This document shows positions 1 through 64,000 of a DNA stretch of 64,000 bases, piece by piece (positions within the stretch are counted from its first letter, which is position 1; each line of letters starts with the position of its first letter). Source of the DNA: Nemertoderma westbladi (lineage: Eukaryota > Animalia > Xenacoelomorpha). The stretch spans positions 1-64,000 of the forward strand of contig JAUCBJ010009143.1 in the NCBI GenBank assembly GCA_032718475.1. Reading direction: 5' to 3'. A model generated the notes under the pieces. That model was not told the origin of the DNA. It searched no databases and saw nothing but the letters and a program-made list of their open reading frames with translations. The position numbers were made by a program, and so were the translations under genes.

Positions 1-963
1 CGTCGCTAACCCCCCGATGTGCCCACCGCCCACTGGCGCCTTAGCCCTCCATTATGCTAATAGCTACCGTAGCGGCGCATGCAAATCACAAAGTCTGACA
101 GTCTCAGAAATCCCTTAGGATTATTGCGCAGAAAGGAATCACATAGAACCATTAATCAAAAGGTAGAAATCATAGTTCCAGTTGTAATTTGCAGTAATCG
201 AAGGAATTAATTGAGAAACACAATCAAGAGTAATCGCACTAGCAAAGCATTTTGAGATATTAATCGAAAATAGCAAATTGCAGAAATACGCTAAAATATC
301 CGTAAAAATGAATATAGACAGCTCAGCAAGTACAAGGGTGATAGCAGATCATGTGAGGTGTCATGTGAGGCTCTACCGGCACACCGCCAATTTATAGGTG
401 ATCCGGATGGGGTGATGCAATAGGGTGACTCAATCGCTCTCCTATTGGCTCTCCAGTCCGTGCTAGCATTAGACCAACCTGGAAGCAGTTAGTCCAATAA
501 GGAGGCCGGATTGTAGCCCTATTGCCTGCCCAAACCTCAAATTATTACCATATATGGTAATGGTTCACGTCCCTGGCTGCTGAATGGCCAGGACAGCGTC
601 CCTATATGCTAGCCCTATCAAACTAATATCAGCAAGCACAAAATCCAGGGTCCGAATAAACTCGCTACCCTGGAACTATCTACATATATCCTAATACAAA
701 ATTACGTAGGTAGGGCTACATACTATACAAAATGGATGGATTCAAATATATGGGCGTTTTGATTTCCCTATCTAAATACCACTGCGTTATTATGCCTTAT
801 CTAAAATATCACGCTGCACAATGGACTAATATTACGTACAGTATAACGGACTAATATTGCATACTGCATAACGGACTAATATTGCGTACAGTATAACGGA
901 CTAATATATTATACTGCATAATGACTAATATATTATGTGGATACAGCGCCATATACCGTAACA
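1..963 (-). repeat. 3' LTR of element A (partial)
   Basis: Near-identical to 13837-14798; begins TGTTACGG on the minus strand, preceded by the short purine tract GGAGCGG. Confidence 0.93.
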
Positions 964-1834
964 CCGCTCCAAGGGAAATCATATAATGTTTCCCTCCAAT
1001 TGTAGAAGAGTATAAGGTGATGTATACAAACAAAATAAATTTCTTCCAACTAATCTAAATAACACAATAATTCTACTATTTACAAATATTGCTATAGATA
1101 TTGCATAATGAATTACATACAAATTAAATTTACAAAATATTATCTCTCTCACTGTTTAACGATTATTACATACAAATTAAATTTACAAAATATTGTTTCT
1201 CGTTCGTTCTACATAATGATTACTACATACAAATTAAATTTACAAAAATATTACTTCCTTTATTTATTTACAAATTGACGGTCTACATATTGAAATGGAA
1301 CATGGCTAGGACAATGTCCCCCATTTCCCATCTCAAATTAACGATCAACATTAACAAGATAAACTAAATATAAACGTATTTGAGGCTAAATTTTTAACTA
1401 AATTGCATTAAAGGCCGATAATCAAATTAAATATAAAATACGTAATAATTTCTTTCATTTTCGGACTTTACTTAATTTCTTATAAAAAACGCAAATCACC
1501 TTGGTTTGATGATTGCTCAGGTAAGTGATAGGAGTAAGCCAAACCCGCGGGTTTGTCTCCCCAATTACTTCCTTTGCCTCTTTCAATAAACTTTAGAGCA
1601 AATAAAGTCATATACACAAAATCAAATATAGTTAAAGTATTTACTATTTCCAATCGGACTACAAAATAAAAGTATTTCCTTTCAATATTTTTCGGCTTTC
1701 GAAAATAAAATTCTAAAACATGGATACGACTAGTGTATATGAGTCCAGTCGAATGATTGATCAAAACCTACGATATACATCAGAGCGACGATGATGTATA
1801 TGTCTAGAGTTTGTCGCTCCGTGATATTATAGTC

Positions 1835-2929
1835 TCATCGGCTAGCTCCTGGGTCTCTCGGGCTCGCTCCCTTCTCCAGATACACCAGTCTACCCCCTGT
1901 AGACTCTGTTGACGGCGTCCTTGAGGCGTCACTTCCCGGAACCGGCGACGACATTCCCTGGTCACCGACTATCTCCTGACTGGTGCTCCTCCCTCGGCCT
2001 CGTCCCATTTGCCGTGTCCCTGTGGGCGCCTCCGCCAACTCCTTTTCTTCAACCGTCGAATAGAACTGCTCGTCCTTGGCTTGACTCTTGCCAAGGACTC
2101 CTCCTTCTGGTACTTGCCGCGAGCTGTGAGCTCCGGCTGTTGTCGCTGTGGGCGCGGCGGTCCTGATCCTCCACTCGTTCAGAGGTCAATGACCCCAAAC
2201 GAGTCTCCTTAGGCCGCCAATTGTGCGCTGGGTAATAAATCTAGACGTATATATCAGAGCGACGATGATATATAAAGGATTGGACAGATTCGGGCTTAAT
2301 AATACGTGCGTCGAAACTTCCCGAAATAATTTGGAGTAAATATCGTATAAACCGTGGATCGTGGGTGTGGTTAGTAGACGGATGGATGGCGCCATTTCTC
2401 GTCTGGATACTCAGGCGTGAGTTTCCTCTCCTGGTGAAGTGAAGTAAACGCAGTCCAGGGACTCGAGAGCTCCAAACCCGCGGGTTTGGTACCCGAGTCC
2501 CGCGCCGCTTCGCGCCGCGCCTCTAGATCCTTATAGGCTCGGTACAGCGAAATGGCCGCCGCCGTGTCTATGCCGTGTCGAACAGGGTTTAATCTCCGTA
2601 TACGGATCTAATGTCGTAACGGTCGGCGTAATGGGTCTCGGAGGTCGCTTTCCGCTGAAGTCGATACTGATCATCGGGTTGCTCATCGGGTAACCTCCCT
2701 CGTTATATCTAAGGAATTGGTGAGCTGGACATCGCGTTAATATCGGTTCTGGATGTTGCTCGTCTAGTCGGTCGGGAATCGTGGGTTTGTATTTCCCATT
2801 TAGCTCCATCACCGACCGCCCATGGTAGTAAACGTTCGAGTCTTTACATCCCGGTCGCGCGAATGGTAACTCCGCCTCCTCTCTGGCAGTAAATCCTCTG
2901 CGCGGTTGCGCTCTAATATCCTTCTCCAT
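1835..2929 (-). pseudogene. Internally deleted remnant of the accessory ORF2 of element A
   Basis: N-terminus MEKDIRAQPRRGF... and C-terminus ...STESTGGRLVYL match B ORF2 (57689-61396); the exonuclease and zinc-knuckle segments are missing. Confidence 0.9.
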
Positions 2930-3744
2930 TATGCCCGCGTATACACATATATATCCCAATAAGTGTTCCGTTACGCAAACCAATTACACTGTGGGTAATC
3001 AGTTAGATGTCGCCGAAGGACAGACTTCCCGAACCCCCCTTCCAGCTGCCTTCCAGCAGTTCAGGTTCGACTCTCTAGATCCCGTCTCTTCCTAACTATC
3101 CTCTAACCTATTCCCATGCATAGCGCAAAAACTTTGGAGATAAACTGGCCGTGACCAACTCACTTTTTGATGCCCAAACTACTCCCATTACTCGTACTAA
3201 ACTACAGTAGTTAGAAAGGACTATAGCCACAATACTCGACTATACCAAACCCACAGGTTTGATAATCGAACATCACACATCCTGCAAACTACTGAGTGGG
3301 GTCCATGTACGCCTCTGGTGCTACTAACCTTTAGCACCCTAGTTGCACTGTTGGCACCAATCTGTGGAAGTTGCTAAACTCAATTTACACTCCTACGTAA
3401 TATAGCCGTCACCATGGTTTCTAAATGCTATTTTCCAGGCTTCACGACTTTTCAAATTACTGTTATCTATAGACGAATTCTAAAACGCGTCTATACACAG
3501 CGTCTGGAATTGTCTTGGGTTCACTTCTAATTTTTTAAAATTTTCTAATTTTCCAAAATTTTGAAATAAAATTTTGTTTTGATACCCACCAGACAAAACT
3601 CAACGCAAATCACCACAACCCCGCTCCTATGCATTTCCTTGTATTTGCATACGAGGAATGCATACGAAGTGAGTTGCGTCCAACACTAATTCTGTTTTGA
3701 GGCAGGAGACAAATTATAATCTCCCGTCTCGATACGTGTCTCCT

Positions 3745-6700
3745 CTAATAACACAATATCTTGGACCGGTCGGTCCAAGGTGTGTAAACCATTAGTTTAC
3801 ACTTCTTTGGGTGTGGACACTTGCACCTAATTTTCACAGTGACTGTGCGCACTATGTTTTGCACGTCTGGGTGTGTGTGCAAGATCACTCCAGTCTCCCA
3901 ATACTTTCTCTTGACAATGGGTTCGGTTATCAGTACGTAATCTCCCCTTTGGAGACTCCGAACCGTTTTGTACCACTTTGTTCTGGTGGATATGGTGGGA
4001 AGATAGTATTCCCGCCAATATTCCCAGAATGTGTACGCCACAAACTGTGTCACTTTCCAGCTTTTACGACTATATAGGTCGGCACTAATGGGTTCTGATG
4101 CCGGCACAAGAAACGCTGGACTCTGCATTAGCAAATGATTCGGCGTTAATGCAACACCGTCTGGCAACATGGCTATCGGCCTCGAGTTTAATGTATGCTC
4201 GATTTCGATGAAAGCTGTGACCAGCTCGTCGTCGGTAAGTTGTTTGTTTACAGGCAATGTTTTGGCAATGGCCTGTTTTACAGAGCGAACTAAACGCTCC
4301 CAACTTCCTCCTCTCCAAGGACTTTCTGGAGTATTAAATCTCCACTCTACTCGTTGCGGCAAAAGTGCTGCAGAAATTTCCTTATTCTGTGCCGCTTTAT
4401 GAGCCGCGTTCAACTCGCTGTTCCCTCCGACAAAGTTTGTACCCTTATCGGAGTAGAACGCCTTTACTAGTCCTCTCCTGGCCATAAATCTCTTCAAGGC
4501 CAGGAGCAGAGATTTGGTCGACATGTCTGCCACACGCTCGATATGTATGGCTCTACTCGCCATACATGTCAGTAGCAGACCCCATCGCTTGTGGGTCAGC
4601 CGTCCACTCTTTGCCTCAATCGGACCAAAACAATCCACCCCTGTGTTCGTAAAGGGTGGGTCATATGCCTGCACTCTCGCTTCCGGGAGTTCAGCCATCT
4701 CTTGTTCCAATACTCTGGCGTTCACCCTCTTGCAAACCAGACAGGCGTCATACATGGTGCCGACTGCCCTGCTTGGCTGCAATAGAATGAATCGCTGTCT
4801 CGCTGCCGACAAACAGTGTAACTTTCCCGCATGATGCAACCTCTTATGTATATCCCATAGAATCGCTCTTTGCAATTCTATTGGGTGACTAGGGATTATC
4901 ACTGGGAACCGAAACTGTGAGTTTATGTCGACAGTCTGGATTCTCGATCTATGACAAATTAAACCCTTATGGATTAATGGACTCCATTTTCTAAGGGGTT
5001 TATAGAGAACTGGTCGTTGAGCCGATAATAGATGGAATTCTTTAGGGAAGGCACACATCTGATAATGTTTCAAATGCTTTAATTCCGCTTGATCAATCTC
5101 ATCCTCTGTCAGAGGTTGTTTCAATTTTCGAATTCGCTCACTATTGGTGCTCGTTCGTTCTCTCAAATGTTTCGAATGTTTTAAACAAAGGTACAAAATG
5201 TATCGGCTTAACCACGCAGTTCTTTTACAAATTGTCAGCCAAGAGGCAGACGAATTTAGTAATTTGTCATAAATACTACATGGCTCTAATGCCAGCGACG
5301 GTTGTCCGCTAGTTAATGGAAGTTTCGAATCCAAACCCGCAGGTTTGGAAACCAAAGACTCCATTTTGTCGGTCATTTTCTGTCTGTCACTTACCAACTG
5401 TGACTCTGGTTTAGTCTGTAAGGGTGGTTTTACGTCGTAACTTACCCTTCCGGACCTAGTAGTCACGTAAGTCTGTTGGTCTGACAGGTCTCCGGGCCGC
5501 TCCAATGACTCTTCAGGCCGCTCCAGTGACTCTTCAGGCCGCTCCAATGACTTAAGTTTGGCTTTAGACTTCGACTTAGAGACTTTCTCCACCTTGACTT
5601 CTGCATCTTCAGGCATCGGATTGGTCACAATCTTTAGTCGCTCTGGCCAATGTTCCTGTGTCCTCGTTAGAAAATCAGGCCCATGCAACCAAAACTCCTG
5701 CGACTCTTCCTGACAGAATTCCGCCGGCATTGCACCTCTCGAAGTTATGTCGGCCGGGTTCAACACTCCCGGACAATGTCTCCATTGTTCCTTCGTCGAA
5801 AAGTCAACGATCTGAGCGCGTCTGTTGGCCACAAATGTCTTTAGTGCAATATTGTCGGCCGCAATGTATACTAACACCAAGGATGCGTCCGTCCAATAGA
5901 ATAAGGTCAATGTCGTGTCTAACTCCTCAGTTATCTGCTTACTTACCTCGACTGAGACTACAGCCGCCTGTAACTCTGCACGAGGGACAGTCATGTATTT
6001 GACCGGCATTGTCTTTGATCTAGAAGTCACAAAGGCCGTCTCAAACTTGTCCTGACTTACCTCTCGGCGAAGGTAGGCTACCATACCAAAGCCGGTGTCA
6101 CTTGCGTCACTGAACAAGTGCAGTTCTAAATCAGCTGGGAATACCAGCTGATTCGGAAAGTAGGAACGGGGTACATCTATATTTTTCAATAGATGTAACT
6201 CGGCTTCCCACTCCCTCCACTGCTTTGCATGTATAGGAGATATTGGTTCGTCCCACTCTACGTCGGACAACCAAATTTTCCTCATGCACGCTCGTGCCTG
6301 TAATATTACCGGACTGATAAAGTTCATCGGGTCAAATAGTCTACTTAATGTCGATAAGCAAATCCTCTTAGTCAAAACTTTGTCTGGGCTACTGGGCTCA
6401 AATCTAACTCTTACCTGGAACTTGTCTGAATTCGGATTCCAAGCGAGTCCCAGTACTCGCGCCATGGGAATTGGTTCTACCCCCAATTCTATGTCTCCGC
6501 TCCCGCGATCTTTCACCGGGAACGACTCTAATAGGGCCTCCGAATTGGTAGTGAACTTAGTCAGAGGAAATCCCCCTGTAGCCAAGCACTCCTGTAGGCC
6601 GTGAGCCACTTCTATGGCTTGTTCCGCCGTGTCCTTGGACACCAATCCGTCGTCCATGTAGAAGTTTCTCAAGATGGACTCGATAACCTCTACTGAGTAC

Positions 6701-9700
6701 TTACCAATCTGGGCTGTTGCCGTTTTCTTTAAAACGAACAGCGTGCCATTCGGACTATCGCGGGCGCCAAATATCCTAACGTACATTTGGTATGTAACCA
6801 CTGGGCCGGATAAGTCTTCATTCTCGTACCAGAGAAAGCAAAGGCTATCCTGGTCTGCCTTACAGGCTCTTACCTGGTGGAACATCGCCTCGATGTCACA
6901 AGTAAATGCGAATCGCCGCTGTCTAAAACGCAACAGTATTCCTATCAAATAGTTATTCAGGTTGGGACCATCCATCAACTCTGAATTCAGGGACATACCT
7001 CTATAGACTGCTGCGCAGTCGTTGACTACTCGGACTTTGTCTGGTTTGTCAGGGTGAGTCACATAGTGGTGTGGAAGGTAATAAGTCTGGTCTGTCACTA
7101 AGTCAGGGTCCTCTACCTTCCCAGCAAATCCCTTGGCGAAATAGTTGTTGATCTGGGCACAATACTTCTCCCTAATGTCCGGATTCTTCAACAACCGAGC
7201 CCTTACTCCGTTTAATCTTTTCAAGGCTAAGCTGTAGTTGTTCTCCAACTTAGGTGGTTGTCGACGCCACAACATTCCAACTTCAAAATGTCCAGTCGGT
7301 AGTAGACGTATGGTGTCTTCCATCATCTCCAACGACCGTTTCTCATCAGTAGACATGGCTAGGTCATATCCACCGGGTTCCATTGCGTCCCTATCCAGCC
7401 ATTCGACGGTTCTGGCTCCTGTCTCGAGGTCCTGGCGTATCAATTCCTTCTGTAGCTCCTCCTCACTGTATTGGAAAATGTCTAGGTCTCGATATTTAGC
7501 CACTTGACCCTCCACTATGTCTGTATAAGTCAAAACGTTAGTCAAATAGGTAGCGTGGGCCGCTGAACCAGACCCACGGGTCTGATAACAGTAGTCCTCG
7601 GGTTCACTATCTGTCCGGTCGTTGTGAAGTGGTTCCGACAACCTAACATTATCGGGAATCAACTCCTCGTCCGACTCGCTAAAGTCACTATAGTGGTCAA
7701 TACAGGTTCTCCTAAACTCGTCTATGTCTGGTGGTTCTACTAACGGTGGTTGAGTTATAGGCTGTAATTCGTCGTATCTGTTCATTGGCTTGTCGCCACC
7801 TGTAAACTCATAAGACATGGGTACTCGTGTATACCAACCTAATATAGTCCTATGGGCATGTGGTCCATTGACATGCGGCTCAGCTGGTCTCGTTTCCCAT
7901 ATTTGGTGTGCGATCAGCTGTTCTGCACCAATCAACATGGAAACATTCCTATAACCTACCTGATGTCTGGGTATCCTGAGCTTGTCAAAATACTCCTGTG
8001 CTATGGGACTCATCGGCGGCACCTTACCTAACTGCCTGCCGAATCCCTTCATAGCTAGACACTTAAATCCGTCCAATGGCAAAGCTTTCCGTTCTTGTCG
8101 AGTGTGTTGGTCTCTCGGAAGTAGGGAATCTAGTTCTACCGAAATTCTGTGTCCCTTGAGGTCTCCTACCCCGTGCATAGACTTCAACTCTATTTGGATC
8201 TCCTCGGAGTCCTGGAAGTTAGAAACGGCTCTCGCCACTTCCTCGTCGATATACGATAATGTGGACGCAGTGTCCAACATCACATATATTCGCTTCGATC
8301 CCTTATCGCCAGTAAGTTTCACCGGAATCACGCTAAATATTTCCGACGTGGCCGATGATAAATACGTCCGCGCGCTGGTCGATGAACTATCCGCAGTGAA
8401 ACCTTGGCAGGTCACTTCTCTTGCGCTCGACTCGCCATCTTCATCCGACGAACCTGGTTGATAACCATCGTCCTGAATGCCGGTGTACGTATTCCTCCTT
8501 ATCGATACGGGTTCTTTGCTCCCCTTCCTGTGAGGATTTCGCTGTAAGTAACGGTCCGTTGGGGTATGGAAATCCGCATGTAGCAACTTGTGATGTAGTC
8601 TGCCGCATTCCATGCATCCGTCCTTGCTGTTCGGGCACTGCCGCCGTACATGGCCTGGCGCAAGACATGCCCAACAGGTGTCCAACGTCCGCACTTGAAC
8701 TCTTCTCTGTTCCGAATTTAATTCTTTGAACCGTCTGCAACTATCTAACTTATGGTCGTCAGATCTTACCTCCTTTAGTAAACAGTATTGGCAACCTACA
8801 AATCCATCCGGCAACTCCTGTTGCTTTAACCTAGGTCTATCTAACCGCTCACCTGACCATACTCGCGAGTCTGATCTAAAGGCTGGGGTACTCGAATTAT
8901 ATCTGTCTACTGAGTTAAATGTCACAGTGGTCCTGTCGTCGTCAAAACTTACCATAGACTTACCGGTAACAGGTTTAGACTCCCTCATATTCTCTTCTGA
9001 GAAGTTTGATTTCATCTCTGCTACTGCGTCTGTGGCTATCATGTCATGAATATGCTGAAGTGTCAATACTTTACCTTGGCCCTCCAACTTATTCTCTAAT
9101 TTACGCCATTTCTGTCGGTAACGCATGTTTAGACGTCTTATTACGCTCTTTAAAACTTCGGCGTGATCACCATGATGAGGTAGATTCACCGTCCTCAAGA
9201 TGTCCAATGCGTTCGAAATAGCGTTCGCTAAGTTCAACAGCTCTAACGGAGTTGTAATCCTTCCGCCCTTACCCAAGTCTTCCACTATCGACTGCGCCAT
9301 CTTGGTTTTATTCCCGTAGATGTCACTAAGCGTCTTCATCGCTAACTCGAATGCCCTTTCATTGCCGACGAAGTTATCAGCAATGGCTCTAGGTTCTCGA
9401 TGGAGCATCTGAAGCAAATAGTTGAACTTCTCGTTGGGAGTAAAGGTGCTGTTGGTTAGCTGCTCGTCGACATAGGTTTTGAAGGTCCTCCAATGCTTAT
9501 GGTTGCCCATAAACTTCTGGGGTTGTTGCGTCGGCAGTCCTTGCCTAGCAGCAAACTTACCTATGTCCCTAAGGGTTGCGTCGTTCCGGGTTAACAAATG
9601 GTTTAGTTCTGCAGGGTTATTAAGTCTGGTCCTTTCCCGGTGGTTCCAACTTACCTGCTCCGCGTCGGTCCTTCTTTCCTTATAGTTTCGGGACTTCTGA

Positions 9701-11560
9701 CGTCTCATTTCTTCCTCTTCATCGCTTGACTCGGTGTCAGTCCTTAGCGCTCGCGATGGTTTGCGCGCCGAGGCCCTGACCCAAGCATCTTGTATAAATT
9801 TCTCGGCCGAATTTTCGAAGTTGGGATTATGAATATTCGGGACAGGCGTCCTTACCTGAGGTCTATGTGGTATAGTCTCCTCCGATATGCGTACTCGTTG
9901 ACTAGGCTGGACTTTATCTAACTCAGGCCTGCTGGGATTAGAATTACTTCTTACCTGGGCTGCTTCCTTTAACCGTAGGTTGCTAAGCATGTCCGTTATA
10001 GGTTGGATGTGCGGCGATATAGCTTGCGCTAAACTAGCACTTAACTCATCCCTCGTAATAAATTCCTGGCTAGGGTTCTGTTGTATAGTCGGCTCTATCT
10101 GAGTAATCCGCTGTCTCTCATATGATCCCTCTTCCGGTTTAACCCGGAAGTTCTCCGTCGAACTGGGTCGGCGCTCCGTCCGCGTATTCCAAACCCGCGG
10201 GTTCGGTTCGCCCAATACTCGTCCCGTCGGAGTTTCTCTAAACTCTTCATCGTCGTGTTCGGTGTGTAGTGGTGCGATGTTCTGATGCCGTGGATTCTGC
10301 GCGATAGGTGAAGCACTAATACCAACTGGCGTGCGATATGTAGAGAACGGTTTAGCGATCCGTGTACTCGTAATAGCTGGACCGGGTATAGGAATTCTGG
10401 TCGTCGTCGACTCGCGTATAGTCGGAGTTCTCGCTTCCTGTTCGGCCTTCTGCAGTGCGAACAGTTCTCGCAACTCAGTCCCTACACTCGCCCCACATTC
10501 TTCGATCATTCGCATCCCCTTCTCGGCGATTTCGTTCGCCTTCCTAGTCCGTTCTTCGCTCTCTAAACTTAATCTCGCACTTTCCAACTGCGCCAGTTTA
10601 CGTTCTTCTTCCTCCCTTGCTCGTCTCGCTGCGCCCTCTTCTTCCACACGCGCCTTCTCTTCATACAACGCCCGTCGCTCCCTCTCGCGCTCAAGTTCGC
10701 GCTCCTTGCGCTCGCGTTCGAGTTGGAGTTCGCGTTCTTCGCGTTGGAGTTGGAGTTCGCGTTCTTCGCGTTGGAGTTGGAGTTCGCGTTCTTCGCGTTC
10801 GCGTTGGAGTTGGAGTTCGCGTTCTTCCTGTTCGCGTTCCGCTTGTTCACGCTTACCTTTCTCTTCCAACTCTCGCAACTTTGCGTCTAACTTACGTGTG
10901 CGCTCGCGTTCCCGCTCGGCTTCCTTCCGTGCTTCCGATGCACGCAAAACTTCCGCCTGCTGTTCGTCTAGTCGGCGTCTTCTCTCCTCCGCCGAGTTGT
11001 GCGAAACAAGGGATCTAGCACATATAACCTTACCTCGCGCGTGACTAACCTGGGAATCGCCGCTGTCTCTGGATGCGTCGTCGGGTGGAGTCAACGTCCT
11101 CTGTTGAATGTTCTCCGTCGTCGGTAGCACCTGACCCGGTACCACCACTCCATTCTGCATCAGCCAGCTAGTAACTTGGTGGACTTGAAGGATTATTTCG
11201 GGAACTACGGGTACTTCTAACAGCCGTCGGGACCACGGCACTTACCATACCCACAGGTCTGGAAACCGGGCTCCGGGCTCTCGCTTCTGCTACACTACCC
11301 TCCCTATCACTCACCTCTGTCCGGGTTGCTGTACAATCCTTCCTTACAGTAGCGGTAGGGGATCCTAATACTATTACCTGAGGCTGCTGTTCTTCCTCAC
11401 TGGTCACTGTCTCATCCTCCTGTTCACTTACGTCAGCGTCGCTCGCTGCGTCGTCATAGTCGGCATTGTCGTCAACAGTAATATTTACGCTATCGTCAGT
11501 CGGCGGTCCAGCCGCCGTCTCATAGCTGTCCTCTAGTGCCTCCTTGTCTGAGACACTCAT
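3745..11560 (-). CDS. Bel/Pao Gag-Pol polyprotein of A (frame break near 11241; 1-nt deletion near 3797 relative to B)
   Basis: Coiled-coil Gag, PQKFMGNHKHWRTF core, three Cys/His knuckles, protease MLDTAS, RT YMDD, RNase H FSDAS, integrase GVDCFGP/SDKGTNF/WERL. The probable N-terminus is ORF 11168-11560. Confidence 0.9.
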
Positions 11561-12673
11561 AGTCTAAATAATGTTTGCCTTCCGGCAAAATATCTCGCAA
11601 AAGTTCGAGATATAATTATAATTTAACCGAAATACGGTCAAATTAATTGTCAAATAATCAGTTGGTCCAAATGTCAAATAAATTCGCAATGCAATATTGT
11701 GAATTTAATGGGGTATAGTTATAGCAAATACTAGCACAATATTTAAACAAAAATATTATTATATAGCTACTATAGCATTAAATACCGGTATAGCACAAAT
11801 AACTTTGAATCTAATACAAAATATTCAAAATAAACTTGCCACCCGAATATTTCTAATTTTATATAGCTCTAATCAACGTAATTTTAATTTCAAATATTAT
11901 ATGTATCCACTAGCGCGTGGCTACATCTTCGGGTTGCGACTCTCTCTAACTCTCTCTCTAACTTGAGCGATTCAAAAAACCATGGCCGGCTAAACCTAAA
12001 TATCCTAACTAATAAATTGAGTTCAGCTTCGCAGTTAAACAACCGATAATTTTTACTGCTTCCACAAACACTATGGTGCCAACAGAACAACTAACCTTGT
12101 TTGCTGTGAGATTCCACGTCCGCGTCCAAAGATTCAGGCCCTTCGCTGATTGCAAACCGAACCCGCAGACCCACACGAACCCCAAACTCAGAAGTTCCGT
12201 CTTGCCATGTATCTCCAGATGGTATAAAATAACTAAGCGGTTACCTAACATACCAGTACAAAACTCTAGAATTTTACAAATAATTTTGACCGAAACTGAA
12301 TTCTCGCAAACCTAGCTAAAATTTTCAAAAAACTTACTAATTACAATTTGCCCTAAGGCCTAAGGAACTGCTGTATTCGCAATTAGTAAAAACGCACTAC
12401 CGTACATCCACTGTATGCAGTACAGTAAGTAAAACAGTACACCAACCTAACAGCCTAATTGATACTGTGTGTGTGGTACGGCAAACAAATGTCCTTCTAC
12501 CGTACGCAGTAACAGCAATCAGCCTAATGTACTACTGTACTATCGTACGCAACCAGTGAATACAGTAATCTAAACTAGCCTAAAAATACACTCTCTGTCC
12601 TACTATACGCAGTACAGTGCCTAATACAGTAATCTAATTTGTATTTACTGTACGCAGTACAGCAAGCAAATCA

Positions 12674-12683
12674 CGTGCTTTAC
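12674..12683 (-). other. Non-tRNA primer-binding position of A (sense GTAAAGCACG), complementary to own LTR 13630-13639
   Basis: The + strand reads cgtgctttac at 12674-12683 and gtaaagcacg at 13630-13639; no TGG follows the LTR. Confidence 0.7.
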
Positions 12684-14798
12684 TGTTAAACAAACTACCC
12701 CGGCCTAACCAATAAAGACACAAAACTGCTCTATTTATTAGACAGGGCAATCAGGAGCGTATTATTGCTAATGTGAGGGGCTGCTAAATACAAAACCACT
12801 ACTTACCGTTAGATGGCGCTAACCTGCCGTCCGCTAATATGTTTTACTAATTTTCTACGGCTCCTGCTAATTTCTTGTTCCTTTCTCTACCAATTACTCG
12901 ATAGAGAGCTAACTGTTCGAATATATGAGCCACGCGGGAATAACCAAAACAACAAACCCGAATCGGCTCCCTAAGCTGACTTAAAACGAGTGTGAGAGGT
13001 TTTACACTCAGAGTATATTCTTACGCCTAATCTTACTGTTAAAGTACGCCAATGCCTACGTCTTTTCTAATCGCGAATACTGGGGGTTCCCTAACGGAAT
13101 GTGTGAATGCGAGAATATTTAAAATAATCGAAGTGGTACAGTGTTTATTAGGGCTAATACCTATAGTGGGACTAAACTTGTCTGCGGCTGGCTTTAGGCC
13201 AGCAAATTACTAATGCGTTTTGCGTACTGAATACTGCTATCTAGCTTATTGCCCGCTAATTCAAATAACCGCTCAGCGTGAATAGTTTACGGTACTCTAA
13301 TTATTACCTTAGCTACTCTCCGCTATGCTGCGTACTAATTCTTAATTTTACTAATTAATTACAGTCACAAATATGTAACAGCCTAAAATACTGTATTACT
13401 TTGACCTAATCAGTAATTATTTACAGTAAACTAAGAGATAGAAATCAATCAAAGGGAAAAGAGCGCCTATCTAAGCATTCGTAATCTTAGGCACACTTTA
13501 GTAACACACCAATCAGCGTCAGCAATCACAGCTCGCAATGCGCGATTCACAATTGTACAATCCGCAATGCACGCAATTCGCAATTACACAGCACAATATA
13601 ATAATTCGCAATACATGCAATTCGCAATTGTAAAGCACGCAGACCTCTCCCGGGTACATCTAGGCTTCCTAACTAACCCAATTCCTGCCCCCCTAATACT
13701 AAATAGAGACAAAACCTGGATCATCAGCCCCCTAATTACTGTACCAGCGAGCTGCCCCCACGCTACAATGCAAATTGCCCGACCGCAACGGTGACCCCCC
13801 GCCAGCGTTGCTCGCCTTTGAATCCTCCGCTCCCTTCGTCGCTAACCCCCCGATGTGCCCACCGCCCACTGGCGCCTTAGCCCTCCATTATGCTAATAGC
13901 TACCGTAGCGGCGCATGCAAATCACAAAGTCTGACAGTCTCAGAAATCCCTTAGGATTATTGCGCAGAAAGGAATCACATAGAACCATTAATCAAAAGGT
14001 AGAAATCATAGTTCCAGTTGTAATTTGCAGTAATCGAAGGAATTAATTGAGAAACACAATCAAGAGTAATCGCACTAGCAAAGCATTTTGAGATATTAAT
14101 CGAAAATAGCAAATTGCAGAAATACGCTAAAATATCCGTAAAAATGAATATAGACAGCTCAGCAAGTACAAGGGTGATAGCAGATCATGTGAGGTGTCAT
14201 GTGAGGCTCTACCGGCACACCGCCAATTTATAGGTGATCCGGATGGGGTGATGCAATAGGGTGACTCAATCGCTCTCCTATTGGCTCTCCAGTCCGTGCT
14301 AGCATTAGACCAACCTGGAAGCAGTTAGTCCAATAAGGAGGCCGGATTGTAGCCCTATTGCCTGCCCAAACCTCAAATTATTACCATATATGGTAATGGT
14401 TCACGTCCCTGGCTGCTGAGTGGCCAGGACAGCGTCCCTATATGCTAGCCCTATCGATGCTAATATCAGCAAGCACAAAATCCAGGGTCCGAATAAACTC
14501 GCTACCCTGGAACTATCTACATATATCCTAATACAAAATTACGTAGGTAGGGCTACATACTATACAAAATGGATGGATTCAAATATATGGGCGTTTTCGA
14601 TTTCCCTATCTAAATACCACTGCGTTATTATGCCTTATCTAAAATATTATGCTGCACAACGGACTAATATTACGTACAGTATAACGGACTAATATTGCAT
14701 ACTGCATAACGGACTAATATTGCGTACAGTATAACGGACTAATATATTATACTGCATAATGACTAATATATGTGGATACAGCGCCATATACCGTAACA
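12684..14798 (-). repeat. 5' LTR of element A (~2.1 kb)
   Basis: TGT...ACA termini; right part equals 1-963; left boundary inferred from alignment to the homologous LTR starting TGTT at 53971. Confidence 0.82.
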
Positions 14799-15055
14799 CT
14801 GACAGATAGGACTGTAATGTAAGTCTATTACAAACCAAGTACATCCCTGTGTACTGGAGCACTGCAGTACCAAACTGCAGAAAGGATACACTAAACCGGT
14901 CAGTAACGCCTGACTCCCGAGCCCCAGTAATGCAGTGTAGTTCGGTGTTACTGACCGGTTTAGTGTATCCTTTCTGCAGTTTGGTACTGCAGTGCTCCAG
15001 TACACAGGGATGTACTTGGTTTGTAATAGACTTACATTACAGTCCTATCTGTCAG
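14799..15055. repeat. Perfect 109-bp inverted repeat with 39-nt loop (foldback/MITE-like), target of insertion A
   Basis: 14799-14907 is the reverse complement of 14947-15055. Confidence 0.92.
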
Positions 15056-15505
15056 TCTGTAGGTGGGTGGAGTTGCTCGGTTTCATATAATTTAAATTAG
15101 TTGTTTAGTGCAGTTAGCTAGGTAGTACATTAGTTATATTTGAGAAAGTTTAGTAGTTTTTTTTTTTTAGTTCAGTAGTCTATAGTTTAGTAGTGCTTTA
15201 GTTTATTTGATAAAGATTATGTAATATAATCGAAAATTTATAAACTTTTTAGCGTTTTACCATTTGGGAGTTAGTTCCGGCAGCGGCAGAACAATTAAGT
15301 AAATATATATATATATATATATATATGTATACATACACACACACACCCCCACACACACACACACACACACATTGACTGAATATATATATGCTTTATTTTA
15401 ATATACATAATGATATATAGGTGACCCCGCGCCCGAGCAGAAACATTAACCATCCACGTGGCTATTACGTGGCCTATATGTAATAAATATATACGTGACC
15501 CCGCG

Positions 15506-17452
15506 CCGTGGCTGTTAGATGACCTGTAGTCACCTTCCTTCCAAAGTATCCAATATATAGGTGACCCCGCGCCCGGGTGGAAACATTGACCAGTGCCGTG
15601 GCTGTTAGATGACCTGTAGTCACCTTCCTTCCAAAGTATCCGGAAACATTGACCAGTGCCGTGGCTGTTAGATGACCTGTAGTCACCTTCCTTACAAAGT
15701 ATCCGGAAACATTGACCAGTGCCGTGGCTGTTAGATGACCTGTAGTCACCTTCCTTCCAAAGTATCCGGAAACATTGACCAGTGCCGTGGCTGTTAGATG
15801 ACCTGTAGTCACCTTCCTTCCAAAGTATCCGGAAACATTGACCAGTGCCGTGGCTGTTAGATGACCTGTAGTCACCTTCCTTCCAAAGTATCCGGAAACA
15901 TTGACCAGTGCCGTGGCTGTTAGATGACCTGTAGTCACCTTCCTTCCAAAGTATCCGGAAACATTGACCAGTGCCGTGGCTGTTAGATGACCTGTAGTCA
16001 CCTTCCTTCCAAAGTATCCGGAAACATTGACCAGTGCCGTGGCTGTTAGATGACCTGTAGTCACCTTCCTTCCAAAGTATCCGGAAACATTGACCAGTGC
16101 CGTGGCTGTTAGATGACCTGTAGTCACCATCCTTCCAAAGTATCCGGAAACATTGACCAGTGCCGTGGCTGTTAGATGACCTGTAGTCACCTTCCTTCCA
16201 AAGTATCCGGAAACATTGACCAGTGCCGTGGCTGTTAGATGACCTGTAGTCACCTTCCTTCCAAAGTATCCGGAAACATTGACCAGTGCCGTGGCTGTTA
16301 GATGACCTGTAGTCACCTTCCTTCCAAAGTATCCGGAAACATTGACCAGTGCCGTGGCTGTTAGATGACCTGTAGTCACCTTCCTTCCAAAGTATCCGGA
16401 AACATTGACCAGTGCCGTGGCTGTTAGATGACCTGTAGTCACCTTCCTTCCAAAGTATCCACTACGGACCCCGCGCCCGGGTGGAAACATTGACCAGTGC
16501 CGTGGCTGTTAGATGACCTGTAGTCACCTTCCTTCCAAAGTATCCGGAAACATTGACCAGTGCCGTGGCTGTTAGATGACCTGTAGTCACCTTCCTTCCA
16601 AAGTATCCGGAAACATTGACCAGTGCCGTGGCTGTTAGATGACCTGTAGTCACCTTCCTTCCAAAGTATCCGGAAACATTGACCAGTACCGTGGCTGTTA
16701 GATGACCTGTAGTCACCTTCCTTCCAAAGTATCCGGAAACATTGACCAGTGCCGTGGCTGTTAGATGACCTGTAGTCACCTTCCTTCCAAAGTATCCGGA
16801 AACATTGACCAGTGCCGTGGCTGTTAGATGACCTGTAGTCACCTTCCTTCCAAAGTATCCGGAAACATTGACCAGTGCCGTGGCTGTTAGATGACCTGTA
16901 GTCACCTTCCTTCCAAAGTATCCACGAGTGAACGGCCCGCGCCCGGGTGGAAACATTGACCAGTGCCGTGGCTGTTAGATGACCTGTAGTCACCTTCCTT
17001 CCAAAGTATCCGGAAACATTGACCAGTGCCGTGGCTGTTAGATGACCTGTAGTCACCTTCCTTCCAAAGTATCCGGAAACATTGACCAGTGCCGTGGCTG
17101 TTAGATGACCTGTAGTCACCTTCCTTCCAAAGTATCCGGAAACATTGACCAGTGCCGTGGCTGTTAGATGACCTGGAGTCACCTTCCTTCCAAAGTATCC
17201 GGAAACATTGACCAGTGCCGTGGCTGTTAGATGACCTGTAGTCACCTTCCTTCCAAAGTATCCGGAAACATTGACCAGTGCCGTGGCTGTTAGATGACCT
17301 GTAGTCACCTTCCTTCCAAAGTATCCGGAAACATTGACCAGTGCCGTGGCTGTTAGATGACCTGTAGTCACCTTCCTTCCAAAGTATCCGGAAACATTGA
17401 CCAGTGCCGTGGCTGTTAGATGACCTGTAGTCACCTTCCTTCCAAAGTATCC
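15506..17452. repeat. 63-bp tandem satellite, about 30 near-identical copies
   Basis: Unit ccggaaacattgaccagtgccgtggctgttagatgacctgtagtcaccttccttccaaagtat, in blocks of about 14, 7 and 8 copies separated by cccgcgcccgggtgg linkers. Confidence 0.97.
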
Positions 17453-18241
17453 ACGAGTGAACGGATATATGTAAAGTATTCACTATTTAATAATTTATTC
17501 CCATATAGTTATTTTCAATCTCAGCTATATGTGCATATATACACCGTTATATCCACACACACAGTCACATCAACCTAACACACAATAATATATATATGTT
17601 AAATATATATGCACCCGTGCTCAGATGTAAACATAACCAATGACATGATTGGTAGGTTACTCTAAGGCACCTTCATGAGTCTTTATACAATAATATACGT
17701 GACCCCGCGCCCGGATGGAAACATTTACAAGTGACATGGTACTTAGGTAACGTGAAGACACACACAAATATATATATATATATACATACAGTTATATATA
17801 TTTAACTCATTCATATATTAAGTATATATTACAAACGCGCGCTTACACATCCAATTCGACATTCAATTATATACATAATAAATATATACGTGTCCCCGCG
17901 CCCGGGTGGAATCATTATAGCATTAACCAATGATATGGTGGTTAGGTAACTTAAAGACACGTATATACGTACATGCACTGTTTATATATTCCTACATAGC
18001 TAGACTCACTCAGATAATAAATATAGCTATGTATGAATATTACGAAACACGCACGTACACCTCTATTACAACATACGATTTATATACAGTAAAATTAATA
18101 ATACTAATATAATAAAAAATAATATTATTTTAATATTTCTATATTATTCTTTTTTAATAATATTTAATAATAATAAATATATACGTGACCCCGCGCCCGG
18201 GTGAAAACATTACCCAAATTCTAAATGTTAGAAATACACTC

Positions 18242-18900
18242 AACTAGGGGCAATTAAATATACACGCATACACATATATATACACCAATATAACACGTTC
18301 GTGGGGACTTCGCGCAGCACGTAGTCGGCAAGCCTTGGCATACGGTTCATATAAAGCAAATGGGGCATGTCTAGTTTGGACCCAATATCCCATGCTATAA
18401 ATGTATTCATTCGATATACAATCATATGTTAATCCGCTAGGTGGTGTCAAATTGTTATTCTGCAATTTCGTACTTACCAGTGCAGCACTGTACAGCAGTA
18501 CCGTACCGGTAGGCCTATGTCATACTTCTGAGTCTCTAGCGGATCCCCAATTAAATGTCTTAACTTTTCAATTTCGTAAAAGATAGACTTCATGATTCTC
18601 TACAGGCCACCAAAATTTCAGCTCAGGAAAATGAGGCCTTCCCGAGAAATTTAACATTTTCTAAAAACTACATAATCTGTCGTAGCTGACGTCAGACTGC
18701 ATGATTTTTCACCAAACTTTACAAACTTTCTAAACTTTCTCTCTACTACTTACCTACTAAGTTTGGTTCAATTCCGAACCAGCGATGCAGAGAAATTCGC
18801 GTTCAAACATTTACCAGACAGACGGACGGACAGACAGACAGACGGACATGCCCCATTTGCCCTATATGAACCGTATGCCAAGGCTCGCCGACTACGTGTC
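18242..18900. mobile_element. Putative non-autonomous DINE-1/Helentron-like element
   Basis: Starts AACTAG; ~54-bp imperfect inverted repeats (18318-18371 / 18845-18898); internal (GACA/GACG)n microsatellite at ~18817-18847; no ORF. Confidence 0.5.
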
Positions 18901-19099
18901 TCGCCCCACATTCATACATACACAAATGATATGATATATAAATGAATTACAAACGACACACATATACACATACACACATATATATATACAATATATATAC
19001 ACACACATACATATATACCTACACACACATATATATATAAATAATATTTTTTGCGTCATGCATACAATTTTAGTTAGGCGTACAGATATACCGTAGTTG

Positions 19100-20995
19100 C
19101 TATTATTCATATTTTAGTAATTCATGCTTCAGAAGTTTAAGAAACCCAGGTTTACTCTTGATTTCCCTATAAGAGATTGCTAGACTGTTCCAAAGTCGAG
19201 GTCCTTGAAAAGACAGTGATCGCTCAGCAACCTTCAGACGGACTTTAGGAGGATGAAATAGACCAGAGGCTGCAAAGCGTGTGTTGTGGGAGTGGATCTC
19301 AGATGCCTTACGGAATAGCGGTGTCAGAGGAGTGGAAATATTATTATATACGTCAAACATTACTTTACAAACCTCATATTTATATAACTGTTCTAAGGGG
19401 AGGATATTTAGTTGTTGGTAAAGCGGGAGCGATGATGATTGCCAGTGACTGAAGGTAATTGTCGTAGAACTTTATTTACTTTGACTCGTATGGGTTTCAA
19501 CATCGTGGATGAAGTGCTACCCCAGATAACGATAGCATATTGTATATATGGATGAATAAGTGCAAAGAACAACATACGTAAGATATGAAGTGGAAAGATT
19601 TTTCGAAGCCTATAAAATATTCCTGCAGATTTGGAAATCTTTTTCAATATGTAAGCTATGTGCTCTTTAAAGTTAAGTTTACTATCAATTAAAACTCCAA
19701 GGTATTTTGTGTAGCTAACTTTGGAAATTTCTGCACCTTTAATTTTTACTTTGGGCAGAGAATCCTGGGAGAGTGTTGAGTTAGAGAATAATGTATATTC
19801 TGTTTTCTTGAGATTGAGTGAAAGTTTATTATCAATTAACCAATCTACAATGTCATTTATATCGTGGTTTACGGAAGAAATTAATTCTGGTAAGTTATTT
19901 AAATGTTTAATTAGACTTGTATCATCAGCAAAAAGGGTTGTCAAGAAGGATGTGGCGTTTGAGAGGTCGTTTACATAAATCAGGAACAAGATCGGTCCAA
20001 GGATCGATCCCTGTGGTATTCCACAAAGTATTGGTTGTAGTGATGAGTTGAATCCACCCAGTGTTACAAATTGTGCACGATTAGATAAGTAGTCAGAAAA
20101 TAATTGCAGAGGAATCCCCCTGACTCCATAGCTTTTCAGTTTATTGATTAGGATGGCGTGATCCAGCGTGTCAAACGCTTTTTTAAGATCAATGAAAATA
20201 GTACAAGCTGACAATTTATTATCGAGAAAATCACGCAGCTTTTCTACGATATCGAGAATTGCATACGACGTAGTGTATTTTTTCCTAAAGCCGTACTGGT
20301 TACTATTTAGTATGAGGTACTTATCTAAAGATGAAGCTAGCTGGACATATATTATACGCTCGTATAATTTACTCATAACTGGTAATAGTGAGATTGGACG
20401 GTAATTAGTTGTAAAACGCGGATCACCAGATTTATAGGCAGGTATTACTTGTGCTTGCTTGAGCGAATTTGGAAAAAAACCATTTACAATGCTTATATTT
20501 ATTAATTCCGAGATATGTTCACTCAAAATACGAGCAGCCAGCTTTATAAGTTTGATTGGGCATTTATCATTTGTAGCTGAGGCTTCTTTTATGTCTAAGA
20601 TAAAATATTGCACCTCAACCGGTGTCGTTTTTATAAGTGCAAAGGAGTTCGATTTTTTATGCCTAATATGTCGCAGAGGACAACGGGGAGATATGGGAAT
20701 TTCATTGGAGAGAGAAGGACCTATAGAAGTGAAAAATTTATTAAATATTTCGGCAATATCACCTGGTTCAGTGATCAATGACTCAATGTTACCATCAGAC
20801 ACGGATATTTTACGTGGAATGGATTTTTTCGGTGTTCGACCAAGAGCAGTATTAATAGTACGCCAAGTTTTCCGCATATTTGATTTATTTTTATCAAATT
20901 GTGATGTATAATAATCCCGTTCCGCGCTCCTTAATATTGTTGTAAGTTTATTTCTATATGTTTTATATATTAAATGGTTTTTCGGGGTTTGTTTA
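19100..20995 (-). mobile_element. CR1/L2-like LINE ORF2, 3' half (reverse transcriptase), frameshift near 19460
   Basis: NYRPISLLP, QYGFR, FIDLKKAFDT, GIPQGSILGP, FADD and YLGV motifs, plus the C-terminal HSHNTR...GPRLWNSL in ORF 19103-19360. Confidence 0.93.
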
Positions 20996-22198
20996 TGTTC
21001 GCGCTTTCAGACCTTTGGCAGTTTAACCCGCCAAATTAAGATGTCTTCTAGATATTAAATCGCTTTTTAGCCTATGACAAGTATTTGATTCACTACACTA
21101 GTCGAAACCAATCTGTGCGCGACCATTCACCCGCTGGATATTCCCGGGAGATTGGGTTCGACGGTTTAATTTTATTGCTATGTAAGCCTAATGTATTATT
21201 CGACTGACAGTATTATATAATCTCTGACAATATTATTCACCTTCGGGAATATTAACAGTTCCTTTAGGACGTGGCGCTTTATTTATATAAACAGAGTTAT
21301 GACTTAAACTACTCACAACGATATGGCTTAATTATAATTCACATATATGGCGCATTCTTTAGGAAATGCTTCTTTAACAGACTCACTCATACACAATGCT
21401 GCACAATACTGCACACTAATCTGCCAATCTTCACTGATTTTAGTCACATATAAAAGGAACACAGACTGACTCATGTAGGGTCTATCAAATAACATTAGAT
21501 TCACTTCAAACCACTTTAACATAAGTCACAATCGTTATTGGTAACCTTTCTCTCTTACCTTCGGTATATCAAGAATATTGGGTGTCGGGGTTATTTCTCG
21601 TTATTCCAATATAATAATTCATCAACAAATATAATGAATAACCGACAATAAATAGCAGTATACGGTATTGATTGAGCAGGTAATTTTAGCAGCAGTTATT
21701 CAAGTGATTAAAAGCCAGTTTGTTTGAGTTAAGACAATCAGTCAGTTAAAGGATATATGTCCTTATAATTAAACCTACTAGTGTTGAGCTAAAAAGCAGA
21801 AAGCACAAAACACTAAAAAGCCGTTCTTTCGTGGCTTTGAAAAACTCGTGACTACTGCTCTATACGAGGATACCAACTCCCTTATTCCACGAAGCTCCCG
21901 TTCAACACAGAGAAAGAGCAGTGAGATAGGAAAATTTCAGTTCAGTAGCTCTGTGATAGGTCAAAATCAAGGCTAACTCAAATTCTATTGGGAGATACAA
22001 AAACAAGGCTATGACGCAACCTCCCTAGGCTTGTTGGCCGATTAAACAGAGCCCAGATGCCTGCGTACAGCAAATCAGCCAATAAGCTGGTAACTTGCAC
22101 TATTTTTAGCTATAGATCCCTTTTGAGAGTATTCTAGCGACTGGGGGGGAACTGGCCAACAAGGCAAACGAATCAGTTATCCCACAAAAGCTTTTACA
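20996..22198 (-). repeat. 3' LTR of element C
   Basis: Direct repeat of 51660-52862; about 3 substitutions seen by eye. Confidence 0.97.
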
Positions 22199-22276
22199 CT
22201 GCTCCCAGAAAATGGGATTTAAGTCTATAAAATATACAAAATCACAGTTTCTAAAATATAAAAATACTCTAAACAG

Positions 22277-24052
22277 TTAGTCTTTCTTGCGCGGACGGCG
22301 TTTACGCAGTTTCTTAAGGCTAGCAAGAGTCCTTTTCTCTTTGGGGCGAGCCACTTTACGAGGAGGGCTGTAGCTCCTAGGCGAAGGGTGCAATATAATT
22401 GCATCAGAAGGTGCAGGGTTACGATCGGTATACCCGCCGGTCGAAGTACCTGGTTGATTAATATCAACCTCAGTGGAGTGAGATCTAACGGCCTTTAGAG
22501 CGCGTCTCAGGACAGCAGCTCCAACGGGTCCTTGACGGGTCGTCTGGACACTAGCGGTGGGTGGACCGTGAGTAGTGAGGAACTTTCTCGGTTTAATGGT
22601 TCTCTCCAGCTCGCGTTCTCGGGTTCGATATTCATATGGTCGCCGAGATATTTCCTGTAGTTCAGGATGCGAGTTCACAAAGATGTCGCCATACTCCGGG
22701 TCCTGACGGATAAAATTGATCAGGTGATATGTGGTTATATCATTAGGGTTAACGTTTCTAAGGTATTTCCTGACAAACTTGGTGGAAATACACTCACCAA
22801 CACGCTTTATTAACTCGTAACTTGGTACGCGTGTTTTCTGTTCAATCGACGCGAATAGGTAAGGATGGAACGCGTAAACTCCCTCGTAAGCTCGTCCAGG
22901 GTAATAGCGATGTCGGGATTCGCAATGTAAATCGGCGTTCGCTTCCCAAGCTCGGATGTATCGCAGGGTGATCATCTCGTCTACGCTCTCTAAATCGCGA
23001 TTAAAGGGACAATTGTAACTTTCGTGTCCTTTAAGCTGGCAGTAGTGACATTGAGTCATAAATTGTGGGCAGACGGCAAATATATGAGAGTTATTAAGCC
23101 GGCAATAAGCACAATATATTTCCATCATCGGTTGTTCGAGGAAATAGGAACAAGGTACGCTCGAGTCTAGAGGAGTGAAGTGGTCTCTCGATGCGCATAA
23201 TCGACAACGTTTTCGGGAAACGTAGTTGGCGTGTCGATAATCGTACGCTGTGAGACGCTGTGGACCTTGATACCACTCTATGACATAATCATTGTCACTG
23301 TTCCGAGAAGTTGTAGGCTGAATCGCTTCTGATTCCAAGCACACTGGTTCATCCTCCAGTTGTATAGACGAAGTGGGTGCGTCTGTCTCAGTAAGTGGAT
23401 CCACTGTCTGTATTTCCACGACAGAATAACCTGTAGGTATTAGGGGTCTTTGTATAACAGATGAATGTGAGTTCTGTATACAAACGTCTTGAAACACGGC
23501 AAATCCAGCGCTACTCAGTTTCTCCGCAGCTGAGTCTCTAAGACTGAGCTTGGTCAGCGCGCGGTCCTTGAACTGACTATCGACGTTGCGGAACGGAGTC
23601 AGAAAGCGCCGGAAACATTCGAAACGTATGAACTTATTGTGTTCGTCTAACTTGGCGAGTTTAGTTCCAAGTATTAACGGATGAGCGCGTATGGTACGAC
23701 TGCACACATCGGCTAGCCAACCGGCAAGTGCTGCGTTTTCAAAGATCGTGTATATAGCTAAGGAAGGGCGAAGGGGAACACTCATAAAGCTATATACGGC
23801 ACCAGGCGCAGTTAATGGTCCATCAAAATATAAACGAGAGTAATGATCTCCATATACTTGCTGGTAATTTATAGGATTTCCAACTTTGAAATTCCAACCA
23901 TATTCTTGAAAGGCAAGATGTCCGATGGATGTCCGTTGTACTTTAGTAATGCCGCTGGGTGTATTGGCATACATAGTGCGAAAGAAACCTCGGCCTTCGG
24001 CCCAAGGAGCAATCAGCTGAGTATCAACGAAAGGGTATGGAATGTTCTCCAT
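22277..24052 (-). CDS. Accessory ORF2 of C, C-terminal part: end of exonuclease-like domain plus 3 zinc knuckles and a basic tail
   Basis: PFVDTQ..WA and GHLAFQEYGWNFK...YQQVYG align with B ORF2; CRLC..H, CAYC..H..C and CHYCQLKGHESYNC knuckles; WEANADLH motif. Confidence 0.8.
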   Translation of the reverse strand: MENIPYPFVDTQLIAPWAEGRGFFRTMYANTPSGITKVQRTSIGHLAFQEYGWNFKVGNPINYQQVYGDHYSRLYFDGPLTAPGAVYSFMSVPLRPSLAIYTIFENAALAGWLADVCSRTIRAHPLILGTKLAKLDEHNKFIRFECFRRFLTPFRNVDSQFKDRALTKLSLRDSAAEKLSSAGFAVFQDVCIQNSHSSVIQRPLIPTGYSVVEIQTVDPLTETDAPTSSIQLEDEPVCLESEAIQPTTSRNSDNDYVIEWYQGPQRLTAYDYRHANYVSRKRCRLCASRDHFTPLDSSVPCSYFLEQPMMEIYCAYCRLNNSHIFAVCPQFMTQCHYCQLKGHESYNCPFNRDLESVDEMITLRYIRAWEANADLHCESRHRYYPGRAYEGVYAFHPYLFASIEQKTRVPSYELIKRVGECISTKFVRKYLRNVNPNDITTYHLINFIRQDPEYGDIFVNSHPELQEISRRPYEYRTRERELERTIKPRKFLTTHGPPTASVQTTRQGPVGAAVLRRALKAVRSHSTEVDINQPGTSTGGYTDRNPAPSDAIILHPSPRSYSPPRKVARPKEKRTLASLKKLRKRRPRKKD

Positions 24053-25284
24053 GTTCCCATTGTATGCCTAATATGTTCTCCGACAGCGATGGTAGAGCAG
24101 AGGAAAAACTATTTCGCATTCTGAAATATTCAGAAATAAGATCTCAGTAGGAGGATTGTAACATTCGAGTACTATCCCCAACCGAATTTATCCCCAGTGT
24201 GATGAGGTAAACATCAGCTCAAAGATATGTTTGCCTCAGTTGTTCTACATAAGATTTATATCCCCAATCATTAAGGGAGGTGAACAACCAGATTTATGAC
24301 ACATAATGGTACCAGTTATTCACAAACTATCCGCTTGTCCTTTCAGTCCTTGTTTCACGGTTGTGGACTTGAGGAAATTAGGAAGTGGTTGATTATCTAA
24401 TCAAGAACGAGAGGGTGGAAGTTGATATCATAAATATCAACAGAATATGACATGGACAAGAGGTGCGGACACCAATATTAGCATCCAGATGAACAGTAAG
24501 GGCTGGGAGGTTTAGTATTCGTTTCCCGAAGCTCCGAGCGCGTTGGGAAGAGAAGGTGAGGAGATTTATTAGGATGAGGTATGATCCATACCACGATACC
24601 ACTATGATTGGTCGATCGATGAAGGGAGTAAAGAGGAGGAAGGATATAGGGTAGTATCCATAAGACACCACAATGGACAAGTTTTCCATCACGTCATCAT
24701 TCATTCTTGTCTTTTAATTGTGACACTGATCACAATAATTACAGGAAAACGATGAAGGAAGAGAAAGTTACAGCCTCCCGAAGGAGACCGCCCGCGAGCA
24801 CCCGTGCCCCGGGGAAAACTATTCACATTATGGACCCTGGACATTAACCCATGTCTCTTCTCCAGTGGTTCTCCTTTATTTGTCCGCATCAACCTTCTTC
24901 CACGTTCTATCCTTCGAGTTAATTTCGAATAGGGTTCTCGTGTTCTATTCTCGATTTATCGTTTCGACTCCGCTGGGCATGATATTTAAATAAAACCATT
25001 TCCCTTTCGGTGTCTACATCGTCCGTATCGTGTAAATCAATAGGATGACCAGTGGTCAAGAAGTCCATATACGTACCATTACGATGAGTGTAGCGAGCAG
25101 TGAACTTTCTATAATCCAATTCACGCGTAAGTTGCTCCTGGGACATTGGCGGTTCGATATAACGACCATCGTCCTCCGTAGTAGTTGGATCAGCGTCGCC
25201 GCGTATCAAGCTATCGACAAACGCTTGTAAAGGTAGAGTATATCTCTCCCTGATACCAAGATCATCTTCTATTAATTCAGTCAT
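24053..25284 (-). pseudogene. Probable disrupted N-terminal part of C ORF2
   Basis: ATG-initiated ORF 24919-25284 followed by broken frames; position matches the B ORF2 N-terminus and there is weak similarity (VRTSCPCH vs ILTRCPAH). Confidence 0.45.
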
Positions 25285-26932
25285 ATCTGCTATACAAGTT
25301 CACCAATATTATAATGAGTTTATATATCGTTAGGCGAGCGGGCGTCGCTGCCTATTTCTCCCTTGCCCCCGGACAGTAGGAGATTCTCAGCGCCGATGTA
25401 CCGCTGTAGCTGTACTTTCGCCAACGACGTAGCCGTACAACGACAACGATAACCGGCACAAGTCACTCCACTGTCCGTCCCAAAGGCTTAGATGTACTTC
25501 AGGTATTCCTTGGAGAGTTAGGTTACTTTACGATTGCGACTAGCTACTGTAAACACACTTTAGCAGTAACATTCACCTATAAACTCACAAATACCACACA
25601 ACTGGTCACAACTACGCACATTCGGGCCATTTGTCCGTTAGTCAATGCCTTCCAGAATGTCACTGTATTATTATGTATCCTTGGATACTAGCAGTGCGCT
25701 ATTTATTCCCTATGCTATTCAATGGGACAAGCTTTCTATTGTTCGTTTAACTCAATTCTAATTCTAGCGTGGTTGTTGCTATGGTGACATTATGCAAAGC
25801 TAGCGGTAGAATTAGGGTGATTCCAATGCATACAGATCTGGGATGTTATTTAATAGTAATTCTTTAATAGTCAATGTCCTGTTTATACATGACTTTACGA
25901 ATTTTATCGGCTATTAACTATGTTTGGGAGACTTTCGTACACGCATACGCATAATAATATAAATCTCCGCTCCCTTGATCTATTAATTAATGGAATTTTG
26001 GGAATGTTATAAATCGCGTAAAATGGCAATTTATTAAATTCATTAAAAGACATGAATTTAAATTTATTCCCTGAAATTTTATTATTTGATAATTAAATGG
26101 GCATATTTTGATTCTAGAACATGTCTAGGGACACAAGATCCTTAATTCTAAGAAAATTGTCTCTTTAAGAATATCGGTAAATGCTACGATATCTTAATTG
26201 ACTAGAATTGTTGAAGGATCTGAATTTTACAGATTTTGACTTATTTGATTTGTAAATATTAACTAATTAATATTTGAGATGGGCACCGATTTATTCCAGA
26301 ACTTGTCTGGGGACGTTAACCACTGATTCTAGAATTTGTCTTTCAAGTATATCGGTGGGTGCCGCGATATCTTAATCGACTAGAATTACAGATGGTCAAA
26401 GGGTTTAACAGATTTATTTTGCGTTATACGCTACTGTTAAAGGGACATCACGCTACTATATGTATTATTTAATATACGGTATGAGAGCAATATCGCACGA
26501 AGCAATGTCAGTGTGAAGAGGCAAGTCGTTTCCAAGGTCTACCCAGAGCTTGGTTTAGCCGAGACACGAGGATCTGAACTTTGCATTCCTAATACTCTGC
26601 CTACCAATAATACTTAAATATAGTAGTGGCTTTATTGTACTTTAATAAGTACGGACATTTCATCTTACTGTAGTTACGTATTTATAATATAATACGGACA
26701 GTAAGGAAAGAGAAAAATAATTATTTCTTCGCCGTCGCACTAAATATAATATAAGTAAGTATGTACGTAATAAACACGAATATATTGCACTATTCTACAA
26801 AATAATCGCTAAATAATATTCTACTAAATTAAATAAAACGATTATAATAAAATTACATAGTAATACATACATAAATATAAAAATAATAAAATAATATAAA
26901 ATAATAGAGTCACACGCCCACTCCGAACGATA

Positions 26933-28946
26933 TTAAGTTGGGGAGTCCCTAGATGTCGGTTGGATTAGGGAAGTGGTCGTGGGAAGAGTTTCTTGCCTTC
27001 CATAGTTTCCGGAGAGCTCTCTGTCTCTTTCCAGTAAACATAAACGTCCCACTGGGCGATTGAGCTGTTGAGTCTCAAAGACTATCCCTGGTTTCTTAAA
27101 GTTCCGCCGCATGACGACGAGCTCTACTGATCGCACCAAACCATCGCTCGAGATATAAGTCTCGATGATACGTCCTGTTTGCCATCGCTTACGTGGGAGA
27201 TCGGGGTCCACAATAAGCACCATGTCTCCAGCGCTGACGTTTTCTTGCTGCGCAAACCACTTAGTTCGAAGTTGTAGAGTGGGCAGGTAATGTTTCTCGA
27301 AATGGTCAGCGAAACGACGGGATAGCAACTGCATAAGTTGCCAGGTTCGACGGCAGTACTCGTCTCCGTCTGTGATCTCCGATCGCGGGAGCATGGCTAC
27401 GGGTTTCTTCAGTAGAAAGTGCGCGGGTGTTAGCGCTTCCAGGGAATCAGGATTTGAAGAGACTGGCATAAGCGGTCTTTCGTTGAGATAGGCGGCGATT
27501 TCCTCCATTAACGTCCGCAATAGTTCGTCGGTGAGATAAGCGCGACAAGGCACAATAAAGTGGAACGCAGTCTTCACGCTCCTAATCAATCTCTCCCAAC
27601 TTCCTCCCCACCAAGGGGCGTCGGCGGCGTTGAAGGTCCAGCTAGACGCTGTTATCCTTAGCTGATCGTCCACCTGTCTTTTGTTCCAGTCCTTTACGTA
27701 AGCTTGAATTTCGTTGTTGGCGCCAATGAAGTTCGTTCCCTTATCCGATCTCATCGTGTTACTGGTTCCGAAGCGAGCGATCTGTCGTCGTAAACTCAAC
27801 ACGAAGCTGTTGGTGGAGAGATCGTTTACCATATCGAGGTGGATAGCTCTACAAGTCATACAAACGAAGATGACACACCATCTCTTGACTATAGTCCGGG
27901 CACGATATACTTCAATAGGGCCAAATAAATCCACACCGGTATTAGTAAAGGGTGGTTCATAGAAGCTTACTCTTTCCCTAGGTAATTCTGCCTCTCGCTG
28001 TGTTAAAGGCCTACTGAATGCTTTCCTACAGGGTATGCAGTTCCTAAGAACTTGGTTCAGAGCCCTACGGGGTTTATAAAAATAGTAGCGAGTTCGAATT
28101 TCGCTCAGAACTCGTTCTCTACCAGCATGGTACAGTTTGCTATGAACATCTACAATTATCTTGATTTGTATGTCAAGATTTCTAATGAGGATGGGAAACT
28201 TAGTGTCAAAGGATAATGGAGCGTTGGTCAATCTACCTCCAACACGTATTAACCCATCTATCATGGTACTAGAGAAGCGATCCCTTAAGCGCATCTGCGG
28301 ATTTCTTAACAACAGGAAATACTTATCGGAATCCTCATAGCATTGTAGGAGTCTCAGCATCTGTTTGTTGGTTTCATCATGCTCCTGGTAGCTGATCTTC
28401 TCCTTTAGAAACCTGTCGGATACCTTGTATTGTGGAAGATCTTTAACAACATGGACTCGTGCAGATGTTGATGGAGCCTCATCACTATGAGTCTTTGTCC
28501 CGGAGTAACGATGATGAAAACATCGTTTTAAATAGGTGACAGCTTTACAGAGCCGATTCCAGGAACTGTAGTGACGTATCGCTCTCTGCAAGAGAGGTGA
28601 GAGTCCTTGCGCGATATCTGGTATTCCAGATTTCCAATCCTTGTCACGGATTTCCAAGACTTCTTTAGTCGTGGCGGTGGGTTTCTGATCCAAAGCATCA
28701 TCTCCGGAAGTAAATAATACAGATAGATCAACTGCAGGTTTAAACAACTTCGATTTACTCGCTCGAGTTTTGAGTTTAACTTTCTCCGCTCCCTTGGCCT
28801 GTCTGATCTCTGCTGTTGTGAGATGGGGAGGCCATTCTTCTTCTTCTCTGTAGAGAAAGTCAGGTCCTCCTAACCATTCGGGAGTATTTACCAATTCCTT
28901 TGGAGTCGCTCCTCGGGACGCGATGTCTGCTGGGTTAATCGTTCCG
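26933..28946 (-). pseudogene. C pol, 3' segment (end of RNase H, integrase), separated from the rest by insertion D
   Basis: NPADIASRG, GVDLFGP, SDKGTNF, GGSWERL and GDMVLI motifs. Confidence 0.93.
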
Positions 28947-29487
28947 TGTTAGCTTATTCAATCCCGCCAACACCCCATAAAGTTGTAAGCCGATAAGCAA
29001 TATTGGGAGCCGCGAGATTGGGCAATTAACCAACTCGCGCCATCCCAATAAGAGTGGGAAGGAAGCACACAATAGAGGGTCAGGGGCCAAACCCCTAACC
29101 CAGAGAGAACACAGTGGAGTGAACGGGAATACTCCACGGGGCGCCAACAAGGGTATTAACCAATCAGAGGGGGGAATGGTATCGATTGAGTAGCAATTAG
29201 GCCAACCGTGCAGTATAGCCACTTGGCAGTAATATTACCTATTCAGTTATCACAGTGCAGCAGTGCTAGCGTAGGGTACAGCCAATTAGTTTAGTTAGGG
29301 GATCACGGGACTTTAGTTACCGTATCCCGCCTTGTACACATTCACTATATATCTATATCTTATAACCTCCTATTATACACCGAACTTCAGAACTCAGTCA
29401 CTTTATTTCATCCTTATACACGGCGGGGACGCGTGGACTAAATTACCACAACCGGATAAATCGGGATCCCTCTTGGATCCCGTCACA
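28947..29487 (+). repeat. 5' LTR of D
   Basis: TGTTAG...GTCACA, direct repeat of 42694-43234. Confidence 0.98.
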
Positions 29488-29496
29488 GTAACTAAA
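29488..29496 (+). other. Non-tRNA primer-binding position of D (GTAACTAAA), complementary to own LTR 29312-29320 / 43059-43067
   Basis: tttagttac inside the LTR; gtaactaaa immediately follows the LTR end; no TGG. Confidence 0.72.
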
Positions 29497-29592
29497 TCGG
29501 TGCTGCTTCCCCAGCTAAACTCAGTAACTAAAGCCAGCTGCCGCCCTAGACAAACTCTATAAACACTAGCCACCGAAATCTGCAGAAGAGAG

Positions 29593-32500
29593 ATGAGCGA
29601 TTCGGGCGAGACACCACCGCGGACCCCGGACGAAGACCTAACGATCCGCGAGGCCGCGACCAAACGATACAGGCCCACGACGCCGGAGCCATCGATAGTG
29701 GGCGGACCGGAAGTCGAGGATGAGGGGGGCCTGGAGCTCGAAGCCGAGCCAAGAGAAAGGGAGAGCGAGAAGGAGGGAGAAAGGGCGGAGTCGACACGGG
29801 ACGGAGAAAGGCGCGCCGATGTCGCCGGCCAGCTACCGGCCGAGGGCGACGAGCGGCCCACCGAAACGGTGACGGTGGGGCCGACGGTGCGACGCCGGAC
29901 GCGAAGAGACGGAACAAAGATCGGTACCGATGTCGCCGGCCAGCTACAGGCCAAGGGCGACGGACGGCCCACCGGAACGGCGACGGTGGAGCCGCCGGTA
30001 CGACGTCGAACCCGGAGGGAGAGGGGAGAAGTCGGCGACGAGGACGTCGGGGTTTCTGAGCGACTCCGACGCGCTTACATCGCAACCCGGAGGATACTAA
30101 ACGATGCCAAGAAGAAAGGGGCGAAGGTAGACGAGGTGAGACTGAGGAAGCGACTAGGTGAGTCGGATAAACACTTTAGTTATCTAATACACTTTGAGCA
30201 GAGAGAGCTAGCCGAAACGAGGGCACATGAGATTGCCGTGGAACTATTGGAACTATGGGAGTGTGGGGGTATGGAACCTAGTGTAGGACCAGTGTACATA
30301 GGGCCATACTCGGTCGATGCCCGGGGAATAAAACCGGTGGGTTGGAGGGGACTCGAAGGGGGCGAATCCGAGGTTAACTCCGAGGATTCGGCCTCGTCGG
30401 TCGGAGAAAGTTCCGGGAAGCGGGGGAGAGCCAGTGGGTCGGGAAGGCGGAGGGAATCCGTTACAACCGATAAGTCTGCTACATCCTCCGTAAAAGAAAG
30501 ACGGGTGAGAGAGATAGAGGCCAGACACCGTCTCAATCTAGCGGTGGAAGCTAATAGAGAAGTAGGTAGACGGCTAGAGGAGGGGAGAGTGATGCTAGAG
30601 AGGGAAGCGGTGTCGATTAAAGAGTTAAGGGAAAGGGGCGAAAGGGCCGCGAGGAACCTTAGGGAGTATGACGAGATGGAGTTGAGGGAAGAGAGGGAAC
30701 GCGAGGCGGAACGCGAGAAACGCGAAAGTGAACGCAGGGAGCGTGAGGCGAGAGAGGAAAGTGAACGCAGGGAGCGTGAGGCGAGAGAGGAAAGTGAACG
30801 CAAAGAGCGTAAGGCGAGAAGAAGAGAGGGGATTGTGAGAGAGATGGAATTGGTCGAGCAGAGAGAACGGGAGTCTAGCGAGAAAGTAACAAGAGAGGAG
30901 AGTGGCCGAATAGAGTTAGAGAAACGGCGAGAGAAACTCCTAGAGTATACAGCTGTACACGCGCGCGATTTGGAACGGGCGCGGGCAGGAGTGTCGGAAA
31001 GCGGGGCCGGCTCGAGTATTTTTGAGGAGCCGAGGGCCGTAGATACATTTATTAATGCCCCACTGACAGGGACCGCACGACAGACCCAAAACTGGTGTGA
31101 CCGTACGGGCGGGGGGGGTAATAATAATGATGGTACAGTAGGCGTTGTTAATATTGATAATACCGTATGGGACAACACTAATCAAACCTTTATTGCAGGA
31201 AATACTTTACCTAGTGGTAGTAATTTAAATTTAAATCAGAACAATCCTAGTGTTAATGTAGGAGATAATTCTAATATTGATGTAGTTACGCAAAATAATT
31301 CAAATAATCAAAATAATAATCCAAATTCGAGCCTACAAAATAATTTAAATAGCGCGATCACGCAAAATAATTCGAATAATTTAAATAATGACCTAAATCC
31401 GAATTTACAAAATAATTCGGATAACGTGGCCGCCCAGAGTAATACAAACGATTTTGTTTTGGGCGAGCAAATTAATTCCGTTTCCAATATGGGTGTTATT
31501 AGTGTAGACACGTCGGGCCTACGTAACCAGGGAGCAGAGGGCCTGGTAGGCCACGTAGTTAGTAGACAGGGAGCAGAGGGCCTGGTAGGCCACGTAGTTA
31601 GTAGACAGGGAGCAGAGGGCCTGGTAGGCCACGTAGTTAGTAGACAGGGAGCAGAGGGCCTGGTAGGCCACGTAGTTAGTAGACAGGGGGCAGAGGGCCT
31701 GGTAGGCCGCGTAGTTGGTAGGCAGGGAGTAGAGGGCCTGGAAGGCCACGCAATAGCAGAGGGAGAGGCGGGGGTGAATAGACCCGACTGCGGTAGGGTT
31801 GATGTGTCGACTAGAGAGACATATAGTAGCGGGGCGAGAGGTAGCGAAGTTAGATGTAGCGAGTGGGGGGGGGCTACGAGCACCCCACAACAGAAAGTTA
31901 GCGGCGAGAGGGGGGGGGGGCAGAGAGTGTCCCACAGCCGTCAGCGGACAATGCGAGGGCCGAACAAGGTAAACCGCAACAACCGGCGACGGAAAGTAAT
32001 AGGGGGATTGCGAGTATCCCCAGCGACGTGCGATCGAGCAGAGAAAGACAGGTTGACGTCGCGAGAGGGCAGACGGAGCGTCGAGCCCGATCAGAGGAGG
32101 AAAGAAGAACAGTGGGGTTTAACCGGGAGGTCGACGAGAGATCTCGTGAGCGGGAATATTCCACTGATAGGAGAGGAGAGGAAGAGAGTAGTAGAAATAT
32201 CGCCGCAAACGATAGAAGAGCGAGGACGGACAGCGAGCCGTCGGTAGTCGAGATGAGAACGGAGAGTCAATGGGGTCGGACTCCGGGAGATTGCCGTCAC
32301 CCCGGAGGGATGCGATCCGGTGAGGCGCATTACACGCCGAGAGAGGGGTACGCGATGTACCGGTACGAAGAAGAGAACAGTAGAGAGGGGGGTCGAAGAG
32401 AAACTTTCCGACGGAATATACCTACCGATCGAGAATACGGTAGCCGCGGGGAGGATTATTCGAGAAGAATAAACTTCGATCCCGAGCAACACATGCAGAC

Positions 32501-35500
32501 TGTAGGGCATACTGTAGGTCTTACTGCACATACCGTAGGCCATACTGAGAGAGGCAATGTAGGCGATAGGATAGCGCGGACAACGGGATTAAACCCGGAA
32601 GTCGCGGAATACATACCGGCGAGTAGGCCAGAAGCTGATAGGCCTATACCGGTACCAGTACAGCAGTATGACTACAGCATGCAGGGACATAACATATACC
32701 CAGGGGAGGGGGGAATTATTGCGGATAGGTGTATGGGCCCCAACATATTAACATCAACCCCAGTACCAGACATACCGGTGGGGGGGGGGGACAGGGTGAC
32801 ATTCCCCCATCACAATATCAACAATATACCCCGATGGTAGCAAGAACAATGAAACCCTTGGACGAAAACAGGTCGTGTGATACAGACATATGGAGGGGGC
32901 CGCTACCCCCGATGACATATCCGAGTCAGAGGAGATCAAGAAATAGGACGGACGAACCGCACCAGACAGGGGAAACTATACAGCATCCGTCGAATCCATT
33001 AGAAGCGCAGGCAATGGGGATGGCCACGTTGATCGATGCGTTGAAAACGAGGATCGAATTACCACCCGTGGAACCGTTCAAATTCGATGGGAGCAGGCCG
33101 GAAGAATACTTACAGTTTCGGCGAATGTATAGTAACGAAATACTAACAAAAAACTTGACGCAGGCGGAGTGCCTAAAGTATCTACAAGTGTACACGGGAG
33201 GCCCAGCATACGATATCGTGAGGCAGTACCAGGGAATAGAGGGCGGCTTCACGACAGCATGGCGGGCACTGGATAGGGAATACGGGCACCCGGCCAAGAT
33301 CATCAGGCAGACGCTGAGAGGCATAACATCGGGTGGCCTACAGGATAATCCCGTTAGCATTAAGACGTTTGCTAACAAAGTCGAGAAGGCGCTGATCGTG
33401 CTGAAGACGCTAGACGCGCCATACGAACTCAACGCGTCCAATAACATCACCACGATAGCGCAGGCACTACCGAGCTGGCTGCGCAACAAATGGAGGAAGG
33501 TCGCTTTCTCCACCCGAGACAAGAAGGGTGCGGAACCAGGTTTAGAAGAAATGTCAAACTTCTTAAATTACGAGGCTGAACTAATAACGGACCCAGTCTA
33601 TAGCGAAGATAGCCTGGGAAAAGGACCAAAGGCAGATCACTACAGGCCCAAACCAGAGCACAGTACATCGAACGCGTTACCAAGACTCAGGCAATCATTG
33701 CCATACGCAGCGACGCAGGGGACTACAAGTCCACAGACAAACGAAGATAAGACAACATCAAGGGACGGACAGGGGAACAATAACAACATAAATAAACATA
33801 ACCCCAGTACGTCCAGTAGGCCAAATCCAGTCAATAAGAACAGTAGGGACTTTGGTACAAATATAACTGCGATACGCAACGCATTGTATAAAGAGGGCTA
33901 CGACCCAAAGAGCAAATGCCAGTTACACGCAAATGCGCTTCATAAAACCATGAACTGCAGGTACTGGCAGGCGCTACCGAGGCAAGATCAGATAGATTAC
34001 GCGTCGAGCAATAAAATCTGCTCGCGATGTGTAAAGAGTGGACACAAGGCCAGGGAATGCCAAGAGAAGCCGGTCAAGTTTGGCCAAAGGAGAGGCCAGA
34101 CGATGGCAACGAGCACAGTAGGGGCGAAGAAGAGAGGAACAGTGCTACTTGGAGTAGTACCAGTACGAGTGATCGGAGAAGGCAATCGATCAGTAACAAC
34201 ACTAATGCTGGTTGATAGTGGAGCTGCCTTCACACTAGTTGAGGAATGGATAGCCGAAGAAATTGGGTTGAGAACGAGGCCAAGCAGGATGGCGGTGACA
34301 ACCATCTCTAGCAAAGACGAGGTCCTAGAGATGAGGACAGGACGGTGCGCAATTGCAGCAGTGGCACCAGGATGCGATTATGGGGCAACCATCGACCCCA
34401 TCCAAGTAATAGAGTCAATTAACATCAATGCCAGGCGGCCAACCAACATCGAGGTCGAGCAATACAAATTCCTGGACAACATTGACTTCTCAATCCCAGA
34501 CGTGGACGTTAGGAAGGTATCCATCATAGTAGGCATGGACTGCCCAACAGCCCACGAGAGAATGCAAACGGTCTTCGGAGAAGACAAGCAGAGCGACCCG
34601 GTGGCCATATTAACGCCTTTCGGGTGGACGCTGAGTGGTCCAATTAAGAGCAAGATACCATTCAGGATGTCGGAGACATCAGGATGCATGTTCGCGGGAA
34701 CAATGCAGGAAATGGGTGATGAGGGAGCAGAGGAGCAGCTTAAAAGACTGCTCAGGCAAGACTTCGAGGGACTGAAAGAGACCGGGGTCGGGACCTCGGT
34801 AGAAGACAAACAGGCTTTACAGAGCGTGGAGGAATCGATGACGTGTGATGAGGGGCGGTATACAATAGGAATGGTATGGAAACTACCGAAGATACCGCTA
34901 CCCGATAACAGAGGGATGGTACTCACGAGACTCCGAAAGCTGAAACAAACACTACAACGGAGCCCCGAGAAGAACGAGTACATTCACAAAACCATTAAGA
35001 AGTACGTCGAGAAAGGATGGGCCGTGGAGTTACCGGTGGACGAACCGAACACTGACAGGACATACTACCTGCCACTCCACGTAGCATTAGACCCAAAGAA
35101 AGGTAAACTGAGGATGGTAGTCGATGCATCGGCAAAGACCGACGGAAGATGCTTAAACGATTACCTGTTGGAAGGCCCAAATATATACAATTCGGGCATA
35201 GAAGTGTTACTTAGGTTTCGGAATGGGAAACACGCCTTCACCTGTGATATAGAAGGCATGTTCAACCAAGTCCGAGTAACAGAGGAAGATAGCGATAGTC
35301 AACGCTTCTTATGGTATAACGGCGAGGAAGAACCGCCTATAATACCGGCATATAAGATGGTAGTACAAAACATGGGGGCCAAGTCGTCCTCATTTACGAC
35401 GACTATGGCAGTAAGAGACACGGTAAAAGGGAAGGAGGATAGATATAGCAGTAGGGCCGTCGATATGATCAGACGCGGCTTCTACGTAGACGACGGTATG

Positions 35501-38119
35501 GAGTCTGGAAATACGGTTGAGGAGATACTGGAAACAGGGCGCGAGGTTCGCGACATCCTGAAAGGATCCGGCTTCAACCTGACCAAATTCCAATCCAGTT
35601 CAGAAGAATTCATCAAGGAAATAGAAGACAAGAAACCAGAATCGACCATGGACAACCCTACAACAGCCAAAGGACAGGACATGGCGATTAAGAGAACGGA
35701 ATCCCAGCAGAAGGCGCTGGGAATCGTGTGGGATAGAAAAACAGACGAACTGAAGTATCAGCTGAGCCAGGAGGGCGCAGACACCCATACGAAGAGGGGT
35801 TACGTATCATATATAGCAAGAATATACGATCCCTTAGGCCTAGCATCCCCATTACTAGTCACGGGGAAACAGATACTCAAGAGAGTATATAAGTTGAAGG
35901 ATGAGTGGGACGTAGAGGTACCAGAAGACATCAGGAAACAGTGGAGCAAATGGACAGGAGACTTGGAGAGGATGGGAATATACAACATGCCGCGAGTGTA
36001 TTTCCCGGACGGGAACATGACGAATCTGGACCTACATATGTTCTCCGACGCGTCGTTAGAGGCATACGGAGCGGCACTCTATTTAGTACAACGAGAGGGG
36101 CCTCACAAGCCCAGACTAGCCTTCAGCAAAGCTAAGTCAACGCCGCCAGATTCAGCATCTGTTCCCAAGTTAGAATTGACAGCTGCGAGACTAGGAGTTA
36201 GAGCCACAGCCTACCTAGTGGATACAATTCCCAACATAGTGGAGACACACTACTGGACGGACTCCATGGTAGTGCTTGGTTGGCTACACAACGAAAAGAC
36301 GAGATACCCGATATTCGTCGCGAATAGAGTGGACGAAATAAGGGCGGGCACAGAACTGGAAAGGTGGCACTACTGCCCAACAGATCAGAACCCAGCGGAC
36401 TTACTGTCGAGGGGCGTGGAACGCCACACTTTCCTGAAGAAGGAAGTATTGTGGCAACATGGGCCACAATTCCTGAGCGATAGGGAGGCCTGGCCGCCGA
36501 TGAGGAAGGTGGAACCGGGCTCGGAAGTAATATCAGAAGGAGAGGGAGATTCAGAGGGAGAAGAGATATACTCCCAGATGGTGAGGGAGATCAGGGACGT
36601 GCAACCAGGAAGGGAACTATGCGACAACCCGACGGATAAACTCCTCAGCTACAGTTCCAGTTGGTATAAGACCAAGAAACTAGTGGCGTACTGGAGAGCC
36701 TTTGGGAATTTCCTTGCGGGAGTCGGCAAGGACAAGAAGACCAGGATAACCATAGATCTGGAAGGAGCGGCCAAGGCAGTGATCCGCTATGAACAACGCA
36801 AGAACTACGGCGACGAGGTGGAACGTGTCGGTAACCAACAACATCTCCGACGTGATAGCGAGTTGATCACGCTGTCGCCACAACTCAACGAGGATGGGAT
36901 CCTAGTAATGAATTCTAGGGTAGGATATAACAATAGTATAGTCGTGCTGCTGAAACCCATCATCATTCCCACAGGATCGCCTATAGTCCACCAGATCATA
37001 TGGGACTCCCACAAATCGATACTGCATGGGGGCACCAACCGAACCCTCACAGAGATAAGGAGGACCTATTGGGTCAAACAATTAAGAAAGAAGGTGAAAG
37101 CGGTAGTGGGACAGTGCCAGACCTGCCGACGAGCAAAGAAGGAGCGAGCCGTACAGGAGATGGCGCCACTACCGGCGAGTAGGGTAAGACAGCACGACCC
37201 GCCATTTACGCATTGCGGTGTGGACATGTTCGGGCCGATAAAGATCAAGGTGATGCGACACACGGAGAAACGCTACGGTATTATCTTCGTATGCAACAAT
37301 ACGCGGGCGGTAGGAATAGAACTCGCCCAAGATGCAACCGCATCAGCCTTCATTAACGCCTTAGAAAGGTTTAGGGACCGCAAAGGTGGGACGATCGCAG
37401 TGATATACAGCGACAACGGCACCAACTTTGTGGGCGCAGAGAGCGAGATGGCAGAGGCCTTAGACATCTTGGAGGGAGAAGAAGTCAGGGCGGCCATGAG
37501 AAGACGACAAGTGAAGTGGGAGAGACGGACGCCGTATGCACCACATACACTAGGATGCGTCGAAAGACTAGTGGGCAGTTCAAAACGTCTAATGACGAAG
37601 CTGATGAACACCCACATGGTCACTGAAGACGTCTTACGGACAGTACTTGCGAAGTGCGAGGGGATCATTAATAGCAGACCGCTATACCCGGAGAATGATG
37701 ACCCTGAGTCATTAGACGTGTTGACGCCTAGCCATTTCCTGATGGAAAGGCCAGCGACCATAGATATGCGGGGTGTAGACCCAGATGATATACACTCCCG
37801 CCAAAGTTGGAAAGTAGCTAAAGCAATTAGCGCAGAGTATTGGAGGAGGTGGGTAGAAGAATACCTACCCACGCTCCATAAGCGAAGCAAGTGGAGGAAG
37901 CCAAACAGGGAGTTGAGAGAGGGAGATCTCGTAATCGTCACGGATGATACTATCATCAACAACCAATGGCGGTTGGCGAGAGTTGTAGGCACCTACTCCG
38001 ACGAGGACGGAAGAGTCCGATCGGTAGAAGTGCGGATAGGTGGAAAGATAGGTGCGAAGGACAGAAAAACCTACAGGAGAGCGGTAGGTAAATGCTGTCT
38101 TCTAGAAGGGGCACCTTAA
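29593..38119 (+). CDS. Bel/Pao Gag-Pol of D, broken into three frames, probably at poly-G runs (~31910-31920, ~32780-32790)
   Basis: Glu/Arg coiled coil, PFKFDG Gag core, CSRCVKSGHKAREC knuckle, LVDSGA, YVDD, FSDAS, GVDMFGP and SDNGTNF. Confidence 0.9.
31528..31745 (+). repeat. 39-bp coding tandem repeat (QGAEGLVGHVVSR, about 5.5 copies) in D gag
   Basis: Directly visible in DNA and protein. Confidence 0.9.
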
Positions 38120-38256
38120 AGCGGAGTTAGAGTGAAGTTTAGTCGTCCAAATTTTGGACTGAGGGGGGTGGGATTGAGGGCGAGACGCCCTTCCCACACA
38201 AATAAAAATAAAATAAAATAAAAATAATAGTACATAGTAGGCAGAAATTAGCTAAG

Positions 38257-38945
38257 AGGTACGTAGTACCTAGTTAGTTAGTTAATAGGTACGTAGTACC
38301 TAGTTAGAGCTTGTTAGTTAATAGGTACGTAGTACCTAGTTAGAGTTAGAGAGTTAGTAGGTACGTAGTACCTAGTTAGAGTTAGAGAGTTAGTAGGTAC
38401 GTAGTACCTAGAGTTAGGGAGTTAGTAGGTACGTAGTACCTAGAGTTAGAGAGTTAGTAGGTACGTAGTACCTAGAGTTAGGGAGTTAGTAGGTACGTAG
38501 TACCTAGAGTTAGGGAGTTAGTAGGTACGTAGTACCTAGAGTTAGTTAGAGTTAGAGTTAGTAGGTACGTAGTACCGATAGAGTTAGAGTTAGTAGGTAC
38601 GTAGTACCGATAGAGTTAGAGTTAGTAGGTACGTAGTGCCAATAGTTAGAGTTAGAGTTAGAGGGTACGTAATGCCTAGTTAGAGTTAGAGCTAGAGGGT
38701 AGGTAGTACCGATAGAGTTAGAGTTAGTAGGTACGTAGTACCAATAGTTAGTTAGAGTTGGAGGGTACGTAGTACCGATAGTTAGAGAGTTAGTAGGTAC
38801 GTAGTACCTAGTTAGAGTTAGAGTTAGAGGGTACGTAATGCCTAGTTAGAGTTAGAGTTAAAGGGTAGGTAGTACCGATAGAGTTAGAGTTAGTAGGTAC
38901 GTGGTACCTAGTCAGAGTTAGAGTTAGTAGGTACGTAGTACCATT
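38257..38945 (+). repeat. Array of about 21 AGGTAC-GTA-GTACCT hairpin units with (GAGTTA)n spacers
   Basis: Non-coding interval between D pol and ORF2; each unit is self-complementary. Confidence 0.92.
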
Positions 38946-39448
38946 AGTTAGAGAGAGAGAGTAAGAGGTAAAAGGGGTAAAAATAGGATATAGATATTAG
39001 ATAGCAGTAAGTAGAGTTAGTAGCGAGAGGGGGGCATATGAGTGCAGCTGGATAAATCGTGTGGCCACACGACGCATACTGCTGTACTGCATAGGCCCAC
39101 TGAGTAGGCCAGAATATGGATCAGAGAGAGAATAGAATAAACCCATAGGCAGCAGTAAGTACTAGGACAGTAGAATCAAAGCAAAATAGATAAATAAATA
39201 GAATAGGGCTAAAAAATCGAAAATAGTGGTAACACAAAGAAAGTCGTTCTAGAACATAATAAAAGTAACGGACGGAAATTGTAAATTAGGCTGATTTACT
39301 AGCTCCGAAATTAATTAGGTTAAATTAAGCTTGAAAGGCGCAGTTAAGTAGAAAAGTAGGCCATTATCGAACTGTAGGAAACATCTCAATACATCACTCA
39401 TCTGTATTGCGCCTTGGTAAGGCACCACCCTACAGGTGAGCGAGTGTA

Positions 39449-41992
39449 GTGTTCGGAATGGCGAGTAAGCTGATCAGGAAGAGAAAGGCGGAGTCGGGAG
39501 GAAAAGAAATATTGGTGGATTTCACCGAAAGACACCCGGAGGAGAAGACGAGAGGATACTACGAGAGGTTGGAAAGGGGTCACGCGGCACGAGCGCTGCA
39601 GGATCACTTCCGGGAGGCGCACGAACAGCGGTTGGTCGGGACCTACGGGACGCCGTCGCTGGACAACGCGATCTTCCAACACTTCCACTACGTGGTGAAA
39701 GGAGACGAGGCGAAGTTCGGGATTCCGAAGTATCCGAGGGAATCGCCGAGGAAGGACTGGAAAAGATTCATAGAGTCCGTCAACAGAGGAGGATATATGA
39801 TCCTAGATGACGAGGGAACCGTGGAAGACGAAGCGGGTTCGAGACGAGGAACGGCAGGGTCGGCCAGGACCATACTCTTGCATTTGGCAGCACCAAATGG
39901 GGACATCTTCTTATTCGACCTAGGGACGTATGGGAAGAAGGACGGGCCGAAATTAGACCGACTGCCGAAAGCGGTACAGGTTTTAGTAAGAGAGAAGTCG
40001 ACGACGAAAGTGGGATCGGCGATTCGCGAGGACGCGGAGAGGATCATCGGTCCGGACGCCACCAACCTCCTGGATATGCAGAAAGTCTTTACGGCTATGA
40101 CGGCACCGGATGGATTGGGGGTGGTCGAGAACTCAGGCCAATGCGGGGCGGTGGCGATGGGCCAATTATTGGGGCTCGTATGCCACAAACCAATGGATTG
40201 GGGGAAGTTTAGGGAGGAATACGGAGCAGAACTAGCGAACTCGCTGAAGTGGGGAGCGAGACCGGGAAAGCAGGAGGTATATCAGTTTCGCAGAGGAGCG
40301 ATAAAGGTATATCAGAAGCGATATATCCTGCAGGAGGACTGGATGATGATAAGTTTACTTAACTTATTCATGACCGTAGTTATTGAAAGAGAACCAGGGG
40401 CATTTCTGTTATCGGGATCACCCCTAAGCTACAGGAGAGCCTTTAAAGTGGCCTTTGACGGTCTGGTAGACCACCCGGGGCTGAAGGGCGAGTCGGTGTA
40501 CTACAATAGCCGACATCTGGTAGATGGGGAGACAGACACACCGTATCAGAGATGGGAGCAGCTAGAGATGGATAGACGGGAAGCAAAGCGACTGGAAGAA
40601 GTCGCTAGACGGGAGAGGATAGAAGCAGAGGAGAGGGAGGAGGAGGCCAGGACACAGAGTTATGGCTTCGAGGAACAGGCGGGCCTAGACGAACTTCATT
40701 GAACTTCGTCGGGGAGTTCGGGGGAGTCTCTAGGGCGAGAATTGGGATGGACGGTGGGATCGCCGAAACAGTCGACGTCGGGGTTGCACGCGATGCCCAT
40801 ACCAGCGGGCGCCGAGGGCGACCAACCGCCGAGGAAGTTAAGGGAGCTAGAGGGATGGAGAGCTACGGGCGAGAGCCAAGGCGGGAAGGGACATAGTGGA
40901 TCCACCGAGATACCGGGATTGGAGACACTACCGGAAGAGGAGGACGACGACGACGAGTTCGGAGAGATACCGCCCATCGAGAGGATAGGCCACTCGGACA
41001 CGGACTGGGTTGGCGGGAGGGTGGTGACGGCCAGTGGGGCGAGGGCCTTCTGGAACAGATCCGGCAAGCGGACCTGGGTGCACGAGGGGCCGGCGATGGA
41101 TTTCGCGGGGAGCACTATCAGGTTGGGCGAGCAACCGGGGACGGCACCACGGATAGTATTCAGGGAGACAATGCCCGAGAGGGGCGGAGAGATCGACGTA
41201 AACAGGGAGAGCAACGTGGAGAAGTTTGCCTACCAGCGACTCCATAGACCGCGGAGATCGCTTGGGACAAAGGACGAGGTGGGACGCGAGACATTGGTAC
41301 TCGGCTGCGACTACTGTGGGAGACAGACCCATCGGGAAAGCAGCTGCCTATACCGGTTCCAACGGGGAACCTTTTGTCTCTATTGTGGAGAACCAAGTCA
41401 CAGGATGGGGGCGTGTCCACGGTTGCATAACCGATGTCCAAAGTGCCACTTTCGGGGACACTACGGGCGGGAGTGCGACTGGATGAGCGACGAGGAGAAG
41501 TTCACGAGGTTCGAGGAGTGGGCCGACGTCGGGGCCATGACGCGCCAGCGCATGAAGGCCCAAGAGTTCAAGTGGGGTTTCTTCCTCATAAACCAGGAGA
41601 CCCACATGGAAATCATAAAGCGAAGGTTACCGTTTACCTATCAAGAGGTAGCTACGGCGGCATCGTTCGCCGGAGTTATGAACACGCAACGGTACCTGGA
41701 CAGGTGGACACCAGAGAACCGGAGGGAGTTTAGGGATTTCTTGGCGGAACACGTGCCAAAGGCAATGAAGATGATTCTATGGGACGCCACACGAGGGAAA
41801 CAACCAGGCCATTCTGAGGGGCCACCGGCGAAGCGGTATCGGGCTTTAATAACACCAGCGCCCAAAGAGCCGACGACCGGGATCAGCAAGGAAGTGGCAG
41901 CGAAGGTCCGGAAGCAGAAAGCGGATGATGCCAGAGGAGCAGTGATAACCAAGAAACGGGCCAGGGAAGAGGACGTGAGGAGGAACAGATAA
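39449..41992 (+). CDS. Accessory ORF2 of D: DEDD-like 3'-5' exonuclease plus 3 CCHC knuckles; single in-frame TGA at 40700-40702
   Basis: ILDDEG (ExoI), LPKAVQVLVREKSTTKVGSAIREDA (ExoII), LLDMQ, YILQED (ExoIII-like); CDYC/CLYC/CPKC knuckles; both ORF halves share one frame. Confidence 0.82.
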
Positions 41993-42693
41993 GTTCCCGG
42001 AGACGAGGGAATGAGACTGAGACTGGGAAGTGGTGCGCCTGGAAGGCGCCGCATGTAACGTACGAACTATTAAGTATAAATTTAATTAATGCAAATAACC
42101 ATATAAGTGCAATTTGTATGTACGTACGTAGTGATTAGCAGTAAATACATACGTTTGGAGTAAGTACTATAGTCATACAACCTTTCTCAATTAGCTACTG
42201 GGACTGGGGGACAATTGACTATGGCACTATGGACGAGACAACTGACAACTTCACGCTTCTTGAGTGCGACGGCACGAAAGGGGGGGAGGTTCGTCAAGAG
42301 AGATAAAACAGTCAAAGTGGGGTTGAGAATCGGAATAAGAGTGCGAAGTGAGGAGAGAGTGCGAACGCAATTCTAGTGTGGGGGGGGGAGAATAAGAGGC
42401 TGAGTAAGGGACGGGGAGGTCCGAATGTGAGAGAGTTAGAGTGAGAGTGAAGGTGGAGTAGGGCGAAAGTGTTGGGGAAACAAAAGTCGTGTGAAGAGGT
42501 GAGCGCGATCGGCCCGACATGAGACGCCAGGCACAGGGTAGCGTTATCATACCCATAGGGGGCGGCCTGGAAAGCCGGCTCCAAGAGAAAAGAATTCCAC
42601 CCCACACCCGATACTAGATCGGGATCCAGCGGGATTGTAGCGCACTTTTAGGTTGATGCTATCTTCTTACCGGGAAGATAGCATGGGGGGGAG

Positions 42694-43234
42694 TGTTAGC
42701 TTATTCAATCCCGCCAACACCCCATAAAGTTGTAAGCCGATAAGCAATATTGGGAGCCGCGAGATTGGGCAATTAACCAACTCGCGCCATCCCAATAAGA
42801 GTGGGAAGGAAGCACACAATAGAGGGTCAGGGGCCAAACCCCTAACCCAGAGAGAACACAGTGGAGTGAACGGGAATACTCCACGGGGCGCCAACAAGGG
42901 TATTAACCAATCAGAGGGGGGAATGGTATCGATTGAGTAGCAATTAGGCCAACCGTGCAGTATAGCCACTTGGCAGTAATATTACCTATTCAGTTATCAC
43001 AGTGCAGCAGTGCTAGCGTAGGGTACAGCCAATTAGTTTAGTTAGGGGATCACGGGACTTTAGTTACCGTATCCCGCCTTGTACACATTCACTATATATC
43101 TATATCTTATAACCTCCTATTATACACCGAACTTCAGAACTCAGTCACTTTATTTCATCCTTATACACGGCGGGGACGCGTGGACTAAATTACCACAACC
43201 GGATAAATCGGGATCCCTCTTGGATCCCGTCACA
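42694..43234 (+). repeat. 3' LTR of D
   Basis: Preceded by the PPT and followed by the TSD. Confidence 0.98.
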
Positions 43235-46200
43235 TTCCGGGGCAATGTCTCCATTGGTCCATCGTCGTGCGACTAAGTATGATGGCTACCCTGTTGGTAA
43301 CGAAGACGCTGAACTGACAGACTTCATTGGTTATATACTCTAACACGAGTAAAGCGTCGGTCCAATAGACAGTTTTCTCTAATGTATAGTCAATCTGTTC
43401 GGTTACATTCCGGCCGATGGCTGTAGCGTATAGAGCCGCCTTTAACTCCGCTCGAGGAACTTTCAACTTGTTGTTGATTAATGCCTTAGAAGTAACCAAG
43501 GCGACTTTGATTCCATCCGGAGTTTCCACTCTTAGGTAGGCTACTATACCGATTCCCATATCGCTGGCGTCTCCAAACACATGGAGTTGATAGGAATACG
43601 TAGGGAGAACATGACCAAAATATGAACGGGAAATTATAAAATCCTCGATGGCTGGCAGAGAATCTTCCCATTTCATCCACTGCTTCAGTAATTCCCCCTT
43701 AAGTGGATCGTCCCATGAGTGGTTTTCAAGCCACATTTGTTGTACCAAACTACGAGCAATCAATATAACTGGGCTAATAAATCCCAATGGATCGAAATAA
43801 GTGCTCAGTATACTTAAGCAAATCCGTTTGGTTCGAACTGGATTATCTCGCTGTTTTAGCTGGAAAAACAGGATATCTCGCTCTGTGTCCCATTTCAAGC
43901 CGAGTGTCTTGGTTTCTGGCAGATCATCTTTGATCAAATCGAGATCTTTCGCCCCTCGATCTTCCGCAGGGATCGACTCCAGAAACTCACGGGAGTTGCT
44001 GGTGAATTTGGTTAATCGAAATCCACCTCTTTTTAAGCACTCTACCGTTCCCTTAGCGACCTCAATGGCTTCCTCAACTGATGGGAGGGACTTCAGATTG
44101 TCGTCCATGTATATGTCTCTCTTGATGTTGTCGATCACTTCCTTAGAGAATGCCTCTCGGTTGTCCTCTGCAGTAGTACGCACTACCGAACAGGCGTTGG
44201 AAGGGCTTGAGATTATCCCAAAGGCCTGGATGGTCATCCAGTACTCCACCGGTTTCTGGTTGAGGTCTCCTTCGGGCCACCATAGAAATCGTAAGCTATC
44301 TCGATCCCTATCTAACACCTTGACTTGTAAGAACATGCCTTCTATATCGGAGGCGAAAGCAATCGAATATTGTCTCAATCTTAAAAGAATTCCCAACAAA
44401 GATTGAAGCAAGTTGGGTCCGGGTAACAATTCAGAGTTAAGGGATTGACCCATGTAAAGAGCGGAGCCATCAAACACTACTCTCACTTCATTTGGTTTAC
44501 CGGGTTTAGGAACGTAATGGTGAGTTAAATAATACGTTCTTTCAGTCACAGGTGTTTCTTCCGGTACCCTCTCCGCGTATCCCTTACTAATAAATTTTTC
44601 CAGCTGTGTTTGATACATTGCTTTAGCTGAAGAATTAGCTGTAAGGCGTCGATGGAGTTGCGCGATTCTTTTTTCCGCCAGGGGTCTGTTATTTATGAAC
44701 TTCGGTTCTCTCTTGCGAAAAGGTAAACCGACTTCATACCTACCTTGATCTTTGATGAAACGTGTAGTCGTCTCTTGGATCTGCTTGGCCCTTTCCTCTT
44801 CCACCGACAAGGCTTTATCGTAGGAATTGGGCTCTACCGCCTCTTGCGTAAAGAATCGTACAGCATGTTCATCTCGAGTCTTGGCATTGCAACGTTCAAT
44901 GACGTCATTTAATTCGTCGTTATAAGCTTCTCATTCAGAGGGATAGAGAAGTTGACATAAGTTAACTTGGTTTTGCCAAGCCTCGTTTTCCTTAAGGAGA
45001 TCGATGGTATTCTCCTCATCAAAAAGCTGGTGAACGTCGTCGTTATCTGAGGAGTATGGAATTCCCTCAGTTGAATCGTCTCCTTCACTAGTATCATCTT
45101 CCCATTCACTCACCTGGCAGACTCTCTCTTGCGGTAGTCTTTCTCTGAGTGTTCTACGGGAAGGGCCAGTAAAGTACCAACCTACTCTAGTTCTTACCGC
45201 ATAGGTCTGTAGGGGCTGCGGTTGAGCAGGCCGTTTCTCTAATGTCTCCAGCGCCTCATGCGCGTTTTGGCCAATGAGTATTTGCACTCCAGGATAATCA
45301 GTCTGGAATCGAGGTATGTAAAGATGTTGGATGCTCTTATCCTCGTCCCAATTATAAAGGTCTGCTTGAGTAGTAGCGAAGTTCTTTATAGCCACCATTT
45401 TCACTGACCTTATGCTGTTTTCTCCTAGTTCGTCCTGGGGGGTGGACAACGCTCCTACATAATAATCAGCTGTTATTGTAGATTTCCAAACTTGCATAAT
45501 GCCTGACATGTTGAGCTTAGTTTGGAACTTGGGTTGTCCAGCAAATATATCTTCGGCTAACTCTTTATCGATGAATGTTCCTGTGCTGCCGGAGTCCAGG
45601 AGGGCGTTCACTACATAACTCCTCTTAGGTCCGTGAACCCTTACTTGCACCACAGGAAACTCTCGGATCCCTACATTGGAAGATGGTTCTTTCCAAGATG
45701 GTTGTCGTTCAGAAGTAGTTAGAGTAAAGTCGTTATCTGGATCCTTTTCATATGTGAGTGCTCGATACACTGCGGTATTTATCATGTAACAGGATTCGTT
45801 TTCGTCGGAGAACTCGTCTGTATAGAATCCTTCCATCTCAGATTGATCAGTGTCGTTCACATCACTGAATTGGACATGTAGCTCGGAATCACTTACCTGA
45901 TTCGGACTATTTCGATCGAATTCAGCGTGCAACAAGATATGATGTTTCGCACCACACTTTGCACACCTTATGTCAGAGAAACAGGTTCGCCGTTGGTGTC
46001 CTTGTCTGAGGCAATTATAACATAACCGCTTATCCCACATGACTTCGCGTCTCTCTGTTAATGATTTCTTTAGAAATTCATCACACCTATTCAAATGGTG
46101 GGTCCCGTCGCACAGTGCACATTTCGGTTTGATGTTACTTACCTTATTTTGAGTCACATTGTGTACACTTGCCTTTTCTTCGGGCTTTCTCACCTGAATT

Positions 46201-49200
46201 CTCTTGGGAGACGTGGGAGGAGTTTTTCTTACCTGTTCCCTCCTGTCATTTGTTCGAGACTTGAATTTACTTACCTGATCTTTAGGCATTTTATTCACGT
46301 AATAAGATCTATCCGTGTCCTTCCCGCTATCTTCTCCTTGAGAAGTTTGGCTTTTGCCGTCATCAGTATAACATACTGGTGTTACCTTTCTCCTAGAGAC
46401 GGGTTTTTCACTTACCTTGCTTTCCGGTGTCTTCTCTCTGGACAGTTTCAGGAGCTGTAATTTCACTTCTCCATCTAGGAATGACATGAGATCGGCCATG
46501 GTAGGGTCTCGCCGTTGTTGTTCCATCATATATAACACTTTCTTATCCCAGCGTGTACCTACTCCACCTTTAGGTAAAGTAGAAGCCACTGCTCTAATAA
46601 CCATAGTGTTCTGATACTCATGAGACTTACCTAGCCAATCTAATTGTCTGCAGATCTCCTGGATCTCATCGGAAAACTCGATAATTCCACTACTAATAAA
46701 CTTTCGGGGCGCTACTAACTTTGCATATAAGTACCCAGCGATATTATTCCTATTACCATAGCTGATGTTTAGTGTATCCCAAACTTGTCTTAATCCGTCT
46801 GGATGTCCAATAAACTTTAACGCCATTAACTTGGGAGATCCTTCCAAGCACTCGATGAGGTATCTAAGTTTTTCTCCATTAGATAGTACAGAGTTCTGTA
46901 TGTTATCTTTGTAATATTCATTAAAAGGTAACCATTTCATCTCATCTCCATTGAACTTGACGATCTCTCCAACCTTTACCGCTTGCCGGGCTTCGGTTCT
47001 AGCCATTTGACGCGTAAAACTTTCTTGGGCCATCGTGTTATTTAATATCGAATTATCGGTATATAAATTTCTCGGATTATGATCCGGTCTATAGGGAATA
47101 TCATTATCAACAGGTCTATAATTACCCTTAATAGGGTTCACTATAGGAGTTTCTACTTCGCTAGCAGTATAAATGCGTGTAGGCTCCACACCTTGCGCAT
47201 GAGATACTTCAGACCTAACGGGTTGACACATTGTTACAGAGGGTGGTGGTATACCCTTTTTTAAGTTTACTAATTTATCGCGTTCTAACGCGATACTTTG
47301 CTGCACTTCTTGCAACTCTAACTTACTTTCCCTCACTGTTCCTTTTAAATGTTGGACAGTCCCTTCCAACTCTCGGACCTGTTGGGAAGAGCGTATCCGA
47401 TTCTCCTTCATCTCTCCTAGGAGAATATCCATCCCCCGCCGTCTCTCGTCTACCCAATCAACCGCCGAAACGGGATCCGCCAACGTCGTAGCGGGCAGAC
47501 GAGGGACAACGGGCGACAAATTTGGAATATTTCGCTCGGGGTCCAGGACCTGAACTGTCTCCTGGGCAGTTCTACGGGGCACAGGTAGCTTAGTGCTATG
47601 CAGAGGGAATTTATAGGTAGCTTCAGGGAGCACAGGTGTACCTATTACCGAAGGGGTGATTTCAAGAACAGGCCTACTTATTTCAGGCTCATCTACTATA
47701 GTAGGGAGTCTTTCTATTGTAATTATTTGGTCTGTGGGTTCTGTACTCTCTAAGTTGGTGTTATTTAGTTGCCTTCTAACAGCTGGAGGCAAATCAGGCA
47801 ATTTCTGACGGTGGAATGTTCTTTTACGTCTGCTTAGGCGGGATCGATTTCCTCCGCCTTCAGTGTCGGTGGTATCGCCTTCCTCAGATGATGTATAACC
47901 TTGTCGTTTGGGAGTAGATCGATTCATCATCTGCATATTACTAGCTGTTAACTGTTTATTAAAGTTATCTTGCCTCTCTTGAAGATTTTCCAACTCTAGT
48001 TGGGTTGTCTCTTCAGATGCCCTCCGTTCTGCTTCTGCCACTGCTATCTTTCTTTCCGCTTCTGCAGCTGCCGCTTTTGCCTCTGCCGCTACCGCTTTCC
48101 TTTCCGCTTCTACAGCTGCAGCTGCCGCTTTTGCCTCTGCCGCTGCCGCTTTTATTGCTGCAGCTGCCGCTTTTGCCTCTGCCGCTGCCTCTGCTGCCTT
48201 TCTTTCCGCTTCTGCCGCTGCCACTGCCGCTGCTGCTGTCTTTCTATCTTCTATACGTTTTTTCCTTACTTGTTCTTCCTGTTCTCTAGCGATGCGGAGT
48301 TGTTCATCGAATTTAGCTTGGTTCGCCGCTAACCTATCCACATCAATCGCATCTAACACAAGTTTGGCTCCTTCGCTATTAGGGCTAAGTCCCTCTAGCC
48401 TTCTCCTCAACTCTTCATCTCCCAAAAAACGCTGATAGTCTGACAGATAGATATCAATGGCATCCTTCTTATGCGGTTTCTCTGCCGTCGCTTCACTTTC
48501 CACTTGGGAAAAAGTAGCGTCCGTCGATTCTCCATGGGTTGAGCGCTCTTCCAACTGAGCTTTCCACTGAGCTGCTCCTTGAACCTGGCGTCTCACCCTT
48601 TGAAGCCAAGTCTTTACGGCAACTTGCAACGACGTGTCTTGTCTTCTTTTAGAAGCCTCCTCAAAGGCGGATAAGATTAGCCTAATTCGCAGAACTCTTT
48701 CTCTAACTTGATAAAGCAGCTGTCCCTGCTCTTGAGGTCCTTGAGGTTGTTTAAACAGTTGTCTTTCTACTCGCTCCATAGAGCTGAAGAATCCCTGTGC
48801 GTATCCGGCTGCGGACCTCTTCCATACAGCTGGATCGATGGTTTCCTTGGCTACTCCCATCCGGTGTATGTCTTCCCAGGCATCTTCTGATAAATCAAAC
48901 GGGAGTCCGGGTCCAGGGAAGTTCCATTGCGACTCGACAATAGACTTCAATTCTTCCCTCGTGTACCCCGCATAACTATCTCTAGTTGATCGTTGACTCC
49001 TCGCCCAATCGATCTGGTGTTCTTCCACCGCGATCAATAACCTAGTGAGTACGGCTGCAGGAAGGGTGAGAAGGGGATCCGTATAAACCGCATCCGTCAT
49101 CTCTGCTCCGCGCTCGGGTGTCAGCTCTACAGTATCCTCACTACTGGAGCTGCTGGGCCGCTGAGGAATAAGTTCTTGACTCGCGGGTTGTTGCTGTTCC

Positions 49201-49415
49201 GCTGCTTCTTGGTCCCGCTTGACCTGAGCTCGAGTGCCTATGATAGACCTACGATGTTGGACTAGCCTAGGTTCTGTTATTACTACTGGAGGGATGACCT
49301 TCCTCACAGTGGGAGGTGAACTGGATTTACGACCAGACGGTTGTACGTCTCTATCTGAGTCGCAGATAGTTACATCTAATATACTGTCTGACAGGTTCTG
49401 CTTAGTATCAGACAT
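43235..49415 (-). pseudogene. C gag-pol, 5' segment (Gag, PR, RT, RH) with one in-frame TGA at 44931-44933
   Basis: ORFs 44931-49415 and 43230-44810 share a frame; three knuckles, LLDSGS, YMDD and FGDAS; WRHCPG|TINPAD is restored across D. Confidence 0.93.
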
Positions 49416-50718
49416 GACTATGTATACCGTTGAATGTCTACTGCTGTATTACAGTCTGAGTAAGTCTAGTAACTCAGTATTAACTGCTAGCCTAGTAATT
49501 AATTACCGGTACTGCTACTCAGTGTAGCGTGATATATAATATATTAGAATACCGGTATGCTTATAGTATATATAACTATTATTACAGACTAGGTTTATCA
49601 CAGAATACCGGTATAATTTTAGCACAAATATATATAAATATATAATAGGCCTATCGGAATACCGGTATACAGCTGACAGTTTGTAGTGTATATAATTCTG
49701 GTCTAGAATTAATTACAAGTACCGGTATAATTTCAGCCTAAATTTATATTATAATAGGCCTATCGTAAATACCGGTATATCAATTATTTTAGAATAATTG
49801 AATTTCTGAACTTTAGGGTTACTTGGTTACTTTAACTTACTTTATTACCGTTATTTAAGCAGTAGTCCAACTGATATTGAGACCTAATTGGTATATGGTA
49901 GGCCTACTATTTATAAATCGTTAGATTTGATTTATAATATATATATACCCGTTTGAATGGGTTTAGCCAATGTTTGAAATAAATGTTATTATTTCTGGGG
50001 TAATCACTACACAAAGCGGTATGCTTTCAGTGAAGTGTTACGTACAGGACACTAAAACAAATGATTCTAATTTACCTAAGTTACTTAATACTACAAATTA
50101 CGTACAATTCGGGTTGAGATTACAATCTCTAAATAAACACAAAAATTTACAAAAAAAAAACAAAATACGAATTTTTAGGGTAATTTTACAAGAAGTCTAC
50201 AAACCAGCCTAACGAAGGGTTAGAATTCTGGTTATTACAACGGACAGGGTACTACGGTATTTGAAATAATAAGTAGTAGTAAATACACTGCGTTGTCCAG
50301 ATAGAAAAATACCACCGCCTGACGACCTATAGCCGTATCGCTATAGGTTCTACGTTATGTATCACGGAGTGTTCCTACCTAGAAGTTAATAGAGCTAATC
50401 GAACGTGCCTATTAACCACTTTACACCACAAATGTAATGCCTACAATAATTACTTTCGGAAAGCACTGTACACTAAACCCTAAATTAGGTACGAGTACTT
50501 GTACAACAGATAATCAGTAGTTAAATATACTTGAACAGCTAAAAGAACCACGGCATCTGCTGGAGTGACCGATGCACAAAATCACCAGTCTTTACCTACG
50601 CCAAGCAGCCCGTGTAGTACCGGGGTTAATTTAACTATAGCGGTATGTATAACAAACACAATTACTGTAGGAACAAACTTGGGGAATGAATGTTGCGGAT
50701 AATCGCATAAACTCTGAA

Positions 50719-51290
50719 TAATAAATATTACGCTACGCGTACAAACTACTCAAACAAAATGCAGACCGAACACTGACAGACTACTATCAAGCCCAAACAA
50801 ACTAAGGGACATGCAGACTCCGAAATGATTAGGGAGTATGCGCTCTAACCCAGTAGTGCGACTTATTCTTTAGTTGGGGGTTTACCTTACAGCGTTCGCT
50901 GCCCCTACTTCCTAACCGTACTTAATCGGACAAGTGATCTACAAACGCTGCAATCCGTTCAGACCTAATAACAGCCAGACAACTATCCAGCCTACAAATT
51001 ATCTAAATAAATATTATACGCTACCCGTACAGACTTACACAAACAAAGTACAGACTAAACGATGACAGACTACTCTCAAGCCTAAATAAACTACAGGACA
51101 TGCAGACTCCGAAATGATTAGGGAGTATGCGTTCTAACCCAGTAGTACGACTTATTCTTTAGTTGGGGGTTTACCTTACAGCATTCGCTGCCCCTACTTC
51201 CTAACCATACTTAATCGGACAGATGATCTACACACACTGCAATTCGTTCAGACTTAACAGCAATCAGACAACAGCTCAGCCTACAATCGT
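50719..51290. repeat. ~285-bp diverged tandem duplication in the C 5' leader
   Basis: 50719-51005 and 51006-51290 share ggacatgcagactccgaaatgattagggagtatgcg and further blocks. Confidence 0.85.
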
Positions 51291-51647
51291 CTGTACAATC
51301 TGATCAGGTTTACACGCCTTCTGTTCAATACTGGCCTACAAATAAATAAAACTTGACAGAAATAAGTAAACCATATAAAGGAATAAGGGGTGATCAATCC
51401 CTAATCCCTTAAACAGCCTACCGGTATACAACAATCAAATCGAATAATACTAATGTACTTATACGGAAGTACCGGTTAGGACAGCTAGGCCTACGGACCT
51501 ACAGAAGTACCGGTTCTGGCAGTTGGACCTACGGACCTACGGCAGTACCGGTTCTGGCAGTTGGGCCTACTGACCTACAGATGTACCGGTTCAGGTTTAC
51601 CGGTTGACCGGTACTTTCAACTTTATTGCTTACTGCAACAAAGAAGC

Positions 51648-51659
51648 TATATCCTTTAA
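51648..51659 (-). other. Non-tRNA primer-binding position of C (sense TTAAAGGATATA), complementary to own LTR 52410-52421 / 21746-21757
   Basis: The + strand tatatcctttaa abuts the LTR and ttaaaggatata lies inside both LTRs; no TGG. Confidence 0.78.
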
Positions 51660-52862
51660 TGTTCGCGCTTTCAGACCTTTGGCAGTTTAACCCGCCAAAT
51701 TAAGATGTCTTCTAGATATTAAATCGCTTTTTAGCCTATGACAAGTATTTGATTCACTACACTAGTCGAAACCAATCTGTGCGCGACCATTCACCCGCTG
51801 GATATTCCCGGGAGATTGGGTTCGACGGTTTAATTTTATTGCTATGTAAGCCTAATGTATTATTCGACTGACAGTATTATATAATCTCTGACAATATTAT
51901 TCACCTTCGGGAATATTAACAGTTCCTTTAGGACGTGGCGCTTTATTTATATAAACAGAGTTATGACTTAAACTACTCACAACGATATGGCTTAATTATA
52001 ATTCACATATATGGCGCATTCTTTAGGAAATGCTTCTTTAACAGACTCACTCATACACAATGCTGCACAATACTGCACACTAATCTGCCAATCTTCACTG
52101 ATTTTAGTCACATATAAAAGGAACACAGACTGACTCATGTAGGGTCTATCAAATAACATTAGATTCACTTCAAACCACTTTAACATAAGTCACAATCGTT
52201 ATTGGTAACTTTTCTCTCTTACCTTCGGTATATCAAGAATATTGGGTGTCGGGGTTATTTCTCGTTATTCCAATATAATAATTCATCAACAAATATAATG
52301 AATAACCGACAACAAATAGCAGTATACGGTATTGATTGAGCAGGTAATTTTAGCAGCAGTTATTCAAGTGATTAAAAGCCAGTTTGCTTGAGTTAAGACA
52401 ATCAGTCAGTTAAAGGATATATGTCCTTATAATTAAACCTACTAGTGTTGAGCTAAAAAGCAGAAAGCACAAAACACTAAAAAGCCGTTCTTTCGTGGCT
52501 TTGAAAAACTCGTGACTACTGCTCTATACGAGGATACCAACTCCCTTATTCCACGAAGCTCCCGTTCAACACAGAGAAAGAGCAGTGAGATAGGAAAATT
52601 TCAGTTCAGTAGCTCTGTGATAGGTCAAAATCAAGGCTAACTCAAATTCTATTGGGAGATACAAAAACAAGGCTATGACGCAACCTCCCTAGGCTTGTTG
52701 GCCGATTAAACAGAGCCCAGATGCCTGCGTACAGCAAATCAGCCAATAAGCTGGTAACTTGCACTATTTTTAGCTATAGATCCCTTTTGAGAGTATTCTA
52801 GCGACTGGGGGGGAACTGGCCAACAAGGCAAACGAATCAGTTATCCCACAAAAGCTTTTACA
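51660..52862 (-). repeat. 5' LTR of element C
   Basis: Direct repeat of 20996-22198, followed by the TSD GTTTA. Confidence 0.97.
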
Positions 52863-53950
52863 GTTTATGAACGTATTTCGCATATAAGTTATTTTTTTAT
52901 TGATTGACTTTACCAGTGATTGGGTAAGCCAGGGTTTATGAGGCACCAGTTTTTTTGGAATTTTTTTGTGTGGGGCATGTTTTTGACATACTGCATCTAA
53001 ATTTGAATAAAATATATCAAAGCGATCTCTCAACTGATTATTCGCGTTATTATAGGTCCACGTGTCAATGTCTGACAAATCAGCTAAAAATGTTGTATGA
53101 TCAAAATTTGAATAATCATAAAAAAAGTTCGTAGTATCAGGCCTGAAATAATTAGAATAATCTGTTAAGATCACGAATGTCGGTAAGTGATCGGCAATTT
53201 CTGTTAGGAAAACACCCTCATTAGATATCGATGTATTAATATTGGTTATGACATGGTCAAGCAAAGATGGTGGAGAACTTTTAATGCGAGTTGGCTTTGT
53301 AATGACCTGCTTAAAACCGTTTGAGTTTATGGTTTGAAGGTAATTAAGAGTTAAATTACAAGGTTTTTTTAAATTGATGTTCATGTCACCTGTAATGATC
53401 ACGTCATAGCCTTTATCAGCTAGCAAGGATAGTAAGTTATCCAAATCATCGATAAAATTATTACGGTCAACTGTTTGGGAAACATACATACATCCTATTA
53501 TTAGAGGTTTATTTGGATGGGGACGTTTTACTTCGATCCAGCAATTCTCAGGTCCCGATATTCGTAAATCAGTACGTTCAATAAAATCGAACTCATCTCG
53601 AATGATAATTGCAGTGCCGCCTCGTTTTGTGTCCCGCCTATCCTGTGAGACCAACTCATAACCTGGAAAAGTAATTTCTGAGGGGTCCGAAGAAGTGCTC
53701 AAAAAGGTTTCAGAAAATGTCAACACATCGAAATCACTCGACAAAGTTTGGAAAAAATTTGATATTTCACACTTGTGTGTTGGTAGGCTTTGGCTATTGA
53801 CATGAAAAACCGAGAACGACTTAGAGTTCTCTAAGTTACCGAATTCTTTATTAAAAGTATCAGCTGTGTGATAACCCCGAGAAATATTGTTATTATCTAA
53901 ATTTATGTCAGGATCAATATCATTGAATGGAGATGATAAACAACCGCGAC
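52863..53950 (-). mobile_element. Same LINE, 5' half of ORF2 (APE endonuclease)
   Basis: SETFL, RGGTAI, TGDMNIN, PTR, LDHV, DHLP and PWLT motifs; the sequence joins 20995 seamlessly once element C and one GTTTA are removed. Confidence 0.92.
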
Positions 53951-53970
53951 CTCTATACTAACAGCAGAAC

Positions 53971-56089
53971 TGTTGAACAGACAAATACCCGTATACTCCT
54001 CTGCCAACCTAATAAGTTCTCGTCTAACCAATAAGACACAAAGACTGCTCTACTGTTAAGTAAAGGGGATCAGGAGCGTGCTATTACTAAATTGTAGGGC
54101 TGCTAAATACAAAACCGCTACTTACCGTTGGATGGCGCTAATCTGCCGTCCGCTAATATATTTTACTAAATTTACACGGCTCCTGCAAAATCGCTTGTTC
54201 CTTTCTCTACCGATCGCTCGACAGAGAGCTAACTGTTCGAATCTATGAGCCACGCGGGAATAACCAAAACAATAAACCCGAGTCGGCTCCCTAAGCTTAC
54301 TTAAGACGAGTGCGAGAGGCTTTGCACTCAGAGTATTCTTACGCCTAATTTTACTATTTAAATACGATAATGCCTACGTCTTTTCTAATCGCGAATACTG
54401 GGGGTTCCCTAAAGGAATGTGTGAATGCGAGAATATTTAAAATAATCAAAATGGTACAGTATTTGTCTCTACTTGGGTAATACCGCTCTGGGTCTAAACT
54501 TGCCTGCAGCTGGCTTTAGGCCAGCAAATTACTAGTGTGTTGTGCGTACTGAATAATGCGATCTAGCTTATTGCCCGCTAATGCAAATAACCGCTCATCG
54601 TGAATAGTTTACAGTACTCTAATTATTACCTTAGCTACTCTCCGCTATGCTGCGTACTAATTCTTAATTTCACTAACTAATTACAGTCACAAATATGTAA
54701 CGGCGTACTAATTACTAAGAGTTCCAGAATGCGCAATTCTAATTTATTACACACTAGGTTTCGCTAGTAATAGCCTAAAATACCGTATTACTTTGACCTA
54801 ATCAGTAATTAATTGTTGTAAACTAAGAAATAGAAATCAATCAAAGGGAAAAGGCGCCTACCTAAGCATTCGTAATCATAGGCACACTTCAGTAACGCAC
54901 CAATCAGCGTCAGCAATCACAGCTCGCAATTATGCAGTTCACTACCGTGTAGCCCACAGTTGTGCACTTCACTCTTCGTACTCCACACTTCACACTGTAA
55001 TACGTGCAGGCCTCTCCCGGGTACATCTAGGCTTCCTAACTAACCCGATTCTTGCCCCCCTAATACTAAAATAGAGACAAAACCTGGATCATCAGCCCCT
55101 TAATTACTGTACCGGCGAATGGTCTGCATGCTACAGTGTGAACCGCCCGACCGCAACGGTGACCCCCCGCCAGCGTTGCCCGCCTTTGAATCCTCCGCTC
55201 TCCCTTAGTCGCCCAACCCCCTGATGCGCCCACCGCCTACCGGCACCTTAGCCCTCCATTTATTGAATAGCTACCGTAGCGGCGCATGCAAATCACAAAA
55301 GTCTGACAGTCCTTGAAAATCCCTTAGGATTATTGCGTAGAATTGAATCACATAGAACCATTTACAAAAGGGGTAGAAATCATAGTTCCGGTTGTAATTA
55401 GCAGTAATCGATAGGATTGATTGAGAAACGCAATTGAGAATAGTAGCACTGACAAATCATTTCAAGAAATTAATCGAAAGATAGAAAATAGCAGAAAATA
55501 CGCAAAATTATACTTCTAACTTAATGGTACTAAATATGTCTGAGTTGGTGTGTAAGGGTGATTGAGGTACAGCTCTACCGGCAAGCCGCCAATTTATAGG
55601 TGATCCGAGAAGGGTGATGCAATAAGGGTGATGCAATCGCTCTCCCATTGGCTCTCCAGTCCGCGCTAGCATTAGACCAACCTGGAAGCAGTTAGTCCAA
55701 TAAGGAAGCCGGATTGTGAACCTCAGGGCTTCCAAGCCGCGAATTATTACCATATATGGTAATGGATCATGTCCCTGGCTGCTGAATGGTTAGGATTGCG
55801 TCCCTAGATGCCGGCCCTATCGAAGCTAATAACAGCAAGCACAAAAATCCAGGGTCCAACTGAACTTGCTACCCTGGAACTATCTACTTATCTACTACTA
55901 CTAATATAGGGCGTTTCAATTTCCTTATCTAAATATCACCTCGCTATTATGTCTTACCTAAAATATTATACTGCATAACGGGCTAATATTGCGTACAGTA
56001 TAACGGACTAATATATTATACTGCATAATGAACCAACATATTATACTGTACAATGGCTAATAATGTGTACAGCGCCATATACAGTAACA
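53971..56089 (-). repeat. Complete A/B-family LTR (~2.1 kb)
   Basis: Collinear with 12684-14798; TGTT...AACA ends; no matching TSD and no PPT next to it. Confidence 0.85.
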
Positions 56090-56430
56090 GTATATATATA
56101 CTATATATACCAAGGTAAGTTTGACATTTCGACATTCCGATACTTTGACATTTTATTACCCGTACTTGACGTATATAATAAGACATGAGTGACACACCCC
56201 ATTCGACGAGATACCCCCCTACCGACTATGACTCGTGCGACCCGGACAGATCGACAGTAGACGAACCGAGAAGGAGAACCCGAGATTCCACCGATGTCAC
56301 ACCGCGTGCATCGCCGGTACCCCGAACGGAAATACCGGAAGCCGCAACGCGTGGCGACGGCAGAATCGAAGATTTCCTTACCGTCCCGCAGACCAGATCG
56401 CGGGAACCGGACATGGTAAGTTCGACTGGG
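56090..56430 (+). pseudogene. Fragment resembling the leader and gag start of another element
   Basis: ORF at 56185 (MSDTPHST...IPEAATR) loosely resembles the D Gag start (MSDSGETP...IREAATK); it is cut by LTR sequence at 56431. Confidence 0.4.
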
Positions 56431-57211
56431 AGTTCCGGTTGTAATTAGCAGTAATCGACAGGATTAATTGAGAAACGCAATCAAGAATAATCGCACTAGC
56501 AAATCATGTAGAGAAATTAATCAAAATAGAAAATTGCAGAAATACGCTAAATTATACTTCTAACTGCAGGGTGGGGAATAAGGATTGGGTAAGGTATAAG
56601 GTAAGGTTAAGGAATGGTACAGCTCTACCGGCAAACCGCCAATTTATAGGTGATCCGAGTGGGGTGATGCAATAGGGTGACTCAATCGCTCTCTTATTGG
56701 CTCTCCAGTCCGCGCTAGCATTAGACCAACCTGGAAGCAGTTAGTCCAATAAGGAGGCCGGATTGTAGCCCTATCGCTCTCCAACCCTTCAAATTATTAC
56801 CATATATGGTAATGGATCATGTCCCTGGCTGCGGAATGGTCAGGATAGCGTCCCTATATGCTAGCCCTATTGAAGCTAATAACAGCAAGCACAAAATCCA
56901 GGGTCCGACTGAACTTGCTACCCTGGAACTATCTACCTATATCCTAATACAAAATTACGTAGGTAGGGCTACATACTTATACAAAATGGAATATGTTATA
57001 TTATTATAATATTATATACAAAATATGTGGGCGTTTTGATTTCCCTATCTAAATATCACCTCGCTATTATGCCTTATCTAAAATATTATACTGCACAACG
57101 GACTAATATTGCGTACAGTATAACGGACTAATATTGCGTACAGTATAACGGACTAATATATTATACTGCATAATGGCTAATAATGTGGATACAGCGCCAT
57201 ATACCGTAACA
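56431..57211 (-). repeat. Truncated 3' LTR of element B
   Basis: Homologous to 55384-56089 and 174-963; followed by the same ccgctccaaggg PPT-side sequence as A. Confidence 0.88.
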
Positions 57212-57688
57212 CCGCTCCAAGGGAAATCATATAATGTTTCCCTCCAACTGTAGAAGAGTATAAGGTGATGTATACAAACAAATAAAATTTCTTCCAAATA
57301 ATCTAAATACTTGATACTATAAATCCTACTATTTACAAAATATTGCTATAGATATATTGCATAATGAGTTTACGTACAAATTAAATTTACAAATATTATC
57401 TCTCTCTCATACAAATTAAATTTACAAAATATTGTTTCTCGTTCATACTACATAATGATTACTACATACAAGATCTAATATAAAAATTTTGCTAGGGCAA
57501 GTGAAAGGAGTAAGCCAAACCCGCAGGTTTGTCTCCCAAATCACTTCCTTCGCTTCTCTCATAATATAAATTCAAAACAGCTCAACTAGTGTATATGAGT
57601 CTAGTCGAATATTTCTAAAATGCTACAATATACATCAGAGCGACGATGATGTATATATCTAGAGTCTGTCGCCCTGTGATACGATGCA

Positions 57689-60600
57689 TTATCGACCCGC
57701 TCCTGGGTTCTTCGGGCTCGCTACCCTCTTTCGTCCTCTTCCCAGATACACCAGTCTACCTCCTGTAGACTCTGTTGACGGCGTCCGTGAGGCGTCACTC
57801 CCCGGAACCGGCGACGATGTACCCTGAGCCCCGACAGATTCCCGGCTCGTGCTTCTCCCTCGGCCTCGTCCCAATTGTCGTGCTCCCGTGGTCGCTTCCG
57901 CCAACTCTTCCTTATGCAGTTGCACTCGCGCCTTTTCTGACGCTCCCTGCGCCTTGCGCTGCAACCGTTGTGCTTCTATAATTGAGTGATAGTGGTCGTC
58001 CTTGACTTGACGCTTGTCTCGGACCTCTCCTCCTGGTTCTTTCCGCGAGCCTTGAGCTCCAGCGGTCATCACTGTGGTCGCTGCGATTCTCTGCTCTTGT
58101 ATCCTCTCAGCGGTCAATGACCCCACTGGTACATGAGTCAACAAGAATTCGTTGCGGTATTGAATAGCCGCCATCCTCCAATCACCTCGCGCGCGTACCA
58201 CTTTTCTAGTCTCCGAAAATACACCCTTCGTGATTCGATCGCAAATAGCAACGAAGTTCCAAGTGTATTTGTTATCCATATTCAACTGTCTGAAGTATTC
58301 TCGAACTACGATAACTCCAGTGTTTTGTGGAAGGTCTTGAGCAGTTAGGATGAGTTCCTGATATTGTGGTAGCGACTGTAGATATGGCTCGTACGCAACA
58401 TGTGATGGGTCTACCGCCCAAAATCCATATCCCGCCTTGAATGGTAACCAACGCATCTGCGCTTGAATATGGTAGTCAGCCACACTCTCCCACTTATCTA
58501 ACATCTCTCGAAGTAGGTTAGCGCTATGGTTTTGGAAGGAATCATCTCGCAGCTGACATCTCGCGCTACGATGTCCCTTTACTCCACAATATCCACATTG
58601 AGAAATGAAGACGGTGCACGTGTGAAACGAATGGTCGGTCTCATTACACCAACGACAGACCTTATGCGCCGCCTCTACTACCGCGTCGCACGACTTTAGA
58701 TTGTGCCTTGTGCTGCCGCACAACTTGCACCTACGCGCTTGTGGAAACCAGGCCCTCTCGTATATGAGGTCTCCAATCGGTTTCGCACTTCCTTCTTTCC
58801 CAATGTCTAATACGATGTCGTCCTCTCCGGTCAGCGGTTGTCGATCCGGAACAAAGTAAACATCCTCGTCCTTGTCCTCTATCTCCAATATTTCCTCCCG
58901 CGTTCGTTTCGGATATGTCTTCTCCACCGGAAGATCTACTCCGAACACCTCTACTAACGTCTCCGGCCAGCCCTCCTTAACAGGTCTATCAGCCTCCGAG
59001 TGGAAGGGAGTACCAAACCCGCGGGTTTGATTCCCGAACCACTTCTCCAAAGCTTCTGGTGTCGGATATTCCATCGACGGTCGGTCTCCCAAATCTCCGA
59101 TGTTCTGTCGATATACTCCTTCGAATATCGATAATCCTCTCCTAACCATCGACGTATTCTCTAACGATTGGTTGAAGAACGGTGTTAAGAAACGCTTCAT
59201 CACGTCGGATTGGATTCCCCCTTTCGAGCGAACGTATTGATCTCCTCCGAATACCAATGGATGACGCTTCAAAACTCGCGCAACGATATCCGCTAATAAA
59301 CAAGTCACCGTGTTCGACTCAAGCACCAAATAATATTGTAGCGACGCACGGGGTGGCGCGCAAATGTTCCAATACACTAACGCTTGCCGCTTGAAGTGGG
59401 ATTTGAACTCCGCTCCCGGTGGCGTGTTGTATTCGCCATACGCCTCCTCGTACTTCTTCTGCGTCTTTAACTTAAAGTCCCAATTATACAACAAGTGTGC
59501 TATAAAGCCCATACCAGTCTTGGCAGAGTTGGGATACTCCCTATAAATTCCAATATCCTGTGCCCATAGCAACAATAGCTTGGTGTCGACAAACGGTCTC
59601 GGCAATCTATCTTCCAGATCAGTCATGGCGTTGAAGTCGCTCTCCAAATCGCTCTGGACTCCCGATCCCACCTTGACGTAATCTTGGTTGAGAATAGCCT
59701 CTCTAACCTTCTTGGGTAGCATCCTGGCGTTGATACGCTCCGCTCCGTGCATACCTCCTCGCCTGCATACCTCCAAAATCTGCTCCCTAGGATCCTTCCC
59801 TTTCCGATATTGTGTCGTTATGATGGGCTCCGGTCTCTCTCGATCCGCCCTCACGCGCATAAACACATGAGTCACACCATCGGCCGCACGAATTTGAATG
59901 CACTTGCTAGTCAAACATTCCTGATGGGACCCTCCTTCGTTGTCGTAGAACATCACCCGCCAATCTTGCAGTGATTCCTCCGTTTTTCTCCACTGACGCT
60001 GAATCTCATCTGATGGGGTCCACATGCGCTCAATAGCCTTGTGGTCATCATATCGGGTATAAGAACCCTTCCTCCTCAGCCACGTCTGGTCTACCTCCTC
60101 ATCGTCTGGGAATGTAGCCACCGCGACCCATACCTTGATGTACTTATCCAACCATCCAAATAATTTGCTCTCCTTCCCCGGAGCTCCAATCTTATCCAAT
60201 GTGTCGTAATCTGTGATCTGCATTGGGACATCACGCAAGAACTTCGCGCATAAAACTTCCCGTAAACAGTCAACGTTCCAATGATCCGCCATTCTTACCA
60301 TCGGCAAGAATCGTATCGCTTCTCGCGACTCCGGATGATCTACTAATATCGCAGGTTCGGTGCCGTCGGAATAATACACCGGTCGGGGTTGAGATACGAC
60401 CTGTGGAACAAATCCGGTCACTCTCCTCGTCTCCTCTTGATGCCTATCCGCGGCCTTATTATACTCCGCTATCCTATTCTCAAATAACTCTTTCGCCTTC
60501 GCCACTCGCTCCTCCTGCCGCAACGCGTCTATGTCGTCCTGATGCTCAGGCGTGAGGCTTCTCACTTGGTGAGGCGAAGTAAACGTAGTCCAGGGACTCG

Positions 60601-61396
60601 AGAGCTCCAAACCCGCGGGTTTGGTACCTGAGTCCCGTGCCGCTTCGCGCCGCGCCTCTAGATCCTTATAGGCTCGGTACAGCGAAATGGCCGCTGCCGT
60701 CTCTATCAAACTGGGTGTCGAACAGGGTTTAATCTCCGTATACGGATCTAATGTCGTAATGGTCGGCATAATGGGTCTCGGAGGTCGCTTTCCGCTGAAG
60801 TCGATACTGATCATCGGGTTGCTCATCGGATAACCTCCCTCGTTGTATCTAAGGAACTGGTGAGCTGGACATCGCGTTAATATCGGTTCTGGATGTTGCT
60901 CGTCTAGTCGGTCGGGAATCGCCACGTCTTGCTTATTCATGCATTCACCACACTTGTAGAACAGCTTGTACACGCTGAAGACCTTCGGCGTCTCCTGATC
61001 CTCGCCTCGAGTCCTCCGGTACAAATGCATTCCGTCGAACTGATCTCGGACTGCAGGTAGAGGTTCTTTGTGTCGTAAATACATATTCATATGGTACAGT
61101 CGTGCGATCTCCTCATCCGGGTCTGCACTAATGTCACATACGTCCAAAGCGAAGTCGTAAGGATACCGAGTGCGATATTCTTTCCGCAAAACTTCCATCC
61201 GGTCTCCCAACACTCTCATTCTTTCCCTCCGTAATTCCTTATCATACATAGGTTTGTATTTCCCGTTCAGCTCCATCACGGACCGCCCATGGTAGTAAAC
61301 GTTAGAGTCCTTACATCCTGGTCGCGCGAATGGTAGCTCCGCCTCCTCTCTGGCAGTAAATCCTCTGCGCGGTTGTGCTCTAATATCCTTCTCCAT
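57689..61396 (-). CDS. Intact 1235-aa accessory ORF2 of B: DEDD-like 3'-5' exonuclease plus 3 CCHC zinc knuckles
   Basis: FYDNEG (ExoI), LPKKVREAILNQDYVKVGSGVQSDL (ExoII), FVDTK, YLVLE; CKLCGSTRHNLKSC, CRWCNETDHSFHTC and CGYCGVKGHRSARC; no signal peptide or TM segment evident. Confidence 0.85.
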   Translation of the reverse strand: MEKDIRAQPRRGFTAREEAELPFARPGCKDSNVYYHGRSVMELNGKYKPMYDKELRRERMRVLGDRMEVLRKEYRTRYPYDFALDVCDISADPDEEIARLYHMNMYLRHKEPLPAVRDQFDGMHLYRRTRGEDQETPKVFSVYKLFYKCGECMNKQDVAIPDRLDEQHPEPILTRCPAHQFLRYNEGGYPMSNPMISIDFSGKRPPRPIMPTITTLDPYTEIKPCSTPSLIETAAAISLYRAYKDLEARREAARDSGTKPAGLELSSPWTTFTSPHQVRSLTPEHQDDIDALRQEERVAKAKELFENRIAEYNKAADRHQEETRRVTGFVPQVVSQPRPVYYSDGTEPAILVDHPESREAIRFLPMVRMADHWNVDCLREVLCAKFLRDVPMQITDYDTLDKIGAPGKESKLFGWLDKYIKVWVAVATFPDDEEVDQTWLRRKGSYTRYDDHKAIERMWTPSDEIQRQWRKTEESLQDWRVMFYDNEGGSHQECLTSKCIQIRAADGVTHVFMRVRADRERPEPIITTQYRKGKDPREQILEVCRRGGMHGAERINARMLPKKVREAILNQDYVKVGSGVQSDLESDFNAMTDLEDRLPRPFVDTKLLLLWAQDIGIYREYPNSAKTGMGFIAHLLYNWDFKLKTQKKYEEAYGEYNTPPGAEFKSHFKRQALVYWNICAPPRASLQYYLVLESNTVTCLLADIVARVLKRHPLVFGGDQYVRSKGGIQSDVMKRFLTPFFNQSLENTSMVRRGLSIFEGVYRQNIGDLGDRPSMEYPTPEALEKWFGNQTRGFGTPFHSEADRPVKEGWPETLVEVFGVDLPVEKTYPKRTREEILEIEDKDEDVYFVPDRQPLTGEDDIVLDIGKEGSAKPIGDLIYERAWFPQARRCKLCGSTRHNLKSCDAVVEAAHKVCRWCNETDHSFHTCTVFISQCGYCGVKGHRSARCQLRDDSFQNHSANLLREMLDKWESVADYHIQAQMRWLPFKAGYGFWAVDPSHVAYEPYLQSLPQYQELILTAQDLPQNTGVIVVREYFRQLNMDNKYTWNFVAICDRITKGVFSETRKVVRARGDWRMAAIQYRNEFLLTHVPVGSLTAERIQEQRIAATTVMTAGAQGSRKEPGGEVRDKRQVKDDHYHSIIEAQRLQRKAQGASEKARVQLHKEELAEATTGARQLGRGRGRSTSRESVGAQGTSSPVPGSDASRTPSTESTGGRLVYLGRGRKRVASPKNPGAGR

Positions 61397-62156
61397 TATG
61401 CTCGCGTATATACATATATATATATCCCAATAAGTGCCGTTACGTAACCAATTACACTGTGGGTAAATCAGTTAGATGTCGCCGAAAGACAGACCTCCCG
61501 AACCCCCCCGCTTTCCAGCAGTTCAGGTTCGACTCTCTAGATTCCGTCTCTTCCTAACTAACTATCCTCTAACCTATTCCCATGCATAGAGCAAAAACTT
61601 TGGAGATAAACTGGCCGTGACCAACTCACTTTTTGATGCCCAAACTACTCCCATTACTCGTACTAAACTACAGTAGTTAGAAAGGACTATAGCCACAATA
61701 CTCGACTATACCAAACCCACAGGTTTGATAATTGAATATCACACATCACTGCAAACTACTGAGTGGGGTCCATGTACGCCTCTGGTGCTACTAACCTTTA
61801 GCACCTTAGTTGCACTGTTGGCACCAATCTGTGGAAGTTGCTAAACTCAATTTACACTCCTACGTAATATAGCCGTCACCATGGTTTCTAAATGCTATTT
61901 TCCAGGCTTCACGACTTTTCAAATTACTGTTTATCTATAGACGAATTCTAAAACGCGTCTATACACAGCGTCTGGAATTGTCTTGGGTTCACTTCTAATT
62001 TTTTTTAAAATTTTTAAATTTTCCAAAAATTTTGAAAATAAAATTTGTTTTGATACCCACCAGACAAAACTCAACGCAAATCACCACAACCCCGCTCCTA
62101 TGCATTTCCTTGTATTTGCATACGAGGAATGCATACGAAGTGAGTTGCGTCCAACA

Positions 62157-63998
62157 CTAATTCTGTTTTGAGGCAGGAGACAAATTATAATCTCCCATCT
62201 CGATACGTGTCTCCTCTAATAACACAATATCTTGGACCGGTCGGTCCAAGGTGTGTAAACCATTAGTTTTACACTTTTTTGGGTGCGGACACTTGCACCT
62301 AATTTTCACAGTGACTGTGCGCACTATGTTTTGCACGTCTGGGTGTGTATGCAAGATCACACCTGTCTCCCAATACTTTCTCTTGACAATCGGCTCGGTT
62401 ATCAGTACGTAGTCTCCTCTTTGGAGACTCCGAACCGTTTTGTACCACTTTGTTCTGGTAGATATGGTGGGAAGATCGTATTCCCGCCAATATTCCCAGA
62501 ATGTGTACGCCACAAATTGAGTCATTTTCCAGCTTTTACGACTATATAGGTCGGCACTAACGGGTTCTGATGCCGGCACAAGAAATGCTGGACTCTGCAT
62601 TAGCAAATGATTCGGCGTTAATGCAACACCGTCTGGCAACATAGCTATCGGCCTCGAGTTTAGTGTATGCTCGATTTCAATGAAAGCTGTGACCAGTTCG
62701 TCGTCGGTAAGTTGTTTGTTCACAGGCAATGTTTTGGCAATGGCCTGCTTTACAGAGCGAACTAAACGCTCCCAACTTCCTCCTCTCCAAGGACTTTCTG
62801 GAGTATTAAATCTCCATTCTACTCGTTGCGGCAAAAGTGCTGCAGAAATTTCTTTATTCTGTGCCGCTTTATGAGCCGCGTTCAACTCGCAATTCCCTCC
62901 GACAAAGTTTGTACCCTTATCGGAGTAGAACGCCTTTACTAGTCCTCCCCTGGCCATAAATCTCTTCAAGGCCAGGAGCAGAGATTTGGCCGACATGTCT
63001 GCCACACGCTCAATGTGTATGGCTCTACTAGCCATGCATGTCAGTAGCAGGCCCCATCGCTTGTGGGTCAGCCGTCCACTCTTTGCCTCAATCGGACCAA
63101 AACAATCCACCCCTGTGTTCGTAAAGGGTGGGTCATATGCCTGCACTCTCGCTTCCGGGAGTTCAGCCATCTCCTGTTCCAATACTCTGGCGTTCACTCT
63201 CTTGCAAACCAGACAGGCGTCATACATAGTGCCGACTGCCCTGCTTGGCTGCAATAGAATGAATCGCTGTCTCGCTGCCGACAAACAGTGTAACCTTCCC
63301 TCGTGATGCAACCTCTTGTGTATATCCCATAGAATCGCTCTTTGCAATTCTATTGGGTGACTAGGGATTATCACTGGGAACCTAAACTGTGAGTTTATGT
63401 CGACAGTCTGGATTCTCGATCTATGACAAATTAAACCCTTATGGATTAATGGACTCCATTTTCTAAGGGGTTTATAGAGAACTGGTCGTTGAGCCGATAA
63501 TAGATGGAATTCTTTAGGGAAGGCACACATTTGATAATGCTTCAAATGCTTTAATTCCGCTTGATCAATCTCATCCTCTGTCAGAGGTTGTTTCAATTTC
63601 TGAATTCGCTCACTATTGGTGCTCAATGGTTCTCTCAAATGTTTCGAATGTTTTAAACAAAGGTACAAAATGTATCGGCTTAACCACGCAGTTCTTTTAC
63701 AAATTGTCAGCCAAGAGGCAGACGAATTTAGTAATTTGTCATAAACACTACATGGTTCTAATGCCAGCGACGGTTGTCCGCTAATTAATGGAAGTTTCGA
63801 ATCCAAACCCGCAGGTTTGGGAACCAAAGGATCCATTGTGTCGGTCATTTTTTGTCCGTCACTTACCAACTGTGACTCTGGTTTAGTCTGTAAGGGTGGT
63901 TTTACGTCATAACTTACCCTTCCGGACCTAGTAGTCACGTAAGTCTGTTGGTCTGACAGGTCTCCGGGCCGCTCCAATGACTCTTCAGGCCGCTCCAA
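62157..63998 (-). CDS. Integrase-containing C-terminus of B Pol (partial)
   Basis: HHCC-like zinc motif, GVDCFGP, SDKGTNF and WERL; nearly the same protein as the end of A Pol. Confidence 0.95.
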   Translation of the reverse strand: MERPEESLERPGDLSDQQTYVTTRSGRVSYDVKPPLQTKPESQLVSDGQKMTDTMDPLVPKPAGLDSKLPLISGQPSLALEPCSVYDKLLNSSASWLTICKRTAWLSRYILYLCLKHSKHLREPLSTNSERIQKLKQPLTEDEIDQAELKHLKHYQMCAFPKEFHLLSAQRPVLYKPLRKWSPLIHKGLICHRSRIQTVDINSQFRFPVIIPSHPIELQRAILWDIHKRLHHEGRLHCLSAARQRFILLQPSRAVGTMYDACLVCKRVNARVLEQEMAELPEARVQAYDPPFTNTGVDCFGPIEAKSGRLTHKRWGLLLTCMASRAIHIERVADMSAKSLLLALKRFMARGGLVKAFYSDKGTNFVGGNCELNAAHKAAQNKEISAALLPQRVEWRFNTPESPWRGGSWERLVRSVKQAIAKTLPVNKQLTDDELVTAFIEIEHTLNSRPIAMLPDGVALTPNHLLMQSPAFLVPASEPVSADLYSRKSWKMTQFVAYTFWEYWREYDLPTISTRTKWYKTVRSLQRGDYVLITEPIVKRKYWETGVILHTHPDVQNIVRTVTVKIRCKCPHPKKCKTNGLHTLDRPVQDIVLLEETRIEMGDYNLSPASKQN

Positions 63999-64000
63999 TG

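Follow-up and report, generated by a model that had tools for sequence, protein, structure and literature searches.

Self-priming of reverse transcription has its precedent in Tf1 and Tj1. In the parts of the two sources available to us, the same arrangement is described for Tf1, Tf2 and Tj1, for the Tf1/sushi group of Ty3/gypsy and for plant Tcn1: there is no tRNA site, and a short primer-binding site (PBS) immediately follows the CA of the LTR and is complementary to a stretch farther upstream in the element's own LTR (PMC4600332, PMC10085805). For the TAR lineage of Ty1/copia (Houba, Osr-1), self-priming has been predicted from complementarity of at least 10 bp starting 0-5 nt past the LTR (available part of PMC6317226). 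The reference description of BEL/Pao elements states that host tRNA primes reverse transcription and that replication is poorly understood (PMC8742986), and our literature search found no published description of BEL/Pao self-priming.

Here, we describe three BEL/Pao elements (A, C and D) that are similar to the Tf1-type systems in the topography of the primer-binding position. Together with a fourth element, B, they lie in a stretch of 64,000 nt from Nemertoderma westbladi (GCA_032718475.1, contig JAUCBJ010009143.1, positions 1-64,000, forward strand), which is referred to below as the window.

Elements of the window

By their proteins, A, C and D are BEL/Pao LTR retrotransposons. Each encodes a Pao-type gag-pol with the domain order protease, RT, RNase H, integrase, in which DUF1759, Peptidase_A17, Integrase_H2C2 and DUF5641 and a Y[MV]DD motif were found, and PF05380 is present in every top homologue. 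The LTRs are of the TG...CA type, with short target duplications (TSDs) that are 5 bp long in C and D. The features are located as follows.

12684..14798, minus strand: element A 5' LTR, 2115 bp, TG...CA; matches the partial 3' LTR at 963-1 in 954 of 965 columns
3745..11241, minus strand: A gag-pol ORF, 2498 aa, with all four named domains
51660..52862, minus strand: element C 5' LTR, 1203 bp, defined by LTR pair and TSD (TAAAC)
20996..22198, minus strand: element C 3' LTR, the other member of the pair, with 3 differences in 1203
43230..49448, minus strand: C gag-pol, first part, with an in-frame stop near 44931 and interrupted by D
26933..28948, minus strand: C pol, integrase part past the D insertion, from a domain match
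28947..29487, plus strand: element D 5' LTR, 541 bp, defined by an identical LTR pair and TSD (TTCCG)
42694..43234, plus strand: element D 3' LTR, the other member of the pair
32729..38119, plus strand: D gag-pol ORF, 1796 aa
53971..57211, minus strand: 3' LTR of element B, which is the sister of A; the B 5' LTR and PBS are outside the window

The ends of C and D are fixed by their LTR pairs and target duplications, and the TSD of A falls outside the window. The A boundary at 12684, which the initial annotation had inferred, is now backed by a similar 3' end in the LTR of sister B and by one contig (run X5) that departs from the LTR exactly there; the contigs aligned to A belong to a large and variable family. 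In their Pao-type gag-pol domains, TG...CA LTRs, purine-rich tract and 5-bp target duplications the elements resemble the Belpaoviridae as described by ICTV, but A, C and D have no 18-nt PBS of the kind given for that family, which is complementary to the 3' end of a host tRNA (PMC8742986). They differ further in the 2.1-kb LTR of A, against 0.2-1.2 kb in the ICTV family, in the size of C and D (>10 kb) and in an extra ORF that is not env-like. Unlike the Tf1 group, they have BEL/Pao proteins and no chromodomain match, and would work like that group without being members of it.

Pairing of the primer-binding position with the LTR

None of A, C and D has a TGG within the 9 bases that follow the 5' LTR. 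The bases adjoining the LTR end are instead complementary to a segment of the element's own LTR, as is characteristic of the Tf1 type.

12674..12683, minus strand: A primer-binding position, 10 bp complementary to its own LTR from +1
13630..13639, minus strand: A putative self-primer segment, LTR position 1160-1169; joined to the PBS by 10 Watson-Crick and 2 additional G-U pairs
54997..55006, minus strand: B counterpart of the A segment, differing at 4 of 10 positions
51648..51659, minus strand: C primer-binding position, 12 bp complementary from +1
52410..52421, minus strand: C putative self-primer segment, LTR position 442-453
29488..29496, plus strand: D primer-binding position, 9 bp complementary from +1
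29312..29320, plus strand: D putative self-primer segment, LTR position 366-374

These pairings had been proposed, with the same positions and lengths, in the initial annotation, and all three were confirmed, as was the lack of TGG. The claim that the 3' end of the would-be primer sits at the first base outside the LTR was also borne out, in that every run begins at that base and the offset profile has its maximum there. The pairing is specific to the own LTR, in that pairings across the three families do not exceed 6 bp, against 10, 12 and 9 bp with the own LTR. The A and D pairings begin with GT/AT, and that of C with TT. The D core, of 9 bp only (-7.3 kcal/mol), is one short of the 10-bp rule for the TAR lineage, which A and C satisfy; as far as the available part of PMC6317226 describes them, the TAR elements are plant copia elements with another domain order. 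The A segment lies at the end of a block that is 96% identical to B and beyond which the sequence diverges; CA forms the end of the segment in A as well as in B.

Dinucleotide-shuffled LTRs reached the observed length in 8, 0 and 9 of 2000 cases for A, C and D, respectively, and shuffled leaders, with offsets 0-5 allowed, did so in 1, 0 and 1 of 200. Composition-aware chance values were 1.9e-3 (A), 3.2e-4 (C) and 1.7e-3 (D), in agreement with the earlier rough estimate of 2e-3 for A and D but not with that of 7e-5 for C, whose pairing is about five times less rare than had been thought. Such lengths are also reached at 10 of 1334 positions of the A leader, including 11 bp at +28, at none of 2110 other positions of the C leader, and at 2 of 963 other positions of the D leader, where the PBS motif recurs at +37.

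Signals and predicted structures around the segments were as follows.

13698..13712, minus strand: A 3'-splice-site-like sequence, 59 nt upstream of the segment, one of the 2 sites in the LTR and leader that strongly resemble acceptors; also present in B
14226..14232, minus strand: A TATA-like box with CCAAT upstream, 593 nt before the segment (motif scan), present in both B copies
12693..12752, minus strand: A hairpin predicted for the end of the LTR, with the PBS left free (pair probabilities 0.85-0.98)
29288..29311, plus strand: D upstream helper strand, pairing with 29497-29521; pairing as stable as this arose in 1 of 500 shuffles and in none of 93 other LTR windows

The TATA-like box is the best promoter-like motif of A, and the motif scan gave no TATA box about 30 nt before the segment in A, C or D; in D, TATA- and initiator-like motifs lie downstream of the segment. 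The sole strong acceptor-like site in the LTR and leader of C ends 31 nt upstream of its segment. No poly(A) hexamer was found just upstream of the segment in any of the three, and hexamers occur 474-900 nt downstream of it in A and C.

Folding predicts that the helix between segment and PBS forms if the RNA begins at or near the segment, with flanking hairpins on both sides that keep the PBS open. With RNA starting at the segment, the predicted helix probability was 0.93-1.0 across 167-946 nt of LTR; the helix was lost in C (0.0) with at least 20 extra 5' bases, in A (<=0.19) with at least 35, and in D at +15 to +20. The D segment helix is present in both the MFE and centroid folds (z -2.96). 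Helper pairing like that of D was not above chance in A and C. The arms of a Tf1-like pretzel, that is, three duplexes around the PBS, were equalled by 9-80 of 100 shuffles, local hairpins being predicted instead. Compared with Tf1, the set differs in a loop of up to 946 nt, in the pretzel arms not being found, and in that the segment is only a putative RNA 5' end.

Relatives in other animals and the extra 3' ORF

No close relatives of A, C and D were found, the best matches being 30-33% identical to D and about 40-42% to A and C (P0121 and P0122 ranked high owing to several stretches), and 38 pattern matches in viral contigs yielded none that was confirmed. Trees were built from 117 and 56 rows that had been selected among 270 proteins and 80 loci. 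In these, A and C group with support of 98-100, and D is a long branch, separate in one tree and joined at 88-92 in another; that the three form one lineage is thus weakly suggested.

Among BEL/Pao relatives in other animals (RT identity 35-48%), 58 of 80 loci were scanned, the other 22 being left aside for shortage of upstream sequence or lack of a usable match. A complement to the own LTR of at least 10 bp (10-15 bp) across a predicted GT-AG junction was found in 19 of the 58, in 16 families and with one doubtful locus (L012) among the 19, against 0 of 58 in a reverse-strand control that does not match splice-site density exactly; in many of the 39 negative loci the LTR is probably absent. 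Where repeats define the LTR end (6 loci), five have no TGG and a complement of 12-15 bp to an own-LTR GT-AG junction (0-1 of 200 shuffles), and one has a TGG site. For five further loci with guessed LTR ends, 2 were positive, L023 and L070 were positive only under looser rules, and L013 was negative. The pairing begins with GT or AT in 17 of the 19 positives, and a poly(A) hexamer comes after the primer end in 15 and precedes it by <=45 nt in 2. These relatives are like A, C and D in having no TGG, an own-LTR complement at the PBS and a downstream poly(A) signal; they differ in that the complement spans a predicted intron, with offsets of +1 to +5, and in having no extra ORF. If, as predicted, their complement exists only after splicing, it must act as RNA. 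A splice-built primer was considered for A, C and D as well and rejected, the best spliced match being 4-8 bp against 9-12 bp for the contiguous one.

The extra ORF lies downstream of pol.

57689..61471, minus strand: B extra 3' ORF, 1260 aa, with exonuclease-like motifs and three CCHC knuckles
22277..24067, minus strand: C extra 3' ORF, the open frame starting within the exonuclease-like region, with CCHC knuckles; E 1e-34 to the B ORF
39440..41992, plus strand: D extra 3' coding region, an exonuclease-like frame followed by an in-frame stop and then by three CCHC knuckles
1838..2983, minus strand: A remnant of the extra 3' ORF, deleted and in pieces (tblastn to the B ORF)

B, C and D have in common a 3' ORF that looks like a 3'-5' exonuclease and carries zinc knuckles. 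With ESM Atlas features of the D ORF, 24 of 30 matches fell within the 3'-5' exonuclease set PF01612, at a score of 0.90, and D-x-E and Y-x3-E columns, candidates for the acidic motifs ExoI-III, were recognized by eye; Pfam, PDB and homologue searches were all blank, and two predicted folds, with pLDDT of 38 and 36, were unusable. By description, the ORF is like the DEDDy ORF3 of bdelloid Juno/Vesta and Athena, which is 3'-5' exonuclease-like and downstream of pol, although those belong to other element groups and here up to three CCHC knuckles follow (PMC5408684, in its available part). The exonuclease was rejected as a requirement for self-pairing, since the extra ORF is absent from all 80 relatives, of which 19 nevertheless have the pairing.

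Source of the primer

We consider it probable that the primer is Tf1-like, released by cleavage from the 5' portion of the element's own RNA and pairing by an own-LTR segment of 9-12 bases, which in A, C and D would start minus-strand DNA synthesis instead of a tRNA end. The element transcript would start upstream of the segment, and element RNase H would cut just 3' of it, as in Tf1, to give a 3'-OH; RT would then copy U5 and R to the cut and jump to the 3' LTR, the poly(A) signal lying downstream of the segment. If, further, the PBS were re-copied from the primer in every cycle, PBS and segment would drift together, so that pairing would be kept and sequence would not. In many relatives the same primer may be assembled by splicing, while in A, C and D it would be contiguous. 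Self-priming independent of tRNA, as proposed by the initial annotation, continues to be the best explanation and has gained comparative support from the relatives. In favor of the Tf1-like route are also the register, length and specificity of the pairing, the high helix probability for RNA starting at the segment and the D helper helix. Against it are the lack of a TATA box about 30 nt before any segment, the loss of the helix with extra 5' bases, helper pairing in A and C and pretzel arms at chance level, the short D core, the TT start of C and the different geometry and low RT identity of the relatives. Nor is self-priming confined to a small lineage, as complementarity to the own LTR occurs in numerous further BEL/Pao elements, in which it spans a splice junction. 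A wider proposal, that a large animal BEL/Pao branch swapped tRNA for a splice-assembled self-primer and that the lineage of the window is unspliced, its 3' end being finished by its own 3'-5' exonuclease in a route unlike that of Tf1, seems to us unlikely.

It is conceivable that self-priming proceeds from the opposite end of the RNA, in which case the segment copy in the 3' LTR would be the RNA 3' end (cleaved, or trimmed by the exonuclease-like ORF) and would fold back onto the PBS. The sequence-level geometry fits this equally well, and the exonuclease-like ORF of B, C and D, the CA ends of the A and B segments and the D helper helix, which uses upstream sequence always present in the 3' copy, would all suit it. 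The position of the poly(A) hexamers speaks against it, as do the relatives that show pairing and have no extra ORF, and long upstream sequence outcompetes the helix in A and C; we judge such a route improbable. We are also doubtful that a host RNA, such as a tRNA half or other small RNA, primes synthesis while the LTR pairing serves as a switch hiding the site or as a packaging aid. The tRNA priming that ICTV ascribes to the family (PMC8742986), the half-tRNA priming of copia lineages (available part of PMC6317226) and the TGG site retained by one relative (L060) are in its favor. However, the lack of TGG at the A, C and D sites means that no mature tRNA 3' end fits them, three unrelated site sequences would require three host RNAs, and the splice-junction complements differ in sequence among the 16 families. 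Anticodon loops have U33 and a purine at 37 by consensus; by eye, no register of the three sites fits the end of such a loop by Watson-Crick pairing, C reaching 7 pairs including one G-U.

Chance, or a by-product of repeats common to LTR and leader, we regard as very improbable. A and D taken singly have p of about 0.004, the A leader holds the longer match at +28, and the finding was chosen from many windows; but all three families pair at +1 and none across families, no shuffle matched C, and the relatives show an analogous signal that the controls do not, by which this explanation is largely refuted. Separately, a self-encoded tRNA-like primer has been reported for Cer7; such a primer was rejected here, as a scan of the window gave no tRNA and Rfam gave no match that reached the gathering score of its family, 3 weak matches being outside the LTRs of the elements.

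The contrast between putative contiguous primers in A, C and D and putative splice-built ones in the relatives means that mapping of transcript ends could directly test where the primer lies, and annotation tools that demand a tRNA site would miss such elements. The finding also bears on whether hairpin or tRNA priming arose first, a question raised in the available part of PMC3601003. If self-priming is true of these elements, they would escape control via tRNA supply, and BEL/Pao would represent a third independent origin of self-priming among LTR superfamilies, after Ty3/gypsy and, by prediction, Ty1/copia.

Nested BEL/Pao elements and their coding regions

The window consists of nested animal retrotransposons, among them the LTR elements A, B and C on the minus strand and D on the plus strand; the protein domains of A, C and D are of the BEL/Pao type. 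RT-RNase H identity is 45% between A and C and 32-34% between D and either of these, and the closest database proteins are 30-42% identical. A gag-pol is a single frame of 2498 aa, and the A 3' LTR extends past the window edge. B, of which only the 3' part lies in the window, is a sister of A (integrase 97% identical). C is inserted in a LINE, where it separates the endonuclease part from the RT part, and D is inserted within C pol.

14798-12684, minus: A 5' LTR, 2115 bp
52862-51660 and 22198-20996, minus: C LTRs
28947-29487 and 42694-43234, plus: D LTRs, mutually identical
19408-21006 and 52770-53957: LINE parts either side of C
57689-61471 (B), 22277-24067 (C), 39440-41992 (D): extra 3' ORF
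1838-2983: fragments of the extra 3' ORF in A

The LINE locus carries three nested LTR insertions, and 14 bp separate B from the beginning of the LINE endonuclease frame. The 3.2-kb B 3' LTR (53971-57211) has its initial ~780 bp duplicated, flanking an unrelated GC-rich piece of 340 bp. A tandem array of 63-bp period occupies 15400-17460, between A and the LINE, and a low-complexity ORF of 894 aa with internal repeats and no Pfam match lies upstream of D gag-pol (29563-32247).

The extra ORF downstream of gag-pol is common to B, C and D (B-C, E 1e-34; B-D, E 2.5e-6 and 9e-4) and bears up to three CCHC knuckles; only fragments are left in A. Pfam, PDB and homologue searches and predicted folds returned nothing for it. 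Among ESM Atlas matches to the first part of the D ORF, 24 of 30 fell in the 3'-5' exonuclease set PF01612 (score 0.90), and acidic motifs could be aligned by eye. The ORF product resembles a 3'-5' exonuclease; DEDDy ORF3s are described in bdelloid Ty3/gypsy-like and Athena elements (PMC5408684).

Pairing of the PBS with the element's own LTR

According to the ICTV, Belpaoviridae use a host tRNA as primer, which binds a site of 18 nt (PMC8742986). A, C and D differ from this profile in that no TGG follows the 5' LTR, as the initial annotation had claimed. Its further claim, that the PBS is instead complementary to a segment of the same LTR, was borne out: the complement covers the initial 10 bases in A, 12 in C and 9 in D, and the segment lies 946, 750 and 167 nt, respectively, ahead of the LTR end.

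12683-12674 with 13630-13639, minus: A PBS and LTR segment
51659-51648 with 52410-52421, minus: C PBS and LTR segment
29488-29496 with 29312-29320, plus: D PBS and LTR segment

We also confirmed that pairing begins at the first base outside the LTR in all three elements, and that the sequences differ, cross-family pairing reaching 6 bp at most. The C and D LTR ends are set by LTR pairs and 5-bp duplications; that of A is consistent with the B LTR end and with one contig that departs from the LTR at 12684. The D PBS motif is repeated 36 nt downstream (29524-29533), where 10 bp are complementary to the same D LTR segment.

In the comparison with shuffled controls, shuffled LTRs equalled the observed length in 8 (A), 0 (C) and 9 (D) of 2000 cases; shuffled leaders, with offsets of 0-5 permitted, gave a match in 1 (A), 0 (C) and 1 (D) of 200. 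A caution is that the A leader reaches this pairing length at 10 of its 1334 other positions, and the D leader at 2 of 963. The own-LTR pairing is real and exceeds chance, and we consider a fortuitous origin very improbable.

Pairing with predicted splice junctions in relatives

We examined 80 BEL/Pao loci of other animals (L numbers), taken from metagenome contigs; a wider scan covered 58 of them. The extra 3' ORF is absent from all 80 and is therefore dispensable for self-pairing. Where LTR ends could be defined by repeats (6 loci), 5 lack TGG and are complementary over 12-15 bp to a predicted GT-AG junction in their own LTR, which was reached by 0-1 of 200 shuffles. The other, L060, has a TGG-type site at +6 (L060 1-80), so that one region of the tree holds sites of both the tRNA type and the self type. 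The wider scan detected a complement of at least 10 bp in 19 of 58 loci (16 families, one doubtful), versus 0 of 58 in the reverse-strand control (maximum 9).

5' or 3' LTR and PBS of L005-L008, L015, L017, L019, L023, L026, L029: predicted splice-junction complement at PBS, 10-15 bp
5' or 3' LTR and PBS of L043, L047, L052, L057, L064, L065, L068, L070, L073, L075: predicted splice-junction complement at PBS, 10-15 bp

In these relatives 4-7 of the paired bases fall in the predicted second exon, and pairing begins 1-5 bases past the LTR. In 17 of the 19 its first two bases are GT or AT, a start common to A and D and absent in C. The stretch from primer end to PBS contains a poly(A) hexamer in 15 of the 19 loci; in 2 others the hexamer is upstream. 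For A, C and D, no spliced alternative to the contiguous pairing was found. A and C are sisters in the trees (support 98-100); D is a long branch, separate from A/C in one tree and next to them at 88-92 support in another, and the spliced-type loci are scattered across the remainder.

Candidate priming mechanism

We consider it probable that priming is Tf1-like. The segment would be placed near the 5' end of the element RNA by the putative start site; it pairs with the PBS, in a helix predicted by folding; and the element RNase H would cut at its 3' side, as in Tf1. With the RNA 5' end placed at the segment, the helix probability was 0.93-1.0 in A, C and D. The helix is predicted to be flanked by an LTR-end hairpin and also, for A and C, by a strong hairpin early in the leader. 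The prediction hinges on the RNA 5' end: the helix is lost at 20 extra 5' bases in C and at 35 or more in A, and in D it weakens at 15-20 and returns at 25 or more because a helper strand just upstream of the segment (29288-29311) pairs. This strand was equalled by 1 of 500 shuffles and 0 of 93 other LTR windows; neither A nor C has a comparable one. Tf1 is described as forming a three-duplex pretzel (PMC10085805), a structure that we looked for in our elements and did not find.

Promoter motifs do not settle the transcript start. The motif scan placed CCAAT and TATA motifs 593 nt upstream of the segment in A and TATA- and initiator-like motifs downstream of it in D, and found neither at the expected distance in C. 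Strong 3'-splice-site-like sequences lie upstream of the segment by 59 nt in A (13698-13712, kept in B) and 31 nt in C (52452-52466), with no obvious donor. Splicing in cis or in trans could have a part in forming the RNA 5' end of A and C. Priming from the 3' copy of the segment, which we set beside the Tf1-like reading, appears unlikely. Equally doubtful is a host RNA primer with the LTR pairing acting as a switch; the TGG-type site of L060 speaks for it, the lack of one in A, C and D against it.

Tf1 has been shown to prime itself, and the same has been proposed of Tj1, sushi, Tcn1 and TAR copia (PMC4600332, PMC6317226). The main text of a BEL/Pao survey (PMC3118150) mentions neither PBS, primer nor tRNA, and the Sinbad paper (PMC554778) neither PBS nor tRNA. 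No self-priming in BEL/Pao appeared in the titles and abstracts found, a body of literature lying mostly outside the subscription journals, including those with the early BEL/Pao descriptions. The nematode element Cer7 has a self-encoded primer.

The B segment differs from that of A at 4 of 10 positions, beside a block of 96% identity, and this divergence makes a sharp prediction for the B PBS, which lies outside the window. Self-priming in BEL/Pao is the best reading of the pairing in A, C and D, the putative primer being contiguous in these elements and, by prediction, built by splicing in many of their relatives.

Follow-up and report, generated by a model that had tools for sequence, protein, structure and literature searches.

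The cluster of retroelements in this 64,000-nucleotide stretch of Nemertoderma westbladi DNA (hereafter, the window) raises the question of how a BEL/Pao element with no tRNA-type primer-binding site (PBS) could begin reverse transcription, and whether the exonuclease-like protein encoded downstream of its pol gene makes the primer. The first-pass annotation had proposed the latter, with the exonuclease trimming the 3' end of the element's own RNA back to a duplex at the PBS. We consider this specific link between exonuclease and primer unlikely, and argue instead, with a probability of roughly 0.6, that the element (called D here) primes itself in a Tf1-like manner, its primer being freed by an internal cut, probably made by the element RNase H and not by ORF2.

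Element D, which lies on the forward strand, is a young BEL/Pao element inserted inside another element, C. Its two 541-bp LTRs (TGT...ACA, at 28947-29487 and 42694-43234) are identical, a polypurine tract (42685-42693) adjoins the 3' LTR, and a 5-bp target-site duplication, TTCCG, flanks the insertion (28942-28946 and 43235-43239). The gag-pol region (29563-38119) is distributed over three overlapping frames in this copy, with domain matches within 32729-38119 to DUF1759, protease, reverse transcriptase (RT), Peptidase_A17 (RNase H region), integrase and DUF5641, and tandem 32-36-bp repeats (38260-38960) stand between pol and ORF2. The gag-PR-RT-RH-IN order with the Pao-specific DUF1759, Peptidase_A17 and DUF5641 identifies D as BEL/Pao, as do the TG...CA LTRs, the 5-bp duplication and the polypurine tract; the Pao-type domains speak against membership in Tf1/sushi, and the domain search returned no chromodomain match.

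The PBS of D, GTAACTAAA (29488-29496), begins at the first base past the 5' LTR and has no TGG, in agreement with the earlier view that the tRNA-type site has been lost. Its exact 9-nt reverse complement, TTTAGTTAC, occurs in both LTRs (29312-29320 and 43059-43067), also as previously described. D thus shares with the Tf1 type a PBS that, lacking TGG, is not of the tRNA 3'-end kind and is complementary to the element's own LTR at the boundary. When the LTR was shuffled with its dinucleotides preserved, 13 of 3000 shuffles gave a match of 9 nt or more, as did 23 of 13175 internal positions, and pairing PBSs with the LTRs of other families gave 4-6 nt only. Among copies of the D family, sampled as short contigs of one RNA run in which no splice joint and no ends were seen, the PBS variants at 29492 and 29494 preserve G-U pairs. 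The family is very abundant in these contigs and its LTR ends even more so. The leader holds a second copy of the PBS motif (29524-29533), and some family contigs omit the 37 nt between the two copies. A tRNA gene search of the window found none.

Examination of the remaining elements of the window gave a second case. Element C, on the reverse strand, has a 1203-bp 5' LTR (51660-52862) with 3 differences from its 3' LTR (22198-20996), and its PBS, TTAAAGGATATA (51648-51659), again without TGG, has a 12-nt complement within the LTR (52410-52421) that was equalled in 0 of 3000 shuffles and at 0 of 8389 internal positions; the letters involved are unrelated to those of D. In elements A and B the perfect matches are just 6-7 nt long, at chance level (781/3000 and 374/3000 shuffles). 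In A and B, an imperfect site immediately before the TATA box seemed to covary with the PBS, but we set it aside because its pairing depends on a wobble and a bulge and it shares sequence with a repeated motif which we take to be a C/EBP-ATF site; an intron-made primer, sought in D, C, A and B, was likewise rejected, the best being 5-7 nt. Most of the PBSs examined begin with GT, and none of the 4 readable ORF2-clade elements in the window has one beginning with TGG, so that an exonuclease-bearing relative with a normal tRNA PBS, a case that would speak against the trimming proposal, was not found here.

BEL/Pao loci fetched from metagenome and genome collections provided a comparison without ORF2, for which 0 of 26 and 0 of 4 loci gave a match; in the 9 of 9 measured, pol stops 173-290 nt short of the 3' LTR. 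These relatives are distant (35-41% RT identity; the tree is unrooted, built with no outgroup and with 6 of 29 rows left out for short coverage, and a later tree comprised 13 chosen rows), and TGG starts 0 of their 12 readable PBSs. Five families carry self-complements of 10-11 bases. In L002, L003, L016/L018 and L030 the 10-11-nt match spans the junction of a predicted GT-AG intron in the LTR, while that of L029 is contiguous over 11 nt and starts 4 nt past the LTR, 7 offsets having been tried; the null counts for the five, in this order, were 0/1981, 3/2146, 5/2032, 7/2031 and 0/6320. L003 and L018 differ by a compensatory change in the self-match, and 3 of the 5 L018-family copies having all three parts show one mismatch or wobble; in L014 no self-complementary match was found. 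Because the same signature of self-priming is present in families without ORF2, the exonuclease is probably not the primer maker, and the suggested coupling between loss of the tRNA PBS and gain of the exonuclease does not hold in these five families.

Which copy of the complement is available to the PBS depends on where transcription starts. A motif scan of the D LTR yielded five candidate starts, three of them downstream of the primer site and none at the site itself. The preferred candidate is the Inr-like TCAGTT at 29243-29248 (A+1 = 29245), whose position we confirmed, as well as that of the primer site beginning 64 nt after it; it is suggested by its motif and by the ORF2-less relatives, in which exon 1 begins at a similar Inr, 94-115 nt ahead of the primer end (L003, L010 and L025 have a strict Inr plus a DPE at +28, upstream of the intron). 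With this candidate start, the earlier statement that the site is probably not made up of the first transcript bases gains support. A rival start region (29394-29431) contains TCAGTC (A+1 29396) and a loose Inr (A+1 29400) with GGACG at +28, such a pair being found in 353 of 2000 shuffles. With a start downstream of the site the RNA would carry the 3' copy alone, the case in which the exonuclease model, improbable as we hold it, would apply.

For the first ~280 nt of the D RNA, folding predicts a local junction of the Tf1 kind, comprising the primer:PBS duplex (pairing 0.94), a stacked 3' stem that starts at the first base past the primer (29321-29336 with 29417-29431), a 5' arm (29288-29312 with the leader at 29499-29521) and two hairpins near the LTR end (29433-29482, namely 29433-29449 and 29462-29482). 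The predicted primer:PBS pairing recurs when the whole LTR plus leader is folded; the fold z is -3.6. Variant sites fall at 6 of 108 paired versus 23 of 133 unpaired positions (Fisher p = 0.005), and 29284-29332 has no variant of at least 3% among those listed for the family contigs; this distribution backs the predicted duplexes, which flank the primer:PBS helix as in Tf1. The primer is predicted to lie on the PBS at equilibrium in only 2 of the 8 elements folded, D and the spliced L002, and forcing the pairing costs 15 kcal/mol in C, whose best fold is in another register that covers the LTR end too, and 4-9 in L003 and L018. With the upstream start the PBS of D is occupied by the 5' copy with probability 0.935 and by the 3' copy with 0.0, contrary to the annealing of the 3' copy postulated by the first-pass annotation, and the 5' copy keeps the PBS in 7 of 7 modelled 3' ends; with a start at 29396-29400, the 3' copy would take it with probability 0.83-0.93. 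The 16 nt past the primer end are mostly paired in all scenarios folded, with both start sites, and hence no unpaired tail would reach the duplex for an exonuclease to remove.

ORF2 itself looks like a DEDDy-type 3'-5' exonuclease with three zinc knuckles, its activity being predicted. In agreement with the earlier reading of ORF2 as an exonuclease, Exo I, II and III-like motifs (D117, E119, D192, Y289, E293) are found in the 414-aa part at 39458-40702, and three CCHC motifs follow in the same frame behind a TGA in the D copy (40703-41992). This layout forms one uninterrupted ORF in an A-family element (1260 codons, reverse strand, 61471-57692) and in the protein P0001. The Exo I DxE and the Exo II Asp are invariant in 5 of 5 rows of alignment A5, and in place of the YxxxD of Exo III we found YxxxE in D, the A-family ORF, C and P0001, the acidic residue being kept; the ORF2 remnant of C (22280-24067, reverse strand) has an Exo III-like motif and zinc knuckles, and no Exo I or Exo II motif was detected in it. 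Among the coding variants listed, 27 of 33 are synonymous, indicating purifying selection. For the homologous domain at 59180-60031 the model suggests a DnaQ-like fold of the DEDD nuclease type: EXD2 and RNase D take Foldseek ranks 1-11 and nearly all top rows of the VIA comparison belong to the DEDD family (Z up to 7.2, rmsd 4.1, 156 aligned), but the model is of low confidence (pLDDT 47.5), with no E-value below 0.001 and identities of 10-16%; a first fold model (pLDDT 36.2) was discarded. The Atlas PF01612 clusters gave 0.91 for the ORF2 domain, and Pfam gave a sub-threshold match in P0001 and P0003 and none in D. Homolog searches recovered 2 proteins, P0001, with the layout mentioned, and P0002; viral contigs yielded no relatives and a sequence search of the PDB nothing relevant. 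Most likely, the element acquired ORF2 separately, as an RNA-binding 3'-5' exonuclease with a task outside primer formation, interference with host small-RNA silencing being a tentative suggestion for its role.

In the self-priming that we favour, transcription would begin near 29245, and an endonucleolytic cut of this internal 5' LTR segment after 29320, probably by the element RNase H, would release a 5' fragment of ~76 nt with its 3'-OH at the LTR boundary. Strong-stop DNA would then copy 29487 back to 29321 and transfer to the identical stretch of the 3' LTR. A precedent is Tf1, whose primer is cut by RNase H between bases 11 and 12 (excerpts of PMC7175516) and whose three-duplex structure, with duplexes flanking the primer:PBS helix, has been called a 'pretzel' (excerpts of PMC10085805).

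The trimming model would gain if D started at 29396-29400, which puts the site in U3 and leaves the copy at 43059-43067 as the only one, so that the exonuclease-zinc-knuckle protein could shorten the 3' end up to the junction, or do so with a short LTR RNA. The missing TGG in all 4 readable ORF2-clade elements and the purifying selection on ORF2 agree with it as well. We nonetheless find it improbable, with this start or in general, in view of the signature in the five ORF2-less families and of the paired bases past the primer end; moreover, if transcription began downstream, trimming would cost the RNA the 3' R on which strand transfer depends, so that a second RNA would have to take part, and element C, with the best match and LTRs at 3/1203 differences, has no detectable Exo I or II, unless the enzyme is supplied in trans. 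If true, this route would be the first case of a retroelement building its primer with a dedicated exonuclease, one that the ORF2-bearing clade would have adopted on descending from ancestors that primed themselves.

Alternatively, the primer could come in trans from a second genomic RNA, by way of its 3' LTR, or from a short transcript of a 5' or solo LTR alone, with any intron spliced out; RNase H, a host enzyme or ORF2 would then cut or trim it. Such a source would let the template keep its LTR intron, as both LTRs of L028 do, and suits the abundance of the family and of its LTR ends, but the structure of D is predicted to form in cis within 250 nt without being displaced, and we give priming in trans a low probability. 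It is also unlikely that the LTR-leader pairing is regulatory (packaging, translation or a switch hiding the PBS) and that priming is done by a host RNA, for example a piece of a tRNA: half-tRNA primers are known for copia elements (excerpts of PMC6317226), C folds best in its other register and GT is the common PBS start, yet in seven families with different letters the matches stop right at the LTR boundary or 4 nt away from it, and four of these are completed only by splicing, for which a host primer has no need. That the 9-nt match of D is a coincidence, as the chance-level matches of A and B might suggest, is very improbable given a p of about 0.004, the independent match of C and the conservation of the paired block among copies, and C and the outside families largely refute it already. 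A tRNA-Val half, considered from the TAC ends, was judged unlikely by the anticodon-loop rules.

Self-priming as such is already known, from descriptions of Tf1/sushi and from predictions for certain copia lineages of plants; our literature search, in which subscription papers and Repbase entries were poorly covered, found neither self-priming nor an exonuclease ORF described for BEL/Pao. If confirmed, our reading would mean that a large BEL/Pao lineage does without host tRNAs and evades silencing by tRNA fragments, using an internal primer that is sometimes made by splicing; elements of this kind would be misjudged by annotation software that relies on a tRNA PBS. ORF2, with its exonuclease and knuckles, is maintained by purifying selection in an abundant family and merits testing in its own right.

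Among cellular proteins, the top fold matches of the ORF2-type domain are the DEDDy nucleases EXD2, RNase D, Rrp6, Nibbler/Mut-7, Egalitarian and Exd1, the inactive Egalitarian and Exd1 matching the model of pLDDT 47.5 equally well. Among retroelements, PMC5408684 describes a DEDDy ORF3 downstream of pol in the rotifer LTR elements Juno and Vesta and in Athena/Terminon, for which its authors suggest a role in 3'-end processing of element RNA or in silencing; that text has 0 occurrences of PBS, priming or CCHC. These elements resemble D in the extra DEDDy-like exonuclease ORF past pol, but they are not BEL/Pao, and D differs in the three CCHC after the domain and in its Exo III YxxxE. For the plant elements Tcn1 and TAR/Houba/Osr-1, which belong to other superfamilies than D, self-priming was predicted where 10 bp or more, beginning 0-5 bp past the LTR, are complementary to the LTR itself (excerpts of PMC6317226), a length and position reached by C, L029 and the spliced families, the 9 nt of D being one short. 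A close parallel is with Tf1, Tf2 and Tj1 of the Tf1/sushi group (Ty3/gypsy chromoviruses), whose PBS is, like that of D, complementary to their own LTR RNA, and in Tf1 duplexes flank the primer:PBS helix (PMC10085805) as in the predicted fold of D. In contrast to Tf1, D is a BEL/Pao element whose 9-nt primer probably lies ~76 nt inside the transcript, with an extra 5' arm and a cut that is predicted, and in relatives the primer would be completed by splicing.

Element D (28947-43234, plus strand; identical 541-bp LTRs, target duplication TTCCG), whose pol has the BEL/Pao domain set and whose gag-pol region is broken into three overlapping frames in this copy, carries a primer-binding site (PBS) whose bases are complementary to its own LTRs. 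The first nine bases past the 5' LTR boundary recur in reverse complement at 29312-29320 and 43059-43067, which confirms the sites reported in both LTRs by the first-pass annotation. When the LTR was dinucleotide-shuffled, 13 of 3000 sequences reached this match, and so did 23 of 13175 internal positions. Element C, the host of D (minus strand; LTRs 52862-51660 and 22198-20996 with 3 differences in 1203, TSD TAAAC), presents a 12-nt PBS self-match with letters differing from those of D (0/3000 shuffles; 0/8389 internal positions) and is a case independent of D; the PBS of one family matches the LTR of another over 4-6 nt. The self-matches of A (5' LTR, 14798-13740) and B (56089-55108), from a third family, are 6 and 7 nt long and stand at the chance level (781/3000 and 374/3000 shuffles), and between the PBS of A and the LTR of B the match is 8 nt long. 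None of the four window PBSs (A, B, C and D) starts with TGG, in agreement with the loss of a tRNA-type site claimed previously.

The window content is nested animal transposons, with three levels at 19408-53957: D is inserted within the pol of C, which in turn interrupts a LINE (endonuclease 53957-52770, reverse transcriptase 21006-19408). The third family also includes the 3' half of a further copy (64000-56431); a near-perfect 259-bp palindrome (14798-15056) abuts A's 5' LTR, and a 63-bp tandem repeat occupies 15440-17550 in about 30 copies. Long charged low-complexity extensions precede the gag domain in all three families (29563-32247, 11241-10600 and 49448-48000), and the leaders of A and C are about 2.1-2.2 kb long.

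It had been proposed that ORF2, an extra exonuclease-like and zinc-knuckle ORF downstream of pol, trims the RNA 3' end into the primer, explaining its co-occurrence with the self-complementary PBS. Self-matching PBSs are found, however, in families without ORF2. Among the BEL/Pao loci fetched with a reverse transcriptase alignment, ORF2 matches numbered 0/26 in metagenome contigs and 0/4 in the genome collection, pol ending 173-290 nt from the 3' LTR in the nine loci measured; in L028 and L029, both complete elements, the two LTRs and the TSDs are present. A TGG start was found in 0 of the 12 fetched loci with a readable LTR end and PBS. In several of them the PBS matches a predicted splice junction within the LTR, made up of the 5-6 bases just ahead of a GT donor and the 5-6 that directly follow a TTTCAG acceptor (regions L002 220-326, L003 3667-3851, L018 556-717, L030 13847-14234 and in both L028 LTRs). 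These matches measure 11 nt in L002, 10 nt in L003, 11 nt in the L016/L018 family and 11 nt in L030, and were equalled, allowing any GT-AG junction, at 0/1981, 3/2146, 5/2032 and 7/2031 internal positions, respectively. A compensatory pair distinguishes L003 from L018. L029 has an 11-nt contiguous match beginning 4 nt past the LTR (0/6320, seven offsets tried). Two observations count against the pattern: one mismatch or wobble occurs in three of the five L018-family copies having all parts (L020, L022 and L028), and L014 has no PBS self-match. The self-complement thus recurs, spelled in other letters, both in elements that carry ORF2 and in elements that lack it, the ORF2-bearing elements of the window forming a separate clade (support 0.978 in an unrooted tree of 13 rows). 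An element can have a self-complementary PBS independently of ORF2, and because of these ORF2-less families the co-occurrence in the window needs no causal link. Donors and acceptors of the LTR introns are kept while the intron sequence diverges (in L007 and L010 as well). Most PBSs in both clades start with GT (29488, 13739, 55107; L002, L003, L018, L029, L030), which gives the predicted primers an AC end; C is the exception. The BEL/Pao elements of L027-L030, two of them complete with TSDs, lie within records titled bacterial MAGs and are probably DNA of an animal host that entered these bins.

Folding predictions bear on which copy would act as primer. In the 5' RNA of D, 29313-29320 is predicted to pair in cis with 29488-29495 (probability 0.94). 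The predicted fold also has a stem that starts at the first base past the primer (29321-29336 paired to 29417-29431), an arm (29288-29312 paired to 29499-29521) and two hairpins, and it scores z = -3.6 relative to 200 shuffles. The paired block is conserved: in contigs of four public runs, unphased and with uneven cover, no variant of at least 3% falls in 29284-29332, and 6/108 paired against 23/133 unpaired positions vary (p = 0.005). Both PBS variants retain G-U pairs, and three other variants disrupt arm or stem pairs. When modelled as a second strand, the 3' copy, which had been supposed to anneal to the PBS, does not gain it (0.0 against 0.935 for the 5' copy) with any of seven 3' ends, among them an end cut back exactly to 43067. 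Stems that begin no more than two bases from the primer end are likewise predicted in C, L003, L018 and L029; in L002 the predicted stem begins six bases on. At equilibrium, D and spliced L002 (0.99 against 0.31 unspliced) are the only elements predicted to favour the primer:PBS helix; C, A, B, L003, L018 and L029 do not favour it. In C's LTR (52482-52463, minus strand) a second, energetically preferred pairing takes in the end of the LTR together with the PBS's first five bases, possibly an alternative conformation.

The outcome for the 3' copy varies with the transcription start. Inr-like motifs occur at D LTR positions 299, 342, 429, 450 and 454, the last with GGACG at +28, a combination of loose Inr and such motif seen in 353/2000 shuffles; the scans relied on consensus motifs for promoters and splice sites. 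Were transcription to start at 29400, U3 would contain the site, and pairing of the 3' copy with the PBS is predicted at 0.83-0.93, yet trimming would then destroy the molecule's own 3' R, and the bases beyond the primer site are predicted to be paired whether this or the upstream start is used, contrary to the proposed unpaired tail. In L003, L010 and L025 the intron has, upstream of it, a strict Inr accompanied by a DPE at +28. The Inr and the end of the spliced primer are 94-115 nt apart in L002, L003 and L018, near the 76 nt of D. This placement favours the upstream Inr suggested earlier, and hence a 5' copy within the D transcript, although the competing motifs, including those at 429, 450 and 454, weaken that assignment.

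ORF2 itself is maintained by selection: it holds 33 of the 40 best-supported variants (526 more exist), and 27 of the 33 are synonymous, falling on both sides of an in-frame TGA (40700-40702). This TGA, which may be a mutation or be read through and is absent among those same 40 best-supported variants of the larger set, separates the exonuclease part of D's ORF2 (DxE at 117 and 119, Exo II Asp at 192, YxxxE at 289 and 293) from three CCHC knuckles that continue in frame; both parts form a single ORF in the relative at 61471-57692 and in the related database protein P0001. There is modest consistency with a DEDDy fold: Atlas clusters for PF01612 come out at 0.91, Pfam matches are sub-threshold in P0001 and P0003 with none in D, and a low-confidence model (pLDDT 47.5) has EXD2, RNase D, Egalitarian, Rrp6, Nibbler as well as further DEDD nucleases as top matches (best Z 7.2, rmsd 4.1, 156 aligned). 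A's ORF2 copy is without the exonuclease part, and Exo I and II were not detected in C's. Acceptor-like sequences just ahead of ORF2 start codons (39425-39440; 61469-61455 and 2995-2985, minus strand) suggest a possible spliced subgenomic RNA; that of D can also be read as a donor. Primer production by the ORF2 exonuclease is quite unlikely, and ORF2 most likely has another role; for rotifer DEDDy ORFs, PMC5408684 offers 3'-end processing and silencing as options and describes their activity as unproven.

We consider self-priming of D likely. The term PBS does not appear in PMC554778 or PMC3118150. Transcription would start near 29245, and strong-stop transfer would proceed via the LTR segment downstream of the primer cut. 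The same transfer would permit intron-bearing relatives to copy the intron from the unspliced 3' LTR, and the intron is kept in both LTRs of L028; the reverse arrangement is formally possible for these relatives. RNase H may cut after 29320, by analogy with Tf1 as described in PMC7175516, and the predicted local fold of D's 5' RNA resembles the three-duplex structure that Tf1 requires, according to PMC10085805.

Follow-up and report, generated by a model that had tools for sequence, protein, structure and literature searches.

A predicted DEDDy-type exonuclease with three CCHC knuckles in the env position of BEL/Pao retrotransposons

We analysed a stretch of 64,000 nucleotides from Nemertoderma westbladi (contig JAUCBJ010009143.1, forward strand; hereafter referred to as the window), which contains four LTR elements (A–D). 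Element B carries a real gene, ORF2, which lies on the minus strand, in the same orientation as the element, with an uninterrupted frame that starts 760 nt after the stop of a BEL/Pao pol (Table 1). The encoded protein is predicted to comprise, in order, an N-terminal region of ~450 aa, a DEDDy-type exonuclease, a variable linker, three CCHC knuckles, a helical tail and a basic, disordered C-terminus. The motifs that an earlier note on this DNA had reported (FYDNEGG, LPKK..KVGSGVQSD, three CX2CX4HX4C knuckles and WESVAD) were all found in their places; the ExoIII motif had been overlooked. The N-terminal 470 aa, linker and tail of the B protein have no relatives among the loci described below or in Pfam. 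Env proteins have a signal peptide and a transmembrane anchor, whereas hydropathy revealed no membrane segment or signal-like stretch in the ORF2 proteins of B, D and C (19-residue maxima of 1.34, 1.30 and 1.19, respectively; the N-termini of B and D are hydrophilic), and ORF2 is therefore not an envelope protein.

Table 1 ORF2 and neighbouring features of the four elements in the window
Feature	Positions	Strand	Basis or remark
B ORF2, intact, 1,235 aa	57689..61396	-	Open frame, ATG at 61396, stop at 57689
B DnaQ-like exonuclease domain (predicted), ~aa 458-758	59123..60025	-	Model residues 9-309 versus DEDD exonucleases (Z 11-13); profile versus EXD2
B ExoI, FYDNEGG, D485 and E487	59930..59950	-	Alignment/sequence motif
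B ExoII, KVGSGVQSD, D583	59648..59674	-	Alignment/sequence motif
B FVDTK and KTGMGF motifs	59504..59593	-	Paired by the family profile with DLQ and RSGMGY of trypanosome RNase D (residue numbers by offset)
B ExoIII, Y689-x3-E693	59318..59335	-	Glu where Asp is usual (B, C and D alike)
B three tandem CX2CX4HX4C knuckles, aa 890-903, 914-927, 934-947	58556..58729	-	Sequence motif
B helical tail 3′ of knuckles, conserved, (F/W)E..A..G..T..R...(W/Y)GF...Y	58343..58555	-	Profile and model
B pol 3′ part (integrase region), extends beyond the window	62157..63998	-	DNA 96% identical to element A
B 3′ LTR, approximate limits	56431..57211	-	Self-BLAST versus A LTR
D ORF2	39458..41992	+	Met at 39458; nuclease 39752-40405, knuckle module 41303-41662
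C ORF2, broken	22277..25284	-	22277-24067 is the second nuclease half plus knuckle module
A ORF2 remnant	1838..2929	-	N- and C-terminal flanks only; nuclease and knuckles deleted

The earlier note described the gene as common to all four elements. This holds for B, C and D, which are joined by profiles, but neither profile detects the nuclease or the ORF2 knuckles in A, and the claim is overstated because only B is intact, ORF2 being broken in three of the four copies in the window. Over 594 columns, the B and C proteins are 24% identical (E 2e-33). The pairwise match between B and D is weak (E 0.01–0.09), whereas a profile built without D matches D ORF2 (probability 99.7, E 1.4e-26), and a profile made from eight outside homologues alone recovers parts of both the nuclease and the knuckles in each of B, C and D. 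Element D (14.3 kb), which is inserted inside the pol of element C, has identical LTRs (28947–29487 and 42694–43234) and a 5-bp target duplication, and its ORF2 is interrupted within the linker by an in-frame TGA (40700–40702). The LTRs of element C (20996–22198 and 51660–52862; element length 17.6 kb excluding D) differ at 3 of 1,203 positions; ExoI and ExoII were not found upstream of its surviving segment, where a 120-codon frame begins at 25284. Element A belongs to the family of B (pol 96% identical, DNA) and has an open gag-pol (3745–11241). The ExoI DxE and the ExoII Asp are present in B and D and deleted from C and A, and YxxxE occurs at ExoIII in B, C and D. The Gag proteins and LTRs had also been described as very different, which fails for A and B, whose LTR regions are 84% alike (the Gag of B lies outside the window).

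The DnaQ-like fold that the earlier note had expected appeared in structure prediction. For an AlphaFold model with a pLDDT of 66.8 (34.5 when B was modelled alone), the 50 matches listed are, by title, DEDD/DnaQ-type or RNase H-like nuclease domains (Z 13.0 to 8.4); the highest-scoring rows lie within ~2 Z of one another and single out no one family. Foldseek matches were weak (best E 6e-3; none at E ≤ 0.001), and both top Atlas matches were below 0.9. At the sequence level, EXD2 is the best match (E 7e-13 and 5e-11 with profiles). The family profile A4 (50 rows) matches EXD2 at E 7.2e-13, far above Trypanosoma brucei RNase D (E 1.5e-5), for which the match spans both nuclease and finger; RNase D is not among the matches of the nuclease-only profile A5 at E ≤ 10, and its match to A4 may thus owe much to the fingers. 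Pfam gave no match for B ORF2, and PF01612 was reached at E ≤ 0.1 by just 1 of 50 single rows.

Among the loci listed, all four acidic residues are present in 31 of the 36 complete rows outside a catalytically dead group, a count that leaves out three duplicate rows and P0001. In the 40 non-dead rows, the first ExoIII position is Tyr in 32, His in 6 and Cys in 2, and the last is Asp in 32, Glu in 6 and Asn in 2; the Glu of B, C and D may lower activity. The dead clade, a group of 14 rows picked by eye, has the catalytic set in none of its 13 complete rows, and two elements among the loci listed keep the knuckle module without a detectable nuclease. Trimming is thus not the role everywhere and, catalysis being dispensable in some lineages, the part that seems invariant is the knuckle module, although the loci were found through it.

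A scan with the knuckle motif identified at least 120 metagenome loci, and gave 0 matches in viral contigs. Among the matches listed, 80 loci had flanks, with a nuclease in 61 and a BEL/Pao pol upstream in 40; of the 35 listed nuclease loci that had 2 kb or more of room, 29 were preceded by a same-strand BEL/Pao pol. Domain scans of 16 of the 34 pol pieces from the loci listed detected DUF5641 in all 16 and Peptidase_A17 in 13. The 111 rows listed form 98 clusters at 90% identity. A full HMMER protein search found eight relatives, word-index protein searches returned nothing except P0002 itself, and metagenome contigs scanned with P0005 yielded no confirmed locus. The knuckle–helix module has no Pfam match, and its profile has no PDB match below E 0.2, so annotation pipelines overlook the module. 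In the window, A, C and D have a Gag with DUF1759 and a Pol with Peptidase_A17 and DUF5641 in the order PR-RT-RH-IN, C and D have LTRs with TG..CA ends and target-site duplications, and B is assigned to BEL/Pao through its identity to A. ORF2 thus appears, from these domain matches, to be carried by a broad BEL/Pao lineage. A home outside BEL was considered for the six pol-less nuclease loci among those listed, none of which has another element class: in L022, Gag-like and DUF5641 fragments lie between repeats, a long ORF2 fills L005 and L052, L012 is decayed but related to the pol-linked L058, and just ~2 kb is available at L008 and at L032. An origin of the knuckles by copying from the elements' own Gag knuckles was not supported, with no Gag match below E 0.3 by profile. 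L071 was an apparent chance match.

ORF2 is under purifying selection and, as the earlier note had proposed, is inherited vertically with pol. Neither of the two outcomes that the note had named as counting against it, the absence of a DnaQ-like fold and neutral evolution, was thus observed. In the core of the multi-copy B family, 36 of the 40 variants listed (12 more exist) are synonymous, where 31% would be expected (p 1e-14); pN/pS is ~0.05 for the listed variants, none of which touches a catalytic residue. The nuclease dN/dS is 0.085–0.54 in the seven unsaturated of eight intact pairs and 0.22–0.48 in all seven dead pairs, with values below 1 in all 15 pairs, and in dead pairs that of the knuckle module is usually lower still (7 of 7). 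The ORF2 tree shares 17 of 28 splits with the integrase tree, which was used because the RT of B lies outside the window (random mean 0.21, maximum 2; patristic rho 0.83). These selection and tree data contradict the reading of ORF2 as a captured piece of a host gene that drifts neutrally, despite the broken copies in the window and the absence of a significant departure from neutrality in the ORF3s of rotifer elements, as given in the available part of their description (PMC5408684); we consider its probability negligible. They also weigh against a nuclease that channels element RNA into a host small-RNA pathway in the manner of Mut-7/Nibbler, thereby restraining copy number: ORF2 follows the integrase tree, and the family of B is multi-copy with synonymous-biased variation. 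Nibbler is among the top fold matches (Z 12.4) and the idea was raised for the rotifer ORF3s, but such elements should be out-competed, according to the same partly available source (PMC5408684), and this self-limiting role is very improbable.

The knuckle evidence bears on a further alternative, in which ORF2 replaces the envelope with an RNA adaptor, similar to Egalitarian or EXD1, that would bind element RNA and deliver it to the oocyte or to germ granules, catalysis being incidental. Egalitarian has a transport role, and the titles of its matched entries give complexes with localisation RNAs; Exd1 and Egalitarian match the fold at Z 10.9, ORF2 sits in the env position, and the knuckle module persists in every kind of element, whether intact, dead or nuclease-less, with the low dN/dS described above. 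However, the constancy of the module is partly built in, because the loci were found through the knuckle motif, and the retention of the four acidic residues in most complete non-dead rows, across deep branches, points to real catalysis. We regard the adaptor as rather unlikely.

DEDDy folds act on DNA too, and nucleocapsid knuckles bind genomic RNA. ORF2 could be a replication accessory: packaged in the particle, the protein would trim the tRNA primer or intermediates of reverse transcription, or act as a proofreader for the reverse transcriptase, permitting a larger genome. WRN and the proofreading domains of polymerases are among the closest folds, the ORF2 knuckles could bind genomic RNA, a TGG-type primer site is missing after the 5′ LTR in C and D, and both elements exceed the 4.2–10 kb range of Belpaoviridae (PMC8742986). 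By contrast, L013 and L023 do have TGG-type primer sites, there are young copies that lack a functional ORF2, and a clade with an ordinary pol entirely lacks the catalytic residues and is still under selection. This role is unlikely.

The reading that we favour, although we give it only about an even chance, is that ORF2 is a selected BEL/Pao accessory gene whose product likely uses its knuckles to bind single-stranded RNA and shortens 3′ ends, most likely as protection from host silencing. From sequence, the protein is likely an RNA-binding accessory, predicted to be a 3′–5′ exoribonuclease in most lineages, with a counter-silencing function; the RNA 3′-end or anti-silencing role of the earlier note is thus one that we, too, infer. 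ORF2 is separate from pol, with a gap between them, and would likely be expressed from its own subgenomic message. EXD1 and Maelstrom are host cases in which a nuclease turned into a dead RNA-binding domain, and binding alone could likewise carry the role of ORF2 where the catalytic residues are lost. The likely targets would be host small RNAs or tails on the element's own RNA. The knuckle–helix module would grip RNA near its 3′ end and feed it into a two-metal D-E-D-(D/E) site, as suggested by the architecture and motifs shared with trypanosome RNase D, whose fingers provide RNA binding and increase cleavage, as reported in the available part of its description (PMC7797062). ORF2 is not needed in cis: C has near-identical LTRs and has lost half of its nuclease, in D a stop interrupts ORF2 between identical LTRs, and A has an open gag-pol without the ORF2 core. 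As young copies with a broken ORF2 exist, the protein likely acts in trans. Pure trans action predicts decay, so the strong selection would need a cis preference or repeated founder bottlenecks, which we offer as candidates. A more specific composite is tentative when its parts are taken together: an undescribed, old and widespread BEL/Pao clade would encode a suppressor of germline RNA silencing, an EXD/Nibbler-type knuckle-guided exonuclease, that either eliminates or ties up guides of the piRNA class, or else strips element RNA of its decay tails, with one branch repeating the host shift from nuclease to dead RNA-binding protein and another dropping the nuclease while keeping the new knuckle–helix module.

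The ORF2 family offers a direct test of whether animal retrotransposons encode counter-defences against small-RNA silencing, as it combines an intact, selected gene with natural active (predicted), dead and nuclease-less versions. A nuclease and three knuckles appear to have been long conserved across a BEL/Pao lineage, where the protein likely grips and trims RNA ends, possibly blunting host silencing. Nuclease capture at the env position now extends from rotifer elements to BEL/Pao.

The elements described here agree with Belpaoviridae in their Gag DUF1759, protease, RT, Peptidase_A17, integrase and DUF5641, TG..CA LTRs and 5-bp target duplications (PMC8742986; available part of PMC3118150), and C and D differ in their length and in lacking a TGG-type primer site. 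The third gene of Belpaoviridae is described as env-like only (PMC8742986; PMC3118150 in its available part), and the word 'exonuclease' is absent from the available main text of PMC3118150.

The earlier note likened the knuckles to those of Air1/2, a likeness that does not appear to be specific: Air2 was matched at E 0.0057 by a small profile, ranking below Lin28, and at E 0.43 and 3 by deeper profiles. On sequence comparison, the nearest architecture appears instead to be that of trypanosome RNase D (TbRND; PDB 7c42 and 7c45; PMC7797062, available part), in which a DEDDy nuclease is likewise followed by tandem CCHC fingers. TbRND aligns with the model over 200 residues (Z 11.1, rmsd 3.8), and the two proteins have similar DxQ and (R/K)(S/T)GxG motifs, of which the DLQ and RSGMGY stretches of TbRND touch RNA (PMC7797062, available part). 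However, TbRND works in mitochondria as a cellular enzyme, has four fingers on a ~28-residue linker and prefers U tails (same part of PMC7797062), whereas the knuckles of ORF2 number three, its linker is long and variable (~130 aa between nuclease and knuckles in B) and its helical tail is unmatched in TbRND; the common layout may reflect convergence. EXD2, WRN-exo, Nibbler (Mut-7), EXD1 and Egalitarian, a PF01612-like group with active and dead members, resemble the ORF2 fold (Z 10.9–12.4), but at 8–14% identity and without a counterpart of the knuckle module.

Juno and Vesta, LTR retrotransposons of bdelloid rotifers, are Gypsy-type. Their ORF3, like ORF2, is a DEDDy 3′–5′ exonuclease gene that occupies the env position 3′ of pol and encodes no membrane segments; 3′-end processing was proposed for it and activity is unproven, as stated in the available part of PMC5408684. 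This rotifer precedent, invoked in the earlier note, stands, whereas the RNase D/DEDDy capture that it mentioned for nematode BEL elements was not found in our literature searches; the available part of PMC5408684 does not list BEL/Pao among its elements. By that description, ORF3 is set apart by its DEED motif, patchy gains, no selection seen and, by text search, the absence of CCHC knuckles. ORF2, by contrast, belongs to BEL/Pao elements and combines D-E-D-(D/E) residues with a triple knuckle and a helical tail in proteins of ~600–1,550 aa across the family, and its purifying selection and co-descent with integrase add evidence missing from the available part of the rotifer study (PMC5408684). 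ORF2 is a new variation on the theme of the rotifer Gypsy DEDDy ORF3.

The window contains BEL/Pao LTR elements in a nested arrangement, with DUF1759, Peptidase_A17, integrase and DUF5641 detected by Pfam in elements A, C and D. Element D (14,288 bp, with identical 541-bp LTRs and a 5-bp duplication) resides in the pol of element C (17,574 bp excluding D; 3/1203 LTR positions differ), which in turn splits a LINE. Element B is cut by the right end of the window and shares 96% DNA identity with A across pol and the start of ORF2, the extra gene in the env position. A TGG-type primer-binding site, present in the related metagenome loci L013 and L023, is absent after the 5′ LTRs of C and D.

Coordinates of features in the window and in metagenome loci (L-numbers)
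Feature	Coordinates	Strand	Description
ORF2 of B	61396 (ATG) to 57689 (stop)	minus	1235 aa; starts 760 nt beyond the pol stop
CxxC...CxxH in ORF2 of B	60950-60850 region	minus	~aa 151-179; seen by eye in the N-terminal part without assignment
A/B-family fragment	54024-56089		LTR and 5′ leader, directly left of the 3′ LTR of B
LINE	19408-21006 and 52770-53957	minus	Endonuclease and RT; D inside C inside LINE, three nested layers
63-bp-unit array	15415-17550		~95% alike, three restarts; between A and LINE
Array in D	38284-38955		32-36-bp units, GTTAG/TTAGAG-rich; between pol and ORF2
In-frame TGA in C	44931-44933	minus	Between gag-protease and RT; mutation or read-through
TGG-less site of D	29488-29520		After 5′ LTR
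TGG-less site of C	51630-51659	minus	After 5′ LTR
ORF2 of L047	3341-6529		Knuckle-helix module; different, nuclease-free N-terminal part
ORF2 of L059	6880-9648		As L047
L022	5187-10931		BEL/Pao derivative, ~5.7 kb, between direct repeats; most of pol lost

The ORF2 of B contains the exonuclease catalytic motifs ExoI (D485/E487), ExoII (D583) and an ExoIII-like motif (Y689/E693), as well as three regular CCHC zinc knuckles (aa 890-947) followed by a conserved helical tail (together, the knuckle-helix module). Hydropathy analysis revealed no membrane segment in ORF2. The N-terminal CxxC...CxxH pattern is a candidate for an additional metal site.

Pfam detected no domain in B ORF2 and word-index protein searches returned no relatives of ORF2. 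A full HMMER search retrieved eight proteins, each with a nuclease-like part, knuckles and tail; in one of them (P0001), the nuclease is degenerate and two complete knuckle-helix modules stand in tandem. The profile of these eight proteins matched EXD2 (E 3e-7), and a deeper profile (50 rows) matched EXD2 (E 7e-13), Trypanosoma brucei RNase D (TbRND; E 1.5e-5, covering both parts) and WRN (E 0.02-0.04). An AlphaFold model from the 50-row alignment (pLDDT 66.8, pTM 0.53) matched DEDD-type nucleases across residues 9-309 in a search of 48,161 chains, with Z-scores of 13.0 for diDNase, 12.4 for Nibbler, 11.9 for WRN, 11.8 for RNase D, 11.3 for RRP6, 11.1 for TbRND, and 10.9 for Exd1 and Egalitarian. 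Foldseek gave weaker matches (best E 6e-3), and Atlas clusters provided leads to PF01612 (0.89) and to Euglenozoa PF01612+CCHC (0.86). The profile and fold matches thus bear out the DnaQ-like DEDD fold proposed in the earlier note.

The same note had described the architecture as common to all four elements. B ORF2 matches that of C at E 2e-33 and that of D weakly in pairwise comparison; D ORF2, read with an X at its stop, is matched at probability 99.7 by a profile built without D. With the eight-protein profile, both the nuclease and knuckle parts were located in B and D; C gave the knuckles together with the nuclease's second half, and A gave no match to either part. A motif search upstream in any frame of C found no ExoI or ExoII. 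Therefore, only B has the complete architecture; in D it is interrupted, and C retains part of it. A lacks it, its ORF2 being reduced to flanks. The first ORF2 deletion of A (B 60921-61251, in frame) recurs in contigs from 3/4 runs compared and is therefore a spread variant. ORF2 is dispensable in cis for young copies.

Loci were sought with a degenerate motif taken from knuckles 2-3, so that every locus is knuckle-bearing by design and nuclease-only forms lie beyond its reach. The motif matched the window once, in D (0 in 100 shuffles), no viral contig, and at least 120 metagenome loci, 80 of them with flanks; it misses B and C, and the family is therefore wider than this sample. Among the matches listed, a nuclease precedes the knuckles in 61/80 flanked loci, and a BEL/Pao-like pol lies upstream on the same strand in 40/80; where 2 kb or more is available, this holds for 29 of 35 nuclease loci. 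Sixteen of 34 pol pieces were scanned, yielding DUF5641 in 16/16 and Peptidase_A17 in 13/16. As for a non-BEL home, six pol-less nuclease loci were inspected and no other element class was found in any. When the 111 knuckle modules among the matches listed are clustered, 98 groups result at 90% identity and 41 at 50%. L022 retains Gag-like pieces, a DUF5641 tail and ORF2, and a GIY-YIG frame adjoins on the opposite strand. Four contigs of 10.1-10.4 kb (L033, L060, L062 and L065) overlap by 111 bp at their ends, as would be expected if complete elements had been assembled in circular form.

Across 31 elements having both ORF2 and integrase, the two trees share 17/28 splits, against a random mean of 0.21 and a maximum of 2, and 12/18 well-supported splits (patristic rho 0.83), which upholds the predicted co-inheritance with pol. 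The integrase tree groups B, C and D as a clade (99/97); D is unplaced on the ORF2 tree, yet this clade is not rejected (p-AU 0.48). Neutral evolution, as a passenger gene, is highly improbable: between-family dN/dS is below 1 in 15/15 non-independent pairs, and in the core of B-family contigs 36/40 listed variants (40 listed of 52) are synonymous, against 31% expected, with pN/pS ~0.05 and no indel among those listed. In the flanks, 18/27 listed variants within ORF2 are synonymous (40 listed of 341). Together, these results show that ORF2 is a separate, selected, non-membrane gene that combines a DEDDy fold with the knuckle module and is inherited with pol.

Catalytic residues were counted in 57 rows (three duplicates dropped), with a catalytically dead group picked by its motifs. 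All four acidic residues are retained in 31/36 complete rows outside this group and in 0/13 inside it. On the integrase tree, which is independent of those motifs, the dead group makes up a single branch (11 rows, 99/100), and its domain retains full-length homology to the nuclease (probability 99.8) and is still constrained (dN/dS 0.22-0.48). L047 and L059 are sister loci in the integrase tree; each combines a pol with the knuckle module, and no nuclease is detectable in either. Because catalysis can be lost while the gene stays selected, and intact, dead and nuclease-less elements alike have an ordinary pol, conflict with the host's control of RNA is likelier than an essential reverse-transcription step. 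A function in replication or proofreading is unlikely.

In TbRND, the fingers confer RNA binding and boost 3′-5′ trimming, and Gln164, Arg179, Ser181, Gly182 and Tyr185 contact RNA (PMC7797062). The DT(Q/R) and (K/R)TG(L/M)G stretches of the ORF2 family align with these residues (numbering by our own offset). By analogy, the knuckles would hold single-stranded RNA and deliver the 3′ end to the catalytic site. ORF2 might instead act as an RNA adaptor, a possibility to which we assign a fairly low probability, and a role in limiting its own element seems quite improbable. We favour counter-silencing or tail removal as the putative role, at roughly even chances.

The rotifer elements Juno and Vesta carry DEDDy ORF3s with a DEED motif, which are reported to have been gained patchily, with no selection observed (PMC5408684). 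The nuclease cases mentioned in the available parts of two reviews are rotifer only, and the ICTV profile of BEL/Pao names only an env-like third gene (PMC8742986). The word 'exonuclease' is absent from the main text of a metazoan BEL/Pao survey (PMC3118150) and from the main text of a Daphnia survey. The open-access literature searched yielded no BEL/Pao exonuclease gene, and the nematode BEL precedent cited in the earlier note did not turn up there. ORF2 defines a genuine, previously undescribed family of BEL/Pao accessory genes. Its predicted mode of action is that of a knuckle-guided DEDDy exonuclease, which we liken to, and do not assign to, the TbRND or rotifer ORF3 families.
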